A DNA stretch of 60,633 nt, filler included, from 4 parts of 4 records of this genome joined end to end with filler, not necessarily neighbours in it, one strand, 5' to 3'; positions 1-60,633 are shown, counted from the whole stretch's first letter. Notes: generated from the letters alone by a model not told the origin. Translations and numbers: made by a program.

Positions 1-1
1 G

Positions 2-1096
2 ATTGCCATACTTGCTCCAATTCTCGGTGCTATTGCCGATCAGTCAGGCCGGCGCAAACCCTGGTTGATCAGTTTTACACTCCTGTGTGTGGTTTCGTCG
101 GCCATGTTGTGGACGGTGACGCCGGATCAGAGTCAGTTCTGGACGGCCGCTCTGTGGGTGGGGTTGGGTACACTCGGGGCTGAGTTCGCTTTCATCTTCT
201 ATAACTCGATGTTGCCGGATCTGGCTCGGCCGGAGCGTACCGGACGGTGGTCTGGCTGGGCCTGGGGACTGGGTTATGTAGGCGGTATCGCCAGTCTGGT
301 GGTGGCGCTCTACGGCTTTATCGAAGCGGACGGCACGTTATTTAACCTTGATCGAGACGCCGCAGAGCACGTGCGGGCAACCTTTGTTCTGGTGGCCGTG
401 TGGTATCTGGTATTTGCCTTGCCGGCGTTCTTTTTTATCCCGGATCGTCCGTCAACCGGTTTGAGTCTGGGGGCGGCGACGCGGGCCGGACTGGCCCAAC
501 TGAAACAATCCATTGCTCATGTACGGCAGTACCGGGACATCGTGCGGTTTCTGATTGCGAGGATGCTGTACACCGATGGCCTGGCGACGATTTTTACCTT
601 CGGTGGCGTCTATGCTGCCGGCACGTTCAACATGAGCCCCACTGAAGTGCTGCAGTTTGCCATTGCCCTGAACGTCACTGCCGGGCTGGGGGCACTGGGC
701 TTTGCCTGGATTGACGATGCCCTGGGTGGTCGCAATACCATCCTGCTGTCGCTGGTGGGCCTGGGCTGCAGTGCGTTCGCAATTCTGGTGGTGGATGGGG
801 CCACCGCGTTCTGGATATGGGGCATGATTCTGGGCATTTTCGTTGGGCCGCTGCAATCGGCCAGTCGTTCTCATCTGGCCCGTGTGGCCCCGCCGCATCT
901 GCAGACTCAGATGTTCGGCCTGTTCGCCTTTTCCGGGAAGGCAACCGCGTTTGCCGGCCCGTTGCTGGTGGGTTGGGTGACGTCGGTTACCGACAGCCAG
1001 CGTTGGGGCATGAGTACGATCTTGCTGTTCCTGCTGATCGGGTTTGTGCTGATGCTGAAAGTGCCTGCGACTGAGGCCCGAAAAGCGGAGGACTGA
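2..1096 (+). CDS. MFS transporter, UMF1/Atg22-like family (5'-truncated at window edge)
   Basis: Frame is open from base 2 (IAILAPILGAIADQSGRRKPWL, MFS motif A-like); many TM segments; YNSMLP and QSASRS motifs typical of UMF1. Confidence 0.85.
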   Translation: MAILAPILGAIADQSGRRKPWLISFTLLCVVSSAMLWTVTPDQSQFWTAALWVGLGTLGAEFAFIFYNSMLPDLARPERTGRWSGWAWGLGYVGGIASLVVALYGFIEADGTLFNLDRDAAEHVRATFVLVAVWYLVFALPAFFFIPDRPSTGLSLGAATRAGLAQLKQSIAHVRQYRDIVRFLIARMLYTDGLATIFTFGGVYAAGTFNMSPTEVLQFAIALNVTAGLGALGFAWIDDALGGRNTILLSLVGLGCSAFAILVVDGATAFWIWGMILGIFVGPLQSASRSHLARVAPPHLQTQMFGLFAFSGKATAFAGPLLVGWVTSVTDSQRWGMSTILLFLLIGFVLMLKVPATEARKAED

Positions 1097-1173
1097 CACG
1101 GTATCTGCCCCAGCTTCGGCTATTCTGATTCATAGCCTTCCCACAACAACAAGATCCTGAGGGGCGTTTTGCC

Positions 1174-2913
1174 ATGGCCAGATATGACTTCATCATCGAG
1201 GGTGGTCGCTATTTCGACGGTACCGGCGCGCTCTCGTTTACCCGCAACCTCGCCATCAAGGATGGCCGGGTGGTACGTGTGACGGCCGATCCGATTCCTC
1301 ATGACTATGCCGAGCGCGTGATCGATGCCTCCGGGCTTTGGGTGATGCCAGGTTTTCTCGATACCCACACGCACTACGATGCCGAGCTGCTGGTAAGCCC
1401 AAGCCTCTCGGAATCTGTGCGCCACGGCGTGACAACCGTGCTGGTGGGGAGCTGCTCCTTGAGCATGGTGTGCAGCGACTACGAGGATGCCTCGGATATC
1501 TTTACGCGGGTCGAGACCGTACCCAGGGAGCGGGTGTTGCCAATTCTGAAAGCTCACAAGACCTGGTCGACGCCGCGTCAATGGGTGGAACATCTTCGTC
1601 AGGTTCCTCTGGGCCCAAACATTATCAGCTTTCTCGGACACAGTGATTTGCGGGTGGGGGTGATGGGGCTCAGTCGGGCAACGGATCTCTCAACACAGCC
1701 TACCGAGGAAGAGTTGAAAACCATGGAACGCTTGTTGAAGGAGGCATTGGATGAGGGCTTCCTGGGACTTTCGACCATGTGTTTGAAGTGGGACAAGGTG
1801 GATGGCGACCGTGAGTGGTCCAAAAGCCTGCCCAGCACCTATGCGCGCTGGAGCGAGATTGCGCGCCTGAACAAACTGGTGCGGGCCTACAACCGCGTGC
1901 ACCAGGGGGCGCCAAATGCGGCCACGCCACTACAGATCCTTCAGTACGTACGTGAATGTCTGGGGTGGTTGCGCCAACCGCTCAAGACAACACTGATCAG
2001 CCAGATGGATCTCAAAGGCAGCGCTTACCTGACCAATCTGACCAAACTGACCTCGCGGGTGACAAATGCGCTTCGGGGCGACTTCCGTTGGCAGGTATTG
2101 CCGACGCCCTTCACCGTGTATGCCGATGGCATTGATGTCGTGTTCTTCGAGGAGTTTGGCGCCGGTGAAATGGCGCTGGACCTGAAAGATGCGGTGGAAC
2201 GCAATGATCTCCTGAAAGACGAGTCGTACCGTCGACAATTCCGGAAGTTCTATGGTGAGAAGCTCAGCCCCCGGGTGTGGCAAAGGGATTTCGGTGATGC
2301 CATGATTATCGACTGCCCCGATGCAGCCCTGATCGGCAAGAATTTCGAAGAGGTGGCCAGGGCCCGTGGTGTGCATGTCGTCGATCTGTTCCTGGATCTG
2401 GTGGTGGAGTTCGGCAGGAATATTCGTTGGTACACCACCGTCGGAAACCATCGAAAACAGGTACTCAAACGCCTGGTGAAAGACCCCCGGTCGCTGATTA
2501 CCTTCAGTGATGCCGGCGCCCATATTCGGAATATGGCGTTCTACAACCTGCCACTGCGCATGCTCAAGCTCGTTCATGAGTCTATCAATGACGGAGACCC
2601 CATCATGACCATGGAGCAGGCCGTACATCGGTTGACGGGAGATCAGGCCGACTGGTTCGGTGTGGATGCGGGCAAGATTCGTGAAGGGGACCGCGCCGAT
2701 GTTGTGGTTATTGATCCGGCGGGGTTCAATCAGGACCTTGAGCAGGTGCACTGGGGCGAGATGGAAAACTTTGATCTGCAGCGTTTGGTCAATCGCAATC
2801 CCGGCATCGTAAAAACGGTTCTGATCAACGGACGGCTGGCGGTCGACGACGAGCAATTCTCGCCGTCATTTGGCCGTGAAATGGGCTATGGACAGTTTAT
2901 CCCGGCGAGGTAA
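1174..2913 (+). CDS. N-acyl-D-amino-acid deacylase family amidohydrolase
   Basis: VMPGFLDTHTHYD metal motif, HGVTTV, SDAGAH, GKIREGDRADVVV. Confidence 0.85.
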   Translation: MARYDFIIEGGRYFDGTGALSFTRNLAIKDGRVVRVTADPIPHDYAERVIDASGLWVMPGFLDTHTHYDAELLVSPSLSESVRHGVTTVLVGSCSLSMVCSDYEDASDIFTRVETVPRERVLPILKAHKTWSTPRQWVEHLRQVPLGPNIISFLGHSDLRVGVMGLSRATDLSTQPTEEELKTMERLLKEALDEGFLGLSTMCLKWDKVDGDREWSKSLPSTYARWSEIARLNKLVRAYNRVHQGAPNAATPLQILQYVRECLGWLRQPLKTTLISQMDLKGSAYLTNLTKLTSRVTNALRGDFRWQVLPTPFTVYADGIDVVFFEEFGAGEMALDLKDAVERNDLLKDESYRRQFRKFYGEKLSPRVWQRDFGDAMIIDCPDAALIGKNFEEVARARGVHVVDLFLDLVVEFGRNIRWYTTVGNHRKQVLKRLVKDPRSLITFSDAGAHIRNMAFYNLPLRMLKLVHESINDGDPIMTMEQAVHRLTGDQADWFGVDAGKIREGDRADVVVIDPAGFNQDLEQVHWGEMENFDLQRLVNRNPGIVKTVLINGRLAVDDEQFSPSFGREMGYGQFIPAR

Positions 2914-2924
2914 TTAATCAGGTT

Positions 2925-3632
2925 ATGGCCAAGGCCACTTTTGCTAGAAAGTCACTGCGGTTGATGTTCTGGGTAGTTGTAGCCGCACTGGTGCTGATGT
3001 TTTCAATTATCCTGCTGTTCAGGTTCGTGAACCCTCCGACCTCGGCCTTCATGCTGGGTTATCAGATGGGTCATGCCCGCGAGCCTTTGCAGCACGAATG
3101 GGTGCCAATATCTGAGGTATCCGAATGGATGGCGCTGGCGGTGATCGCCAGTGAAGACCAGCGATTTCCGGAGCACCACGGGGTTGATTTCAAGGCTGTT
3201 CATAAGGCGGTCTCTGAATATCAGGCTGGAGAGGGCTTGCGAGGTGCCAGTACCATCACGCAGCAAACGGCCAAGAATCTGTTTCTCTGGAATGATCGAA
3301 GCTTTGTCCGAAAAGCCATCGAGGCGGGTCTGGCACTGGCAATTGATGCGATCTGGCCTAAACAGCGGATTCTTGAAGTCTATCTGAACATCTCAGAATT
3401 CGGACCGGGCATCTACGGTGTACAGGCAGCCAGCCGCGCCTACTACCGAATTCCGGCGGGCGTGCTGTCGCCACTCCAGGCTGCACATCTCGCTGCAGTC
3501 CTTCCTAACCCGAACGTGTTGAGCGTGCTTTCGCCCACGCCTTACGTTCAGGAACGAGTGGCCTGGATTGAGGGGCAGATGGCTCGGCTATCGAGGGCGG
3601 GGTATCTCGCCGAAATCAACGCTGGCAGGTAA
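2925..3632 (+). CDS. mtgA: monofunctional peptidoglycan transglycosylase
   Basis: GT51 motifs ASEDQRF-HHGVD, RGASTITQQTAKNL, RKAIE, KQRILEVYLN; N-terminal TM. Confidence 0.95.
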   Translation: MAKATFARKSLRLMFWVVVAALVLMFSIILLFRFVNPPTSAFMLGYQMGHAREPLQHEWVPISEVSEWMALAVIASEDQRFPEHHGVDFKAVHKAVSEYQAGEGLRGASTITQQTAKNLFLWNDRSFVRKAIEAGLALAIDAIWPKQRILEVYLNISEFGPGIYGVQAASRAYYRIPAGVLSPLQAAHLAAVLPNPNVLSVLSPTPYVQERVAWIEGQMARLSRAGYLAEINAGR

Positions 3633-3653
3633 TGCCAAACCGTTGTTGATGGT

Positions 3654-4583
3654 TCACCGGCTCTTTGATGAGTGGGCCCCGCTCCGGCACTGGGAGGGTG
3701 TCATACCAAACCAGGCTTTGAATGCCCGACTGAACTGGCTGGCGTCGTTGAAGCCGCAGGCGAGAGCGATGGCGGTGATTTTTGTGGTTGATTGTCGCAG
3801 ATGATCGCGTGCCCGGATGAGCCGTTGTTCCTGTACATATTGGTAGGGGGCGCAGCCAAACGTGGCCCGGAACAGTCTTGCGAAATGGTAGGGGCTGAGG
3901 TTCACCCAGCCGGCCATTTCCGACAGTGTGAGAGGCTGGTCCAGTTCCGCATGAATCTGCTCCTGTAACAGTCGCCGGTACTGATGGGACAGTTGCCCGG
4001 TAACTGCGGGAGGTGCTTTGGCGACGCTGGCGTGTCGGCTGACCACCTGTAGCAGAAGCCACTGTGCCAGGTGATCCATCGCCATTGCCTGGCCGGGTGC
4101 CTGCCAGTCGCTCAGCACCAGGAGTTTGCCTGCCTGGGCCAGGATCGGATCCTCACGGTGGTAGCACTCGTTCAGTTGAATCTTATCCGGGTCGGAATCC
4201 CAGGTTTGACTGGCGCATCGCGCGACATCGACATCATTGAAATAGAAATGGAAAAACTCGAATTGTCCGCCGATTTGCCAGATGGAGCGGCTGCCCGCAG
4301 GAAACAGGCACACGGCGCCGGGAAAGCCGCGGCTTACCGCCTTTCCGTTGACCATCCGCTGGGCTTGCTGGCCCTTGTCAATGTAGATGCTCAGGGCGTG
4401 ATGGCGAGGGCGCTCGTAGCGAACCTCCCCCTGACGGTTCTGCCACTGGGCGAGGGTTTTTCCATGCTCCAGGTCCATCATTCTCTGCGGCGCAACGCCC
4501 GCCGTGCGAAGGCTGTCGGCAATGTCCAGCTGCCCCCGTCTGTCTTGCAGCGGTGACGGGTTTGTTGTCGTTGGGTTGTCCAT
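3654..4583 (-). CDS. AraC-family transcriptional regulator
   Basis: C-terminal double HTH (LSPYHFARLF...IALACGFNDASQFSRAFK); divergent from DMT gene; ATG 4583 chosen as start. Confidence 0.9.
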   Translation of the reverse strand: MDNPTTTNPSPLQDRRGQLDIADSLRTAGVAPQRMMDLEHGKTLAQWQNRQGEVRYERPRHHALSIYIDKGQQAQRMVNGKAVSRGFPGAVCLFPAGSRSIWQIGGQFEFFHFYFNDVDVARCASQTWDSDPDKIQLNECYHREDPILAQAGKLLVLSDWQAPGQAMAMDHLAQWLLLQVVSRHASVAKAPPAVTGQLSHQYRRLLQEQIHAELDQPLTLSEMAGWVNLSPYHFARLFRATFGCAPYQYVQEQRLIRARDHLRQSTTKITAIALACGFNDASQFSRAFKAWFGMTPSQCRSGAHSSKSR

Positions 4584-4706
4584 AATGCAAGGCCTCCGCA
4601 AGAATCATCCACGGTTCCGCAGGATCTGACAAGCTATCGCGCGTTCGTTTCCATAATCTGACCACCTGACGCCCGAACTTGCCATTTAACTGGGAGCCTC
4701 TGAATC

Positions 4707-5612
4707 ATGCCCATTAGTGCCCATTATGGACTGACTGTATTGATATGGGGTCTGACGTGGACGGCGATTCGACTGCAGGTCGAATCTGCGTCTGTGGATT
4801 TGGCAGTGTTCTATCGCTTTGTGATGGCTTCTGTGGTTGCACTTGCGGTTCTTGCCGTTACCCGGCGGCTGAGCAGGTTGACGCCTGGCCAGCATGGCTG
4901 GCTTTTGTTGCAAGGGCTGACGCTATATAGCGTGAATTTTCTCCTGATCTATCGGGCCGCCGAATCGATGACCAGTGGGTTGTTGGCGGTCGTGTTTTCT
5001 CTGGCGGCACTGTTCAACGCGTTCAACGGTTGGCTCTGGTTGCGAACCAGACCGACAGCGAGGCTCTACCCCGCAGTGGCCCTTGGTGTGACCGGTGTCG
5101 CGCTGCTGTTCTGGCATGACCTGCAACTCGGCAATGCCACTGGCGCGAGCATACTGTTTGCGGTCGCTGGAACCTTCTGGTTTTCCATGGGGAACCTGGT
5201 GAGCGTGAAGGTGAGGGCAGCAGGGGTTCCGTTGTTTACGGCCAATGCCTGGGCAATGGTTTATGGAGCACTTATTCTCGGATTGTGGTGCCTGATCCAG
5301 GGGGTAGAGTGGATGCTGCCTGCCACCTCAGTATTCTGGGGAGCGACCGTGTTCCTTGCCGTTCCCGGCTCTATTGTGGCGTTCTACTGCTACATTACGG
5401 TCATCCAGGTGCTGGGCGCCGACAAGGCAGGCTATGCCGCGGTACTGTTCCCGGTTGTCGCTCTTTCGGTCTCCACCTGGCTGGAGGGATTCGAGTGGAC
5501 GACGCCGGCTATGCTGGGCGCCCTGCTGGCCATATTGGGAAACTATGTGTTGTTTCGTCCCGGCAAGCGTCAGAGCGTCAGCGCAACCAGCGTTCCCGAG
5601 CAACGGACCTGA
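4707..5612 (+). CDS. DMT/EamA family transporter
   Basis: About 10 TM segments, LIWGLTW and PVVAL motifs. Confidence 0.9.
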   Translation: MPISAHYGLTVLIWGLTWTAIRLQVESASVDLAVFYRFVMASVVALAVLAVTRRLSRLTPGQHGWLLLQGLTLYSVNFLLIYRAAESMTSGLLAVVFSLAALFNAFNGWLWLRTRPTARLYPAVALGVTGVALLFWHDLQLGNATGASILFAVAGTFWFSMGNLVSVKVRAAGVPLFTANAWAMVYGALILGLWCLIQGVEWMLPATSVFWGATVFLAVPGSIVAFYCYITVIQVLGADKAGYAAVLFPVVALSVSTWLEGFEWTTPAMLGALLAILGNYVLFRPGKRQSVSATSVPEQRT

Positions 5613-5646
5613 CTCTGTTGCTATGGGCTCACTTTGTCGTGCAGGA

Positions 5647-6120
5647 CTAATCGCACCCGTTCGCACCGATCTCTTTGGGGGCCATTTTTAAAAACACACC
5701 CAGTGCGGCCAACAACAATGCTGTACTCGCAATAATCGCAACCGGATAAACGAGATTCCCCGCCAAATCAAGCTGGCTGTATTTGATGATCATGATCAGG
5801 CCTTCAAGCGACATGGCCACGCAAACGGTACTGATGAAGCGGGGCAGGGTGCGGCGCATCATTGTCACTATATCGTGAGTTTCTGAACGGCCGCTGTATT
5901 CCGAGCGGATCACCATGGCCAGTTCGTAAACGGCCAGTGCGATAATGCTGCCGTTAACGCCATTAATCATGGCCTGCATCAAGGGCTCATCGGAATTCAG
6001 GAGTTCAAAGACATCGACGATGGTTGCTGCCACAAGAGCGAAGGCCAATCCGAAAAACAACCAGGAGAACAGCCTGGCGAACAAACCGCGTACTGGAATA
6101 CTTCTCAACCTGTCGAGCAT
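5647..6120 (-). CDS. hypothetical 4-TM membrane protein (PsiE-like topology)
   Basis: Four hydrophobic segments; family assignment tentative. Confidence 0.6.
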   Translation of the reverse strand: MLDRLRSIPVRGLFARLFSWLFFGLAFALVAATIVDVFELLNSDEPLMQAMINGVNGSIIALAVYELAMVIRSEYSGRSETHDIVTMMRRTLPRFISTVCVAMSLEGLIMIIKYSQLDLAGNLVYPVAIIASTALLLAALGVFLKMAPKEIGANGCD

Positions 6121-6294
6121 GCGTTTTCACCGTGACCTGTGGATGTGATGAGACAGGCTACGGATATTTCGTAAAGGCTGCGATTACAGGTTGCACACAG
6201 CGCGGTAACCTTGAAGCAAAGGGCGAGTTGATTATTTTACCTCCGCTCATCGCCAGGCCTTGTGGTTGCGCCATTCACACCGGCTATCCTTGGG

Positions 6295-6329
6295 TTGCCA
6301 ACACAGTTATCCACAGATTCTGTGGGAAA
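6295..6329 (-). promoter_or_regulatory. DnaA-box trio (DARS-core-like)
   Basis: Minus strand TTTCCCACA-5bp-TGTGGATAA-3bp-TGTTGGCAA; perfect box TTATCCACA at 6307-6315. Confidence 0.55.
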
Positions 6330-6518
6330 ACTCTTTGCTGATTGATCATTGTTTCGGTGGTTGTGGAGAATGTTATTGAAACCATAACTCGGCGCTTTCA
6401 AGGCGTAGTCAACGCTAAGGTCGCAAAGCGGACATTCAGATTTGGGGATAACTCCCGGCTCACGCGCCGCCTCCACGCCTATTCCAGACCGATTCGCGCC
6501 GTTAGCACCGAAACAAAA

Positions 6519-6552
6519 ATGTCACACCGCTGACACATTTCAGGACCACTCT
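6519..6552 (+). promoter_or_regulatory. Pho-box-like promoter of pyruvate-kinase-like operon
   Basis: ATGTCAC-accg-CTGACAC (6519-6536), 10 bp, -10-like CACTCT (6547-6552); extra half site CCGAAAC 11 bp upstream. Confidence 0.55.
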
Positions 6553-6609
6553 ATTACTGTATGGAATTTAGTCAGCCTCGCATCGAAAACATTCCGCGCA
6601 TGAAGCTTC

Positions 6610-8511
6610 ATGCAGCAGGGGAGGCCAGAAATGGACGAAATAATCCCGAGAGCCCTCACTGCATCAGAGATTGAGTACATGGGTGAGCTACTGGAAGATC
6701 TCACCAATCTTCGAGATCGCCTTTGCTCTATGGCTGCCCAACCCCCATTTAGCCTCAACGAACTCGACTCTGGCTATCGTATAAGCGCCGAAAACCTTCT
6801 GCATTACCTCGCGTTGCGCCGACAGGATATCCGACTGCTCCAGCAGCGCCTTGTTACGCTTGGATTTTCCTCATTGGGTCGTTCGGAATCCTGCGTACTG
6901 CCGACACTAGACGTCATCATCCGCACACTTTCCTTACTACTCGGACAGTCACTAAAAGCAGATTGCGGCGAAACTTCCACGATCACGATTCAGGATGGCG
7001 CCCGGTTACTGCTGCAGCATTCGAAAGAACTACTTGGGGCCACGCCCGAAGCTAGAAACGTACGGATAATGGTCACCATGCCAACGGAATCGGCACAAGA
7101 TCCCTCAATCATTCGCGATTTGCTGAAAGCCGGGATGAATTGCATGCGTATAAATTGCGCCCATGATGACCCAGAAACCTGGCTGGAGATGATCAATAAT
7201 CTGCAAACTGCAAAAGAGGAGTTCGGACAGAGTTGTCAGATTTTTATGGATTTGGGTGGGCCGAAGATACGCACGGGTGAGATCGAACCCGGACCGCACG
7301 TTGTGCATGTACGCCCCAAACGTAATGAATACGGAATCACCGTTTTCCCTGCGCGCATACTGCTGGTGCCGGAGGGAAGTTCAGCACCGGAAATTAGCGA
7401 TAACCAGACTGTTTTCGGTGTTCCAAAGAGTTTTCTACAAAAGCTCAAGAGATTTGATGAGATCCGGCTCCTTGATGCACGCCACAAGTCCCGGAAATGG
7501 ACTGTTGTTGAAGTTTGCGACTTTGGATGCCGGGTTGAGAGCATCAAAACATGTTACGTAGTGCCCGGAACGCCTCTTGAGCTGAAAGAAAAACAACGCC
7601 CGAAAATCACAGCCAAGATTACCAGTGTCCTCAAGCAACCCGGGTTTATAGTCCTCCGCCAAGGAGATTGTCTTTTAGTTACGGCCGACTCGAATGCCGG
7701 ACATTCCAAGCATTTAGACACCCAGGGAAATCTTGTTACTCCCGCTACGATAAGCTGCACGATGCCCGAGGTCGTTTCTCAAGTTCATCCGGGCGAGAGC
7801 GTCTGGTTTGATGACGGGAAAATTGGTGGTGTCATTGAAAAAGTAGAGACAGACCGATTCTGGGTAAAAATCCAACACGCTCGTCCAGAAGGCAGCAAAC
7901 TTAGAGCCGGTAAAGGCATGAACCTTCCGAATAGCCAGCTTAACGTCAGCTCTCTGACGCCGACCGACATCAGCCACCTGACATTCATCGCTAAGCATGC
8001 AGATGCCGTCCAGATGTCATTTGTAAACTCCGCACATGACGTCACATTGCTTGACGAAGCACTGTCCCGGGTAAAGGGGGATCACTTAGGCATCGTCCTC
8101 AAGATCGAAACCCGAAGAGGATTTGAGAATTTGCCCTCTATGCTGCTGACCGCTATGCGCCGACCCAAGGTGGGCGTCATGATTGCAAGGGGCGATCTTG
8201 CTGTTGACTGTGGATATGAGCGACTGGCAGAAGTCCAGGAAGAGATATTGTCAGTGTGTGAAGCCGCCCATGTACCCGTTATCTGGGCGACTCAAGTACT
8301 AGAAAACCTGGCTCAGAAAGGCATGCCCTCTCGCGCAGAGATTTCAGATGCAGTCATGGCGCACCGTGCAGAGTGCGTCATGCTGAACAAAGGGCCGCAC
8401 GTTATCGAAGCGCTTGGTGCGCTCGACAGCATTCTCAAGCGCATGGAACAGCATCAAACCAAAAAACGGGCACTACTCAGGGCACTGAGATTGGCCCAGA
8501 ACGGACGGTAA
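6610..8511 (+). CDS. pyk: atypical long pyruvate kinase (N-terminal extension, enlarged B domain, no C-terminal allosteric domain)
   Basis: RINCAHD, DLGGPKIRTG, FDDGKI, KGMNLP, LKIET, IARGDL, WATQVL, SRAEISD, CVMLNKG; start may be 6631. Confidence 0.85.
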   Translation: MQQGRPEMDEIIPRALTASEIEYMGELLEDLTNLRDRLCSMAAQPPFSLNELDSGYRISAENLLHYLALRRQDIRLLQQRLVTLGFSSLGRSESCVLPTLDVIIRTLSLLLGQSLKADCGETSTITIQDGARLLLQHSKELLGATPEARNVRIMVTMPTESAQDPSIIRDLLKAGMNCMRINCAHDDPETWLEMINNLQTAKEEFGQSCQIFMDLGGPKIRTGEIEPGPHVVHVRPKRNEYGITVFPARILLVPEGSSAPEISDNQTVFGVPKSFLQKLKRFDEIRLLDARHKSRKWTVVEVCDFGCRVESIKTCYVVPGTPLELKEKQRPKITAKITSVLKQPGFIVLRQGDCLLVTADSNAGHSKHLDTQGNLVTPATISCTMPEVVSQVHPGESVWFDDGKIGGVIEKVETDRFWVKIQHARPEGSKLRAGKGMNLPNSQLNVSSLTPTDISHLTFIAKHADAVQMSFVNSAHDVTLLDEALSRVKGDHLGIVLKIETRRGFENLPSMLLTAMRRPKVGVMIARGDLAVDCGYERLAEVQEEILSVCEAAHVPVIWATQVLENLAQKGMPSRAEISDAVMAHRAECVMLNKGPHVIEALGALDSILKRMEQHQTKKRALLRALRLAQNGR

Positions 8512-8514
8512 CAA

Positions 8515-9686
8515 GTGGATACCGATGAAGGATTGCTAGCCAGCTATCTAAAACGGAAGTTGTCTGCCCATGAAGCGGTCGAGACCATCTCAGGCTGCAG
8601 AAACCTGATTCTCGGAATGAGCGCCGCGCAACCGCCGGCATTGATGGCAGCCACTGCAGATGCCCTCAGAGATCGATTGATTGGTCCGTTAAATGTCTAT
8701 TATCTGCATGGTACGGAACATCTTCAGCAAACTCTTTTAGCTCCAGATCTCATTGATCTCGTAACACCCCGTCCACTCTTTCTAAGCCATTCAGACAGGG
8801 CTGCCATTGCACAATCCAACTCTATAAATTGGATTGAATTCGTACCCGCAATGCTTCACCAGGCCGGCCGCCTGCTGACAGAGCACATAGATCCGGAATG
8901 TTTTTTTGTGACCGTATCGCCGATGGATCGCCATGGATATTTCAGCCTCGTCACCAACGCTGATTACGGAGCGTCTGTGATCCGAAAAGCAAGGAAAGTC
9001 ATTGTCGAGGTCAACCGGTATATGCCTCGAACCTTTGGTGAATGTTCCGTCCATATTTCAGAAATAGACCACATCGTTGAGCACGATCAACCGCTGGTAG
9101 AGGCAATCCCCAAGGCGCCCACAGAGGTCGATAGAAAGATTGCGCAACAGATCATCGAACGGATTGGCGATGGGGACACCTTACAGATCGGAGTGGGCGG
9201 AGTACCAAATGCCGTGCTCTCTACGAGTTCCTTGACGATAACCCTGCTATCGTTGGATACCCCGCTTCCTGGGTAAACAACCCCGACATCATTCGGCTAA
9301 ACGACAACATGGTGTCTGTAAATTCAGCACTCGAAATAGATCTGACTGGCCAGATCAATTCTGAACAAATTGGCGATCGCCCCTTTTCTGGCACCGGTGG
9401 CCAACTTGATTTTGTTCGTGGTGCTTACGCCGCAAGAAACGGGCGCTCCTTCATTGCATTAAGGTCAACCGCTCAATCGGACTCTGTAAGCCGTATCGTC
9501 CCGCGTCTACTCGGCGGTGCCGTCACAGACCCCCGGAATGATGTGCAATTCGTAGTGACTGAGTATGGCTGCGTAAACCTTAAAGGCCTCTCTATCCCTC
9601 AAAGAGCCAGAGCCCTCATCCAAATTGCATCTCCTGAATTTCAAGATCATCTTGAACGAGAGGCAACGTCACTTGGATGGATATAG
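8515..9686 (+). pseudogene. acetyl-CoA hydrolase / 4-hydroxybutyrate CoA-transferase family, internal deletion with frameshift
   Basis: N-part ends at DGDTLQIGVGGVPNAVL (~9220); another frame from 9219 reads LYEFLDDNPAIVGYPASWVNNP...VNSALEIDLTGQ..SGTGGQLDF; the intervening segment typical of the family is missing. Confidence 0.85.
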
Positions 9687-9733
9687 GCACTATAGATCGG
9701 ATCACTGAAATCAGAGCGCTGGATAATGCCAAC

Positions 9734-10615
9734 CTAGTTGTTTAGAACAGCCTCAATCGCGCGGTAATCATCATAGGTCACGAGGTTTATCCCCACCGCT
9801 CGCTGAGTATTCAGGTATTCCGAGAGCATTGGCGAAGGCGTTGTCAGTAGATTAATGACCCGGCTCCGAACGTCCTCGCAAATTCCACTGCGGAATACAA
9901 AAGGGTCATAGTGTAACGGTACCGAACGCCAGAGAACCGTTAGGGTGTCCTCTGCAATCATGCCGCGCCTGAGCGCTTCATCTGCTCTTGAGCTGGAGAC
10001 AAAGGCAGCCTCCGCCTTGTTGTCCAGCAACGCCATCAATGCCTTGTCATGGCTACCCGCGTATATGTTGGCTCCAAAGAAATCGGAGAATGGCTCGCCG
10101 ATCGTGGTTGCAAACTCGTTTTTGGGAATGAGAGCCCCTGATGTACTGGAAGGATCTGTCAGCAGTATCCTGGTATTTCTCAGGTCCTCAATGCTGTTTA
10201 TCCCCGCTGCCGTTGGAACTACCAGTAGCGAATAATAGAAACTCCCCTCGGGTGTAAAGAGCCCGGCCTCGGTGGTTAGAGAAGCGAAGGCATCCAGACC
10301 CGGGTCTGTTCGATGGGCGATAACATAGGATGCCGGCCCCATAACGGCCAGGTCGACACCGCCCGAGAGTACACCGTCCATCACGCTCTCGTAAGAGGTG
10401 GCTCTAACCAGTTCTACCGGCATCCCAAGCCCCTGCTCTAGCAGCGTAATCAACGGCTGATATTCAGAGGCCTGCTGGTCGATATCTTTTTTTGGGATCA
10501 TCGTGAAGGTCAATCTGTTCATGTTGCAGTTTTTGACCTCTCGGACGGCTCCCGAACTATAAAACGATGCAAAGGCGAGCGATGCGAACGCGAGAATTAA
10601 CGTCAGCAACCTCAT
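9734..10615 (-). CDS. orphan phosphate/phosphite/phosphonate ABC substrate-binding protein (PhnD family)
   Basis: Signal peptide; DLAVMGPASYV, DPSSTSG and GSHDKA motifs; ATGA overlap with upstream GGDEF-EAL gene; no permease in this operon. Confidence 0.85.
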   Translation of the reverse strand: MRLLTLILAFASLAFASFYSSGAVREVKNCNMNRLTFTMIPKKDIDQQASEYQPLITLLEQGLGMPVELVRATSYESVMDGVLSGGVDLAVMGPASYVIAHRTDPGLDAFASLTTEAGLFTPEGSFYYSLLVVPTAAGINSIEDLRNTRILLTDPSSTSGALIPKNEFATTIGEPFSDFFGANIYAGSHDKALMALLDNKAEAAFVSSSRADEALRRGMIAEDTLTVLWRSVPLHYDPFVFRSGICEDVRSRVINLLTTPSPMLSEYLNTQRAVGINLVTYDDYRAIEAVLNN

Positions 10616-12936
10616 GCTCTGGCTTCCTCTTCTGCGAAGGTTCTCAGGAACTCAGGAATCTTCTCCGCTGGTATGGGGCGCCCCAGGTGATAGCCCTGTG
10701 CAATGTCACAGCCGGCGACTTTCAGGTGAACCAGCTGCTCACGGGTTTCCACGCCCTCGGCCACCACTTTGAGCGCCATGCGCTTGGCCAGAATAATGGT
10801 CGAGGACACGATCGGACTGTCATCATGGCTGTTTGAGATGCGGTTAATCAGGCTTCGGTCAATCTTGAGCTTGTCTACCGGTACCGCCTCCAGGTGGGCA
10901 AACCCCGCGTAACCGGTGCCGAAATCGTCAATACTGAGGCGGATACCTGCCGCCTTGAGGCAATGCAGGCTCTCAACTGCCCGGCCTTCCAGCATAGCAG
11001 TTTCCGTGATTTCCAGTTCCAGCAAGTCGGTGGTCAAACCGTAGTCCGCCAACGTCGCCAGAACGTCTTTGCAGAAACCCGGCTGAGCAAGCTGTATCGG
11101 AGAAACATTGACTGCGACTGGCTTCGAAATCCCATGTTTCTGTTGCCAGTCGGATATCTGGGCACAGGCCAGTCGAACCACTTCCATGCCCAGGGACACG
11201 ACAAAGCCGGTTTTCTCGGCCACCGGAATAAATCGGTCTGGATACAGCAGGCCGAAGCCCGGATGTTGCCATCGCACCAGAGCCTCGTAGCCAATAATTT
11301 CCATAGTCTCCAGGCAAACCTGGGGTTGGTAATGCAGAATAAACTCCCGGTTTTTGAGGGCCTCTACAAAGGCTTGTTCCAGGTGAAATTCTTCCACATC
11401 ACTCACATTCAGTGACTGGTCGAAAAACCGGTACTGGCCACGGCCAGCTTTCTTGGCCGAATACATAGCGGCATCAGCACATTTGGTCAGTTCATCAATA
11501 CTCTGGCCGTCCCGAGGGCTGATGGCGATACCAATGCTAGGACTGGTATTCAGCTCTGTTCCTTCCAACATGTAGGGGGCGGACAAATGCGCGGTTAAAG
11601 CTGCGGCCCACTGCTCGATGTCGGCCTCACTGCGATCACCCACCAACAGCACTACAAATTCATCACCGCCGAAACGAGCGGCAATATCACCTTTGTCCAG
11701 CATGCGTTGAATGCGACCGGCTACGGCCTGCAGTAGCAGGTCACCGATGTGGTGGCCAAGAGAATCATTAATGGATTTAAAGCGATCCAGATCGATAAAC
11801 AGCATGGTTGACAGCTTCCGCTGTCGACGCTGTTCCAGTACCAGCGAATCTGCCACATCCAGAAACTGGCGACGGTTGAACAGACCACTGAGATGATCAA
11901 TCGAAGCGGCACGGCTACTGCGGGCATGCTCGGTTTCAAGGCGCTCAATCAGTTGCTGGTTGTTCCGCTCGGACAACCGCAATGCCTCCAACACTCTTTG
12001 CTGCCCGGTCAAACTCCGGATCAGCCAGAACACAATACCGAAAACCAGTAAGGTCATTACGCTGTTGGCAATCAGTTGCTTATTCTGGCCAGGCGTAAGC
12101 GGTGCAAAGATCTCGTAGTAAGGCTGGGCCACACTGACTGTAAAACCATTCGCTGGACGGGTCACGAAAACATATTGGTATTGCTCGCCCGCCAACTCCA
12201 CCGTGGCTTCGCCGGTCACAACACGGCCTTCAGCCGCAATCTGCACTTTTGGCACCTGAGGCCCTCCAACCACAATGCCGCTTTCATTGGCCCGCATCCA
12301 CTCATCCCCCCTGGAATCCAGAATCTGAATAAAGCCCGAGCCCAGCTCAACATTCTGTAGAAGCCCAGCCAGGTAGGCGATGTCCAGCTCAATCAAGATC
12401 AATCTTGAGGAGCGGGACAAATCTGCCAGTCTGAGTGGAACCAGGAATGGCAATCGCCAGGCAGGCTCTTGTGGCACGTAAGCCGGATCCGCAACTCGTT
12501 CGGGAAGCACAGGCACAAATCCAGCTCCGGCAAAGTGGTCTTCAGTTCCAGACAACCAACTACCAAGGTTTGAGCGTGCCGAACCCAGATGGCTGGTGTA
12601 AATCAGTTCTCCCGACAGATTGTAAACACTGAGCCGGTTGAACACGGGATCTTCTGCCAGAAGCGTCAAGAGCCTGGTTTCTGCTTCTTGATGCGCGATG
12701 ACATCGTCATTCACCAGGCTTCCCATGGCCTTGGCTCGATCAGTCATCTGCTTGAGGCTCTCCGACACAATCAATGCCAGATTGCGGTTCTCGGAGAGTC
12801 TTGCATTGAGGGTTTCCGCCCTCGTTGCAGATGCCTGCCAAAGGAATAACACCCAGAGAAACAATACGATAACAACCCCGAGTGCCAGCATGGTTAGCTG
12901 AACGCTATTCAGGGGAGTATCAAATTTCGATGTCAT
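10612..12936 (-). CDS. membrane diguanylate cyclase/phosphodiesterase (TM-periplasmic Cache-like-TM-GGDEF-EAL)
   Basis: DLDRFKSINDSLGH, RFGGDEF, YEALVRW, DDFGTGY, AEGVE all intact; two TM segments flank a ~280-aa periplasmic region; ATG 12936 preferred over 13068. Confidence 0.92.
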   Translation of the reverse strand: MTSKFDTPLNSVQLTMLALGVVIVLFLWVLFLWQASATRAETLNARLSENRNLALIVSESLKQMTDRAKAMGSLVNDDVIAHQEAETRLLTLLAEDPVFNRLSVYNLSGELIYTSHLGSARSNLGSWLSGTEDHFAGAGFVPVLPERVADPAYVPQEPAWRLPFLVPLRLADLSRSSRLILIELDIAYLAGLLQNVELGSGFIQILDSRGDEWMRANESGIVVGGPQVPKVQIAAEGRVVTGEATVELAGEQYQYVFVTRPANGFTVSVAQPYYEIFAPLTPGQNKQLIANSVMTLLVFGIVFWLIRSLTGQQRVLEALRLSERNNQQLIERLETEHARSSRAASIDHLSGLFNRRQFLDVADSLVLEQRRQRKLSTMLFIDLDRFKSINDSLGHHIGDLLLQAVAGRIQRMLDKGDIAARFGGDEFVVLLVGDRSEADIEQWAAALTAHLSAPYMLEGTELNTSPSIGIAISPRDGQSIDELTKCADAAMYSAKKAGRGQYRFFDQSLNVSDVEEFHLEQAFVEALKNREFILHYQPQVCLETMEIIGYEALVRWQHPGFGLLYPDRFIPVAEKTGFVVSLGMEVVRLACAQISDWQQKHGISKPVAVNVSPIQLAQPGFCKDVLATLADYGLTTDLLELEITETAMLEGRAVESLHCLKAAGIRLSIDDFGTGYAGFAHLEAVPVDKLKIDRSLINRISNSHDDSPIVSSTIILAKRMALKVVAEGVETREQLVHLKVAGCDIAQGYHLGRPIPAEKIPEFLRTFAEEEARA

Positions 12937-13045
12937 CAAGCTAGAACCTGGAGAAAAGGGATAGGTAAACGTCAGCCTCTCCAGTGGCCGGATAAATCCT
13001 GTGAGTCGGGTGAGGCATTTCGCCAGCAAAACCCAGATCTCTCGA

Positions 13046-13079
13046 AGCCTAGACGTCAATTGTGGCAATTACATGACAG
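13046..13079 (-). promoter_or_regulatory. Pho box promoter of GGDEF-EAL/PhnD operon
   Basis: Minus strand CTGTCAT-gtaa-TTGCCAC (13079-13062), exactly 10 bp, -10 TAGGCT (13051-13046). Confidence 0.75.
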
Positions 13080-13095
13080 GCCGAAATTGTTAGCG

Positions 13096-13140
13096 GGTTC
13101 ACGCTTTTGACACAGGAACTTCATTTCTCAATGTTAAGTG
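13096..13140 (+). promoter_or_regulatory. Pho-box-like array for beta-helix gene
   Basis: GGTTCAC-gctt-TTGACAC-agga-ACTTCAT at 11-bp period; weak -10 (TAAGTG at 13135). Confidence 0.4.
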
Positions 13141-13170
13141 CACGGCCCCATCCATAACGGAGCAGCAGTA

Positions 13171-14454
13171 ATGTCCGGCCAATCATCCCTCCTGGTAGAA
13201 AAGCTCTGGCGCCTTAAACGCCGCATCGACAAAGGCCAATGCCCCGGTGTCGACTTTATTCATCTGAACGTCCTGCTTAGAGAGCCTGCTTATCGGGCGG
13301 ATGTTCTCAGGCGCGTGGAAACAAACGGCTCGCCCGAACTCCAGGCGCTTGCCCGGGAAATTATGGCAAACGATCCCGGTGAGCCGCTGATGGCGAAGTC
13401 TCCCACGGAAACACTGGCGAAAACTTCAGCTGACAAGGCGCAACGACGTAGCTGGCTTACTCGTAATGCTATAGTCGTCATTCCCATATCGGTGGCCTTT
13501 GTGGCAGCGATTGCCGGTTTTACCGCTCTTGAGAATCGAGCTGTCCGGGTCGCTGACGATATTGTCTCTGATACCGTTTGGCAAAGTGGCCGTCGCTATA
13601 TTCTGGATGACGTTATCTATGTGGATAGCGCCAGGCTCACCATAGAACCGGGCGTAACCATCGAAGGCGAACGCGGTTCTGCTCGGCAAAGCGCCGGTTA
13701 ATCAGCCCGACGCGGCAATAGAGGGTGTTCCCGAGACAGATCTCCGTGGCCAGTTTGGAGGTGCCGGCCAGCGCCACAGTTGCGGCGTACTGCAGTATAC
13801 CCGCATCGAATTTGCTGGCTTTGAGGTCTACAAAGACAACGAACTGAATGGTCTTACGCTGGGTGGTTGCGGCTCGGACACCATCGTCGAAAACGTGCAG
13901 GTACATCGCGCGCTGGACGATGGCATTGAGATGTTCGGTGGTACCGTAGATCTGAAAAACCTTCTGGTAACCGGCGCCGGCCGCTCGGCCAAACAGCACC
14001 GTGCCATGGTTCTGCGAGAAGGTTCCGGTGGCCATTTCCACAACATGATCATCGACAGCTTTGCCATCGAGGCCATCGATACGCGGGATGAGGTCAGGTC
14101 ACTCGTGGCGATGGAAAACTCACCTTTAGCCACAACCTTATCGCCAACAATGGCCGTCTCGGCAATCTGACAACAGAACCTGAGGCTGACGACGATGATT
14201 TTGGCTTCCAGGAAGAAGTGTGGATTCAGGACCCGGCCAACCGCAATCATCAGCTGGCGGAAAGTGGCTTGCAGCCAACCGTGACAAGCACGAATTCACC
14301 GAATTTCCGCTCCAGAGGCCTTATTCGAAATATGGAAACAATACGACCACTCAAGTCGGAGTTTTTCGACGAATCTGCTGACTACCTGGGCGCTATTAAT
14401 CCTCGCTCCAGTGACACCTGGCTGGATGGCTGGACTGCGTTTCCGGAGTCATAA
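13171..14454 (+). pseudogene. membrane-anchored right-handed beta-helix protein, broken into three frames
   Basis: LTIEPGVTIEGERGSA | VLLGKAPVN...CGVLQYTRIEFAG..NELNGLTLGGCGSDT..VQVHRALDDGIEMFGGTV..TGAG | DGKLTFSHN...DYLGAI..WLDGWT; frame changes near 13676 and 14110; probable in-frame deletion near 13975. Confidence 0.8.
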
Positions 14455-14577
14455 AGAATAGTCGTCCGTGCGTCTATGGTTAGCCAAGGATGGCGTCGTC
14501 AGAAATGTGGATGAGTTGGTAGCAGGGCGAGCTTGAGCTGAGGAGTACAAGGATTCCAGGTTATGCCTCTGCAATGG

Positions 14578-14611
14578 TTGTCACAAAAATATCATCAAAC
14601 AAGCTTACGGT
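14578..14611 (+). promoter_or_regulatory. Pho box promoter of phnDCEE-HAD operon
   Basis: TTGTCAC-aaaa-ATATCAT (14578-14595), 10 bp, -10 TACGGT (14606-14611); SD GAGGAG before ATG 14651. Confidence 0.75.
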
Positions 14612-14650
14612 TGACTCAGAGACATTACTAAGGATCTGAGGAGACAAACA

Positions 14651-15598
14651 ATGAAAAAGCTTCTGACCCTGGCGTGTGCCACCATGCTCACACCGGTATT
14701 GGCCCATGGTGCATTCCAGCTCGACAGCCGTTACCAGGACAACGACGGCGACCTGATTGCTGACATCCCCTCTGACGAGTCAAAACTGGTGGATCCCTCA
14801 ACCCTGGTCTTTGCCTATACCCCGGTGGAAGATCCGGCTGTTTATAAGGAAGTCTGGTCCGAGTTTCTCGACCACCTGGCAGAAACCACTGGCAAGAATG
14901 TCCAGTTTTTCCCGGTACAATCCAACGCAGCGCAGATCGAAGCCATGCGTGCGGGTCGTCTGCATATCGCCGGCTTTAATACCGGTTCCAACCCGCTGGC
15001 CGTCGCCTGTGCTGGCTTCCGCCCATTTACCATGATGGCAGCGGCCGATGGCTCCTTTGGCTATGAAATGGAAATCATCAGCTACCCCGGCTCTGGTGTG
15101 AATGATGTGGAAGACATCCGTGGTGGCGAGCTTGCGTTCACGTCGCAGACATCCAATTCCGGCTTCAAGGCTCCCTCTGCCATTCTCAAGGCGGATTACA
15201 ACATGATCGCCGGTGAGGATTTCGAGCCGGTGTTCTCCGGCAAGCACGACAACTCCATTCTCGGTGTTGCCAACAAGGACTACAAAGCCGCAGCCGTTGC
15301 AAACTCGGTGCTCAACCGCATGCTCAGCCGGGATGTGGTTAGCGAAGACCAGATTGTCAGTCTCTACAAGTCCCAGACTTTCCCCACCACGGGTTACGGC
15401 ATCGCCCACAACCTGACGCCTGAACTGCAGGAAAAAATCCAGAACGCATTCTTCTCCTTCGACTGGGAAGGCACTGCGCTGGAAGAAGAGTTCTCGAAAT
15501 CCGGTGAAGCCCAGTTCGTGCCCATCACCTTCAAGAACCACTGGGAAGTGATTCGTAAAATCGATGCAGCTAACGGTGTTGCGTACAACTGTCGTTAA
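14651..15598 (+). CDS. phnD: phosphate/phosphite/phosphonate ABC transporter substrate-binding protein
   Basis: Signal peptide, AQIEAMRAGRLHIAGF, TSNSG, GKHDNS; first gene of a phnCE-type operon. Confidence 0.88.
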   Translation: MKKLLTLACATMLTPVLAHGAFQLDSRYQDNDGDLIADIPSDESKLVDPSTLVFAYTPVEDPAVYKEVWSEFLDHLAETTGKNVQFFPVQSNAAQIEAMRAGRLHIAGFNTGSNPLAVACAGFRPFTMMAAADGSFGYEMEIISYPGSGVNDVEDIRGGELAFTSQTSNSGFKAPSAILKADYNMIAGEDFEPVFSGKHDNSILGVANKDYKAAAVANSVLNRMLSRDVVSEDQIVSLYKSQTFPTTGYGIAHNLTPELQEKIQNAFFSFDWEGTALEEEFSKSGEAQFVPITFKNHWEVIRKIDAANGVAYNCR

Positions 15599-15616
15599 CA
15601 GGCCGGGCGGTACCAA

Positions 15617-16435
15617 GTGCTGAAACTGGACAAGGTTTCGAAAACCTACAAGACCGGCGACAAGGCCCTCCACAACGCCTGCTTTGAAGTTCCGGCAGGC
15701 CAGGTGGTGGGCTTGATCGGGCCTTCAGGGGCGGGAAAATCCACCCTTATTCGCTGCATCAATCGACTGGTGGAGCCCACTCAGGGCTCAATCACTCTGG
15801 GCGACACCGAGCTTACCGGGTTGAATCGTCGGGAGCTGCGTCGCGCCCGGCGCCGGATCGGCATGATCTTCCAGGAATACGCTCTGGTGGAGCGCCTGAC
15901 CGTGATGGAAAACGTGTTGTCTGGTCGGCTGGGCTATGTGCCAGCGTGGCGCTCTTACCTGCGAAAATTCAGCCCGGATGATATCGCACAGGCCTTCTCC
16001 CTGCTGGACCGGGTCGGCCTTGCCGATCATTACAACAAACGGGCGGATGCGCTCTCCGGTGGCCAGCGCCAGCGGGTGGGCATTGCCAGGGCGCTGGAGC
16101 AGAACCCGGAACTGCTGCTGGTGGATGAACCCACAGCTTCCCTCGATCCGAAGACTTCCCGGCAGATCATGCGGCTGATTCGCACCGCCTGTCAGGAGCG
16201 CAACCTGCCCGCAATCATCAACATTCACGATGTGATGCTCGCCCAACAGTTCTCGGACCGGATTATCGGCCTGAAGGCTGGCGAAATCGTGTTCGACGGC
16301 GCGCCGGATGCTCTCACCGACGAGGTGTTGACCACCATCTACGGGGATGAAGACTGGACCCAGCTGCGTGGTGACAACGGCGAACAGTCCACGGATCCGG
16401 AAGCCCCGGCGGTCGATCTTGCGGAGGGGATGTAA
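15617..16435 (+). CDS. phnC: phosphonate-type ABC transporter ATPase
   Basis: [52 protein letters not shown]. Confidence 0.93.
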
Positions 16436-17254
16436 ATGGCTCTAGAGCCAGTGGCCCAATCCTATCCGACCCGCTGGAAACGACCTCCGGTATTGCTGAC
16501 TCATCCCCTGTGGCGGAAGATCATCCTGCTTGGCGGCCTCGTGTACCTGGTGCTGGCCATACAGACCGTTGAAGTCGACTGGCAGCGGGTTTATCTGGGG
16601 CTGGAGCGCGGCTGGCGATTCGTTCAGGGCTTTCTGGTTCCGGACTTCACGTCGCGCTGGAACGACATCTACGCCGGCCTTATGGAAAGCCTGACCATGA
16701 CCGTGACGTCCACGGTGGCTGGCATCCTGATTTCCGTTCCTATTGGCATTGGCGCGGCCCGCAACCTGGCGCCGGCTCCGGTATACCTGGCCTGCCGCGG
16801 CATTATTACCGTTTCCCGATCCTTTCAGGAAGTGATCATTGCCATCCTGCTGGTCGCCATGTTCGGATTTGGTCCCTTTGCAGGGTTTCTGACCCTGGCC
16901 TTCGCCACCATCGGCTTCCTTTCCAAACTGCTGGCTGAGGAAATTGAAGACTGCGACCGTAGCCAGATTGAGGCTATCCGGGCCACTGGGGCCAGCTGGT
17001 GGCAGGTGGTCAATTACGCGGTTCAACCCCAGGTCATGCCCCGTCTGGTTGGGCTGTCCCTCTATCGGCTGGACATCAACTTCCGGGAATCCGCGGTGAT
17101 TGGCATTGTCGGCGCCGGCGGTATCGGGGCGACCCTAAACACTGCTATCGACCGTTACGAGTATGACTCGGCAGGGGCCGTCCTGATCATCATCATCGCC
17201 ATTGTTCTGGTGGTGGAATACTCGTCCTCATACATCCGCAGGTGGGTACAGTGA
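16436..17254 (+). CDS. phnE: phosphonate-type ABC transporter permease
   Basis: EAIRATGAS, LYRLDINFRESAVIGIVGAGGIG signature. Confidence 0.93.
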   Translation: MALEPVAQSYPTRWKRPPVLLTHPLWRKIILLGGLVYLVLAIQTVEVDWQRVYLGLERGWRFVQGFLVPDFTSRWNDIYAGLMESLTMTVTSTVAGILISVPIGIGAARNLAPAPVYLACRGIITVSRSFQEVIIAILLVAMFGFGPFAGFLTLAFATIGFLSKLLAEEIEDCDRSQIEAIRATGASWWQVVNYAVQPQVMPRLVGLSLYRLDINFRESAVIGIVGAGGIGATLNTAIDRYEYDSAGAVLIIIIAIVLVVEYSSSYIRRWVQ

Positions 17255-18066
17255 ACACTCAGGTTCCCGGGGCACAATCATCCTGGCAGTTCCGGACTCC
17301 GAAGCAGACCCTGCTGCGCTGGGTCGGTTGGTTCTGGCTTGTTGTCCTTACCGTTTTCTGCTGGCAGGTCATGAATGAGAATACCATCTGGGCCTTTGTC
17401 AGTGATGCGCCGGACCAGGCCGCCGACATCGGCGACCGAATGTTCCCACCGGCCTGGAGTTACATTAACAATCTCTGGGAGCCACTTTGGGACACCATCA
17501 ACATTGCCACCCTTGGCACCTTGCTGGGCATTCTGATCGCAGTGCCTGTCGCGTTTCTGGCAGCCACCAACACCACCCCCAGTACCCGATTCGTGAGACC
17601 GCTGGCGCTTTTGATTATTGTCGCCTCCCGTTCCATCAATTCTCTGATCTGGGCTCTCCTGCTGGTAGCGATTATTGGTCCCGGTCTGCTCGCGGGCATC
17701 GTCGCGATCGGCCTGCGGTCCATCGGGTTTATTGCCAAACTTCTGTATGAGGCGATTGAAGAGATCGACGATAAACAGGTGGAAGCGGTGCGCGCCACCG
17801 GAGCCTCGGGGGCCCAGGTGATCGATTACGCGGTGGTGCCACAGATTCTGCCGGCGTTCTGGGGCATCAGTGTGTTCCGATGGGACATCAACATCCGGGA
17901 ATCGACCATTCTCGGGCTCGTGGGCGCTGGCGGGCTCGGGATTCAGCTCAACGCCTCGCTGAGCACCCTGGCCTGGAATCAGGTGGCTATGATCTTCATT
18001 GTGATTCTCGGGACCGTCGTGATCTCGGAATGGGTTTCCGCAAAGGTTCGTGAGGCGGTACTCTGA
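17251..18066 (+). CDS. phnE: second phosphonate-type ABC transporter permease
   Basis: EAVRATGAS, FRWDINIRESTILGLVGAGGLG; GTGA overlap with previous gene. Confidence 0.93.
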   Translation: MNTQVPGAQSSWQFRTPKQTLLRWVGWFWLVVLTVFCWQVMNENTIWAFVSDAPDQAADIGDRMFPPAWSYINNLWEPLWDTINIATLGTLLGILIAVPVAFLAATNTTPSTRFVRPLALLIIVASRSINSLIWALLLVAIIGPGLLAGIVAIGLRSIGFIAKLLYEAIEEIDDKQVEAVRATGASGAQVIDYAVVPQILPAFWGISVFRWDINIRESTILGLVGAGGLGIQLNASLSTLAWNQVAMIFIVILGTVVISEWVSAKVREAVL

Positions 18067-18070
18067 GCCG

Positions 18071-19018
18071 ATGATCGATACCCACCCGATTTCCTTTGCT
18101 GGCCTGACGCCTTCCCCTGCCTGGGCGTTCGCCGAATATCAGCGTATCCGCAAGACTCTGCCTGCCGGCCTGCCGCCGGAACAGGCTCCCTGCGCCCGGG
18201 AACTGGAAACACTCGAACCTCTTCTCGACCATTTCCAGGTGTTTGTATTCGACGCCTTTGGCGTGCTGAACGCAGGCCCCCGGGCCTTTCCTTCAGCCAT
18301 AAGCCGGATCAGACAGCTCCAGCAACGGGGCAAGACCGTCAGGATCCTCTCCAACGCAGCCACTGCCAGCCACAGCGCGCTTGTCGCGAAGTACCGGGGT
18401 ATGGGTTTCGATATCGGGCATGATCAACTGATTTCCAGCCGTTCGGTGCTTGAGCAGTCGTTATCTCGCCAACTCCGCAAAGGCCGGTTCGGTGTCCTTT
18501 CACCCGCATCATCCGCTCCGGATACTCTGGGGGTAGACTGGCTGCCGGTCCGGCCGGGTATTCAGACAGGGGATCTGAACCGGCTGGATGGTTTTATCTT
18601 CCTGAGTAGTGAAGGCTGGAATGAAGAGGTTCAGGAAGCGCTGGCCAAGAGCCTGGCGCGCCACCCGCGCCCGCTGCTCGTGGCCAATCCCGACCTGGTC
18701 GCCCCCAGAGGCGATTGCCTGACTCTGGAACCCGGTTACTTCGCGCACCTGTTGATGGGCCAGTCCGCCATAGAGCCGGAGTTTTTCGGCAAGCCGTATC
18801 GACCCGCATTTGATTCAGTACTGGAAACGCTGAAAGGCGTTGACCCGGTCGATGTGCTGATGGTGGGTGACACACTGCATACAGACATTCTGGGCGGCCA
18901 GGCCGCAGGCATGAAAACCATGCTGATAACAGCAGAAGGCGCCTTGCAGGGCATGAACATTCCAGACTGCATTTCGCAGTCTGGAATTGTGCCGGACTTT
19001 ATCGCTCCGATGATTTGA
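18071..19018 (+). CDS. HAD-superfamily subfamily IIA hydrolase with non-canonical motif I (DAFGV)
   Basis: FVFDAFGVL, ILSNA, ANPDL, FGKP, MVGDTLHTDILGG; ATG 4 bp after phnE stop. Confidence 0.88.
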   Translation: MIDTHPISFAGLTPSPAWAFAEYQRIRKTLPAGLPPEQAPCARELETLEPLLDHFQVFVFDAFGVLNAGPRAFPSAISRIRQLQQRGKTVRILSNAATASHSALVAKYRGMGFDIGHDQLISSRSVLEQSLSRQLRKGRFGVLSPASSAPDTLGVDWLPVRPGIQTGDLNRLDGFIFLSSEGWNEEVQEALAKSLARHPRPLLVANPDLVAPRGDCLTLEPGYFAHLLMGQSAIEPEFFGKPYRPAFDSVLETLKGVDPVDVLMVGDTLHTDILGGQAAGMKTMLITAEGALQGMNIPDCISQSGIVPDFIAPMI

Positions 19019-19159
19019 GGTCGTTCAATCAGGAGGGAAACCGGTTCCGGGTGCGGCGCATCAGCATGAGCGGAACTGTCACCAGCACGCCAACCGCCGA
19101 AGCCTGATCGACCTGGACACGGTCAGGCGCTGTCGTCCTGGCAACCAGCGATGAACCAT

Positions 19160-19191
19160 AAAAAAGCCCTACACGGAGGTAGGGCTTCTTT
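19160..19191. terminator. bidirectional intrinsic terminator
   Basis: AAAAAAGCCCTAC-acggag-GTAGGGCTTCTTT between convergent HAD and Lys-rich genes. Confidence 0.8.
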
Positions 19192-19251
19192 ACGTATAGC
19201 TAGCAACAAAGTATCCGGACTCTTACCGGATACGGCGCGCTATATGGCAGT

Positions 19252-19377
19252 TTATGCCGCTTTCTTGAGCTTCTTTTTCAGGCTCTTCAGCTTGCCTTCC
19301 TGCTTGGCGATCTTCGCCTTACGGGCTTTGATTTCTTTTTTCAGGCTGGTTACTTTCTTCGTAGTTTTCTTGGCCAT
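19252..19377 (-). CDS. 41-aa lysine-rich small protein (absent from ORF track)
   Basis: MAKKTTKKVTSLKKEIKARKAKIAKQEGKLKSLKKKLKKAA; SD AGGAG 6 nt upstream of ATG; downstream hairpin 19211-19233 and terminator. Confidence 0.8.
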   Translation of the reverse strand: MAKKTTKKVTSLKKEIKARKAKIAKQEGKLKSLKKKLKKAA

Positions 19378-19414
19378 GATTCACTCCTGGTGTGTGATTG
19401 CTCGATTACCGCCC

Positions 19415-19615
19415 TCAGTCGTCCTTATGGGTTCGCACGAAGTTGCGTATGAACTTTCGTACCTCTCTGGCGGCACTGGTATCCAGCTCTTCACACAATG
19501 AAATGAATTCATCGCGCTCTGCACTGTTGATCCGAATCAGTAGCTGAGAGTCTTTTTTCCCTGCCTTTTTCTTGCGTGGCTTCAACTGCTTTTCGGAAAT
19601 ACTATCGGCTGCCAT
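19415..19615 (-). CDS. small ribbon-helix-helix-like DNA-binding protein
   Basis: Basic N-tail, then SQLLIRIN (strand), AERDEFISLCEEL (helix), SAAREVRKFIRNFV (helix). Confidence 0.65.
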   Translation of the reverse strand: MAADSISEKQLKPRKKKAGKKDSQLLIRINSAERDEFISLCEELDTSAAREVRKFIRNFVRTHKDD

Positions 19616-19645
19616 GGGTCATCCACTCACTGAGAACACTTTTAG

Positions 19646-19662
19646 TATATACATTGTATATA
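19646..19662. promoter_or_regulatory. palindromic operator over the RHH-gene promoter
   Basis: Perfect inverted repeat TATATACA-t-TGTATATA overlapping minus-strand -10 TATACT (19649-19644). Confidence 0.6.
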
Positions 19663-19696
19663 GAAAAGATAGACTCAGGCGCCCAAGGTGTCGCAG

Positions 19697-19939
19697 TCAG
19701 ATGTCGTGTTGCTTTCGAAAGCTGTTGATCTCTTCCACGACTTTGCGGGCGACTGTGTAGTGATCCAGGCGATCAAAAAGCCTTCTAAGAATTTCCTTTT
19801 CTTTGTCGTCGACTACGCCGTCTTCCAAAGCTAATCGCTCGATCATGGCGAGCTCTTTTTCGTCTATGGTGTCGTCGTTGGCGAAGACCACCAGGAAGGA
19901 ATACCCCACTAGTTCTTTTGCCCGTGATTTCTCTGTCAT
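19697..19939 (-). CDS. small acidic TerB-like hypothetical protein
   Basis: ANDDTIDEKE and EDGVVDDKEKE motifs resemble the repeated DG-x-x-D-x-x-E motif of the TerB fold. Confidence 0.55.
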   Translation of the reverse strand: MTEKSRAKELVGYSFLVVFANDDTIDEKELAMIERLALEDGVVDDKEKEILRRLFDRLDHYTVARKVVEEINSFRKQHDI

Positions 19940-19960
19940 AACGTCACCCTATCTGATGCG

Positions 19961-20185
19961 TCATAAATGCCCAGCAGGCAACGCCAAGAGCATTTCCAGG
20001 TATCGCCTGGCTGCATATTCGCTTTCCGATTGATACAGCGGTTCCTCACCAGGTATGCGTACCTCGTATCGAAAGGGTCGGCAAAAGCCGCTCGGCTCTT
20101 TGAAGCTTAGCTCAAGAAGTTCAACCGGTAGTTCTTCACAGGACCAGCAACAACGAATTTCAACGGCTTGGATAGCCTTACTCAT
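19961..20185 (-). CDS. hypothetical protein (74 aa)
   Basis: ORF MSKAIQAVEIRCCWSCEE...; lies downstream of a Pho-like promoter. Confidence 0.55.
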   Translation of the reverse strand: MSKAIQAVEIRCCWSCEELPVELLELSFKEPSGFCRPFRYEVRIPGEEPLYQSESEYAARRYLEMLLALPAGHL

Positions 20186-20294
20186 ACCAGACACATATGC
20201 CCCCAGGTGGATCAGTTGCACTACAAAAGCAACAGAGGGCTCATCCTGAGCAGTACACGCGGATTGCGTTCCGCCTCATCTAGGCGGTGACGGA

Positions 20295-20328
20295 ATTAAA
20301 GCAAGGTGATGTTGCGATGGCGTGACGG
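20295..20328 (-). promoter_or_regulatory. Pho-box-like promoter
   Basis: Minus strand CCGTCAC-gcca-TCGCAAC (20328-20311), 10 bp, -10 TTTAAT (20300-20295). Confidence 0.55.
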
Positions 20329-20332
20329 GGAT

Positions 20333-20392
20333 AAAAAAACCGAGCCCCGGGACAGGGACTCGGCAAACAATCATGATCCTAATCCTGATTGG
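20333..20392 (-). ncRNA. candidate ~60-nt sRNA 1
   Basis: Promoter CTGAAAT-gaaa-TTGAAAC (20432-20415), 10 bp, TACGAT (20404-20399); ends in GC hairpin 20340-20363 plus T7; contains two AGGA motifs. Confidence 0.5.
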
Positions 20393-20447
20393 CCGACAAT
20401 CGTAACCTTCAGCTGTTTCAATTTCATTTCAGGAGAACAGGGTTCAT

Positions 20448-20915
20448 TCACCAATCCTTTTTCTGCTTGAGGAGCTCATTGTTGTAGGGACCAATGGTTT
20501 CGAGCAAAACGGATGATCTTGAAAACTGGCCTCGCCCCCAGGCAATGTCATTTTGCCATTCGTCCTTCAACGCCGATTCAATGGTCCACTGCTTCAGGGA
20601 TGAATAAACAAGCCGCGCCTGTGCCGTAACACGGCTTTCTGTCAGGTTCTGGAATGGGAAGAATTCAAACTTGTCGCACTGAACCAGAAGGGTCGTCTCA
20701 AGAGTACCCGCTGCCAAAAACGACGCATCATAGAGTAGCTGGAAAATGATGGACTCTTTCACTGTGCCCAATGGAGAGCAGGAAAAGGCGTTGAGACGAA
20801 CTGACAGGGAACACTGGCTATCTTCCAGTTCAATGTGCGGCCTCATCCATGGGCCTACGAACGTAGATCTGTGAAACGCCAATAGGGCTCGGTAGTGGTC
20901 CTCTCTGGGGTTCAT
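20448..20915 (-). CDS. PaaI-like hotdog-fold protein (divergent thioesterase)
   Basis: GTVKESIIFQLLYDASFLAA in place of G-x-x-HGG-x-x-x-x-L-x-D; C-terminal IAWGRGQF strand. Confidence 0.6.
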   Translation of the reverse strand: MNPREDHYRALLAFHRSTFVGPWMRPHIELEDSQCSLSVRLNAFSCSPLGTVKESIIFQLLYDASFLAAGTLETTLLVQCDKFEFFPFQNLTESRVTAQARLVYSSLKQWTIESALKDEWQNDIAWGRGQFSRSSVLLETIGPYNNELLKQKKDW

Positions 20916-20970
20916 TTCATTAACCTCAGATCGGGACTGTCAACGTCCTTTTGAACAGACCTTGGGGGAG

Positions 20971-21033
20971 GAAAAACGCCGGGGTTGAACCCCCGGCAAT
21001 GCGAGAGCACCTGGTACTTATCGTACTTCAGGA
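20971..21033 (-). ncRNA. candidate ~63-nt sRNA 2
   Basis: Promoter CTGAAAT-tcgg-TTATAAC (21073-21056), 10 bp, TATAGT (21045-21040); 5' hairpin CCTG-aa-GTAC/GTAC-CAGG; terminator GCCGGGG/CCCCGGC (20978-20997) plus T5. Confidence 0.5.
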
Positions 21034-21083
21034 ACCCTCACTATAGGGTTCTAACGTTATAACCGAATTTCAGGCTACGTTCC

Positions 21084-21341
21084 CTAAGAGACCTTGCGCC
21101 TTTCCCTCATGACCTTCCAGTCTATGACGTTTCCCGCAGAGTCGAAATGGACATAGCCGGCATAACCATCCGCTTCTTCCCAGGTTTTGATAAAGCCAAC
21201 AACCTCGCCGTTCTCTGTGCACATTTCGTAGGACGTTTTACTAGGGTCTATCTGGCGCGCTTGATCGACTTCAGGTTCGACCTCCCGGAGTGTCTGGTCT
21301 TTTTTGAGAGACAAGGTGGTTTCAATCCAATCGGAACTCAT
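21084..21341 (-). CDS. hypothetical protein (85 aa)
   Basis: Clean ORF with SD GAGGT; no family recognised. Confidence 0.65.
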   Translation of the reverse strand: MSSDWIETTLSLKKDQTLREVEPEVDQARQIDPSKTSYEMCTENGEVVGFIKTWEEADGYAGYVHFDSAGNVIDWKVMRERRKVS

Positions 21342-21477
21342 GGGGCACCTCTTTACTGGGTAAGGGACAGCACTTATCTGGCTGTTTATTTTATGCTCAA
21401 TTTAATCGGCTATTTTGATGTGTCTCAAGATGATTTTGGTCTTAAAAATTTATCTGAAATAGCCTGCATTCGGTTGC

Positions 21478-22260
21478 CTAGTAGCCCAGATAACCGTAGC
21501 CGACCGTATCCCGATATTTTTCAATGTGTCGTACATTGATTGCTCGGACAACGCCTTCTGCTTCAAGCTCACTGAAGCACGCATTGAATGCATCACGGTG
21601 TTCTTTTTTACGAAACGAGGCTCTATAGGGCGTCGGGGCAAAAATCGGAATGAACATGACCTTCTGGTGCAAATCAGCCTTATCCGCATAGGTTCGATCC
21701 GCGCGCAAACGGTGGTTAATCTCCGAAAAGATAAGACCATCCGCAAGCACCACATCCACGCGATTCAGAAAGAGCATTCGCGAGTGGATGCGCTGGTCTG
21801 CAAACTCGGAATATGAGGCAAAAAACTCAATGTGAGACTCAATACCCAGCAATTGGGACGCACCGGCAAAGGAAACAACACGCAGCCCTTTTAAATAGCG
21901 AAGATGGTAAGGCTTGATGTTCGTGGACTCCAAAACAGCGGCGCCATTCTGGTAATACACGTAGGGGGTGCTTTCAAAACCTGGTGTTTCCATATCGGGA
22001 GGCACGGTCATTACCGCATCGCCCAGCCCCTCATGAGTGAAATTCCGGAGGTGCCGTTTGAAGGGGTAGAAATGAAAGTGAACATCTATTTCACATCGAT
22101 CCATGACTGCAGCGAATATCTCAATATCGCGCCCAACCGGCCCCTGTTCTGATGTTGCCGGGAGGTAGGGGGCCAGTACGAGAAGTGGCTCTGGCTCTGA
22201 TACTGCATTGGCCTGAGTGGCCAAAGTGCCAATAGCGAACGCCAGAAGTAACCATTTCAT
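21478..22260 (-). CDS. orphan periplasmic substrate-binding protein (family 3, amino-acid type)
   Basis: Signal peptide; GRDIEIF, PFKR, RMLFLNRVDVV, RDAFNACFSELEAEG patterns. Confidence 0.8.
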   Translation of the reverse strand: MKWLLLAFAIGTLATQANAVSEPEPLLVLAPYLPATSEQGPVGRDIEIFAAVMDRCEIDVHFHFYPFKRHLRNFTHEGLGDAVMTVPPDMETPGFESTPYVYYQNGAAVLESTNIKPYHLRYLKGLRVVSFAGASQLLGIESHIEFFASYSEFADQRIHSRMLFLNRVDVVLADGLIFSEINHRLRADRTYADKADLHQKVMFIPIFAPTPYRASFRKKEHRDAFNACFSELEAEGVVRAINVRHIEKYRDTVGYGYLGY

Positions 22261-22347
22261 TTAGATGCCACGTGATTATCGAGAAACTACAACTACTTCC
22301 CTGCAACTAAACTCAAGGTTACCGCTAATTCCATTTCCAGAATCACG

Positions 22348-22381
22348 ATATTACTACATTAGTGTTTCAGCTCTGTGACAG
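22348..22381 (-). promoter_or_regulatory. Pho box promoter of orphan SBP gene
   Basis: Minus strand CTGTCAC-agag-CTGAAAC (22381-22364), 10 bp, -10 TAATAT (22353-22348). Confidence 0.7.
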
Positions 22382-22608
22382 TGACGCGCTCGCCTTGTTT
22401 ACCACACTGATGAATACCTGGCTGGTCACGGTTCTTATCGGTTCGTTCCGCAAAACCGACGGCCCCAACGTGTCCACAAAGTGTCAGCCGTGTTTAGCGT
22501 AGAGGCGCTGGAGGAAAGCCCTGAATGGAATGTTCGCTTTTGTTTAGGTTCGGACAATTTATGATTGCACTACCAAAAAAGACGATGAAATAGACGGTTC
22601 AACGGTTG

Positions 22609-22710
22609 TTAGACAAAGGTGCGTAACTTCACTCCGAGAGGGTTGCATTCCGCGAGGTCCGGGTTCGCTTTAATGCGGGTCCCCATGATGTAGTCGAACC
22701 AGGGACGGGT
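22609..22710 (-). CDS. 3' end of sterol desaturase/fatty-acid hydroxylase family gene (truncated by gap)
   Basis: Reads TRPWFDYIMGTRIKANPDLAECNPLGVKLRTFV*; W-D-x-x-x-GT is the typical C-terminal motif of this family. Confidence 0.55.
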   Translation of the reverse strand, partial: TRPWFDYIMGTRIKANPDLAECNPLGVKLRTFV

Positions 22711-22810
22711 NNNNNNNNNNNNNNNNNNNNNNNNNNNNNNNNNNNNNNNNNNNNTTAATTAATTAANNNNNNNNNNNNNNNNNNNNNNNNNNNNNNNNNN
22801 NNNNNNNNNN
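22711..22810. other. artificial contig linker
   Basis: N-run, TTAATTAATTAA (22755-22766; stops in all frames), N-run. Confidence 0.98.
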
Positions 22811-22811
22811 C

Positions 22812-23006
22812 GCCGCCGCCGAAGACCCGCCCGGCCCGCTATTGGCGCAGCTGAAAATCGGGGGTATCATGGTGGTGCCGGTGGGCCAGTCAGATACGGT
22901 GCAAAGCTTGATCCGCGTGGTGCGCCACGAAAACGGCTTTGACTATGACGAGCTGCGCCCGGTGCGTTTTGTGCCCTTGGTCGAGGGTCTGGGGCGCGAA
23001 GATTGA
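22812..23006 (+). CDS. pcm: protein-L-isoaspartate O-methyltransferase, 3' fragment
   Basis: [25 protein letters not shown]...VRFVPLVEG; classical position upstream of nlpD. Confidence 0.9.
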
Positions 23007-23098
23007 ACCATTTTCAGGGCCAGCTGAGGCGGGCCAGGTGTTATTTAACGTCACAAAGCCCGGGGCGACACCGGGCGCGACACAGAGGATATCGAGAG

Positions 23099-24265
23099 AT
23101 GAGTGCCCAACCAAGCTATCCCACCGCGCATCCCCTGCGCCGAACGGTTTTGGCCTGCACAGCCCTTGGCCTCATGGCGGCCTGCCAAACCCCGCTTGAT
23201 TTCGACATGCGCGGCAATTTCGGCAATGCCCCCTCCACGGCGAATGCGGTGCAAAATATCACCGCCGATCGCCCCCGCCCCGATAATCGCGGCGTTATTT
23301 CCTACCCCGGCTATCAAGTGGCCATCGCGCAGCGCGGCGATACCATTGTCGAGGTGGCCAACCGCGTGGGCGCCGACCCTCAGGCGCTGGCCCGCTTTAA
23401 CGGGCTAGAGCTGGGCGATAAGCTGCGCGGTGGCGAGGTGATCGCGCTGCCCACGCGGGTGGCAGAAAGCGGCGCCGCTGCGGGCACGGTTGATATTCAA
23501 TCCATGGCGGGCCAGGCGCTGGATCGCGCCCAGCCTGCAGCCAACGGTGCCAGCGCCGCCCCCGCGCCCGCCGCCGAACCTGTGCGCCACAAGGTGGCCC
23601 GCGGCGAAACCGCCTATACGATTGCAAGGCTTTATAACGTCTCGGTGCGCTCTTTGGCCGAATGGAACGGCCTTGGCGCTGATCTGTCAGTGCGCGAGGG
23701 GCAATATCTGCTGATCCCCACCAGCCTTGGCGCACAAGAGGTGGCGACATCACGGCTGGCGGCCGCAGCGCCGGCGGCGCCCGGGCAAGGCAGCGCAACG
23801 CCCGTGCCCCCATCGGCGGCCAAACCCCTGCCGCGCAACGAAACCGCGGCAAGCACGGCACCAAAGCCCGCCCAAAACGTGGCACCTGATTTGGGCAAAA
23901 CCCAAACCATCACCGGCGGCAAGCTGGCCATGCCGCTGGATGGCACGATCATCCGCGAATATGCAAAGGGCAAATCGGATGGCATCGACATCAAAGGCGC
24001 GGCAGGCGCCGTGGTGCGCGCCGCCGATGCGGGCACGGTGGCGGCCATCACCCAAGACGCAGATCAAACCCCGATCATTGTGATCCGGCATGCCGACAAT
24101 CTGCTGACGGTCTATGCCAATGTCGATAACATCACCGTGCGCAAAGGCGCGAATGTGGCCCGTGGCCAAGGCATTGCCAAGCTGCGCAGTGGCGATGCAA
24201 GTTTCCTGCATTTCGAGGTGCGCAAAGGCTTCGACAGCGTCGATCCCATGCCCTATCTGCGCTAA
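23099..24265 (+). CDS. nlpD: LysM/M23 lipoprotein, NlpD-like, degenerate Zn site
   Basis: Lipobox LMAAC; two LysM domains; M23 domain SDGIDI...TVYAN...LHFEVR. Confidence 0.85.
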   Translation: MSAQPSYPTAHPLRRTVLACTALGLMAACQTPLDFDMRGNFGNAPSTANAVQNITADRPRPDNRGVISYPGYQVAIAQRGDTIVEVANRVGADPQALARFNGLELGDKLRGGEVIALPTRVAESGAAAGTVDIQSMAGQALDRAQPAANGASAAPAPAAEPVRHKVARGETAYTIARLYNVSVRSLAEWNGLGADLSVREGQYLLIPTSLGAQEVATSRLAAAAPAAPGQGSATPVPPSAAKPLPRNETAASTAPKPAQNVAPDLGKTQTITGGKLAMPLDGTIIREYAKGKSDGIDIKGAAGAVVRAADAGTVAAITQDADQTPIIVIRHADNLLTVYANVDNITVRKGANVARGQGIAKLRSGDASFLHFEVRKGFDSVDPMPYLR

Positions 24266-25239
24266 CCGCGCGACGCGCCTGCGCTGTTGGGGCGCAGGGC
24301 GCTGGCCGAAACCAGGGCCAAGCCCAGAAAGATCAGCAGTGCGCCCGCCGCTTTGGGCGCGCTCAGCGCCTCGCCCACAACGGCCACGGCCAAAACCCAT
24401 GCGGTGACAGGCTCGGCCAGGGCCAGGGTGACCGCGCCCGAGGCGCTGATGCGGGTCAGCCCCCAGGTATAAAGCGCATAGGCCAGCCCCGTGGCGCCAA
24501 GGCCCAAAAACACCACGCCCGCCCAGGCCTGCACGCCCACCAACCAGCCCAAGGGCAGCACCAGCAAAACCGGCGCGCAGATCAGCGCAGCGACACAGAA
24601 TGTGGCCGCAGCCAGGGTGGTGCTGGGCGCGCTGTGGCTGATGCGGCTGGTGGCCAGCGAATAGGCGGCATAGCACGCCCCCGCTGCCGCCGACAGCGCC
24701 ACGCCCGCCCAAACCGATGGCCCGCCCACAGTGTCGCCGCCTGTGCCGGCATCAGCGCTGCCCCCGGCCCATGCCAAAAGGCACACCCCGCTTATGGCGC
24801 AGAGCTGGCCCAAGGCCAGCCAGCGCTTGGGCAAACGGCCGGTGCGCAGCGCCTCAAAGGCGGTGGCCCAAATCGGTGCACTGCCAATGGTAATAGCTGT
24901 GCCAACCCCCACGCCAGCCAGGCTAACGGCCCAAAAAAACAACAGGTTATAGCCCGCAATGCATGTGCCGGCAAAGGTGATGCCCCCCCAAGGCAAGGCG
25001 CCAAGGCCCGCGCGCATGCGTGGCTGGGCCTGCGCCAAAACCACCAGCGCCAACGCCCCAAAGGCCAAACGCAAGGCCCCCACCACCAAAGGCTCGCGCG
25101 TGGGGGGCAGCAGGGCGGCGGTGGTGCCGGTGGTGCCCCAAAGCATGGCCGCGAAAATCACCGCAGCCACCCCCAATGCCTGTTTTTGCGCCACAGCCAA
25201 CCCATCCTTTTGCCCAAACCACCGGCAGGCGCCGGCCAT
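24262..25239 (-). CDS. DMT/EamA family transporter
   Basis: AAMLWGTTG, LAEPVTA, about 10 TM segments; true start probably ~50 nt downstream. Confidence 0.85.
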   Translation of the reverse strand: MAGACRWFGQKDGLAVAQKQALGVAAVIFAAMLWGTTGTTAALLPPTREPLVVGALRLAFGALALVVLAQAQPRMRAGLGALPWGGITFAGTCIAGYNLLFFWAVSLAGVGVGTAITIGSAPIWATAFEALRTGRLPKRWLALGQLCAISGVCLLAWAGGSADAGTGGDTVGGPSVWAGVALSAAAGACYAAYSLATSRISHSAPSTTLAAATFCVAALICAPVLLVLPLGWLVGVQAWAGVVFLGLGATGLAYALYTWGLTRISASGAVTLALAEPVTAWVLAVAVVGEALSAPKAAGALLIFLGLALVSASALRPNSAGASRG

Positions 25240-25400
25240 TCATAGCCCTTTCAGGCAGAAACTTGCCCGTTTCAAGCCGCTTTCGCACACAAATTTCGAC
25301 ATCGCGGCGCTTTGGTGCTTCCATGTGCCGGGCGAGACCATTAGATAACTAGTCTGACAGTGACGGGGTTCTTACGGACCCTGACAAAGGGAGAGATACA

Positions 25401-25616
25401 ATGCTTAACAATATCGGCCTTCCCGGCCTTCTGTTGATTGCCGTCGTGGTGCTGGTGCTGTTTGGCCGCGGCAAAATCAGCTCGCTTATGGGCGAGGTTG
25501 GCAAAGGCATCACCGCATTCAAAAAAGGTGTGAAAGACGGCAGCGAAGAAATCGCCGACCAGACCGCCACCCAAGCCAAAGACGTGACGCCCGAAACCGA
25601 GAAGGACAAGGCGTAA
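25401..25616 (+). CDS. tatA: Tat translocase subunit TatA
   Basis: TM, then [23 protein letters not shown]. Confidence 0.97.
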
Positions 25617-25619
25617 GCC

Positions 25620-26090
25620 ATGTTCGATCTTGGCTGGGGCGAGCTGCTGCTCATCGGGATTGTCGCGCTGATCGTGGTGGGCCCAAAAGACCTGCCCGGC
25701 CTGTTCCGCTCGATCGGGCAGTTTGTGGGCAAGGCCAAAGGCATGGCGCGCGAATTTGGCCGTGCCATGGACCAGGCCGCCACAGATGCGGGCGTGAAAG
25801 ACGTGCAAAACACCATCAAGGCCGCCACCAACCCGGTGGGCACGGCCATGGATGGGGTGAAAGATGCGGCGCGCAGCTTGTCCAGTTTTGATCCAAACAG
25901 CGAAACCGGCAAATTGTCGGCCGAGCGTGAGGACGCCAAAAAGAAAATTCAGGCCAAGACAGCCCGTGTCACAGCCGAACGTCTGCAACGCGAGGCGCAA
26001 GAGGCCCTGGCCAAGGCCGAAGCCGCCGAAGCCGCGCTGGCAGACAAACCGGCGGCCCCTGCCGCCAGCACCCCCAAGGACGCTGAATGA
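25620..26090 (+). CDS. tatB: Tat translocase subunit TatB
   Basis: [26 protein letters not shown]. Confidence 0.97.
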
Positions 26091-27094
26091 GCAAGACCGA
26101 AGAGATCGAAGACAGCTCGGCCCCGTTGATCGAGCATCTGGCCGAGCTGCGCACAAGACTGATCCGCTCGGTTGCGGCGTTTATTGTGGGGATGGTGATT
26201 GCCTTTACCGTGGCCGAACCGATCTTGCAGTTTTTGCTGCACCCGATCGAGGCCACCTTGCGTGATCTGGGCGATCCCTCGCCCACCATGCAATATACCT
26301 CGCCGCAGGAATATCTGTTCACGCTGTTTCGCATCTCCATGGTCTTTGGCTTTGCGCTGGCCTTCCCGGTGATTGGCCATCAAATGTGGCGTTTCGTGGC
26401 GCCTGGCCTTTATCGCAAGGAAAAGAACGCGTTTTTGCCATTTCTTATTGCCTCGCCCGTGATGTTTTTCCTGGGCGCGTCTTTTGCCCATTTTGTCGTC
26501 ACACCGCTGGCCATGGCGTTTTTTCTGGGCTTTGTTGATGTCAGCTCGATCTTTGCCTCGCTGGTGGGCCAGGCCACCACTGGCGGTGCGGCTGGCACCG
26601 TGGCCGCACCCGAAACATCCGAAGGTATTCGCATCACGTTTTTTGGTAAGGTGAACGAAAGTCTTGATATCACGCTGAAATTCATCATCGCCTTTGGCCT
26701 ATGCTTTCAGCTGCCTGTGCTGCTGACGCTGATGGGCAAGGCCGGGCTGGTCAGCCGCGATGGTTTGGCGGGCGTGCGCAAATATGCGATGGTGGGCATT
26801 TTGGTGCTGGCAGCCCTGGTTACGCCGCCCGATGTGATCACCCAAACGATCCTCTTTACCGTGGTCTACGGGCTTTACGAGGTGTCGATCTTCTTGGTGG
26901 GCCGCGTAGAGGCCAAGCGCGAGGCGGAATTGCGCGCCGAAGGGTATTACGACGACGACGAGGATGACAGCCCCACTGCCACCTCTGCCAGCGCTGAAAG
27001 AACCGGCACAGACACCCCGGATGAAGACCCGCTGATCGCGCAAATGGATGCAGAGATTGCCCAGCAAGAGGCCGAGGAAGGCAAGAAAGACTGA
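26087..27094 (+). CDS. tatC: Tat translocase subunit TatC
   Basis: [32 protein letters not shown]; acidic C-tail. Confidence 0.97.
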
Positions 27095-27936
27095 TGGATA
27101 GCGCAGCCCTGACCCGCATCGCCGAGGCGCTAGAGCGGATGGCACCTGCCCCCATGGCCGCCCCCGATTTTACCGCAGCCGATGCCTTTGTCTGGCACGT
27201 CACCCCCGATAGGCTGGCGCCGGTGCCGCAGGTTTCGCGGGTGGATATTGCGTTGCTGGTGGGGGTGAACCGCGCGCGCGATACCTTGCTGGAAAACACC
27301 CGGCAATTTGCCAGGGGCCTGCCGGCCAATAACGCCCTGCTTTGGGGCGCGCGCGGCATGGGGAAATCTAGCTTGGTCAAGGCGGTGCATGCCGCGATTC
27401 TGGCCGAAGGCCTGGGTTTGAAAATCGTGGAACTGCAACGCGAAGACCTGCCCAGCGTCGCGCGTCTGCTGAATATTTTGCGCGCCGCCCCGCAGCACAG
27501 GTTTGTTCTGTTTTGCGATGATCTGTCTTTCAGCCATGACGATCAGCATTACAAATCGCTCAAGGCGGTTTTGGATGGCGGTATCGAGGGGCGGCCCGAC
27601 AATGTGTTGTTTTACGCCACATCGAACCGGCGCCATTTGATGCCGCGCGACATGATCGAAAACGAACGATCAAGCGCCATCAACCCGGCCGAAGCGGTCG
27701 AGGAAAAAGTGTCTTTGTCAGACCGTTTTGGCCTGTGGCTGGGCTTTCACCCCTGCACCCAAGATGAATATCTGGCGATGATTGCGGGCTATTGCGCAGC
27801 CCATGGGGTGCAGATTGCCGCAGATCAGCTGCGCGCCGAAGCGATCGAATGGCAGGCCACACGTGGTGCACGCTCGGGCCGGGTGGCGTGGCAGTTTTTC
27901 ACCGATCTGGCCGGGCGGCACGGCGTTTCGCTTTAG
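27094..27936 (+). CDS. DUF815-family AAA+ ATPase
   Basis: NNALLWGARGMGKSS, FCDDLSF, YATSNRRHL, SLSDRFGLWL, RSGRVAWQF. Confidence 0.9.
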   Translation: MDSAALTRIAEALERMAPAPMAAPDFTAADAFVWHVTPDRLAPVPQVSRVDIALLVGVNRARDTLLENTRQFARGLPANNALLWGARGMGKSSLVKAVHAAILAEGLGLKIVELQREDLPSVARLLNILRAAPQHRFVLFCDDLSFSHDDQHYKSLKAVLDGGIEGRPDNVLFYATSNRRHLMPRDMIENERSSAINPAEAVEEKVSLSDRFGLWLGFHPCTQDEYLAMIAGYCAAHGVQIAADQLRAEAIEWQATRGARSGRVAWQFFTDLAGRHGVSL

Positions 27937-29039
27937 CGCGCCGCCGCCGCGGCCGTGGCATCAGAGCGGAACACAAAACACCGATCGCGCCGCAGCATCA
28001 GCCAAAGCGGTTTGCCCGGCGCGGGCAAAAACACGTTTGGCACCGTGGCTTTCAGCACCGAGCCGTCGTAATCCATGCGGATCTCAACCAGGCTTTCCGA
28101 GCCCATGAAACGCGCGCGCACCACCTCGCCGCGGGCGGCCACGCCATCTTGCACCGTGGGGTTGGGGCCGCGCCCGCCGCGATCGAGATCAAGCTTGATA
28201 TGCTGGGGGCGGATCACAATATCAACCTGGGCGCCATCGGGCACACCGGGCGCCAGAAATTGGCCAAAGGCCGTATCCACCAAGGCGCCCCGCACCGTGC
28301 CGCGGATCACGTTGATATCGCTGAAAAACGCCACCGCCTGCAAATCGACCGGGGCGTTATAAATATTATAGGGGGCGCCCTGCTGCACGATGCGGCCGTT
28401 GCGCATCAGCGCAATTTCATCGGCCATGCGCATGGCCTCTTCGGGCTCGTGCGTGACCAGTAGCACAGCCGCATCTTCGGCGCGCAGCACCTCTAGGGTG
28501 TGGTCGCGGATCTCGTCGCGCAGGCGGTTATCCAGGCCCGAGAACGGCTCGTCCATCAGCATGATACGTGGCCGCGGCGCGAGGGCACGCGCCAGCGCCA
28601 CGCGCTGCTGTTCGCCGCCCGACAGCTGATAGGGGTAATCATCGATGAAATGGGCAAGCCCCACCTTTTTCAGCAGCTCTTCCACCCGCGCACGTTTTTC
28701 AGCGGCCGGGCCAGATAGGCCAAACGCCACGTTTTCGCCCACGCTAAGATGGGGGAACAGCGCGAAATCTTGAAACATCAGCCCAATTTTTCGGCGCTCG
28801 GGCGGCACGCGAAAGACGGTATCGCAGATCAGGTTGCCATCTACATAGATCTGGCCGCTGTCTTGCATCTCGACCCCGGCAATCATCCGCAAGGTGGTAG
28901 ATTTGCCGCATCCCGACGGGCCCAGCAGGCAAGTCACCTGCCCCGGCATCACCCTGAGCGAGACATCATTTACAACCGCCTGCCCGCCAAAGCTGCGCAT
29001 CAGATGGCGTATTTCCAGCCGGGGGGATGGGGTATGCAT
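27933..29039 (-). CDS. ABC transporter ATPase (FbpC/PotA type, TOBE domain)
   Basis: GPSGCGKST, FQDFALFPHL, LSGGEQQRVALARAL, DEPFSGLD. Confidence 0.9.
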   Translation of the reverse strand: MHTPSPRLEIRHLMRSFGGQAVVNDVSLRVMPGQVTCLLGPSGCGKSTTLRMIAGVEMQDSGQIYVDGNLICDTVFRVPPERRKIGLMFQDFALFPHLSVGENVAFGLSGPAAEKRARVEELLKKVGLAHFIDDYPYQLSGGEQQRVALARALAPRPRIMLMDEPFSGLDNRLRDEIRDHTLEVLRAEDAAVLLVTHEPEEAMRMADEIALMRNGRIVQQGAPYNIYNAPVDLQAVAFFSDINVIRGTVRGALVDTAFGQFLAPGVPDGAQVDIVIRPQHIKLDLDRGGRGPNPTVQDGVAARGEVVRARFMGSESLVEIRMDYDGSVLKATVPNVFLPAPGKPLWLMLRRDRCFVFRSDATAAAAAR

Positions 29040-29155
29040 GGTGCGGCCTGCTCGGGTTGAAGTTTATAATTCCACTCAGGAATTAACAAGCCTGCCCCCC
29101 CGGGGCAAGATGGCATGGCAAAAGGGCGCAGATAGGTCTGCGCCATTGGTGCGGC

Positions 29156-29623
29156 TTATAGCGTGGCGTTGGTGGCGCCGCCATCCAACAGCAGGTTTTG
29201 GCCAATGATAAACCCGGCGTGCTGGCTGCACAAAAACGCGCAGGCCTGGCCAAATTCATCGGCGGTGCCATAGCGCCCCGCGGGAATTGTGGCGCAGCGG
29301 CGGGCGCGGGCCTCGTCTAGGGTGATGCCTTCGCGCGCCACCACACCCCCATCCAGCGCCTCGGCGCGATCGGTGGCATGGATGCCCGGCAGCAGGTTGT
29401 TGATGGTCACGCCCTGCCCCGCCACCTGCCGCGCGGTGCCTGCCACATAGCCCGTAAGCCCGGTGCGCGCCGAATTCGACAGCCCCAGCTGCGCGATCGG
29501 CGCCTTGACCGATTGCGAGGTGATATTCACCACCCGGCCCCAGCCCTTTTCCATCATGGCAGGCAACAGCGCCTTCATAAGCGCGATGGGGGTCAGCATA
29601 TTGGCATCCAGCGCCTTGATGAA
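29156..29623 (-). CDS. short-chain dehydrogenase/reductase (5'-truncated)
   Basis: WGRVVNITS, LSNSAR, TINNLLPG, IPAGRYG, IGQNLLLDGG. Confidence 0.88.
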   Translation of the reverse strand, partial: FIKALDANMLTPIALMKALLPAMMEKGWGRVVNITSQSVKAPIAQLGLSNSARTGLTGYVAGTARQVAGQGVTINNLLPGIHATDRAEALDGGVVAREGITLDEARARRCATIPAGRYGTADEFGQACAFLCSQHAGFIIGQNLLLDGGATNATL

Positions 29624-29723
29624 NNNNNNNNNNNNNNNNNNNNNNNNNNNNNNNNNNNNNNNNNNNNTTAATTAATTAANNNNNNNNNNNNNNNNNNNNN
29701 NNNNNNNNNNNNNNNNNNNNNNN
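29624..29723. other. artificial contig linker
   Basis: N-run, TTAATTAATTAA (29668-29679), N-run. Confidence 0.98.
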
Positions 29724-30776
29724 CAGCAGCACGTTCATGTGGCCAGGCATACGACCGGCAACGGGGTGAATGGCGTAAACCACTTCCGCGCCGTTCTTTT
29801 CCAGGATCTCTTGAAGCTCTTTTACCACGTGTTGGGCTTGCGCAACGGCCATACCGTAACCGGGAACAATCACCACGCTAGAAGCGGCTTCCAGAACGTA
29901 GTAGGCATCGTCTGCTGACATGGCCTTGGCTTCGCCTTCAATTTTGGCAGCGCCGCCACCACCTGCAACCGCACTGAAGCCGCTGAACAATACATTGCTC
30001 AGTGAACGGTTCATGGCTTTACACATGATTTGAGTCAGGATGATACCGCTTGCGCCAACCAGCGAACCGGCAACGATCAGGATGATGTTGTTGATCGCGA
30101 AACCCGCGGCACAGGCCGCAAGGCCCGAGTAGCTGTTAAGCAGGGAGATAACCACTGGCATATCGGCACCGCCGATGGGGATTACCAGCATGACACCCAG
30201 CAAACACGACAGGCCAATTACCAAGTAGAGGTAAAGGCTTACGTCGGGATTCATGGCAAACAATACTGAGCAAGCAATGATGGCAACAATCAGCGCGATG
30301 TTGAAAAAGCGCTGGCCAGCAAATACCAGTGGGCGCCCAGGCATTCTCTCGCTCAGCTTGCCGTAGGCAATCAAAGAGCCAGTGAAAGTGATGCCACCGA
30401 TCAGGATCGACAGAACGATCGTAATCATTTGGAAGGTGCTGGCGTCCATACCGTACAGAGCGGCCCAGCCAACCAGCAAACTGGCGATACCGCCAAAGCC
30501 GTTAAACAGCGCAACCATCTCAGGCATTGACGTCATGGCGACAGAGCGCGCAACAACGGCGCCGATAATACCGCCAACGGCGATACCAACGGCGATCCAC
30601 TTGTAATCGATAATGCTTTGGTCGAGCAGGGTGACGACCACAGCGATAAACATACCTACCGCTGATACAAGGTTACCTTTACGTGCTGTGGCGGGTGAGC
30701 CCAGCATTTTAAGGCCAAAAATAAACAGTACGGCCGCTGCCACATAGGACAGATTGACCAGCAATTCAGTACCCAT
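29724..30776 (-). CDS. pntB: NAD(P) transhydrogenase beta subunit (3'-truncated)
   Basis: IGGADMPVVISLLNSYSG, VPGYGMAVAQAQH, AIHPVAGRMPGHMNVLL. Confidence 0.97.
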
Positions 30777-30779
30777 GGT

Positions 30780-31064
30780 TTATGCGTCCTCTTTTTTCTT
30801 AAACATGGCAAGCATACGGTCGGTAACCATATAGCCGCCGATAACGTTGATGGTGGCAAACGCGACAGCGGCAGTACCAAGAATGGTTGCCAGCTGAGTG
30901 TGCTCGGCACCAGCTGAGGTCAGTGCACCGACCAGGGTGATCCCGGAAATAGCGTTTGAGCCCGACATCAGCGGAGTGTGCAGCGTTGCGGGTACTTTGT
31001 TGATCAGCTCGAAGCCGAGAAATATCGACAGCATCAAGATGAAAGCAAGAAATACAATTTCCAT
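30780..31064 (-). CDS. pntAB: NAD(P) transhydrogenase alpha subunit, part 2
   Basis: VPATLHTPLMSGSNAISGI, VTDRMLAMF. Confidence 0.95.
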   Translation of the reverse strand: MEIVFLAFILMLSIFLGFELINKVPATLHTPLMSGSNAISGITLVGALTSAGAEHTQLATILGTAAVAFATINVIGGYMVTDRMLAMFKKKEDA

Positions 31065-31073
31065 CTTTGTCTC

Positions 31074-32207
31074 CTACTTAATCAGGTTTTTGATGGTGTC
31101 GTTAACGATTTCGCCGCTGTGAGTAATCACACAGCCCTGCAGAATGTCGTTTTCGAAGTCGATAACCATCGCTTGTTTTTCTTTATCCCAGCCTTCGTCA
31201 ACCAAGTTGAAAAGGTTGGATGAGTACATTTGGCTGGCGTCGCGGCTAACGTAGTTAGCCCAGTTGCCATTACCAATGATTGTTACGCCGTCCACTTCAA
31301 CGGTTTCGCCGGCTACAGAGCCTTCGACGTTACCGCCGGTTTCTGCGGCCATATCGACAATCACGCTGCCGGGCTTCATGCCAGCAACCATGTCTTTGGT
31401 GACCAGTACAGGCGGCTTGCGACCGAATACCTGGGCAGTGGTGATAACGATGTCGGACTCGGCAATCTGTTTCTTCTGACCTTCGAGCTGCAATTGACGC
31501 TGCTCTTCAGTGAGCTCGACGGCATAACCATCTTTGGTTTGCCCGGTTTCACCGAGGTCGATTTCGAGGAACTTGCCGCCCAGCGAGCGAACTTGCTCGG
31601 CAACGACGTCGCGGGTATCAAAGGCAACGACTTTGGCGCCCAGGCGTTTTGCGGTGGCAATGGCTTGCAGACCGGCAACACCGGCACCGATGATGAATAC
31701 GGTAGCGGGCTTCAATGTACCGGCTGGCGTCATCATCATTGGCAGGATTCGTGGCAGTTTAGTGGTTGCCAGCAGCACCATCACATAACCAGCCAGGCTG
31801 GCCTGGGAGCTGAGGGCGTCCATTTTTTGTGAGCGCGTGCTGCGTGGAATCATTTCCATGCTGATCGCCGTCACTTGCTGGTCGCGGAAGGCCTTAATCA
31901 GCTCGTGCTCGTTGAAAGGGTCCAGATAGCTGACGTGAATGCAGCCGGCTTTGAGTTGCTTGATTTCTTCAATAGAGGGCTTGCTAATGCGCAAGACAAC
32001 GTCTGCTGAAGAGAGTACCGCATTGCGGTCTGCGACAACGGTTGCGCCGGCATCGACGTATTCCTGATCGCTAAAACCGCTGCCCAAGCCGAGCCCCGCT
32101 TCAATCTGAACTGCGGCTCCCGCGCGGACCAATTTCTTGGCGTCGCTCGGAATGATCGCAACTCGATTCTCCCCAGAGGCGAGTTCTTTTGGAATTCCTA
32201 AGAGCAT
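31074..32207 (-). CDS. pntAA: NAD(P) transhydrogenase alpha subunit, part 1
   Basis: GIPKE..GENRVA, MDALSSQ, IGAGVAGLQA, DMAAETGGN; start 32207. Confidence 0.95.
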   Translation of the reverse strand: MLLGIPKELASGENRVAIIPSDAKKLVRAGAAVQIEAGLGLGSGFSDQEYVDAGATVVADRNAVLSSADVVLRISKPSIEEIKQLKAGCIHVSYLDPFNEHELIKAFRDQQVTAISMEMIPRSTRSQKMDALSSQASLAGYVMVLLATTKLPRILPMMMTPAGTLKPATVFIIGAGVAGLQAIATAKRLGAKVVAFDTRDVVAEQVRSLGGKFLEIDLGETGQTKDGYAVELTEEQRQLQLEGQKKQIAESDIVITTAQVFGRKPPVLVTKDMVAGMKPGSVIVDMAAETGGNVEGSVAGETVEVDGVTIIGNGNWANYVSRDASQMYSSNLFNLVDEGWDKEKQAMVIDFENDILQGCVITHSGEIVNDTIKNLIK

Positions 32208-32567
32208 CTTTAAAGATCCATTGTTGATTTTGGTTTGGTGTTGCGTTTTGTAAAAGCGGCATAGCATATTACATTGAGCGCCAAGAAGCGATAAAACCGC
32301 GGTGCGCTTATTTAAGCTAATTGCTTCAATTTGTTATAAATTTTCATTATGGCCTAATTCATTTGGCTGATGGCGTCGATCCTCGATGTCGATACCCCCG
32401 AGGGTGTTTTAAGCGAATTTACCTATTAGTTCGCTGGGGGCTTTTCTCTAGACTACGGTTGTATTAACGGTTTGTGGTGGGCGAAAGCTCGGCGCCAGCG
32501 GCATTGCCGCGTGCGCGGTAGGAGGAAGGTCAATCATGCGTCTGAGCGCTCAACGTGCAGACATCTA

Positions 32568-34952
32568 ATGCAGATATCTAAAGCGTCGCTGCAGGTCTTC
32601 GTGCTCACGGCGCTCGGCTATTTTCTAGCTGGGCGCTTGGCATTGTTGCTGGCGATCCCGCCTGGGTATGCCACGGCGATTTGGCCCTCGGCGGGTATCG
32701 CGCTGGTGGTGATACTCCTGCACGGCTACCGATTTTGGCCTGCTGTCGCGCTGGGCTCGTTCGCGGTAAATAGCTACGGGGCTCTGGTGTGGGGGGAAGG
32801 CATAGCGGCGTGGGCAGCGTCCGCCCAGCTGCCTTTTATTATTGCGCTGGGTGCCGCCGTGCAGGCGGTGGTGTCGGTGTATTTGTTGCGCCGCTTCATT
32901 GGTTACCCCATCACCCTGGATACCAGTAGCGATGTGCTGAAGTTTATTGTGTTGGTGTGCGGCGGTGGCAGCATGCTCAACGCCAGTGTGGGGACTGCGG
33001 CACTGTGGCAGGCTGGCGCGCTGGCGGCAGGAAACATCCCCTACAATTGGTTTACCTGGTGGGTGGGGGACGGCCTCGGGGTGATGCTGGTGGCCCCGTT
33101 GATATTTGTCTACCGAGCCCAGCCCAGAGGAATTTGGCGAAGTCGAAACCGAGTGCTCCCTTGGGTGCAGTTATTGGCATCTGTTGTCATTGTTCTTTTA
33201 TATGTATTTGCCAGCCGTTGGGAACTGGCTCGTCAGGAAACGGCCTTTGAGCGGCACGCAGGGCAGCTGTATCAGCGTAGCGATGCGGTGTTGAACAGTT
33301 ATTTTGAGAGCTTGTACGCGGCGCAGGCGTTCTTTGTGTCGTCATCTGAGGTGACGCCGGAGGACTTCAGGCGTTTTGTGCAGGGGGCCTTGCAGCGCAA
33401 CCCTGGCTTCCAGGGTATTGCCTGGAATCGGGTGATAGCTCATTCAGAAAGGGGTGAGCTCGAGCGCCTAATGAGCCAGGAGCTTGGCGAGCCCGTGGTG
33501 TTTACGGAGGTCGATCGCAATGGCACGCGGATGCGGGCGTCGCGCCGCGAAAGTTATGTGGTGATTCGCTATATACAACCGCTAAGCAACAACCGCCGTG
33601 CCTATGGCTACGATATCAGTTCTAATCCGATTGCCCGCAATGCCTTAATGAAGGCCGCCACCAGTGGTGAGCCCTCGGCGACAGCGCCGATACGCTTGAT
33701 ACAAGAGCGGGGGCAACAGCTGGGCGAGGTTGTCTATTTCCCGGTGATAAAAAATGGGGCGTTGGAAGGCTATGTTGCCGGCGTGTTTCGCCTGGGGGAT
33801 TTGATGTCCGCGGCTCTACAGGGCGAGAGTTTGCAGGGCATTTCCCTGCGGCTATTAAGTGCTGAAAGCAAGCCCCAGCTTCTTTTTGCCGCAGATGGCC
33901 GCGAGAGTGATGGCAAAGGCGAGATATTTCGGCGTGTGTGGGAGCTGGGCTTCGCCGATCAAACCTGGCGTCTCGAGATCAGTGGCAATCAGCAATTCTT
34001 GGTCGACAGCCGTTCGGTGATGCCCTGGGGGGTGTTGGCCACCGGATTATTGTTTGTTGGATTGTTGGGGATGTCGCTGCTGGTGTTGACCGGGGCAAAG
34101 TATCACTCTGATGAATCCGGGCGCGAGTTGGCGGAAACCGTCAAACAGTTGCGCGATGCGCAAGGGCAGCTGGTCGAAGCAGAAAAACTTGCGGCGCTGG
34201 GCGGAATGGTTGCCGGTTTTGCTCATGAATTGAATACCCCCATCGGTATTGCCATCACCGCGCAGTCCACATTTAAGGCCGACCTGGAGCGACTTGAGGC
34301 CTTTACAGAGCTGGTGCCTGACGAAGCGGACAAGCAGCGTCGCAATGCCATTTTGCTGCGCATGAATGAAGCGGCAACCATGGTGCTGGATAACCTGCAG
34401 CGCGCCGGAAATTTGATAGGCAGTTTTAAGCAGGTGTCTGTGGACCAGTCATCCGAGGATCGCCGGCAAATTAACCTGCATGACTACCTTCACGATGTGT
34501 TGCTGCACCTGTCTCCGAGTTATCGTCGCGCAGGACACGACGTGAAGTTCGAGTGCCCTCGCGACATTTATATAGAAACGGTCCCGGGAGGATTGACTCA
34601 GGTTATCGTCAACTTGATGAACAATGCGCTGAGTCACGCGTTTGTTGCGGGGCAGCAGGGGAGAATTACCCTATCGGTGGAGCGCGCGGAGCAAGCCGTT
34701 GTCTTGCGCTTCAGTGATGATGGTCAGGGGATGGCGGATGCGGTGCGCGAGCGTATCTTTGAGCCGTTCTTTACTACCCGTCGCGGCTCCAATGCGGCGA
34801 GCGCTGGACTCGGCTTGCATCTGGTTTACAGTATCGTTCGCCAACAACTCGACGGTGAAATTGCCGTCTCTTCAACCCCGGGCGAGGGCAGTATTTTCAC
34901 TATCAGTTTGCCATTGAGCCTGGAGGCTTCGGCGCCCCCTGGGAAGGCATAA
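32568..34952 (+). CDS. MASE1-CHASE sensor histidine kinase (orphan)
   Basis: MASE1 (IWPSAGIA, WWVGDGLG), CHASE (YGYDISSNP..R..A, TAPIRLIQE), H-box AHELNTP, N-box NLMNNA, DDGQGM, FEPFFTT, GLGL. Confidence 0.9.
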   Translation: MQISKASLQVFVLTALGYFLAGRLALLLAIPPGYATAIWPSAGIALVVILLHGYRFWPAVALGSFAVNSYGALVWGEGIAAWAASAQLPFIIALGAAVQAVVSVYLLRRFIGYPITLDTSSDVLKFIVLVCGGGSMLNASVGTAALWQAGALAAGNIPYNWFTWWVGDGLGVMLVAPLIFVYRAQPRGIWRSRNRVLPWVQLLASVVIVLLYVFASRWELARQETAFERHAGQLYQRSDAVLNSYFESLYAAQAFFVSSSEVTPEDFRRFVQGALQRNPGFQGIAWNRVIAHSERGELERLMSQELGEPVVFTEVDRNGTRMRASRRESYVVIRYIQPLSNNRRAYGYDISSNPIARNALMKAATSGEPSATAPIRLIQERGQQLGEVVYFPVIKNGALEGYVAGVFRLGDLMSAALQGESLQGISLRLLSAESKPQLLFAADGRESDGKGEIFRRVWELGFADQTWRLEISGNQQFLVDSRSVMPWGVLATGLLFVGLLGMSLLVLTGAKYHSDESGRELAETVKQLRDAQGQLVEAEKLAALGGMVAGFAHELNTPIGIAITAQSTFKADLERLEAFTELVPDEADKQRRNAILLRMNEAATMVLDNLQRAGNLIGSFKQVSVDQSSEDRRQINLHDYLHDVLLHLSPSYRRAGHDVKFECPRDIYIETVPGGLTQVIVNLMNNALSHAFVAGQQGRITLSVERAEQAVVLRFSDDGQGMADAVRERIFEPFFTTRRGSNAASAGLGLHLVYSIVRQQLDGEIAVSSTPGEGSIFTISLPLSLEASAPPGKA

Positions 34953-34971
34953 CAAGCCCCGGCGCGACACA

Positions 34972-35595
34972 TTACGCGTCGGCTTTCAGGCCTTCGAACA
35001 GCAGCTTGATCGACAAGCGAATATCCTCGAGTCCATTGGGGTAAAGCTCCGATGAGGACAGGTGTTGATGATAGATGCCCATAATGTGCGCGCGAATATA
35101 AAGTGCCAATTGGCGGGCGCTGCGATCCTTGCGCACAAGCTCGTGCTGCTGCGCGTAACCGATAATCTGCGTTAGCCGGGCGATATTTTGGTCCCGATTT
35201 CGAGTGAGCTGGGCGCTGACAACCGGCGATTCATTGCAGAGGCTGTAGCGCATGGCGAAACGGGTGATTTTTTCTGCCGCCGGCACTTCCAGTAAGCGTT
35301 GGTAAGAAAACACCAGGGTCTCTGCCAGCGCCTCCAGGGTCATGGTGCCCGAGGCCGCCTCCTTGAGCAGTGCCTGCATCGCCGTTTCCAGTGGCGTGCT
35401 CAGGCGATCAATGATTGCGCTGATCAATTCATCCTTATTTTTAAAGTGCCAGTAAATGGCCCCGCGTGTCACGCCAACTGCCCTTGCCACATCGCTGAGC
35501 CGGGTGTTGTGAATACCCTGTTCTGCAAACATCTGTTCGGCGGCGCCTAACAGGCTTTCTCGGGTGGCTTCCGCGTCTTCTTTCGAACGTCTCAT
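34972..35595 (-). CDS. TetR-family repressor, AcrR/TtgR-like
   Basis: RRSKEDAEATR...VGVTRGAIYWHFKNKDEL; divergent from RND operon. Confidence 0.92.
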   Translation of the reverse strand: MRRSKEDAEATRESLLGAAEQMFAEQGIHNTRLSDVARAVGVTRGAIYWHFKNKDELISAIIDRLSTPLETAMQALLKEAASGTMTLEALAETLVFSYQRLLEVPAAEKITRFAMRYSLCNESPVVSAQLTRNRDQNIARLTQIIGYAQQHELVRKDRSARQLALYIRAHIMGIYHQHLSSSELYPNGLEDIRLSIKLLFEGLKADA

Positions 35596-35633
35596 AGGGT
35601 GTGCTTGCCGTTGAAAATAACCGTTTTGTAATT

Positions 35634-35679
35634 GCCGGGTACTTTACATACGTGCACGCATGTATGTAAAGTACCCGGC
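35634..35679. promoter_or_regulatory. AcrR-type operator within a long inverted repeat
   Basis: GCCGGGTACTTTACATAC-gtgcacgcat-GTATGTAAAGTACCCGGC, 18-bp perfect arms; core TACATAC-N10-GTATGTA matches the AcrR operator form. Confidence 0.85.
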
Positions 35680-35707
35680 CTGATTGATTGGCTCGGAAGT
35701 CCCCCCT

Positions 35708-36958
35708 ATGAACGCTTATGCGCCGCTGCTCAGCATCGGAAATTCACGCCATTTTCGCCACGTGCTGGTTGCCGTAACAACGCTGTTGCTTGTTGCTGCG
35801 TGCGATCAAACGCCGCCGCCAGCGCCAGAGGAGCGCGCACAGCCAGTGAAGACGGTCGTTCTGAAAGCTGAAGATGTTCCCGTTGGCGGGCAGTACCCGG
35901 GCAGCATGGAAAGCTCGAAAGAGGTTCAGGTTCGCGCGCGGGTAGAGGGCATCTTATTGCACCGGCGCTATACCGAGGGCGCGCGGGTCGAGGCGGGCCA
36001 ATTACTGTACGAGATCGATGCGGCGCCTTTTGAAGTTGCGCTGAGCCGCAGCCGTGCTCAGCTGGCGAACGCGCGAGCCAGTTTGTCGTCGGCAGAGCGC
36101 CGTTGGCGACGTGCCAGCGAGCTGATTCAAAGCAACGCCATTAGCCAGCGCGACCGGGACGATGCCGAGTCCGGGCTGGAGCAGGCCCGGGCAGCAGTGC
36201 AGCTAGCAGAGGCCGAAGTGCGCGCTGCGCAGATCAATGTAGATTATTGCAAAGTGAGGGCGCCAATATCAGGCATGACCAGTCGTGAGCGGGTTTCCGA
36301 GGGCTCGCTGGTCGGGCCGAATAACAGCCTGCTCACAACCATTACCCAGTTAGACCCGCTGTGGGTAAACATTTCGCTGCCAGATGAAATGGTGTTGCTA
36401 CTGCGGCGTATGCTCAAGGATGGTGAGTTGAGTTACGACGAGAGCCAGCGCGCCGTGCTGATAGAGACGGCCGGTAACCAGCAGCACCCACACCTGGGGC
36501 ATATCGATTTTAGCGACAGCACCATTGATCGGCGTACGGGTACTGTGCAGTTTCGCGCGACCGTGGCTAACCCAGACGGCAGCTTGCTGCCTGGGCAATT
36601 TGTACGAGTGCGATTGCAGGGGTTGTACAGCCGCAATGCCCTGGTGTTGCCCGAACGGGCCGTGCTGCAAAATGCGAAGGGCAGCTTCGTTTATGTAGTG
36701 AATGCGCAGCAACGCGCCGAGGTAAGACAGGTGCGACTCGGATTGGAAGTGGACGGCGGGCGCATTGTCGATGCCGGCTTAAAGGCGGGTGAAGAAGTGG
36801 TGGTAGAGGGCTTGGTGCGCGTGCGACCGTCATCGTTACTGGCGCCTCAGCGAATAGAATTAGCCCACAACTACGGCCCCAAGCCCAACTTTGCAGACCA
36901 ACCCGCCCGGTTGAAAGTGGGGGCACTGTCTCAGCCAGCCAGTGAGGTTGTGCAATGA
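35708..36958 (+). CDS. RND efflux membrane fusion lipoprotein (AcrA/MexA-like)
   Basis: Lipobox LVAAC, VRARVEG, GQLLYEID, VRAPISG, LLPGQFVR. Confidence 0.93.
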   Translation: MNAYAPLLSIGNSRHFRHVLVAVTTLLLVAACDQTPPPAPEERAQPVKTVVLKAEDVPVGGQYPGSMESSKEVQVRARVEGILLHRRYTEGARVEAGQLLYEIDAAPFEVALSRSRAQLANARASLSSAERRWRRASELIQSNAISQRDRDDAESGLEQARAAVQLAEAEVRAAQINVDYCKVRAPISGMTSRERVSEGSLVGPNNSLLTTITQLDPLWVNISLPDEMVLLLRRMLKDGELSYDESQRAVLIETAGNQQHPHLGHIDFSDSTIDRRTGTVQFRATVANPDGSLLPGQFVRVRLQGLYSRNALVLPERAVLQNAKGSFVYVVNAQQRAEVRQVRLGLEVDGGRIVDAGLKAGEEVVVEGLVRVRPSSLLAPQRIELAHNYGPKPNFADQPARLKVGALSQPASEVVQ

Positions 36959-39900
36959 GCGCGCGTTTTTTCATCGAACGGCCGGTATTATCGATTGTTC
37001 TGTCACTGCTAATTTTGATCGCCGGTGCCACGGCGGTCGGTCAGTTGCCGATCTCGCTATACCCGCAAATCCTGCCGCCACAGATCGTTGTTACCGCCGC
37101 CTATCCCGGCGCGAATGCGGAAACCCTGGCTGAGACCGTTGCCGCCCCGTTGGAGCAGGAGCTGAACGGGGTGGAAGGGATGTTGTACATGAATACCCAG
37201 GCCTCTGCGGCGGGCCGGGTCAGTATCAATATCACCTTCGCGACTGGCACCGACCCAGACCAGGCTGCGATTGATGTGAGTAATCGTGTTGCGGTTGCCG
37301 AAAACCGCCTTCCCGAGGCCGTAAAGCGTTTGGGTATTACGGTGGATAAACGCTCGACCGATATCCTGATGATATTTTCGCTGTCGTCAGAATTGCCCCA
37401 GTACGATGCCATCTATTTAAGCAACTATGCGCTGCTCAATGTTATCGATGAGCTGCGCCGCCTGCCGGGTATTGGCAGCGCTCGGTTGATGGGCGCGCGC
37501 GACTATTCCATGCGTATTTGGCTTCAGCCTGACCGACTGGCTGAGTTGGGTCTGACACCGGCAGATGTCGCCAGAGCCATTCGCGAGCAAAATGCCAATT
37601 TTGCGGCGGGCAGTTTTGGCGCCGAGCCCGTGTCCAGCGATCAACCCTTTACCTATGCCGTGAGCACGCAAGGACGGCTGGCGACGGTAGAAGAGTTTGA
37701 AAACATTATTATTCGCGCCGAGCCAAATTCTGCCAGCCTGCATTTGGGGGACATTGCCAGGGTTGAGCTGGGTGCGAAAGATTACTCCTTTCGCGGCAGT
37801 TTTAACGGCGAACCGGCGGTCCCCGTGGCGATGTATCTTCGCCCCGGTGCCAATGCCCTGGAAACGGCCAAGGCCGCTCAACAGGTCATGGCCAAGGTTA
37901 AAGAAAACGCACCAGATGGTGTGGATATAGAGCTGGCTTTTGACGCGACGGTATTTGTAGAGCATTCGATCAAGGAGGTGGTTGCCACGTTTTTCGAGGC
38001 ATTGCTGCTGGTGATCCTGGTGATGTTTTTGTTCCTGCAAAATGTGCGCGCCACGTTTATTCCGCTGTTGGCGATCCCCGTATCGATCGTGGGAACCTTC
38101 GCCGGTTTGTATATTCTCGGCTACTCGATCAACCTGCTAACGCTGTTCGGCTTGATCCTGGCCATCGGTATTGTTGTCGACGACGCGATTATCGTGATTG
38201 AAAACGTCGAGCGTATTATGGCGGAGCAAAAATGCTCGGCCATGGACGCCGTGCGCCAGGCGATGGAAGAGGTTAGCGGCCCCCTGGTGGCCATCGTGTT
38301 AGTGCTATCTGCGGTGTTCCTGCCGGTGATTTTTGTCGACGGTTTAACGGGGGAAATGTACCGGCAGTTTGCTGTGGCGATCACGGTGTCGGTGGTGCTC
38401 TCCGGGATCGTGGCGCTCACCCTGACTCCGGCACTTTGCGCGCTAATGTTAAAGCAACACGCTCACAGCGAGGAGCCGCGCCACGGCTTCCTTGCCGGGT
38501 TTGAGCGAGCCTTTGACTGGCTGCGTGAGCTATATATTCGTATTACCGCCAGTTTTCTGCGTCATCGCTGGCGGGCGTCTGGCCTGTTTGTCCTGCTTGT
38601 GGCGGTCACATTGTTGGTCTTCTCACGTATGCCAGCGGGCTTGGTGCCTGCCGAAGATCAGGGCTATGTGATGATGGCCTACAGCACGCCTCCGGCGGCT
38701 TCCCTGTCGCGCACCAGTGCGGTAGCAGACGCGATGGCTACGCGCGTTCTGGATCAGCCGGGGGTCAAGTCCATCATGACCTTCTCCGGCTTCGATATTC
38801 TCGCCTCCACGCTGAAGACGAATGCTGCAGCGTCTTTCATAATGTTTGATGACTGGTCCGAGCGCGAGCAACCGGGCCTGGACTCTATTTCGCAAGCCCG
38901 CGCTATACCTGCTTTGGGTGCGGACCTGCTCGACGGGCGAATGATGGCGTTCAACCCGCCGCCCATTATCGGCTTGAGCAGCACAGGGGGCTTCGAGTTT
39001 TACCTGCAAAATCGGGGCGGCGGCAGCCTGCAAGACTTAAACGCTGCCGTTTGGCGCTTGGTGGCGGCGGCGAACCAGCAGCCGGAGTTGAGCCGCGTAT
39101 ACAGCACATTTCAAATGGATACGCCGCAGTACAAGCTGACGCTAGACCGGGAAAAAGCCATGAGTCTGGGTGTTCCTGTTGCCGACGTGTTCAGCACGAT
39201 GCAGGCGACCTTTGGCAGTTTGTACGTGAATGACTTCACGCTATTTGGGCGCAGCTTTCAGGTGAATTTGCAGTCCGAAGAGGAATTTCGGCAGTCCCCG
39301 GACGATTTGGGGAAAGTCTTTGTGCGCTCGCAGGAAGGCAGCTTGATTCCATTGGGCTCGCTATTAACTGTAGAGCGGGTAGTGGGCCCCGATGCGGTCA
39401 CCCGTTTCAACGGCTTTAATGCCGCCAAAGTGCTGGGGTCGGCTGCACCCGGTTACAGCTCCGGTGAGGCCATTGCGGCGCTAGAGCGCGTTGCTGCAGA
39501 GATGCTGGGTCGGGACTTTAACATTGGCTGGGTGGGCAGCGCTTACCAGGAAAAGTCGTCGAGCGGTAATTCCAGCAAGGCCTTCATCCTGGCGATTGTG
39601 ATCGTCTTTCTCATTTTGGCGGCGCAGTACGAACGCTGGTTGATGCCGACCGCGGTGGTAATGTCGGTGCCCTTTGCCTTGCTTGGGGCGGTACTTGCGG
39701 CATGGCTGCGCGGCCTGGATAACGATATTTACTTCCAGATTGGCATGGTGTGTTTGATTGGCTTGGCGAGTAAGAACGCCATTTTGATTGTTGAGTTTGC
39801 CATGCAGCAGCGCGACAAAGGCATGGCTATTGTGGACGCCGCAATGGAAGCGGTTCGCCTGCGTTTTCGTCCTATTGTTATGACCTCACTGGCCTTTACT

Positions 39901-40077
39901 CTGGGCTGCTTGCCGCTGGCACTGTCCAGTGGTGCCGGCGCCGCTAGCCGTATCGCGCTGGGGACAAGTGTGATCGGCGGCATGCTGATGGCCACCTTTG
40001 TGGCCACGATTTTTGTGCCGTTGTTTTACGTGCTGATGGCCAGCCTGGGCGAGCACTTGAAGCGCGGCGGTGAGTAA
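36955..40077 (+). CDS. HAE1 RND efflux permease (AcrB/MexB-like)
   Basis: FFIERP, AIGIVVDDAIIVIENVER, KNAILIVEFA, RFRPIVMTS. Confidence 0.95.
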   Translation: MSARFFIERPVLSIVLSLLILIAGATAVGQLPISLYPQILPPQIVVTAAYPGANAETLAETVAAPLEQELNGVEGMLYMNTQASAAGRVSINITFATGTDPDQAAIDVSNRVAVAENRLPEAVKRLGITVDKRSTDILMIFSLSSELPQYDAIYLSNYALLNVIDELRRLPGIGSARLMGARDYSMRIWLQPDRLAELGLTPADVARAIREQNANFAAGSFGAEPVSSDQPFTYAVSTQGRLATVEEFENIIIRAEPNSASLHLGDIARVELGAKDYSFRGSFNGEPAVPVAMYLRPGANALETAKAAQQVMAKVKENAPDGVDIELAFDATVFVEHSIKEVVATFFEALLLVILVMFLFLQNVRATFIPLLAIPVSIVGTFAGLYILGYSINLLTLFGLILAIGIVVDDAIIVIENVERIMAEQKCSAMDAVRQAMEEVSGPLVAIVLVLSAVFLPVIFVDGLTGEMYRQFAVAITVSVVLSGIVALTLTPALCALMLKQHAHSEEPRHGFLAGFERAFDWLRELYIRITASFLRHRWRASGLFVLLVAVTLLVFSRMPAGLVPAEDQGYVMMAYSTPPAASLSRTSAVADAMATRVLDQPGVKSIMTFSGFDILASTLKTNAAASFIMFDDWSEREQPGLDSISQARAIPALGADLLDGRMMAFNPPPIIGLSSTGGFEFYLQNRGGGSLQDLNAAVWRLVAAANQQPELSRVYSTFQMDTPQYKLTLDREKAMSLGVPVADVFSTMQATFGSLYVNDFTLFGRSFQVNLQSEEEFRQSPDDLGKVFVRSQEGSLIPLGSLLTVERVVGPDAVTRFNGFNAAKVLGSAAPGYSSGEAIAALERVAAEMLGRDFNIGWVGSAYQEKSSSGNSSKAFILAIVIVFLILAAQYERWLMPTAVVMSVPFALLGAVLAAWLRGLDNDIYFQIGMVCLIGLASKNAILIVEFAMQQRDKGMAIVDAAMEAVRLRFRPIVMTSLAFTLGCLPLALSSGAGAASRIALGTSVIGGMLMATFVATIFVPLFYVLMASLGEHLKRGGE

Positions 40078-40108
40078 TCGCCGTGGTAAAGAAAAAACGC
40101 TTCGCGAT

Positions 40109-40555
40109 TTAGTCTGTCATGCGCGCGCTGAAATCCCAGCTGGAGAAGGTTTTGGGGTGCAGACAGATCGCCACTTCATCGGCCTTGCGGCTGAGCAGCC
40201 ACTTGGCCAGGTCGCGGTTGCTGTCGCCGAGATAGCGCTCGATTAGTGACGACAGTACGTCGCCCTGGCTGTCGCTGGTCAACTCGGCAACGGCCTTGCC
40301 CCTTACGCCGCGATAGGGAATGGAGTTCACCGCGACTTCAAAGCCGCAGTTGGGGTTGGCTTCCAGCAGCCGAATAATCTTTGATGAACGATGGCTGGCG
40401 CAGTAGAAGCAGCCATTGCGATAGTAAAACCACAGTGAGCAAACCACCGGAAACCCATCGCTATCGATGGCGCTCAGGCGCAGGGGAATGGTAGCGGTCT
40501 CGACAAAGCTGGTGTCCTGCATGGGAAGGATGCCCTCTATACAATCGCGATTCAT
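40109..40555 (-). CDS. pyridoxamine 5'-phosphate oxidase-family (split-barrel) protein
   Basis: RLSAIDSDGFPVVCSLWF, SKIIRLLEANP, YRGVRGK. Confidence 0.8.
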   Translation of the reverse strand: MNRDCIEGILPMQDTSFVETATIPLRLSAIDSDGFPVVCSLWFYYRNGCFYCASHRSSKIIRLLEANPNCGFEVAVNSIPYRGVRGKAVAELTSDSQGDVLSSLIERYLGDSNRDLAKWLLSRKADEVAICLHPKTFSSWDFSARMTD

Positions 40556-41412
40556 TCACCCTTGTTAAGGGTAATTCCGCGGTCGCTGATAATAATTTTT
40601 CGTTCTTTATATAGTCGGCTCAGGCCTTGCTTAAAGGCTTTTTTACTGACGCCGAAAATGCGTTTGATCGCCTCGGGGGGGCTCTTGTCTCCGAGCGCAA
40701 GGAAGCCGTCATTGGCATCTAGCTGCCGCAATATGAGTTCGGCGATATCGGGCGCGCGCTCTCGGGCTGGTTTGTTCAGCGTCAAATCCAGGCGCTGGTC
40801 CGGGCGGACGCGCTGTATCCACCCCGATAAGCGCTCGCCGCGACGCAGAGGCTTATTCAGTTCACTGTCGTACAGTAGTCCCCAGACGCAATGGTTTACG
40901 ACACATTTATAGCCTAACTCGGTTTTGTTCGCGACGTGAATGCTAACGCGGTCGCCACTGTTCAGTCGCTGCTTCTCATTATCGGGGAGGCTGTGCAGGC
41001 TGTCGGCAATATGTTTGTCCAGTCGCATTGTGGCGACCAGTCTGCCGCGCAGGTCAGTGTATGCCATGACTAATACCGCCTGACCCTCTCGCACGGTGCC
41101 AAGCTGTTCGCTGTGGGGGAGCAATAGCTCCTTATTCAGCCCCCAGTCGAGGAAGGCGCCCACAGTAGTGATCGCGCTAACCCGCAGCAGTCCCACTTCA
41201 TTGCACAACAGCTCGGGGCGTTGTAGGGAGGCGATCAAGCTGCCATCGTTGTCGTGCAGCACGAAAACCTCCAATGCGTCGCCAACGCTACAGTCCTGCG
41301 GGCTTTGGCGGGCATTGAGAAAAATATCGCCGAGTTGGCCGCCGTCCAGATAGGTGCCGGCACTGGTAATACGGCTGACGATGAGTGTGTTCATGCGTCC
41401 AATAGCGGGCAT
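40552..41412 (-). CDS. cvfB: CvfB/YitL family S1-domain protein
   Basis: IGRMNTL, GAFLDWGLNKELLLP, C-terminal winged helix DKSPPEAIKRIFGVSKKAFKQGLSRLYK. Confidence 0.88.
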   Translation of the reverse strand: MPAIGRMNTLIVSRITSAGTYLDGGQLGDIFLNARQSPQDCSVGDALEVFVLHDNDGSLIASLQRPELLCNEVGLLRVSAITTVGAFLDWGLNKELLLPHSEQLGTVREGQAVLVMAYTDLRGRLVATMRLDKHIADSLHSLPDNEKQRLNSGDRVSIHVANKTELGYKCVVNHCVWGLLYDSELNKPLRRGERLSGWIQRVRPDQRLDLTLNKPARERAPDIAELILRQLDANDGFLALGDKSPPEAIKRIFGVSKKAFKQGLSRLYKERKIIISDRGITLNKGE

Positions 41413-41500
41413 GGTATTTCCTCGGCGGTTCAATGGATCGCGATTATGACGCTTGATAGAGGGCGTCGCCAGTGTTGTTCTGCTCTGTGTTGATGAGTAT

Positions 41501-42520
41501 TCAGTCGCCGCTATCGATGGCAAATAGCTTGCGTCGCACACTGCGGCGAAACTGCCCCGGGGTCATGGAATAGTACTGCCTGAATAGTTTGCCAAAGTAA
41601 CTGACGTCGCTATAGCCGCACAGCGGGCTGATGTCCTCGATAGCCAAGTTGGTATTCTTGAGTAATTCTCGCGCGGCATCCAGCCTAAGACGCTGCAGGT
41701 ACTGCAGGGGTGACTGACCACAGGCGTGGTGAAAGCGGCGCTGAAAACTGCGCTGACTTAGCCCGCTGCGCTCAGCCAGTTCTTTCATGTTGATCGTGTC
41801 GGCGAGGTGTCGATGCATCCAGCTTTGGGCCAGGGCGATCACTTCGTCGCCGTGGCGTGCGCTGTGTTCGCCCCGGTAGGCCTGGTTGGCGAAGGGCTGG
41901 CGGCTTTCTGGCGAAAATTGCTGTGTTGCCCGCTGTGCAATCTCCGGCCCCCAGTGTCGATCGATGAGGTGGATAATTAGGTCGGCGGCGCTATTCACGC
42001 TGCCGGTGCAGTACAGCGAGCCAGCTTGGGTGATTAAGTGGTCGCGCTGCATTTGAATATTGGGGTAGCGTTGCTCGAAGTCGTCGAAATAGTGCCAGTG
42101 TGTGGTCGCCGGTCGGTTGTCGAGCAAACCGGCCTCGGCGAGAAAGTAGCTGGCGTTGCCAACGGCGCAAATTTCGCAGCCGCGCAAGGCCAGCTGGCGA
42201 AGCCATTGCTGTACATCCCGGCGCTGCGGGCCACCGCGAAGCGGGTGACGCCAGCGACTGGCAATAATCAAAATATCGGGCTGAGGCCAGTCGTTTAGCG
42301 GGCGCTCGTCGCTCAATACCTCATCGACGTCCAGCTGAATTCCCCCGGAAACCCTAATAGGGGAGGGCTCCAGGCTAATCGTCGATAGTTTGGCAGGGGC
42401 GCTCTGCCGGCGGCTGAGAAATAGGTGGTTGCAGGACTGCAGCAGCTCCATTGGCAAACAGAGGCTGGTGGCTAAGGCATGATTAAAGCCGAGTAGGCCT
42501 ATATGTCGTTGACGTTGCAT
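41501..42520 (-). CDS. GlxA-family (DJ-1/AraC) transcriptional regulator
   Basis: LAEAGLLDNRPATTHW; AraC HTH at C-terminus; divergent from fabY. Confidence 0.9.
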   Translation of the reverse strand: MQRQRHIGLLGFNHALATSLCLPMELLQSCNHLFLSRRQSAPAKLSTISLEPSPIRVSGGIQLDVDEVLSDERPLNDWPQPDILIIASRWRHPLRGGPQRRDVQQWLRQLALRGCEICAVGNASYFLAEAGLLDNRPATTHWHYFDDFEQRYPNIQMQRDHLITQAGSLYCTGSVNSAADLIIHLIDRHWGPEIAQRATQQFSPESRQPFANQAYRGEHSARHGDEVIALAQSWMHRHLADTINMKELAERSGLSQRSFQRRFHHACGQSPLQYLQRLRLDAARELLKNTNLAIEDISPLCGYSDVSYFGKLFRQYYSMTPGQFRRSVRRKLFAIDSGD

Positions 42521-42635
42521 AATGTTGACACTGTTGTCGTTAATGCCATATTTAATGGCCAATTTATCACTATATGCCCGGGATTGGCTACGTACACTGC
42601 TGGCTTGAAAATTCGAGTCGTGTTGTTGAGGTGGT

Positions 42636-44522
42636 GTGTCAGTGAGTCATTTACCCGTGGTTGTTGGTTTTGGCGGCGTTAATCCTGCAGGGCGCAGTTC
42701 TTTTCATCATGGCTATCGCCGCCTGGTGCTTGATGCACTGCCGCTGGCGGCGCAGCAGCGCACCTTGCAAAGCCTTGCTGCCCTGATGGGCGTGGATGAG
42801 CGCATGCCAGAGGCGGAACGCCGCCAACATATACTGGCCCATACCCTGATTCGCAAAATCGAGTCTGCGGCTTTTGATGTCGAGCAGGTGGCCTGGAACA
42901 AGCGACTGCACCTAGAAGGGGGAACGGGGCAGTTTGAGTTTGTGACCTCCGCCAAGCAATTACCTGAGCGTGTGCCTGAGGGCTGGGCGCTGCGTGATAT
43001 CGGTGGCGGTAAGGTGGCGGTTACCCTCGACGGTGGACTGGATATGCTGTTGCCGACGCATCGCAAAATGGATGTTTCCAGTGCGGGGCAACTGCCAACG
43101 GGCTTTGATCCCAGCAATTACTACAGTGCCCGCAACCATCCGCGGGGCTTGCAATTATCAGTATTCGGGGCGTCCGATGCCCTGCAGTCGATGGGGGTCG
43201 ATTGGGATACGGTGCGCGCCAGTGTCCACCCTGACCAAATATCTGTGTACGCCAGCTCGGCAATGGCGCAGCTCGATGATGCGGGCTTTGGCGGTCTGCT
43301 GGCCGCGCGTGCCAACGGTGGCCGCGTTAGCTCCAAGCAACTGGCACTGGGCTTAGCCGATATGCCCGCCGATTTTGTCAGTGCCTACGTGTTGGGGAAT
43401 GTCGGTGGCACTGGGCCCAGCTTGGGAGCTTGTGCGACGTTTTTCTACAACCTGCGTCAGGCCGTGCAAGACATCCGCAGTGGTGCCGTGCGCGTTGCGG
43501 TGGTAGGGGCAGCAGAAGCGGGAATAGATCCGCGCGTGATGGATGGTTACGCCACCATGGGGGCCTTGGCCACGGATGCTGACTTGCTTAAGTTGGACGC
43601 CGGTTCGGGGCGTAGCGAAGCGGATTACCGCAGGGCAAGTCGACCGTTCAGCAGCAACTGCGGGTTTACCATTGCTGAGGCGAGTCAGTTCGTCGTGTTG
43701 TTTGACGACGCGCTGGCCCTTGAGTTGGGCGCGCAGGTGCATGCCGCGGTGCCCGAGGTCTTTGTAAATGCCGATGGCTATAAGAAGTCCATTTCATCGC
43801 CGGGCGTGGGGAATTACCTCACTGTTGCCAAGGCAACCTCAGCGGCAGGGGCGATTATTGGCGAGCACGCGCTGAAGACGCGCTCATTCGTTCAGGCGCA
43901 TGGCACCAGCACGCCGCAAAACCGTGTGAGTGAATCGCATATCCTTAACGAAACCGCCAAGGCCTTCGGGATTGAGCGCTGGCCTGTCGCCGCGATTAAA
44001 GCCTACCTGGGTCACAGTATCGGCGCGGCCTCCGGCGATCAGTTAGTTTCCAGCCTGGGGATATGGCGCGACAATATCCTGCCGGGTATCACCACCATTG
44101 ACCACATTGCCGACGATGTGCAGCGCAGCAACCTGCACTTGCCCATGTCGCACCTCGAACTTGAAGAAGACAGCATGGATGCGGCAATTCTTAATGCCAA
44201 AGGCTTTGGTGGTAACAACGCCAGTGTGTGCCTGTTGTCGCCGCAATTTACTGAGCGCCTATTGCGGGGGCGTCACGGCAGCCACGCCTGGAAAGGCTAC
44301 TGCGAGCGCCGAGAAGAGTCTGTCGCTCAAGCGAATGCCTATGATGAGGCGGCGCTTCGCGGTGAGTTGTCGGTGCGTTACCAGTTTGGCGACGGAGTGC
44401 TTGAATCTGACGACCTGGATATACAGGCCGATAGTATCGGCATTGCCGGCTGGCTGAAGCGCGTGGAACTGCCCAATACATCGCCCTACACATCCTGGCT
44501 GGCCAGTGAGGATGCGCAGTAA
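42636..44522 (+). CDS. fabY: beta-ketoacyl-ACP synthase, FabY type
   Basis: LPVVVGFGGVNPAGRSSFH, HPRGLQL, GACATF, DGYKKSISSPG, AHGTSTPQN, GHS, KGFGGNNA; 628 aa. Confidence 0.85.
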   Translation: MSVSHLPVVVGFGGVNPAGRSSFHHGYRRLVLDALPLAAQQRTLQSLAALMGVDERMPEAERRQHILAHTLIRKIESAAFDVEQVAWNKRLHLEGGTGQFEFVTSAKQLPERVPEGWALRDIGGGKVAVTLDGGLDMLLPTHRKMDVSSAGQLPTGFDPSNYYSARNHPRGLQLSVFGASDALQSMGVDWDTVRASVHPDQISVYASSAMAQLDDAGFGGLLAARANGGRVSSKQLALGLADMPADFVSAYVLGNVGGTGPSLGACATFFYNLRQAVQDIRSGAVRVAVVGAAEAGIDPRVMDGYATMGALATDADLLKLDAGSGRSEADYRRASRPFSSNCGFTIAEASQFVVLFDDALALELGAQVHAAVPEVFVNADGYKKSISSPGVGNYLTVAKATSAAGAIIGEHALKTRSFVQAHGTSTPQNRVSESHILNETAKAFGIERWPVAAIKAYLGHSIGAASGDQLVSSLGIWRDNILPGITTIDHIADDVQRSNLHLPMSHLELEEDSMDAAILNAKGFGGNNASVCLLSPQFTERLLRGRHGSHAWKGYCERREESVAQANAYDEAALRGELSVRYQFGDGVLESDDLDIQADSIGIAGWLKRVELPNTSPYTSWLASEDAQ

Positions 44523-44633
44523 GAATCGTTACCCCTCGGATATCGGCTAAATACCCTCCGGCAACTACGGATGCTGCTGTGCGTTTTTTTCTGGCCAACT
44601 GACGGTGTAGAAATCGGCAGATAAAGGGGGAGC

Positions 44634-45059
44634 ATGATGCGAGAGTATTTACGCCACCCAAGTAATATTCCGGTTGATGTCGAAGTTATCGAAGAGCCGG
44701 GCGTTTGTCCTGCTCAAGCATGCGATGTCAGTGTTGCGGGCCTGTGTTGCCAGGTGGAAACGCCCGTAAAGCCCGGTTGTGATATCCGGTTTCGCGTGCC
44801 GTCGCTGTCGTTTGACTACACCGGCTTGGGCCGCGTGGTGTGGTGTCGCCGTCGTGGCCAACAATACCAATTGGGTATTGAGTTTTGCTCGGGTCGCGAC
44901 GCCTACCGGGCTCGTATGGTGGAACAGGTCTGTCAGATAGAGGCCTATCGCCAACAGGTCGCCGAAAATGAAGGGCGCATACTCACTGGTGAAGAGGCTG
45001 CGGCCGAGTGGATAGACCGTTTTGCAGCCGATTTCGATAAACGCTTTGCCATGGGCTGA
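44634..45059 (+). CDS. PilZ-domain c-di-GMP receptor
   Basis: RxxxR (REYLR) and DxSxxG (DVSVAG), GRVVWC. Confidence 0.9.
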   Translation: MMREYLRHPSNIPVDVEVIEEPGVCPAQACDVSVAGLCCQVETPVKPGCDIRFRVPSLSFDYTGLGRVVWCRRRGQQYQLGIEFCSGRDAYRARMVEQVCQIEAYRQQVAENEGRILTGEEAAAEWIDRFAADFDKRFAMG

Positions 45060-45208
45060 GATCGTCCTCCCCGCCATTTCCCCAAAAAAACCTCCTATCG
45101 CCAGATGTCGTCAAGATGTCGGTACATTTGTGTCGAGCAAGACAGAACGCGGGATTCATGATTGAATACTCGTCCCGTCAGGGATGCGAGAATAGAGGAC
45201 GAGAATAG

Positions 45209-45721
45209 ATGAATCACGAAGCGAGCTCTCGGGTGCTGATTAAACTGCCCAGAGATCGAGCCTGGGCGCTGCTGCAAGATCTGACGTTGGCCCATCACTA
45301 TGTTCCCGGTGTGCTGCGCTGTGAGCTCCATGGTGAACAGCGGCATGGCGTCGGTGCTAGCCGTCGGGTACACCAAAAAATGGGCCGTTGGATGGATGAA
45401 ACCGTTACCGAGTGGAGTGAAGGTAGTGGCTTTGTTATCCGCTTGCACCGCGAGAATAAAGGGCCTGCCGCGCCCTTTAAAAAAGCCCAGTTTCGCTATC
45501 GCCTCGAAGACGCCGGACATGGCCAAACCGCGCTGACGACCAGTCTCATGTTTGATATGCGGTGGGGAGGTTTTGGGCGACTCCTGTATCGTCGCCTGAT
45601 GGCCGGCGCCTTTCGCGGAATCATCCGTACCATTAGCCTCAATATGAAAGCCTATTATGAATCCCGGGCTGACGAGCCGGTTAACCTCGCTGATACTCAG
45701 ACAGTCGGAGAGGGGCAGTGA
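45209..45721 (+). CDS. SRPBCC/polyketide cyclase family protein
   Basis: AWALLQD, GVGASR, ETVTEW. Confidence 0.8.
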   Translation: MNHEASSRVLIKLPRDRAWALLQDLTLAHHYVPGVLRCELHGEQRHGVGASRRVHQKMGRWMDETVTEWSEGSGFVIRLHRENKGPAAPFKKAQFRYRLEDAGHGQTALTTSLMFDMRWGGFGRLLYRRLMAGAFRGIIRTISLNMKAYYESRADEPVNLADTQTVGEGQ

Positions 45722-46284
45722 TGGACGCGTTACAGTTGTTGCAACAGCGAAACTCTGCCAGCAAATTAGCTGAGCCGGCGCCGAGTGAAAGCGAAATGGC
45801 CGACGTGTTTGCCGCGGCGGCCCGTGCCCCGGATCACGCCCGCCTGCGGCCGTGGCGCTTCAGAGTGATAGAGGGTGATGCGCGCGCACGGCTTGGCGAG
45901 CTCTACGCCGATGCTGCCAAACGCCGAAACCCGACACTTGGCGAAGCGGATTTGCAGCGTTTTCGCCGCCAACCCCTACGTGCACCAATGATTCTGGTGG
46001 TATCGGCGCTCGTGCAAGCGCACCCAAAGGTGCCAAAAATTGAGCAATTACTTTCCGCTGGCTGCGCGGCACATGCGAGTTTGTTGGCGCTTGAGGCGCT
46101 GGGCTACGCGGCCATTTGGCGCACCGGCGACCACGCCTTCGACCCCCAGGTTATGGCTGGTCTGGGTATGCAAGAAAACGAAGAGGTCATTGGATTTTTA
46201 TACGTCGGCAGTCGCGATGGCGCAGCCAAACCCTTGCCCGCAGTGGCGCCGAACGAATTTGTTGAGAAGTGGACTGGACTATGA
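45718..46284 (+). CDS. nitroreductase, YdjA-like
   Basis: QRNS, RAPDHARLRPWRF, RAPMI, AIWRTG, GFLYVG. Confidence 0.9.
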   Translation: MMDALQLLQQRNSASKLAEPAPSESEMADVFAAAARAPDHARLRPWRFRVIEGDARARLGELYADAAKRRNPTLGEADLQRFRRQPLRAPMILVVSALVQAHPKVPKIEQLLSAGCAAHASLLALEALGYAAIWRTGDHAFDPQVMAGLGMQENEEVIGFLYVGSRDGAAKPLPAVAPNEFVEKWTGL

Positions 46285-47111
46285 ATATTGTTGAACCCCC
46301 CGTATATGAAACCCTGGCGCTGCGTATGGAGCAGCATGTGGCGTGGGTTGCGCTAAACCGCCCCGACAAAGCCAACGCCATGAATGAGGCGATGTGGAAC
46401 GAGCTTCAAGCGTGCTTTGAGTGGTGTGATGGTGAGAGCAGCGTTCGGGCTGTTGTATTGTGCGGCGAGGGCAAGAATTTCTGTGCGGGTATCGATCTGG
46501 GAATGTTTGCCGGTCTGGCTGAGGTCATGGCGAAACAGCCCGAGTTGGGTCGTCGCATCGAATGGTTTCGGCGCCATATCAAGTCCTTACAGGCCAATTT
46601 AACGGCCATTGAACTGTGTCGAAAGCCGGTAATTGCGGCGATTCAGGGGAACTGTGTCGGCGGCGGTATCGACATGGTCAGCGCCTGTGATATGCGCTTC
46701 TGTGCTGATAATGCACAGTTCTCCATCAAGGAAATCGATATCGGCATCGTTGCCGATGTAGGCACCTTGCAGCGTCTTCCCAAGCTCATTTCCCCTGGCC
46801 GTGTTAGCGAGTTGGCGCTGAGCGGTCGCAACGTGGGTGCGGCGGAAGCGGAGCGCATCGGGCTGGTCAATACCGCCTATAACTCCTACGAGGAAATGAT
46901 CGAGGCGGTATCAGAGCTGGCGCAGAGTATTGCTCGCAAGTCACCCCTGGCCGTGCGGGGCACCAAGGAAATGATCCGTTACAGTCGCGACCACAGTGTC
47001 GAAGATGCCCTGAATTACGTCGCCACATGGAATGCGGGAATGCTCAGCCAAGAAGACGCGATGCTGGCAATCTCCGCGGCAAACGGCGAGTCGCCAGATT
47101 TTAAAGACTAG
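46281..47111 (+). CDS. crotonase/enoyl-CoA hydratase family (dienoyl-CoA isomerase-like)
   Basis: LNRPDKANAM, FCAGIDL, CVGGGIDM, EIDIGIVADVGTLQRLP. Confidence 0.9.
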   Translation: MNIVEPPVYETLALRMEQHVAWVALNRPDKANAMNEAMWNELQACFEWCDGESSVRAVVLCGEGKNFCAGIDLGMFAGLAEVMAKQPELGRRIEWFRRHIKSLQANLTAIELCRKPVIAAIQGNCVGGGIDMVSACDMRFCADNAQFSIKEIDIGIVADVGTLQRLPKLISPGRVSELALSGRNVGAAEAERIGLVNTAYNSYEEMIEAVSELAQSIARKSPLAVRGTKEMIRYSRDHSVEDALNYVATWNAGMLSQEDAMLAISAANGESPDFKD

Positions 47112-47237
47112 TCAGCCAAGATTACTATTCGTTTAGGAAAGGGGGATTTTGCTCGACCGAGCTTGTTCCCCTTTCTTCTGTTGGTAAACTACCTGTAACC
47201 TGCAGCGCCTTAGATGCTGCCTCGGTGATAATAATCA

Positions 47238-47813
47238 ATGCAAAAAAATACGATTTTCAAGAGTGCGCTGATCCGCTTTTTCCTCCGGCCGTTTTTCAAG
47301 CTCACCACGCGTCTGTTGGGGTGGAAAATATTGGGTGAAAAGCCAGAGCACAAAAAATGTGTGCTGATCGCGGTGCCGCATACCAGTAACTGGGACTTTC
47401 CAACCATGATGGTGATCGCCTTCGTTCTGGGGCTGGATGTCCACTGGATGGGAAAACACACCCTGTTTCCTCGCGGCCCCCTCGGCGCCATTATGAAGTG
47501 GTTCGGTGGTATCGCCGTCGACCGTCGCAAAAACCACAATATGGTTGAGCAGATGGCTGAAGAATTCAGTCAGCGCGACGAGATGATGTTGATTATTACC
47601 CCGGAGGGCACACGCAGCGCGGTGAACCGCTGGAAAGGCGGCTTTTACCATATCGCGCAAGCCGCCGGTGTACCGGTGATCCTGGGCTATGTGGATAGCA
47701 ATACAAAAACAATGGGCTTGGGCCCGGCATTTTTCCCTACCGGGGATTACGATGCTGACTTGGCAGAAATTGCCAATTTTTATAAGGGAATGCGCGGGCT
47801 TAAAAAGCAGTAG
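47238..47813 (+). CDS. lysophospholipid acyltransferase family protein
   Basis: PHTSNWD, VDRR, ITPEGTRS. Confidence 0.9.
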   Translation: MQKNTIFKSALIRFFLRPFFKLTTRLLGWKILGEKPEHKKCVLIAVPHTSNWDFPTMMVIAFVLGLDVHWMGKHTLFPRGPLGAIMKWFGGIAVDRRKNHNMVEQMAEEFSQRDEMMLIITPEGTRSAVNRWKGGFYHIAQAAGVPVILGYVDSNTKTMGLGPAFFPTGDYDADLAEIANFYKGMRGLKKQ

Positions 47814-47879
47814 ACGCGAGCGTCACGGCCCCCATTCTCGACATAAATCAATAATAAACGACAGTCACTGGGGCTCACT

Positions 47880-50036
47880 ATGACAGATCGATATCGCTGG
47901 GCAGCGTTACTGCTGACCTTCGCTAGTATGGTAGTTGGTAGCTCGGCATTTGCCCTTACCGCCAAAGAGGTGTGTACCGCCGAGATCGCCAGCAATCCTG
48001 ATGAAAACTGGCTCAGCTACGGCAAGGACTACCGAGAGCAACGCTACAGCGAACTTGCGCAGATTAACCGCGACAATGTCAGCGATCTCGGGCTCGCCTG
48101 GTCGTTTGACACAGAATACAACCGGGGCTTGGAAGCAACGCCCATCATTGTTGATGGCGTGATGTACGTAACAGGCAACTGGAGTGTGGTCTACGCGCTC
48201 GATGCGCGCAGTGGCGAGCTGCTGTGGAAGTACGACCCGAAAGTGCCTCGCGAATGGGCAAAAATGGCCTGCTGCGATGTCGTTAACCGAGGTGTTGCCG
48301 TTTACGAAGGTAAAGTCTTCGTAGGCAGTCTGGATGCGCGCTTGATCGCCTTGGACGCTGCCAGCGGCGAGGTGATTTGGGAGGTGCAAAGCGCCGATAT
48401 CAAGGCCTACCCCTACACCGTTACCGGAGCGCCTCGCGTTGCGAAAGGCTTGGTATTTATTGGTAACGGCGGGGCTGAATATGGCGTGCGCGGATTTGTC
48501 AGTGCGTTTGAAGCCGACACCGGTGAGTTGCGCTGGCGTTTTTATACCGTTCCCGGCAACCCCGCCGATGGCTTTGAAAACGATGCAATGCGCAAAGCTG
48601 CCGAGAGCTGGACGGGCAAGTGGTGGGAGTACGGCGGTGGTGGCACCGTGTGGGACAGCATTGTCTACGATGATGAGTTAGATCAGCTCTACATTGGCGT
48701 GGGTAACGGCTCCCCCTGGAATCACCGCGTTCGCAGCCCCGAAGGGGGTGACAACCTCTACCTCTCGTCCATTGTTGCCCTGGATCCCGACAGTGGTGAA
48801 TACCTCTGGCATTACCAAGAGACGCCTGCCGAAACATGGGACTACACGGCGACTCAGCACATTATGCTTGCCGATATGGAGGTGGATGGCGCTACGCGTA
48901 AAGTGATCTGGCACGCGCCGAAAAATGGCTTCTTCTTCGTGATTGATCGCGAGAATGGTCAATTACTCTCTGCCGAGCCCTATGCCGATGTGAATTGGGC
49001 AACGCATTACGATATGGCGACAGGGCGGCCGGTAGAAACCGACATTGCCCGCTACCCAGACGGCCCTGAATTGATTCGTCCCTCATCAATGGGGGCGCAC
49101 AACTGGCAGCCAATGGCCTACAGCCCCGAGACGGGTTATGTGTATATTCCTGCGATCAGCAGCTTGTTCCAGTACGAGGACGTGCAGGACTACTTGCATC
49201 GCTGGGGGCAGTGGAACCTCGGTATTCCCCTGCAACAGCCGCCGCTGCCGGACCCAATTTTGGCGCAGCTGATGACCACCAAAATGACGCGTGGCTCGCT
49301 GCTAGCGTGGGATCCGAAGACCCAAAGTGCGGCGTGGGAGCTGCCTCATAAGTTGACGTGGAACGGCGGATTGTTGGCGACCGCAGGCGGCCTTGTCTTT
49401 CAGGGCACTGCCGAGGGCGAGGTGATTGCCGTCGATGCTAAAACCGGTGACAAACTGTGGACCTTCGATGCGAAAACCGGCGTTATGGCGCCCCCGGTCA
49501 GCTACCAAATAGACGGTGAGCAGTACGTAACTATTTTGGTCGGATGGGGCGGTGCCTTCGGCTTGATTGCCGGCCTGGAAAGAGAACATGCGCCGCCACC
49601 GAGCCGGGTGCTTACGTTTAAGCTGGGCGCTTCGGGTGCCTTGCCCGACAATCCTGAAAAGCAGCTTCACGAGCCGCCGCCGAGACTGACCGAAGACGAG
49701 GCCGTATTAAACGAAGGCCGTGAACTCTATTACGCCTATTGCAGCGCGTGCCACGGCACAGAAGTTATTTCGAATGGCGCGATCCCTGATCTTCGTCACT
49801 TGCCTCGGGCATTTCATGACAATTTCAATGCCATCGTGCTTGATGGGGTAATGAGTAAGCTCGGGATGGTCGGCTTTGGCGATGTACTCAACGAGGAGCA
49901 GGCCTACGCCGTTCACGCGTATATTCTTGAGCAGGCGAATATCAATAAAGAACTTCGTGAGCAACCACAGTGGTGGCGCGATATTAAAGCCTGGTTCTTT
50001 TCTGGTTTGGCCTGGTTGGTTGGCTTACTGACGTAG
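47880..50036 (+). CDS. PQQ-dependent quinohemoprotein (type II) alcohol dehydrogenase
   Basis: Signal peptide, ACCDVVNRG vicinal Cys, GNGGAE, WDYTATQ, GAHNW, heme motif CSACHG. Confidence 0.92.
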   Translation: MTDRYRWAALLLTFASMVVGSSAFALTAKEVCTAEIASNPDENWLSYGKDYREQRYSELAQINRDNVSDLGLAWSFDTEYNRGLEATPIIVDGVMYVTGNWSVVYALDARSGELLWKYDPKVPREWAKMACCDVVNRGVAVYEGKVFVGSLDARLIALDAASGEVIWEVQSADIKAYPYTVTGAPRVAKGLVFIGNGGAEYGVRGFVSAFEADTGELRWRFYTVPGNPADGFENDAMRKAAESWTGKWWEYGGGGTVWDSIVYDDELDQLYIGVGNGSPWNHRVRSPEGGDNLYLSSIVALDPDSGEYLWHYQETPAETWDYTATQHIMLADMEVDGATRKVIWHAPKNGFFFVIDRENGQLLSAEPYADVNWATHYDMATGRPVETDIARYPDGPELIRPSSMGAHNWQPMAYSPETGYVYIPAISSLFQYEDVQDYLHRWGQWNLGIPLQQPPLPDPILAQLMTTKMTRGSLLAWDPKTQSAAWELPHKLTWNGGLLATAGGLVFQGTAEGEVIAVDAKTGDKLWTFDAKTGVMAPPVSYQIDGEQYVTILVGWGGAFGLIAGLEREHAPPPSRVLTFKLGASGALPDNPEKQLHEPPPRLTEDEAVLNEGRELYYAYCSACHGTEVISNGAIPDLRHLPRAFHDNFNAIVLDGVMSKLGMVGFGDVLNEEQAYAVHAYILEQANINKELREQPQWWRDIKAWFFSGLAWLVGLLT

Positions 50037-50110
50037 CTCGTTTAGCAAGCCCTTATGAAGAGGCCGAATGGCCTCTTTTTAGTTTGAGTGTCAGCGACAG
50101 GAGAAAAGGT

Positions 50111-51130
50111 ATGTACCGGCGAGTGGAATTAACAGCCTTTGGTGGCCCGGAGAAACTGGTCATCAAAAGAGAAACGGCACTCCCTGAGCCCGGCGTTGGC
50201 GAATTACGCGTGAAAGTGCTGGCTGCTGGTACCGGCTTTACAGACACCATTATTCGCCAAGGGCAGTACGTTGGCGTGAAGGAGAAGCCGCCTTTTACAC
50301 CTGGTTACGACTGGTTTGGTGTTGTTGATGCCGTTGGTGACGGGGTTAGCGACTTTGCGGTGGGCGATGCGGTGGCGGATATGCCAGTGATCGGCGGCTA
50401 CACCGAGTATCTCTGTGTTCCCGCAAGCCAGGTCGTGCCCGCGCCGCCTAATTTAGATGCGGCGTCGGCAGTGTGTATGATTCTGTCATATACAACGGCC
50501 TACCAAATGTTGACCCGCGAGGCCAATATGCGCGAGGGGCAGAGCTGCCTTATTCACGCTGCCGGCGGTGCCGTGGGCACGGCGTTATTGGAGCTCGGGC
50601 GCCATATGGGGCTGAAAATGTATGGCACGGGCTCAGCGTCTAAAAAAGAGGTGATTGAGCGTTTTGGGGCGACCCATATTGATTATCGCAGCAGTGACTT
50701 TGAGGCGGAGATAAAGCGTTTAACCGGTGGCGAAGGCGTCGATGCGGTCTTTGACACCATCGGCGGCAAAAACTGGTCGCGCTCATACCGCTGCCTTAAG
50801 TCGGGGGGGGGTCTGGTGGGCTTTGGTGCCCTGCAACTGACAACGGGAGAGGAGAGCGTGCCCAGTGTGATATTTGGCTTTGCCAAATTACTGGGTCTGT
50901 GGAAGTTGCTGCCCGATGGTAAGAAAACGCGGTTCTACAATATTCAAACCCGGCGTGAGAAACAGCCCGATGATTTTATCGCCGATGTAAGCGCCTTGTT
51001 TGCCATGCTGGCTGCGGGAGAGTTGCAGCCGGTTATCGCCGAGCGCGCGCGCTTGGATGACATTATTGAGATCCATCAGCGCCTTGACCGGGGTGAAATT
51101 GCCGGGAAAGTCGTGCTCGAAATGGCCTGA
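50111..51130 (+). CDS. medium-chain dehydrogenase/reductase (Zn-free, QOR-like)
   Basis: PFTPGYD, IHAAGGAVG, GVDAVFDTIG, GKVVL; no Zn-binding Cys cluster. Confidence 0.85.
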   Translation: MYRRVELTAFGGPEKLVIKRETALPEPGVGELRVKVLAAGTGFTDTIIRQGQYVGVKEKPPFTPGYDWFGVVDAVGDGVSDFAVGDAVADMPVIGGYTEYLCVPASQVVPAPPNLDAASAVCMILSYTTAYQMLTREANMREGQSCLIHAAGGAVGTALLELGRHMGLKMYGTGSASKKEVIERFGATHIDYRSSDFEAEIKRLTGGEGVDAVFDTIGGKNWSRSYRCLKSGGGLVGFGALQLTTGEESVPSVIFGFAKLLGLWKLLPDGKKTRFYNIQTRREKQPDDFIADVSALFAMLAAGELQPVIAERARLDDIIEIHQRLDRGEIAGKVVLEMA

Positions 51131-51293
51131 TCCCCCCTCTATCATCGCCGGGGCCCCCGTCGCCCCGGCTTATCCGTATTTACCCTTACATGCGCTGCCC
51201 ATATAACAAATTTGTTGAATAAATTCGGGGCGCGCGATTGTGTCTAACGCATTCCCTATGGTAACGCCTGAAGTTTTGCACTGAGGTTACCAG

Positions 51294-51505
51294 TTTTCCA
51301 CATAATCTGTGGATAAGTTAGTGGGTAAGTTGTCAGTTTGTGGCGCTAGGTACGATGGAATCGGCCTTGTAACAAATTGTTCAAAATTTAGCCATTATTG
51401 CAAAAGTCAATAAAAACAATAAGTTGTGGTGTTTTTGTGATTTTTTGTATGACTTTTGAGCGCTAAGCTTGTCACATTTGCTACAGCAGCCCTAACTGTG
51501 AATAA
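51294..51505. promoter_or_regulatory. DARS2-like element (DnaA boxes plus Fis-like and IHF-like sites)
   Basis: TTTTCCACA-5bp-TGTGGATAA-3bp-AGTGGGTAA (51294-51328); Fis-like GTTCAAAATTTAGCC (51379-51393); IHF-like AAACAATAAGTTG (51414-51426); distal box TGTGAATAA (51497-51505). Confidence 0.65.
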
Positions 51506-51595
51506 GTGTTACGTCAATAGTTGATTTATGTAACGTGTTACCAAACGCCACCATGTTGCAGTGTGGCGCACGGTAATGCTCATAGATGGTGCATT

Positions 51596-51961
51596 TCAGC
51601 GCGCGCCAGGGCCCGCATAGCTGCAACCGCTGGTGCAGGTTTCACGCATCTCGACCCGAAGTAGCGCAGGTAATTGCGGCTTGAGCTTCTGCCAAATCCA
51701 GATCGCCAGGTTTTCGCTTGTCGGATTCTCTAGGCCGGGGATGTCGTTGAGATAGTAGTGATCCAATTGGTCGATAATCGGCTTAACGGCAGCTTTGATA
51801 TCACCGAAGTCCATAATCCAGCCAGTGTGGCTATCAGGTTCCCCGCCGACCACTATGCGTAATAGAAAGCTGTGCCCATGCAGTCGTGCACATTTGTGCC
51901 CTTCGGGAACGTTGGGTAGGCGGTGAGCGGCTTCAAAAGTAAATTCTTTGAAAATTTCCAC
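51596..51961 (-). CDS. queD: 6-carboxytetrahydropterin synthase
   Basis: [46 protein letters not shown] start. Confidence 0.95.
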
Positions 51962-52043
51962 AGATTAATCTCTGGCTGAACGAGTGGGGCGGCTATGGTA
52001 ATCAGCTGTGTATAAGCTGTACAGCATGCCGCTAAATCCAATT

Positions 52044-52193
52044 GTTCATTTGCTGTGCAGAATGAACAATTAATGAGCTTCCTTTTGTACGAAAAATAAG
52101 CGAAATCAGTTGGATAGCGTTTTTTTCATAAAATTTTAAAAAAACTTATCGGAGAGGTTTGACAAGAAAAGCGATTACTGTAGAATGCGCCTC
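52044..52193 (+). promoter_or_regulatory. stable-RNA sigma70 promoter with Fis-like sites and UP element
   Basis: TTGACA (52159-64), 16 bp, TAGAAT (52181-86), GC discriminator GCGCCTC; A/T tract upstream; Fis-like 15-mers at 52044, 52064, 52087. Confidence 0.85.
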
Positions 52194-52206
52194 ACTCGAT
52201 TGAGAG

Positions 52207-52235
52207 GGGTGATTAGCTCAGCTGGGAGAGCATCT
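52207..52235 (+). tRNA. tRNA-Val (probably TAC), 5' fragment cut by gap
   Basis: GGGTGATTAGCTCAGCTGGGAGAGCATCT matches the gammaproteobacterial tRNA-Val acceptor and D-arm; anticodon not visible. Confidence 0.8.
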
Positions 52236-52335
52236 NNNNNNNNNNNNNNNNNNNNNNNNNNNNNNNNNNNNNNNNNNNNTTAATTAATTAANNNNNNNNN
52301 NNNNNNNNNNNNNNNNNNNNNNNNNNNNNNNNNNN
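52236..52335. other. artificial contig linker
   Basis: N-run, TTAATTAATTAA (52280-52291), N-run. Confidence 0.98.
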
Positions 52336-52336
52336 C

Positions 52337-52720
52337 CTGCTGGCACTTCGCAAGCAAAAGCCGCAATCCACTCTGGCGCAGTATCTCAACCAGCATCTTC
52401 CCAAACGTTTTGCCCAGGCATTTAATGAACTTCAGGGCTGGCAGGGCCCTCTGCAAGGTTGCAGCAATCAGGACATCGAGCAGATTGCCGACACCCTGGG
52501 CAACTGGACGGTGAAACCGGCCGGCACCGAGGGTTATCGAACCGCAGAAGTGACACTGGGCGGAGTCGATACGCGCCAGCTCTCGTCCAAAACCATGGCG
52601 GTTCTGGACCGGCCGAATCTGTTTTTTATTGGCGAAGTGGTGGACGTGACCGGGCACCTGGGTGGTCACAATTTCCAGTGGGCCTGGGCGTCTGGAGTCG
52701 CTGCCGGCAACGAGGCCTGA
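52337..52720 (+). CDS. HI0933/YhiN-family flavoprotein, 3' fragment
   Basis: GTEGYRTAEVTLGGVD, LFFIGEVVDVTGHLGGHNFQWAWASG. Confidence 0.9.
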   Translation: MLALRKQKPQSTLAQYLNQHLPKRFAQAFNELQGWQGPLQGCSNQDIEQIADTLGNWTVKPAGTEGYRTAEVTLGGVDTRQLSSKTMAVLDRPNLFFIGEVVDVTGHLGGHNFQWAWASGVAAGNEA

Positions 52721-52726
52721 GCCCCG

Positions 52727-54247
52727 CTACAGGTATTTCTCGATAGGCAACCACGACAGCATCCGCGACATGGCCCGGCGCCAGAAACCCACCTCCGGCT
52801 CGTGCTGCACCTCCTGCCCCTCTGACCGCCAGACCAGTTCATCCTGGCCATTCAGCTCAACCCGCCAGCTGTTCCGGGGCTCCATGGCGTAACGGATATC
52901 GTCCGCCACGGCACCGGCGAGCTCTGGGCTTTTGATCACCAGCACCGTCTCACCATTGAGATAAATGGAACGCAGATTCACGTTAAAGGAACCGATAAAC
53001 AGGGTTTCCCGATCAAACACCACCGCTTTGGAATGAAGGCTTACCTCACCGCCGTCACAGGCCGCGCTGGCGGCCACCCAACGTTGGCAGGCAGGGGCAT
53101 CCGGTCGCAATTCGTGCAGCTCAATACCCTGTTCCAGCATCGCCCGGCGCCAGCGGGCATAACCCGAATGATTGGTCACCAGATCATTCGTCGCCAGGGA
53201 GTTGGTCAGTGCAGCGACCTCCAGGCGACCGTTGCCAATTCCGTCAACCGCTTTCAGCTGGTTGTCGGTGAGGATCAGATACGCCGATTCAATCAAAATC
53301 TCGGAGCGAGCGTCCTCTACCAGTTCATACAGGGCTTGTGCGGTTCTCTGGGGAGCCTCTGCCGGTGCATCCGGGTCTTCGGGAGGCGGATCGAACACCA
53401 GTTCGGCGGGTGCGGACACGGTGTTGGCAAACAGGGTTTCCAGATAGCCCCTTGCCGTTTGCCGGTTTCCTGGTGGCTCGATGTGGTAATGCCGCGAGGC
53501 GGCAGATTCAATCAGGGCGCTGAGCTTCGGTTGTGCCTGTTCAGACTTGGGATAAAGCTCTGCCAGCGGCAAGGTCCAGGGACTGTCCCAGTAGGCCTCG
53601 AAATTGGCGGTCATGTCCCCCGCCAACGGCCCCAGCACCAGAACATCGCGATCCCGGAAGTTCAGTGTCGGATGCTGATCGAAGTACTCATCCCCGATGT
53701 TCCTGCCCCCGGCAATACCCACAAGACCGTCCACCACAAAGGTTTTGTTGTGCATGCGCCGGTTGATGCGATCAAAGTCAGTGATAAACGAGAGCCAGCG
53801 GCCAAAGCCATCCCGGGACCGGGATGGGTTGAAAATACGCACGCGGATATTGGCATGGGCATCCAGGAGGGCGAACAGGGATTCCTTGCCAGCGACGTTT
53901 ATATCGTCCAACAGCAGGCGAATCACCACTCCGCGATCCGCGGCCGCAACCAAGCGGCTGGCCAGGTAGCGGCCGCTGTCATCGTCGTTCCAGATGTAAT
54001 ACTGGGCGTCGATGCGCTGGCTGGCAGTCTCGATCAGTGCGGCCCGGGCCAGAAAGGCATCCTGGCCGGTGTTCAGCAGTTTTACCGCCGGCAACCCGGC
54101 GCCGACCCGCTCTTCGCTCTGTGCCTGCAGAAAAGCGTCTGGCTCCGAAACAACCGGTATTGCCGGCCCGTGTTCCATCGGCTTGATCCCTCCTGCACAG
54201 CCAGCAAGGACAACCAGGGATATCAGGGGCAATAACCTTCTGATCAT
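52727..54247 (-). CDS. phospholipase D family lipoprotein (ClsC/YmdC-like)
   Basis: Lipobox LAGC; two HKD motifs (HNKTFVVD, HSKAVVFD); GGRNIGDEYF. Confidence 0.9.
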   Translation of the reverse strand: MIRRLLPLISLVVLAGCAGGIKPMEHGPAIPVVSEPDAFLQAQSEERVGAGLPAVKLLNTGQDAFLARAALIETASQRIDAQYYIWNDDDSGRYLASRLVAAADRGVVIRLLLDDINVAGKESLFALLDAHANIRVRIFNPSRSRDGFGRWLSFITDFDRINRRMHNKTFVVDGLVGIAGGRNIGDEYFDQHPTLNFRDRDVLVLGPLAGDMTANFEAYWDSPWTLPLAELYPKSEQAQPKLSALIESAASRHYHIEPPGNRQTARGYLETLFANTVSAPAELVFDPPPEDPDAPAEAPQRTAQALYELVEDARSEILIESAYLILTDNQLKAVDGIGNGRLEVAALTNSLATNDLVTNHSGYARWRRAMLEQGIELHELRPDAPACQRWVAASAACDGGEVSLHSKAVVFDRETLFIGSFNVNLRSIYLNGETVLVIKSPELAGAVADDIRYAMEPRNSWRVELNGQDELVWRSEGQEVQHEPEVGFWRRAMSRMLSWLPIEKYL

Positions 54248-54287
54248 CGGCTTCTCCTCTCGGCTGCCTGTGAGCAATGGTTGCTCC

Positions 54288-55226
54288 TTATCTGAGAATA
54301 ACCAGCGGCTTGTGCGCGGTTTTCAGCATGGTGGTTGTTGTACTGCCCACCAGAAACTGGCGGATTCGCGAGTGGCCGTAAGCGCCCATCACCAGAATGT
54401 CGATGCTGTGCTCTTCCTGATAGGCGTGCAGCGTGGGCTCCACATCGCCAGCGCGGATAGCCAGCGTGATCTCAACACCGAGACCTTCCAGCATTTTTTC
54501 CGCTTTTTTCAGTTGCTCCCAACGATCGGCCGTGTCGGCTCCAACCATCACCAGGTGTAAAGGCATGCCCCGTAACACCGGGCTGGCCGCAATCATCTCA
54601 ATGCCCTTGAAGGCGGTCGCGGAACCATCAAAGGCCACCATGGCACTTTTCGGCTCGCTGTATTCATCTGGCACCAGTAGAATCGGATGATGCACACTAC
54701 GGATCACGGTCTCAAGCTGGCTACCGATGTGCACATCGCGATCGGAACTGCTTTCACCGTGCAACCCCATCACAAATAGCCGGGTTTCTTTTTCCAGCGC
54801 GGTCAGAGCCTCGGCCAGGTTGTCATGGCGCTGGCGCTTGACCGTCTCGCCAATACCCGCAGTTTTTACCCTGGCCTCTGCTTCGTCCAGCATGTGGTGG
54901 CCATGCTCCAGGGCAAGCTTGGAGCGCTTACGGTCCAGCTCCGCCAGCTCATCCAGCAATTGCTCGCGGCTGCCAAGGCCGATGCTGCCAGCCAGATCCG
55001 GTTCGGCCGGATACCGTTCTTCATCCAGAACATGCAGCAGCATCAGCGGCGTGTCCATGTGGCGGCTGGCCCAGGCGGCAAAATCGCACACTGCAGGGGC
55101 GGCCCGGGAACCGTCAATACACGCCACAATTCTCAACTTGTCTGCCGTCATAGCTGCCTCGCCTTGCGCCTGATTCTGGCTGTTATTATTGCTGCGAATG
55201 TCAGAGTTTTCTTTGGTCTGAGTCAT
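54288..55226 (-). CDS. universal stress protein (tandem Usp domains)
   Basis: IVACIDGS, IGSQLETVIR, VMGAYGHSRIRQFLVGSTT; alternative start 55151. Confidence 0.92.
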   Translation of the reverse strand: MTQTKENSDIRSNNNSQNQAQGEAAMTADKLRIVACIDGSRAAPAVCDFAAWASRHMDTPLMLLHVLDEERYPAEPDLAGSIGLGSREQLLDELAELDRKRSKLALEHGHHMLDEAEARVKTAGIGETVKRQRHDNLAEALTALEKETRLFVMGLHGESSSDRDVHIGSQLETVIRSVHHPILLVPDEYSEPKSAMVAFDGSATAFKGIEMIAASPVLRGMPLHLVMVGADTADRWEQLKKAEKMLEGLGVEITLAIRAGDVEPTLHAYQEEHSIDILVMGAYGHSRIRQFLVGSTTTTMLKTAHKPLVILR

Positions 55227-55227
55227 A

Positions 55228-56715
55228 TCAGTGCCCCATCAGCTGGTCAACGGCGTCGGGCTTGTCGTGCACCCCGAAGCGGTCAACGATGGTGGCACTG
55301 GCCTCATTGAGGCCAATCACTTCCACATCCGCACCCTCACGGCGGAACTTGATCACTGCCTTGTCCAGCGCGCCAACGGCGGTAATGTCCCAGAAGTGCG
55401 CGCGGCTGAGGTCTATCACAACATTGTCCACCGCTTCCTTGAAGTCAAAGGATTCCAGGAATTTTTCCGAGGAACTGAAAAACACCTGGCCCACCACGGT
55501 ATAGCGACGGGTATCCGTTGCCTCGTCCAGCTCGGAGGTCACCAGCATGTAATGGCCAACCTTGTTGGCGAAGAACAGGGCCGCCAGCAGCACACCGGCC
55601 AGCACGCCGAAAGCCAGGTTGTGGGTGGCGACTACCACAATGACCGTAACCAGCATCACGATATTGGTGGACAATGGGTGCTCCCTGAGATTACGGATGG
55701 AATCCCAGCTAAAGGTACCGATGGAGACCATAATCATCACGGCCACCAGGGCGGCCATCGGAATCTGCACCAGCCACTTGTCGAGCACCAACACCAGAAT
55801 CAGCAGAAAGACACCGGCCGTGAGCGTGGATAAACGTGTGCGACCACCGGATTTCACGTTGATGATGGACTGACCGATCATCGCGCAGCCGGCCATGCCG
55901 CCCAGCAAGCCGGAACCGATATTGGCAATGCCCTGGCCCTTGCACTCGCGGTTACGGTCGCTGGTAGTGTCCGTAAGATCATCGACAATCGTCGCCGTCA
56001 TCAAGGATTCCAGCAGCCCTACCACGGCAAGACCGAGTGAATAAGGCAGGATGATCATTAGGGTTTCCAGCGTCAGCGGTACGTCTGGCCACAGAAAAAT
56101 CGGCAAGGTATCCGGCAATTCACCCATATCACCTACGGTACGAATATCCAGCCCCATAACCATGGAGACAATGGTCAAACCGACGATGCAAACCAGCGGA
56201 GACGGAATCAACTTGCCCACAGTGGGTATCAGCGGGAAGAGATAGATAATAGCCAGGCCAGCGGCGGTCATGGCGTAGACATGCCAGGTCACATTGGTGA
56301 GTTCCGGCAACTGGGCCATAAAAATCAGGATGGCCAGAGCGTTCACGAAACCGGTCACCACTGAACGGGATACAAACCGCATCAAGCCGCCCAGTTTCAG
56401 GTAGCCGGCGGCAATCTGGATCACACCGGTCAGCAGGGTTGCCGCCAGCAGGTATTGCAGCCCATGCTCTTTCACCAGCGTCACCATCAGCAGCGCCATG
56501 GCGCCGGTGGCCGCCGAGATCATTCCCGGGCGGCCACCTACAAAGGCAATAATCACGGCAATACAGAAGGAGGCATACAAGCCCACTTTAGGGTCAACCC
56601 CGGCAATGATAGAGAAGGCAATCGCCTCCGGAATCAGTGCCAGCGCAACTACGGTTCCGGCGAGTAAGTCGCCACGGATGTTCGAAAACCAGTTCTGCTT
56701 GAGTGCGTTTGTCAT
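55228..56715 (-). CDS. SulP/SLC26 anion transporter with STAS domain
   Basis: [39 protein letters not shown] ([11 protein letters not shown]). Confidence 0.93.
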
Positions 56716-56884
56716 GGTCAGGGGTGTCGCTTTCAATTCCTGGGGATATCAGATCGGGGCCGCGAAGGGTACCAGAAACCGTCCTGAAAGTATGGCCAGA
56801 CTGGCCATCCAGACAGACCGGGGGTGCCGCCGGGGCCGCTAATTGCCTAGAATGCGTTTAAATAATCTTTGTGGTGACAAGTAC

Positions 56885-58165
56885 ATGGACGATGTAGCAA
56901 GCCAGTTCCTAAACGCCAACCAGACCACCATCAATCTGGCCGTGGCCTTGCTGCTCGGGGCCATCATTGGCCTGGAGCGGGGCTGGGATGCCCGGGAGCA
57001 GAAATCCGGGGAACGCATTGCCGGTATCCGCACCTTCTCACTGGTCGGGCTGTTGGGCGGTATTGCCGCCGTATTGTCAGAGCAGATTACCCCCTGGGCC
57101 TTTCCGGTATTGCTACTCAGTGTAGTGGCCATGGGGCTGGTGGCCTACAGCGAGCGCCTGGAACACATCCGCAATTTCAGCATTACCGGCATGGTCGGCA
57201 TGTTGCTGACCTTCTGTTTCGGCGCTGTTGCCGTGGCGGTGGATCCTGTGATCGCCACCGCTGCTGCGGTGGTCACCGCCATCATTCTGGACAACAAGGA
57301 AGAAATCCACGGCTGGGTGCACAAGCTTCAGGCCAGCGAACTCGACGCTGCCCTTAAACTGCTTTTGATCTCGGTGGTGATGCTGCCTCTGCTGCCAAAC
57401 GAGGCCATGGGCCCGGGTGGCGTGCTCAACCCCCGGGAAATCTGGTGGATGGTGGTGATGATCGCCTCCATCTCATTTGTCGGTTACTTTGCCATCCGGG
57501 TGGCCGGAGCTCGCAAAGGCATTCTGTTCACCAGCCTGTTTGCCGGGCTGAGTTCATCTACCGCCCTGAGCCTGCACTTCGCCCGGCAATCGGCGAAAAA
57601 CCCCGACTTCAGCCCGCAGTTTGCTGCCGGCATCCTGATTGCCTGCGGCACCATGTTCCCCCGGATTCTGGTTTATTGCCTGGTCATCAACAAGGCACTG
57701 CTGCCCAGCCTGATCTGGCCGGTCGCCATGATGACCACCCTCCTCTACGTGCCCGCGCTGATCATTTGGCGCCGCAACGCCCGGCAACTGCAGGTGAGCC
57801 AGCCCACCATGAACCAGAACCCGCTGGATCTCTCTTCCGCACTGGTGTTCAGTTTCTTGCTGACCGCCATTCTGTTACTGGGGGAATTCCTCAAGAATGC
57901 CTTTGGCGATGTCGGCATTTACGCCCTGGCCGCCACCTCTGGCGTGGCGGATGTCGATGCCATCACCCTGTCTCTTACCCGGATGTCCAACGATGGCCTG
58001 GGCATGGATGCAGCCGTGCTGGGGATTGTCATCGCGGCAGCGGTGAACAATCTGGTGAAATCTGGCATCGCCTGGAGTATCGGCAACCGACAAACCGGTC
58101 TGCTGGTGGCTGGCCCGATGGTGTTATCTCTGGCCGCAGGCCTGTTGGTCGCCTGGCTGCAATAA
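56885..58165 (+). CDS. MgtC/SapB-DUF4010 membrane protein
   Basis: LGAIIGLERG, AGIRTF, LLPLLPN, GLSSSTA, SGVADVDAI. Confidence 0.88.
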   Translation: MDDVASQFLNANQTTINLAVALLLGAIIGLERGWDAREQKSGERIAGIRTFSLVGLLGGIAAVLSEQITPWAFPVLLLSVVAMGLVAYSERLEHIRNFSITGMVGMLLTFCFGAVAVAVDPVIATAAAVVTAIILDNKEEIHGWVHKLQASELDAALKLLLISVVMLPLLPNEAMGPGGVLNPREIWWMVVMIASISFVGYFAIRVAGARKGILFTSLFAGLSSSTALSLHFARQSAKNPDFSPQFAAGILIACGTMFPRILVYCLVINKALLPSLIWPVAMMTTLLYVPALIIWRRNARQLQVSQPTMNQNPLDLSSALVFSFLLTAILLLGEFLKNAFGDVGIYALAATSGVADVDAITLSLTRMSNDGLGMDAAVLGIVIAAAVNNLVKSGIAWSIGNRQTGLLVAGPMVLSLAAGLLVAWLQ

Positions 58166-58169
58166 GGTT

Positions 58170-58820
58170 TCAGCCAGCCTTACGGAAGGTCAGATTGTAG
58201 CGGGCCGAGCCGGTCACCGGGTGTTCACCGGCTTTCAGAGTCAGGACGCCGTGGTAACGCAAACGGGCCGGGCCGCCCCAGACCACCACATCACCATGTT
58301 CCAGCAGAATACGCGCGGGGCGGTCGTTGCGCTTGAGTCCACCAAACTGAAACACAATGGGCAGCCCCAGGGACACCGACACAATGGGCCAGGCAAAGTC
58401 TTTTTCATTCTTATCCTGATGCAGTCCCATTTTGGCCCCTGGCTGATAGCGATTAATCAGGCAGGCATCCGGGTCAAAGCCGGTAAATCCCGCTTCCTGG
58501 GCCGACTTGCGGGCCAATGAGACAAAGCTATCGGGTATAGCCGGCCACCGAAGCCCGGATAACGGATCCTGGGGCTGGTAGCGATACCCTGTCTCGTCAG
58601 TCACCCACCCCAGGGGGCCGCAACAGGTCATGGCGGCCGACATCTGATGGCCACCCGGCGTTTTCATATGGCGGAACGGCGCGTGTCGCGTCACCTGATC
58701 TATATCTCGCATCAAGGCCTGCTGGTGCTTCACGGCATGACGCCGTAGCACAACCACGCCCTCGTCAAAGGCTTCCACTGTCGGTTGATCATTCAACCCG
58801 GAAAACAGATCTGGCGTCAT
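58170..58820 (-). CDS. alkB: alpha-ketoglutarate-dependent DNA oxidative demethylase
   Basis: MKTPGG, GWVTD..GYRY, DACLINRY, LHQDKNE, RYHGV, RYNLTFR. Confidence 0.95.
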   Translation of the reverse strand: MTPDLFSGLNDQPTVEAFDEGVVVLRRHAVKHQQALMRDIDQVTRHAPFRHMKTPGGHQMSAAMTCCGPLGWVTDETGYRYQPQDPLSGLRWPAIPDSFVSLARKSAQEAGFTGFDPDACLINRYQPGAKMGLHQDKNEKDFAWPIVSVSLGLPIVFQFGGLKRNDRPARILLEHGDVVVWGGPARLRYHGVLTLKAGEHPVTGSARYNLTFRKAG

Positions 58821-58910
58821 AAGCCCCCCGTTTATCTTCTGAAATCAGAATAACGCCCGCAGAGCGTCTACACTTAGAGAACCCTTCATCCGTCGCTGGA
58901 TCCCGACGCT

Positions 58911-60633
58911 GTGAGACAGACAAAACCGCCACACAACAAACAGACCGCCCGGGTATCACTGGCATTCCTGATTGCGTCTGCCATCACCCTGGGAATGCTG
59001 ATACTGGCCATCACACTGGTGGCCCAGAGTTATCGGGGCATGGAACAGGCCAAGGTCACCGCTGCCGCCGCCACTGCCCGACAGCTGGCTCTCAGCGTGG
59101 ACGATCGTATCAATGCCATTACCCAACCGCCGGCTACGGCGCTGGCCTTGTTGCGGCACGACCCACTCACCCAGAGTTCCACCCTTGAGCAACGACTGCA
59201 ACGCCTGCCGGTGATTGCCGATGTGCTCACCAGCAGCGATATTGTCAGTGCGGTATACGCAGGCTATGACAATGGCGATTTTTTCCTGTTCCGTAAGATT
59301 CGCAGTTCGGGCTCACTCCAGTTTCCGGACGCCCCCGCAAACAGTCGCTATCTGCTGCAAAGCCTGGAATACCAGGGCAACCTGCGCGAGGGTATCTGGC
59401 AATTCTATAACAGCGACCTGGAACTGCTCGAACGCCGCTCGCTGCCGGATTACGACTATGATCCCCGCCAGCGCCCCTGGTATCAGGCAGCCAGGGCCGG
59501 AGATTCGCTTCAGCTATCAGCGCCTTATGTGTTTTTCACCACCCAGGAAACCGGGCTGACCCTGTCTCAGAGGGCCGCCAGTATCCCGGGTACCGTGCTG
59601 GGTGTTGATGTCACCGTGACCGACCTGGGCTCGCAACTGGCGGAGCTGAAACAGACCGCAGGCAGCCGGCTAGCCATTGTCAGCGCTTCCGGGGAACTGC
59701 TTGCAGACGCCGACGGTAACACCGAACCCGATGCCGTGATCCGCCAGGTGCTTGAGCCGGGCACCAACCGGGAAATCCGCCGCTTTCAGCAGCAGGGCCG
59801 TGACTGGTATGGCATGGCCGAGCAACTTGGAACCCTGCCCGATGAAGCACTCTCCGTAGTTGTCGCCATTCCCTCGGATGAACTGCTGGCCGATGTCTGG
59901 GCCGCCCTTGCCCGACAGACCGCGATCGCCGGCGCCATAGCGCTTCTGCTGTTGATACTTGGCTGGTTTATGGGGCGCCAGGTGGGCAAACCCCTTGAAC
60001 GCCTGACCGACCGGGTCAGCAGCCTCTCCCGCTTCCGCTTTGACACGCCAATCCGCTCGGAGTCCCATATCCGGGAAGCCTCGGAACTCAGCATTGCCCT
60101 GGATGACATGGCCCGCACCATCCGAAGCTTCCAGAACATCGCCACGGTGCTCAACCGGGGCCAGGATCTGAACCAGTTGTTACGCGACATTCTTGATCAG
60201 ATCATCGCCATCGTCAGCCAGGAACGGGGCGCGATTTACCTGTACAGCAGCCATGAACATAGGCTCGACCTGGCTGTTAACCGCGGACTTGAACTGCCCG
60301 CCAGCCTGCCAGCCATCAACCAGGCGGCAGACGATAACGAGATCATTCGACAGCTCAGAAACCACATATCCGGCCACCCGGTGTTTGCCATCCTGCGTAA
60401 TCGACGCAAGAAACTCATTGGTGCATTGATCATCGAGATGGAAGTGGGCGACCACACCCACCTCAGTGATGACCTGATTGTTTTCGTGGATGAAATTGCC
60501 GGCTCCGCCGCAGTTGCCATCGAAACCCGTGAACTGATCGAAAGCCAGCAGGCCCTGCTCGATGGGTTTATCCGCCTGGTGGCCAGCGCCATTGATGCCA
60601 AGTCGCCCTACACCGGCGGCCATTGCGAGCGGG
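58911..60633 (+). CDS. membrane HD-GYP c-di-GMP phosphodiesterase (TM-dCache-TM-HAMP-GAF-like-HD-GYP), 3'-truncated, absent from ORF track
   Basis: Frame from GTG 58911 to window end; YDPRQRPWY dCache motif; ends with AIDAKSPYTGGHCER. Confidence 0.88.
   Translation, partial: MRQTKPPHNKQTARVSLAFLIASAITLGMLILAITLVAQSYRGMEQAKVTAAAATARQLALSVDDRINAITQPPATALALLRHDPLTQSSTLEQRLQRLPVIADVLTSSDIVSAVYAGYDNGDFFLFRKIRSSGSLQFPDAPANSRYLLQSLEYQGNLREGIWQFYNSDLELLERRSLPDYDYDPRQRPWYQAARAGDSLQLSAPYVFFTTQETGLTLSQRAASIPGTVLGVDVTVTDLGSQLAELKQTAGSRLAIVSASGELLADADGNTEPDAVIRQVLEPGTNREIRRFQQQGRDWYGMAEQLGTLPDEALSVVVAIPSDELLADVWAALARQTAIAGAIALLLLILGWFMGRQVGKPLERLTDRVSSLSRFRFDTPIRSESHIREASELSIALDDMARTIRSFQNIATVLNRGQDLNQLLRDILDQIIAIVSQERGAIYLYSSHEHRLDLAVNRGLELPASLPAINQAADDNEIIRQLRNHISGHPVFAILRNRRKKLIGALIIEMEVGDHTHLSDDLIVFVDEIAGSAAVAIETRELIESQQALLDGFIRLVASAIDAKSPYTGGHCER

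Follow-up and report, generated by a model that had tools for sequence, protein, structure and literature searches.

A mobile, partly decaying island of predicted PhoB-controlled promoters in Marinobacter

Introduction

When phosphate falls in Escherichia coli, phosphorylated PhoB occupies direct repeats of 11 bases in head-to-tail orientation; the bound protein brings in sigma70 polymerase at a -10 element that lies 10 bases farther downstream. In Pseudomonas fluorescens Pf0-1, a Pho-regulated c-di-GMP enzyme is named RapA. Passages of the cited papers describe the PhoB box as a 7-4-7 repeat (PMC4563254, PMC4415409), located 10 bases ahead of the -10 element (PMC1906773) with strict spacing, and many PhoB sites of E. 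coli as inert (both PMC10294691). Excerpts of further sources describe (i) Pho-regulated c-di-GMP enzymes, with acgAB of Vibrio cholerae under PhoB (PMC12351708) and an enzyme of Pf0-1 known from a title cited in PMC4415409; (ii) phosphate-responsive small RNAs, PhoS of Bacillus (PMC11522486) and EsrL of E. coli (PMC12351708; PhoB binding was not reproduced in PMC10294691); and (iii) mobile clusters of phosphate genes in arsenic/phosphate islands (PMC4563254). Finally, a transporter with the binding protein GpxB (PMC12718374; PDB 9LF9, 9LFB) was found to be substrate-induced in Phaeobacter (section 5 of that paper); the word PhoB has 0 occurrences in its main text, and the Phaeobacter GpxB locus tag is absent from the rows examined of the Pho table in PMC10132767.

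Here we describe an island in a 60,633-nucleotide stretch of DNA (the window), which consists of four contigs joined by N spacers. The island, from Marinobacter, spans 6419–22546 and lies wholly in the first contig (1–22710). It shares with the PhoB regulon of gammaproteobacteria the 7-4-7 repeat, the 10 bases to the -10 element and the strict spacing, but packs six to eight promoters into 16 kb of mobile DNA. In our best reading it would be a mobile, partly decaying accessory Pho regulon. This kind of system is already known; several of its members, such as the PRK14725 pyruvate kinase and the beta-helix and hot-dog proteins, were not found listed as Pho genes in the literature searched.

Results

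Promoter sites and their conservation

A sequence-only reading had placed eight promoters of identical Pho-box geometry in the island (Table 1), and at all eight the 7-4-7 repeat, the 10-base spacer and the hexamer read as described. Identity extends to hexamer positions A2 and T6 at six sites, whereas the T is missing at 13107 and the A at 20328; the spacer test is partly circular because the sites had been selected by their spacer. A search for consensus -35/-10 promoters returned 6, with none of the eight sites among them, which fits activator-dependent promoters.

Table 1. Features of the island, with coordinates counted from the first base of the window; box scores are from matrix A.
Feature	Coordinates	Strand	Remarks
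Left island end	6419..6437	+	One half of composite terminal element
pyk promoter	6508..6552	+	Half-sites 6508, 6519, 6530 (11-base spacing), hexamer 6547-6552; score 14.0
Atypical pyruvate kinase	6610..8511	+	Family PRK14725; likely start 6631
Acetyl-CoA hydrolase/CoA-transferase	8515..9686	+	Two Pfam halves; broken
Orphan PhnD/PtxB-family binding protein	9734..10615	-	PF12974; directly behind GGDEF-EAL gene
Membrane GGDEF-EAL protein	10612..12936	-	Pfam; periplasmic sensor region
Pho box and hexamer, GGDEF-EAL/binding-protein operon	13046..13079	-	Score 19.5
Decayed box, beta-helix gene	13107..13140	+	Score 3.4, background level
Beta-helix membrane protein gene	13171..14454	+	Broken
gpx Pho box and hexamer	14578..14611	+	Score 16.4
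GpxB, glycerol-1-phosphate/glycerol-3-phosphate binding protein	14651..15598	+	3/315 residues differ from PDB 9LF9
ABC ATPase, two permeases, HAD-IIA hydrolase	15617..19018	+	TIGR02315, TIGR01097 above cut-off; TIGR01460 just above
41-aa lysine-rich ORF and 66-aa ORF	19252..19615	-	No family match; probably separate unit
86-aa ORF and 80-aa TerB-like ORF	19697..20221	-	TerB E 0.0035, below cut-off
Weak box and hexamer, 86-aa ORF	20295..20328	-	Score 12.6
Candidate short RNA 2	20332..20392	-	~60 nt; hairpin then terminator
Box and hexamer, RNA 2	20399..20432	-	Score 14.8
Hot-dog-fold, thioesterase-like protein, 155 aa	20448..20915	-	Atlas features 0.93, 4HBT clusters
Candidate short RNA 1, alternatively an attenuated leader for the hot-dog gene	20970..21033	-	~62 nt
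Box and hexamer, RNA 1	21040..21073	-	Score 17.0
85-aa ORF	21084..21341	-	Ends just short of 21073 box
Family 3-like solute-binding protein	21478..22260	-	PF00497 E 0.001, below cut-off
Hybrid box and hexamer, solute-binding-protein gene	22348..22381	-	Score 19.8
Right island end	22505..22546	+	Other half of terminal element

We scored the sites with matrix A, trained on pstS and phoB promoters only (box present at 30/30 and 29/30 loci, respectively) with no island site included. Seven of the eight have the seven best scores in the contig. The background comprised 918,482 positions on both strands of 23 stretches of genome G001, mostly coding and richer in GC than the intergenic gaps of the island; 5 positions reached at least 14.0, 16 at least 12.6 and 1,458 at least 3.4. 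Per 16 kb, 0.17 sites scoring at least 14 are expected (P ~3e-8 for six) and 0.56 at the level of 20328, and no control upstream region out of 272 reached 12.6. Based on these counts and controls, six sites clearly exceed chance and 20328 is a marginal case; 13107, correctly predicted to be the weakest, is not distinguishable from background on its own sequence. Footprinting across relatives backs both 20328 and 13107 as positions.

The boxes are kept in orthologous loci, with counts drawn from genomes of one genus that are not independent: at least 12.8 in 19/19 evaluable GGDEF-EAL orthologues, at least 12.1 in 21/21 distinct gpx loci, at least 8 in 25/30 beta-helix orthologues (control 0/277), and at least 11.8 ahead of 11/12 hot-dog loci, where the 21073 counterpart reaches 20.9 in G001 and G072. 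The 20328 box has the same register in 5/5 other genomes (scores 2.0–12.0), and a purpose-made pattern finds the in-register pyk half-site pair at 11/11 other Marinobacter loci, although island-type pyk boxes in relatives score only 5.2–14.0, with hexamers beginning G or C, and only 8/40 pyk relatives outside Marinobacter reach 9. Conservation of the solute-binding-protein box is limited to the closest relatives: its counterparts score 21.5 and 12.9 in the two closest outside relatives, and at least 10 in 1/25 more distant ones.

Gene content

The pyruvate kinase (838 bits against NF011314, cut-off 642) is a predicted enzyme by sequence, with a distant best solved relative (E 6e-36). It shares barrel motifs with the housekeeping pyruvate kinase and lacks the C-terminal regulatory domain. 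Since the housekeeping gene also bears a Pho box (22/29), the predicted control of pyruvate kinase is no peculiarity of the island. The CoA-transferase and beta-helix genes are pseudogenes here. The former lost 154 bases at a 10-base repeat (9212–9221), a deletion also present in G001, and is intact in G072 (441 aa). The latter, whose Atlas clusters carry PF28492, has lost 122 and 174 bases in two deletions at short repeats and probably 1 further base. We regard 13107 as a decayed copy of the conserved box, the hexamers of which mostly lack the last T; in G072, with the gene intact, the box scores merely 1.1.

The GGDEF, EAL and DDFGTG motifs of the GGDEF-EAL protein are intact, and its G132 orthologue has a weak dCache_1 match below cut-off. 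The closest solved relatives of the adjoining orphan binding protein are PtxB and ArrX. This protein lies behind the GGDEF gene in 17/20 genomes, and no phnE-like permease adjoins it in 13 long loci. As in acgAB and Pf0-1, PhoB control of a c-di-GMP enzyme is predicted, but in the island the enzyme is a membrane sensor whose neighboring gene encodes an orphan PhnD-family protein. AioX-AioS, PstS-CtpL (part of PMC8050422) and ArrX likewise place an oxyanion-binding orphan next to a membrane signalling protein, whereas the island output would be c-di-GMP rather than a kinase or chemoreceptor.

The operon read earlier as phnDCEE is instead that of the GpxB glycerol-phosphate transporter: the near-identical binding protein has 9/9 ligand residues listed in PMC12718374 (T111, G112, Y138, S168, N169, S170, H199, R223 and T247). 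It differs from the published system in its conserved Pho box and HAD-IIA gene. Both island PhnD-family proteins were also rejected as C-P lyase-type PhnD (133.8 and 167.4 bits against the TIGR03431 cut-off of 261.1).

In the right part, the 41-aa/66-aa pair has homologues near rpoD-like genes in G034 and G083, those of the 86-aa and TerB-like ORFs occur in G107, G129, G117, G043 and G094, and the 85-aa ORF has the same placement in G107, G129, G015 and G168. The hot-dog protein has no Pfam match.

Island ends and reshuffling

Alignment to G072 begins at 6419 and ends at 22546, and contigs from RNA runs X2 and X3 diverge from the window at 6437. The island is flanked by two halves of a genus-wide terminal element, which is present with both arms in G072 at the site matching the left end; in 87/191 genomes, the majority of matches are to the right-end element. 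A tyrosine recombinase adjoins a terminal-element end in G029; used as query, it has matches in 2/5 genomes, and none in G001 or G072.

An insertion hot spot might have gathered separate Pho cassettes, with real boxes and incidental clustering, in place of a single coordinated adaptation. We consider this a serious proposal, if a rather doubtful one. The gpx operon stands apart in GC (58.5% against 52.7% and 48.9%, the last for the right part of the island), is missing from G072, where its box remains as an orphan, and lies among arsenic-type genes in G029; the beta-helix gene, present in 64/191 genomes, is mostly found away from such islands; two genes are broken; and no Pho box was found for the small genes at 19252–19615. 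On the other hand, island genes reappear in other Marinobacter genomes with shuffled gene orders, and the same parts adjoin in new orders in G132, G129, G023, G168, G038, G135 and G107; the G132 array holds GGDEF, binding protein, pyk, CoA-transferase, reductase, beta-helix and hot-dog genes. Also, pyk and hot-dog genes occur together in 4 genomes against 0.5 expected, kin genomes not being independent, with co-occurrence clear in just 2/6 gene pairs tested. The mobile accessory regulon that we favor resembles arsenic/phosphate islands (PMC4563254, in part) in clustering phosphate genes on mobile DNA, but it has no pst or arsenic genes, and carbon-metabolism and signalling genes dominate.

Candidate short RNAs

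By sequence, each candidate RNA has its own promoter, a 5' hairpin, an intrinsic terminator and positional conservation. RNA 2 has a fold z of -4.47 with the terminator included, its terminator is listed first in the island, and its layout recurs in G107 and G117. RNA 1 (fold z -3.82, terminator found) has positional counterparts in six other genomes with an invariant 10-mer; among these relatives, window copy excluded, 6/17 pairs show two-sided change, and covariation is slight (term -0.75).

The candidates could instead be leaders that attenuate the following gene, or plain terminators belonging to the preceding one, which we judge somewhat improbable, though far from negligible. Each lies directly behind a stop codon and ahead of a same-strand gene, no other promoter was found for the hot-dog gene, the window RNA 1 lacks the 10-mer, and Rfam gave no match for either RNA. 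Against this, each has its own box and hexamer 60–70 bases ahead of the terminator, G015 retains RNA 1 without the hot-dog gene, a separate candidate promoter (20328) precedes the gene that follows RNA 2, and the 10-mer, invariant in diverged copies, may resemble a pairing seed. Read as small RNAs, the candidates share with PhoS and EsrL, as partly documented in the sources above, a length of 60-70 nt, an origin in a 3' region and a Pho-type promoter of their own. They differ in that there are two per locus, on mobile DNA of a gammaproteobacterium, with activating geometry and without an Rfam match.

Identity of the regulator

PhoB is found in 35/36 genomes. The G001 protein is above the TIGR02154 cut-off, and the effector domain matches PDB 1gxp (E 7e-42), sharing the recognition-helix segment of E. 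coli PhoB. Native pstS and phoB promoters of the genus have the same geometry and 10-base spacing. A genome-wide box pattern, composed only after the sites had been seen, gives 24 matches in G001 against 1 in the control; 6 lie in the island, and others precede pstS, phoB, phnS2, phnR, PstS-OmpA and hemB, the last of which is listed among the PhoB genes of P. aeruginosa (PMC4513871, table in part of supplement 7).

CTGAAAY/CTTCAY-type boxes (20432, 21073, pyk and beta-helix) might serve another OmpR-family regulator with an 11-base repeat, leaving only canonical boxes to PhoB. Such half-sites are absent from the pstS/phoB training set, several genomes conserve pairs made up purely of TGAAAY at other places, and cross-regulation by P. 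aeruginosa TctD is reported in part of PMC4513871. We nevertheless find this quite unlikely. As the sequence-only reading proposed from 22381, hybrid boxes connect the two types: G001 PstS-OmpA mixes both, orthologous promoters alternate variant and canonical half-sites (G107, G117, G068, G022), with canonical ones in G107 and G117 at the site matching 20432, and three gpxB promoters likewise have CTTCAY as their second half-site. That chance alone produced these matches in AT-rich intergenic DNA is hardly conceivable, for despite the 48.9% GC of the right part and the background score of 13107, background counts and footprints contradict it for six sites.

Because the native pstS/phoB geometry is identical and the boxes are kept in place in diverged relatives, the proposed single clustered PhoB regulon is supported, and PhoB probably controls most island units.

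Discussion

Based on these observations, we propose that low phosphate would lead PhoB to switch on the island units as a mobile, accessory branch of the Pho regulon. GpxB would take up glycerol phosphates, from which the HAD enzyme could free phosphate; a phosphorus oxyanion may tune the c-di-GMP switch via the orphan binding protein; the second pyruvate kinase, lacking a regulatory domain, would transfer the phosphate of PEP onto ADP, and CoA-transferase and thioesterase reactions would drain off the resulting carbon; and the two short terminated RNAs would be further outputs. Each output function is less certain than PhoB control, ranging from doubtful to mildly favored. The genes would move as a kit between recombination-type ends, reshuffled across the genus, and the lineage described here carries dead copies of the CoA-transferase and beta-helix genes.

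The joint reading, in which Marinobacter exchanges a modular Pho kit with all of the following elements, is on balance unlikely: (i) a phosphate-starvation kit would travel between species on a recombinase cassette system; (ii) PhoB-induced non-allosteric pyruvate kinase, CoA-transfer and thioesterase steps would strip phosphate from carbon metabolites; (iii) an orphan PhnD-family protein would inform a c-di-GMP enzyme about an outside phosphorus oxyanion; and (iv) two families of PhoB-activated small RNAs would form a post-transcriptional layer, with pyk under PhoB genus-wide.

Derived from sequence alone, the finding extends a well-known regulon. The Pho regulon is usually seen as phosphate scavenging; in Marinobacter, a common marine genus, the boxes predict that PhoB directly controls both pyruvate kinases, a c-di-GMP enzyme coupled to a binding protein, and small RNAs. 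The gpx boxes put the recently described GpxB under predicted phosphate control in gammaproteobacteria, and the PRK14725 kinases and the beta-helix family would gain a first physiological context.

Pho-box scores and genomic background

The sequence-only reading had proposed eight promoters in the island, each with a 7-4-7 direct repeat followed after 10 bp by a -10-like hexamer. The window consists of four contigs with N spacers between them. All eight sites were confirmed as read, every one within contig 1, and that contig shares 99% identity with genome G001 of our 191-genome Marinobacter comparison set. PhoB binds such repeats 10 bases ahead of the -10 element (PMC1906773, PMC4563254 and PMC4415409), and the spacing of its boxes is strict (PMC10294691). 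Within the genus, the 7-4-7 box and, 10 bases on, a -10-like hexamer occur at 30/30 pstS and 29/30 phoB loci; the scoring matrix was built from genus pstS and phoB promoters alone to avoid circularity.

The seven highest matrix scores in contig 1 (19.8, 19.5, 17.0, 16.4, 14.8, 14.0 and 12.6) all belong to proposed sites. In a background of 918,482 positions from G001, which is mostly coding and of higher GC than the island's gaps and therefore flatters the result somewhat, 5 positions scored at least 14.0, 16 at least 12.6 and 1,458 at least 3.4. Six sites of at least 14 within 16 kb correspond to P of about 3e-8, and none of 272 control upstream regions reached 12.6; a chance origin of the boxes was rejected. 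Six sites stand well clear of background, 20328 (12.6) is marginal, and 13107, at 3.4, scores as background. Two matrix matches of at least 12.5 were also found in contig 3.

A degenerate genome-wide pattern, composed only after the sites were known, matched G001 24 times (6 inside the island) versus once for the reversed control, and five further genomes 18–26 times versus 2–4. Further G001 matches lie upstream of pstS, phoB, phnS2, phnR, a PstS-OmpA fusion, hemB, a metallophosphoesterase that we take to be PlcP-like, and the housekeeping pyruvate kinase; several others precede unrelated genes or fall inside ORFs. Strong boxes also stand upstream of genes at two G001 loci (L171:6331–6342, minus strand, and L151), one of them a three-half-site array.

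Features of the island and its surroundings (window coordinates)
Feature	Position	Strand	Associated unit
Island end, left half of composite element	6419–6437
Island end, right half of composite element	22505–22546
Segments shared with genome G072	6419–14611; 19143–22546
Pho-type box	6519		island pyruvate kinase (pyk)
Pho-type box	13079		GGDEF-EAL gene
Pho-type box	13107		beta-helix gene
Pho-type box	14578		gpx operon (from 14651)
Pho-type box	20328
Pho-type box	20432		RNA 2
Pho-type box	21056–21073		RNA 1
Pho-type box	22381		binding protein
Hot-dog gene	20448–20915		155-aa ORF
AT-rich near-palindrome	19646–19662		66-aa ORF
Small hairpin	20239–20251	-	86-aa ORF
Repeated flanking stretch	6228–6330
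Gene fragment at contig end	22639–22710
Contig 1	1–22710
Contig 2	22811–29623		nlpD-like, tatC

Conservation of the boxes in relatives

All footprint counts come mainly from one genus, so the genomes are non-independent samples. The GGDEF-EAL gene is present in 20/191 genomes, and its promoter scored at least 12.8 in 19/19 evaluable cases (G147, at a contig end, excluded); the gpx promoter scored at least 12.1 in 21/21 distinct loci (L042, L043 and two duplicate rows excluded). The beta-helix gene occurs in 64/191 genomes. Among the best 30 of 65 matches, 25 promoters scored at least 8 at 60–70 bases upstream (controls 0/277) and 29 carry TA at +10 (controls 20/277). The copies of G001 and G072 are the two lowest scorers among these best 30 of 65, which marks 13107 as a decayed copy of an otherwise conserved site.

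Island pyk was found in 12/191 genomes. Its in-register half-site pair is kept at 11/11 other loci, with matrix scores of only 5.2–14.0, and an upstream AAAA spacer and third half-site are common to nine of the eleven. Outside the genus, 8/40 pyk relatives reach 9, six of them from Pseudomonas; at two mapped Pseudomonas loci (L240:7767–10808 and L241) a PRK14725 kinase is convergent with an adjoining ppk2, with a Pho-type box on each. The housekeeping pyk reaches 9.5 within 300 bases at 22/29 evaluable loci (L135, L340–L369; the short L348 excluded), with a GAYAAT-like hexamer, compared with 6/272 controls reaching 10 within 250 bases.

Site 20328 keeps its register in 5/5 other genomes (scores 2.0–12.0). 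For 22381, boxes are present in the two closest outside relatives, and 1/25 distant relatives reaches 10 (the short L417 excluded). The box at 21073 differs at two bases from the G001/G072 version, which is nearer consensus (17.0 vs 20.9).

Candidate short RNAs

Behind each of the two promoters, at 21073 and 20432, lie about 60 bases comprising a hairpin and a terminator, and these terminators are the first two in the island's terminator listing. Fold z-scores, terminator included, were -3.8 for RNA 1 and -4.5 for RNA 2. A box of at least 11.8 lies upstream of the hot-dog gene at 11/12 loci examined (L402 left out). Six genomes carry a short RNA at this site with an invariant 10-mer, which the window's copy lacks, and G015 keeps the short RNA with the hot-dog gene absent. 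A DNA search with RNA 1 of G023 matched 6/191 genomes, G001 not included, and contig 1 and eight related loci gave no Rfam match near the gathering score. On these data, an attenuator or plain terminator rather than a free RNA is the less favored reading of the two segments, though one of appreciable weight; we retain them as candidate short RNAs. In G107 and G117 an RNA-2-like element follows canonical half-sites, the best sign that the CTGAAAY boxes are PhoB sites.

The gpx operon and other island genes

The operon read as phnDCEE has to be renamed, since its binding protein differs at 3/315 residues from PDB 9LF9. That structure is GpxB, which binds glycerol-1- and glycerol-3-phosphate at 1–2 µM (PMC12718374), and 9/9 GpxB ligand residues are present in the island protein. 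A phosphonate/C-P lyase reading of the operon was rejected.

The island kinase belongs to family PRK14725, with barrel motifs kept and the C-terminal domain absent; its closest titled relative (L215, Marinobacter nauticus) is 99% identical. A second PhnD-family gene directly follows the GGDEF-EAL gene in 17/20 genomes, with no permease beside it in 13 long loci; the nearest solved relatives of this orphan protein are PtxB and ArrX. Its predicted complex with the GGDEF periplasmic region scored 0.13 (mark 0.34) in a run without alignments, a value that carries no weight either way. The 155-aa protein looks like a hot-dog fold.

G072 has complete copies of the CoA-transferase and beta-helix genes; in the window and G001 the former is broken by a deletion of 154 bases and the latter by deletions of 122 and 174 bases, each at 8–10-base repeats; in RNA run X4 the CoA-transferase junction is intact. 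In G132, the gap separating pyk from the CoA-transferase holds a Pho-type box belonging to the latter (L296:10704), and a metallo-beta-lactamase-fold gene comes after the beta-helix gene. The near-palindrome upstream of the 66-aa ORF, behind which lies a very lysine-rich 41-aa ORF, is perhaps an autoregulatory operator. The hairpin ahead of the 86-aa ORF, with GGA in its loop, is kept in all six aligned genomes and resembles a CsrA/RsmA site.

Island ends and mobility

G072 shares two segments of the island at 91–98%; gpx is absent there, its box retained. The island ends are the two halves of a composite element whose arms are joined via short variable spacers in many genomes, and contigs from the RNA runs, four sets of which span parts of the island, were used for the end junctions. 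The composite element occurs genus-wide, bounding accessory-gene modules (L048:4820–4870; L051:545 and 13750; L177–L202). A tyrosine recombinase of 204 aa adjoins one such end in G029; this query found no match in G001 or G072. A literature search with the terminal motif yielded unrelated papers only. In G072, a 48-base tRNA-Arg fragment lies 1.8 kb past the right end.

The kit genes recur together in changed order in G132, G129, G015, G023, G168, G038, G058, G135 and G107, often with a boxed chemoreceptor and a boxed EAL-GGDEF-CBS gene. Across genomes, pyk clearly co-occurs with both hot-dog and GGDEF; for the four remaining pairs the association is weak. In G015, G023, G168 and G038 (L257:12620–16289, L273, L291, L433), the chemoreceptor and EAL-GGDEF-CBS genes are divergently arranged, each side having a box, and adjoin either the pyk or the hot-dog module; the former is possibly a phosphate chemoreceptor.

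In G001, a repeated intergenic stretch with a DnaA-box-like word lies to either side of the island (L011:17790, 18508–18610), and the gene fragment at the contig end has a second copy about 1.6 kb onward there (L011:18338–18409). Contig 2 is higher in GC and resembles a different organism. Since only 36% of window words are common to G001, contigs 2–4 probably come from other genomes.

Proposed model

No report of a Marinobacter Pho regulon, or of PhoB control of pyruvate kinase, came up among the papers listed in searches of the open literature. pyk is absent from the main text of PMC4513871 and its supplements other than file 1, and from the main text of PMC9769906; PMC12889132 holds no relevant mention of it. 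Other elements are already known: c-di-GMP enzymes under PhoB (PMC12351708), small RNAs responding to phosphate (PMC12351708, PMC11522486) and receptors stimulated by binding proteins (PMC8050422).

We propose that the island units would be induced at low phosphate, whereupon (i) imported glycerol phosphates would release phosphate, (ii) a c-di-GMP switch would be read via the orphan binding protein, (iii) a kinase without regulation would recover phosphate from PEP, (iv) carbon would be drained via CoA-transferase, reductase (in relatives) and thioesterase, and (v) small RNAs may add a regulatory layer. The idea of one clustered Pho regulon is supported by box scores, geometry and conservation, but needs amending in that "phnD" is GpxB, 13107 is decayed, and the CoA-transferase and beta-helix genes are broken. 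With these corrections, the sequence comparisons suggest that the island is a mobile accessory Pho regulon in partial decay.
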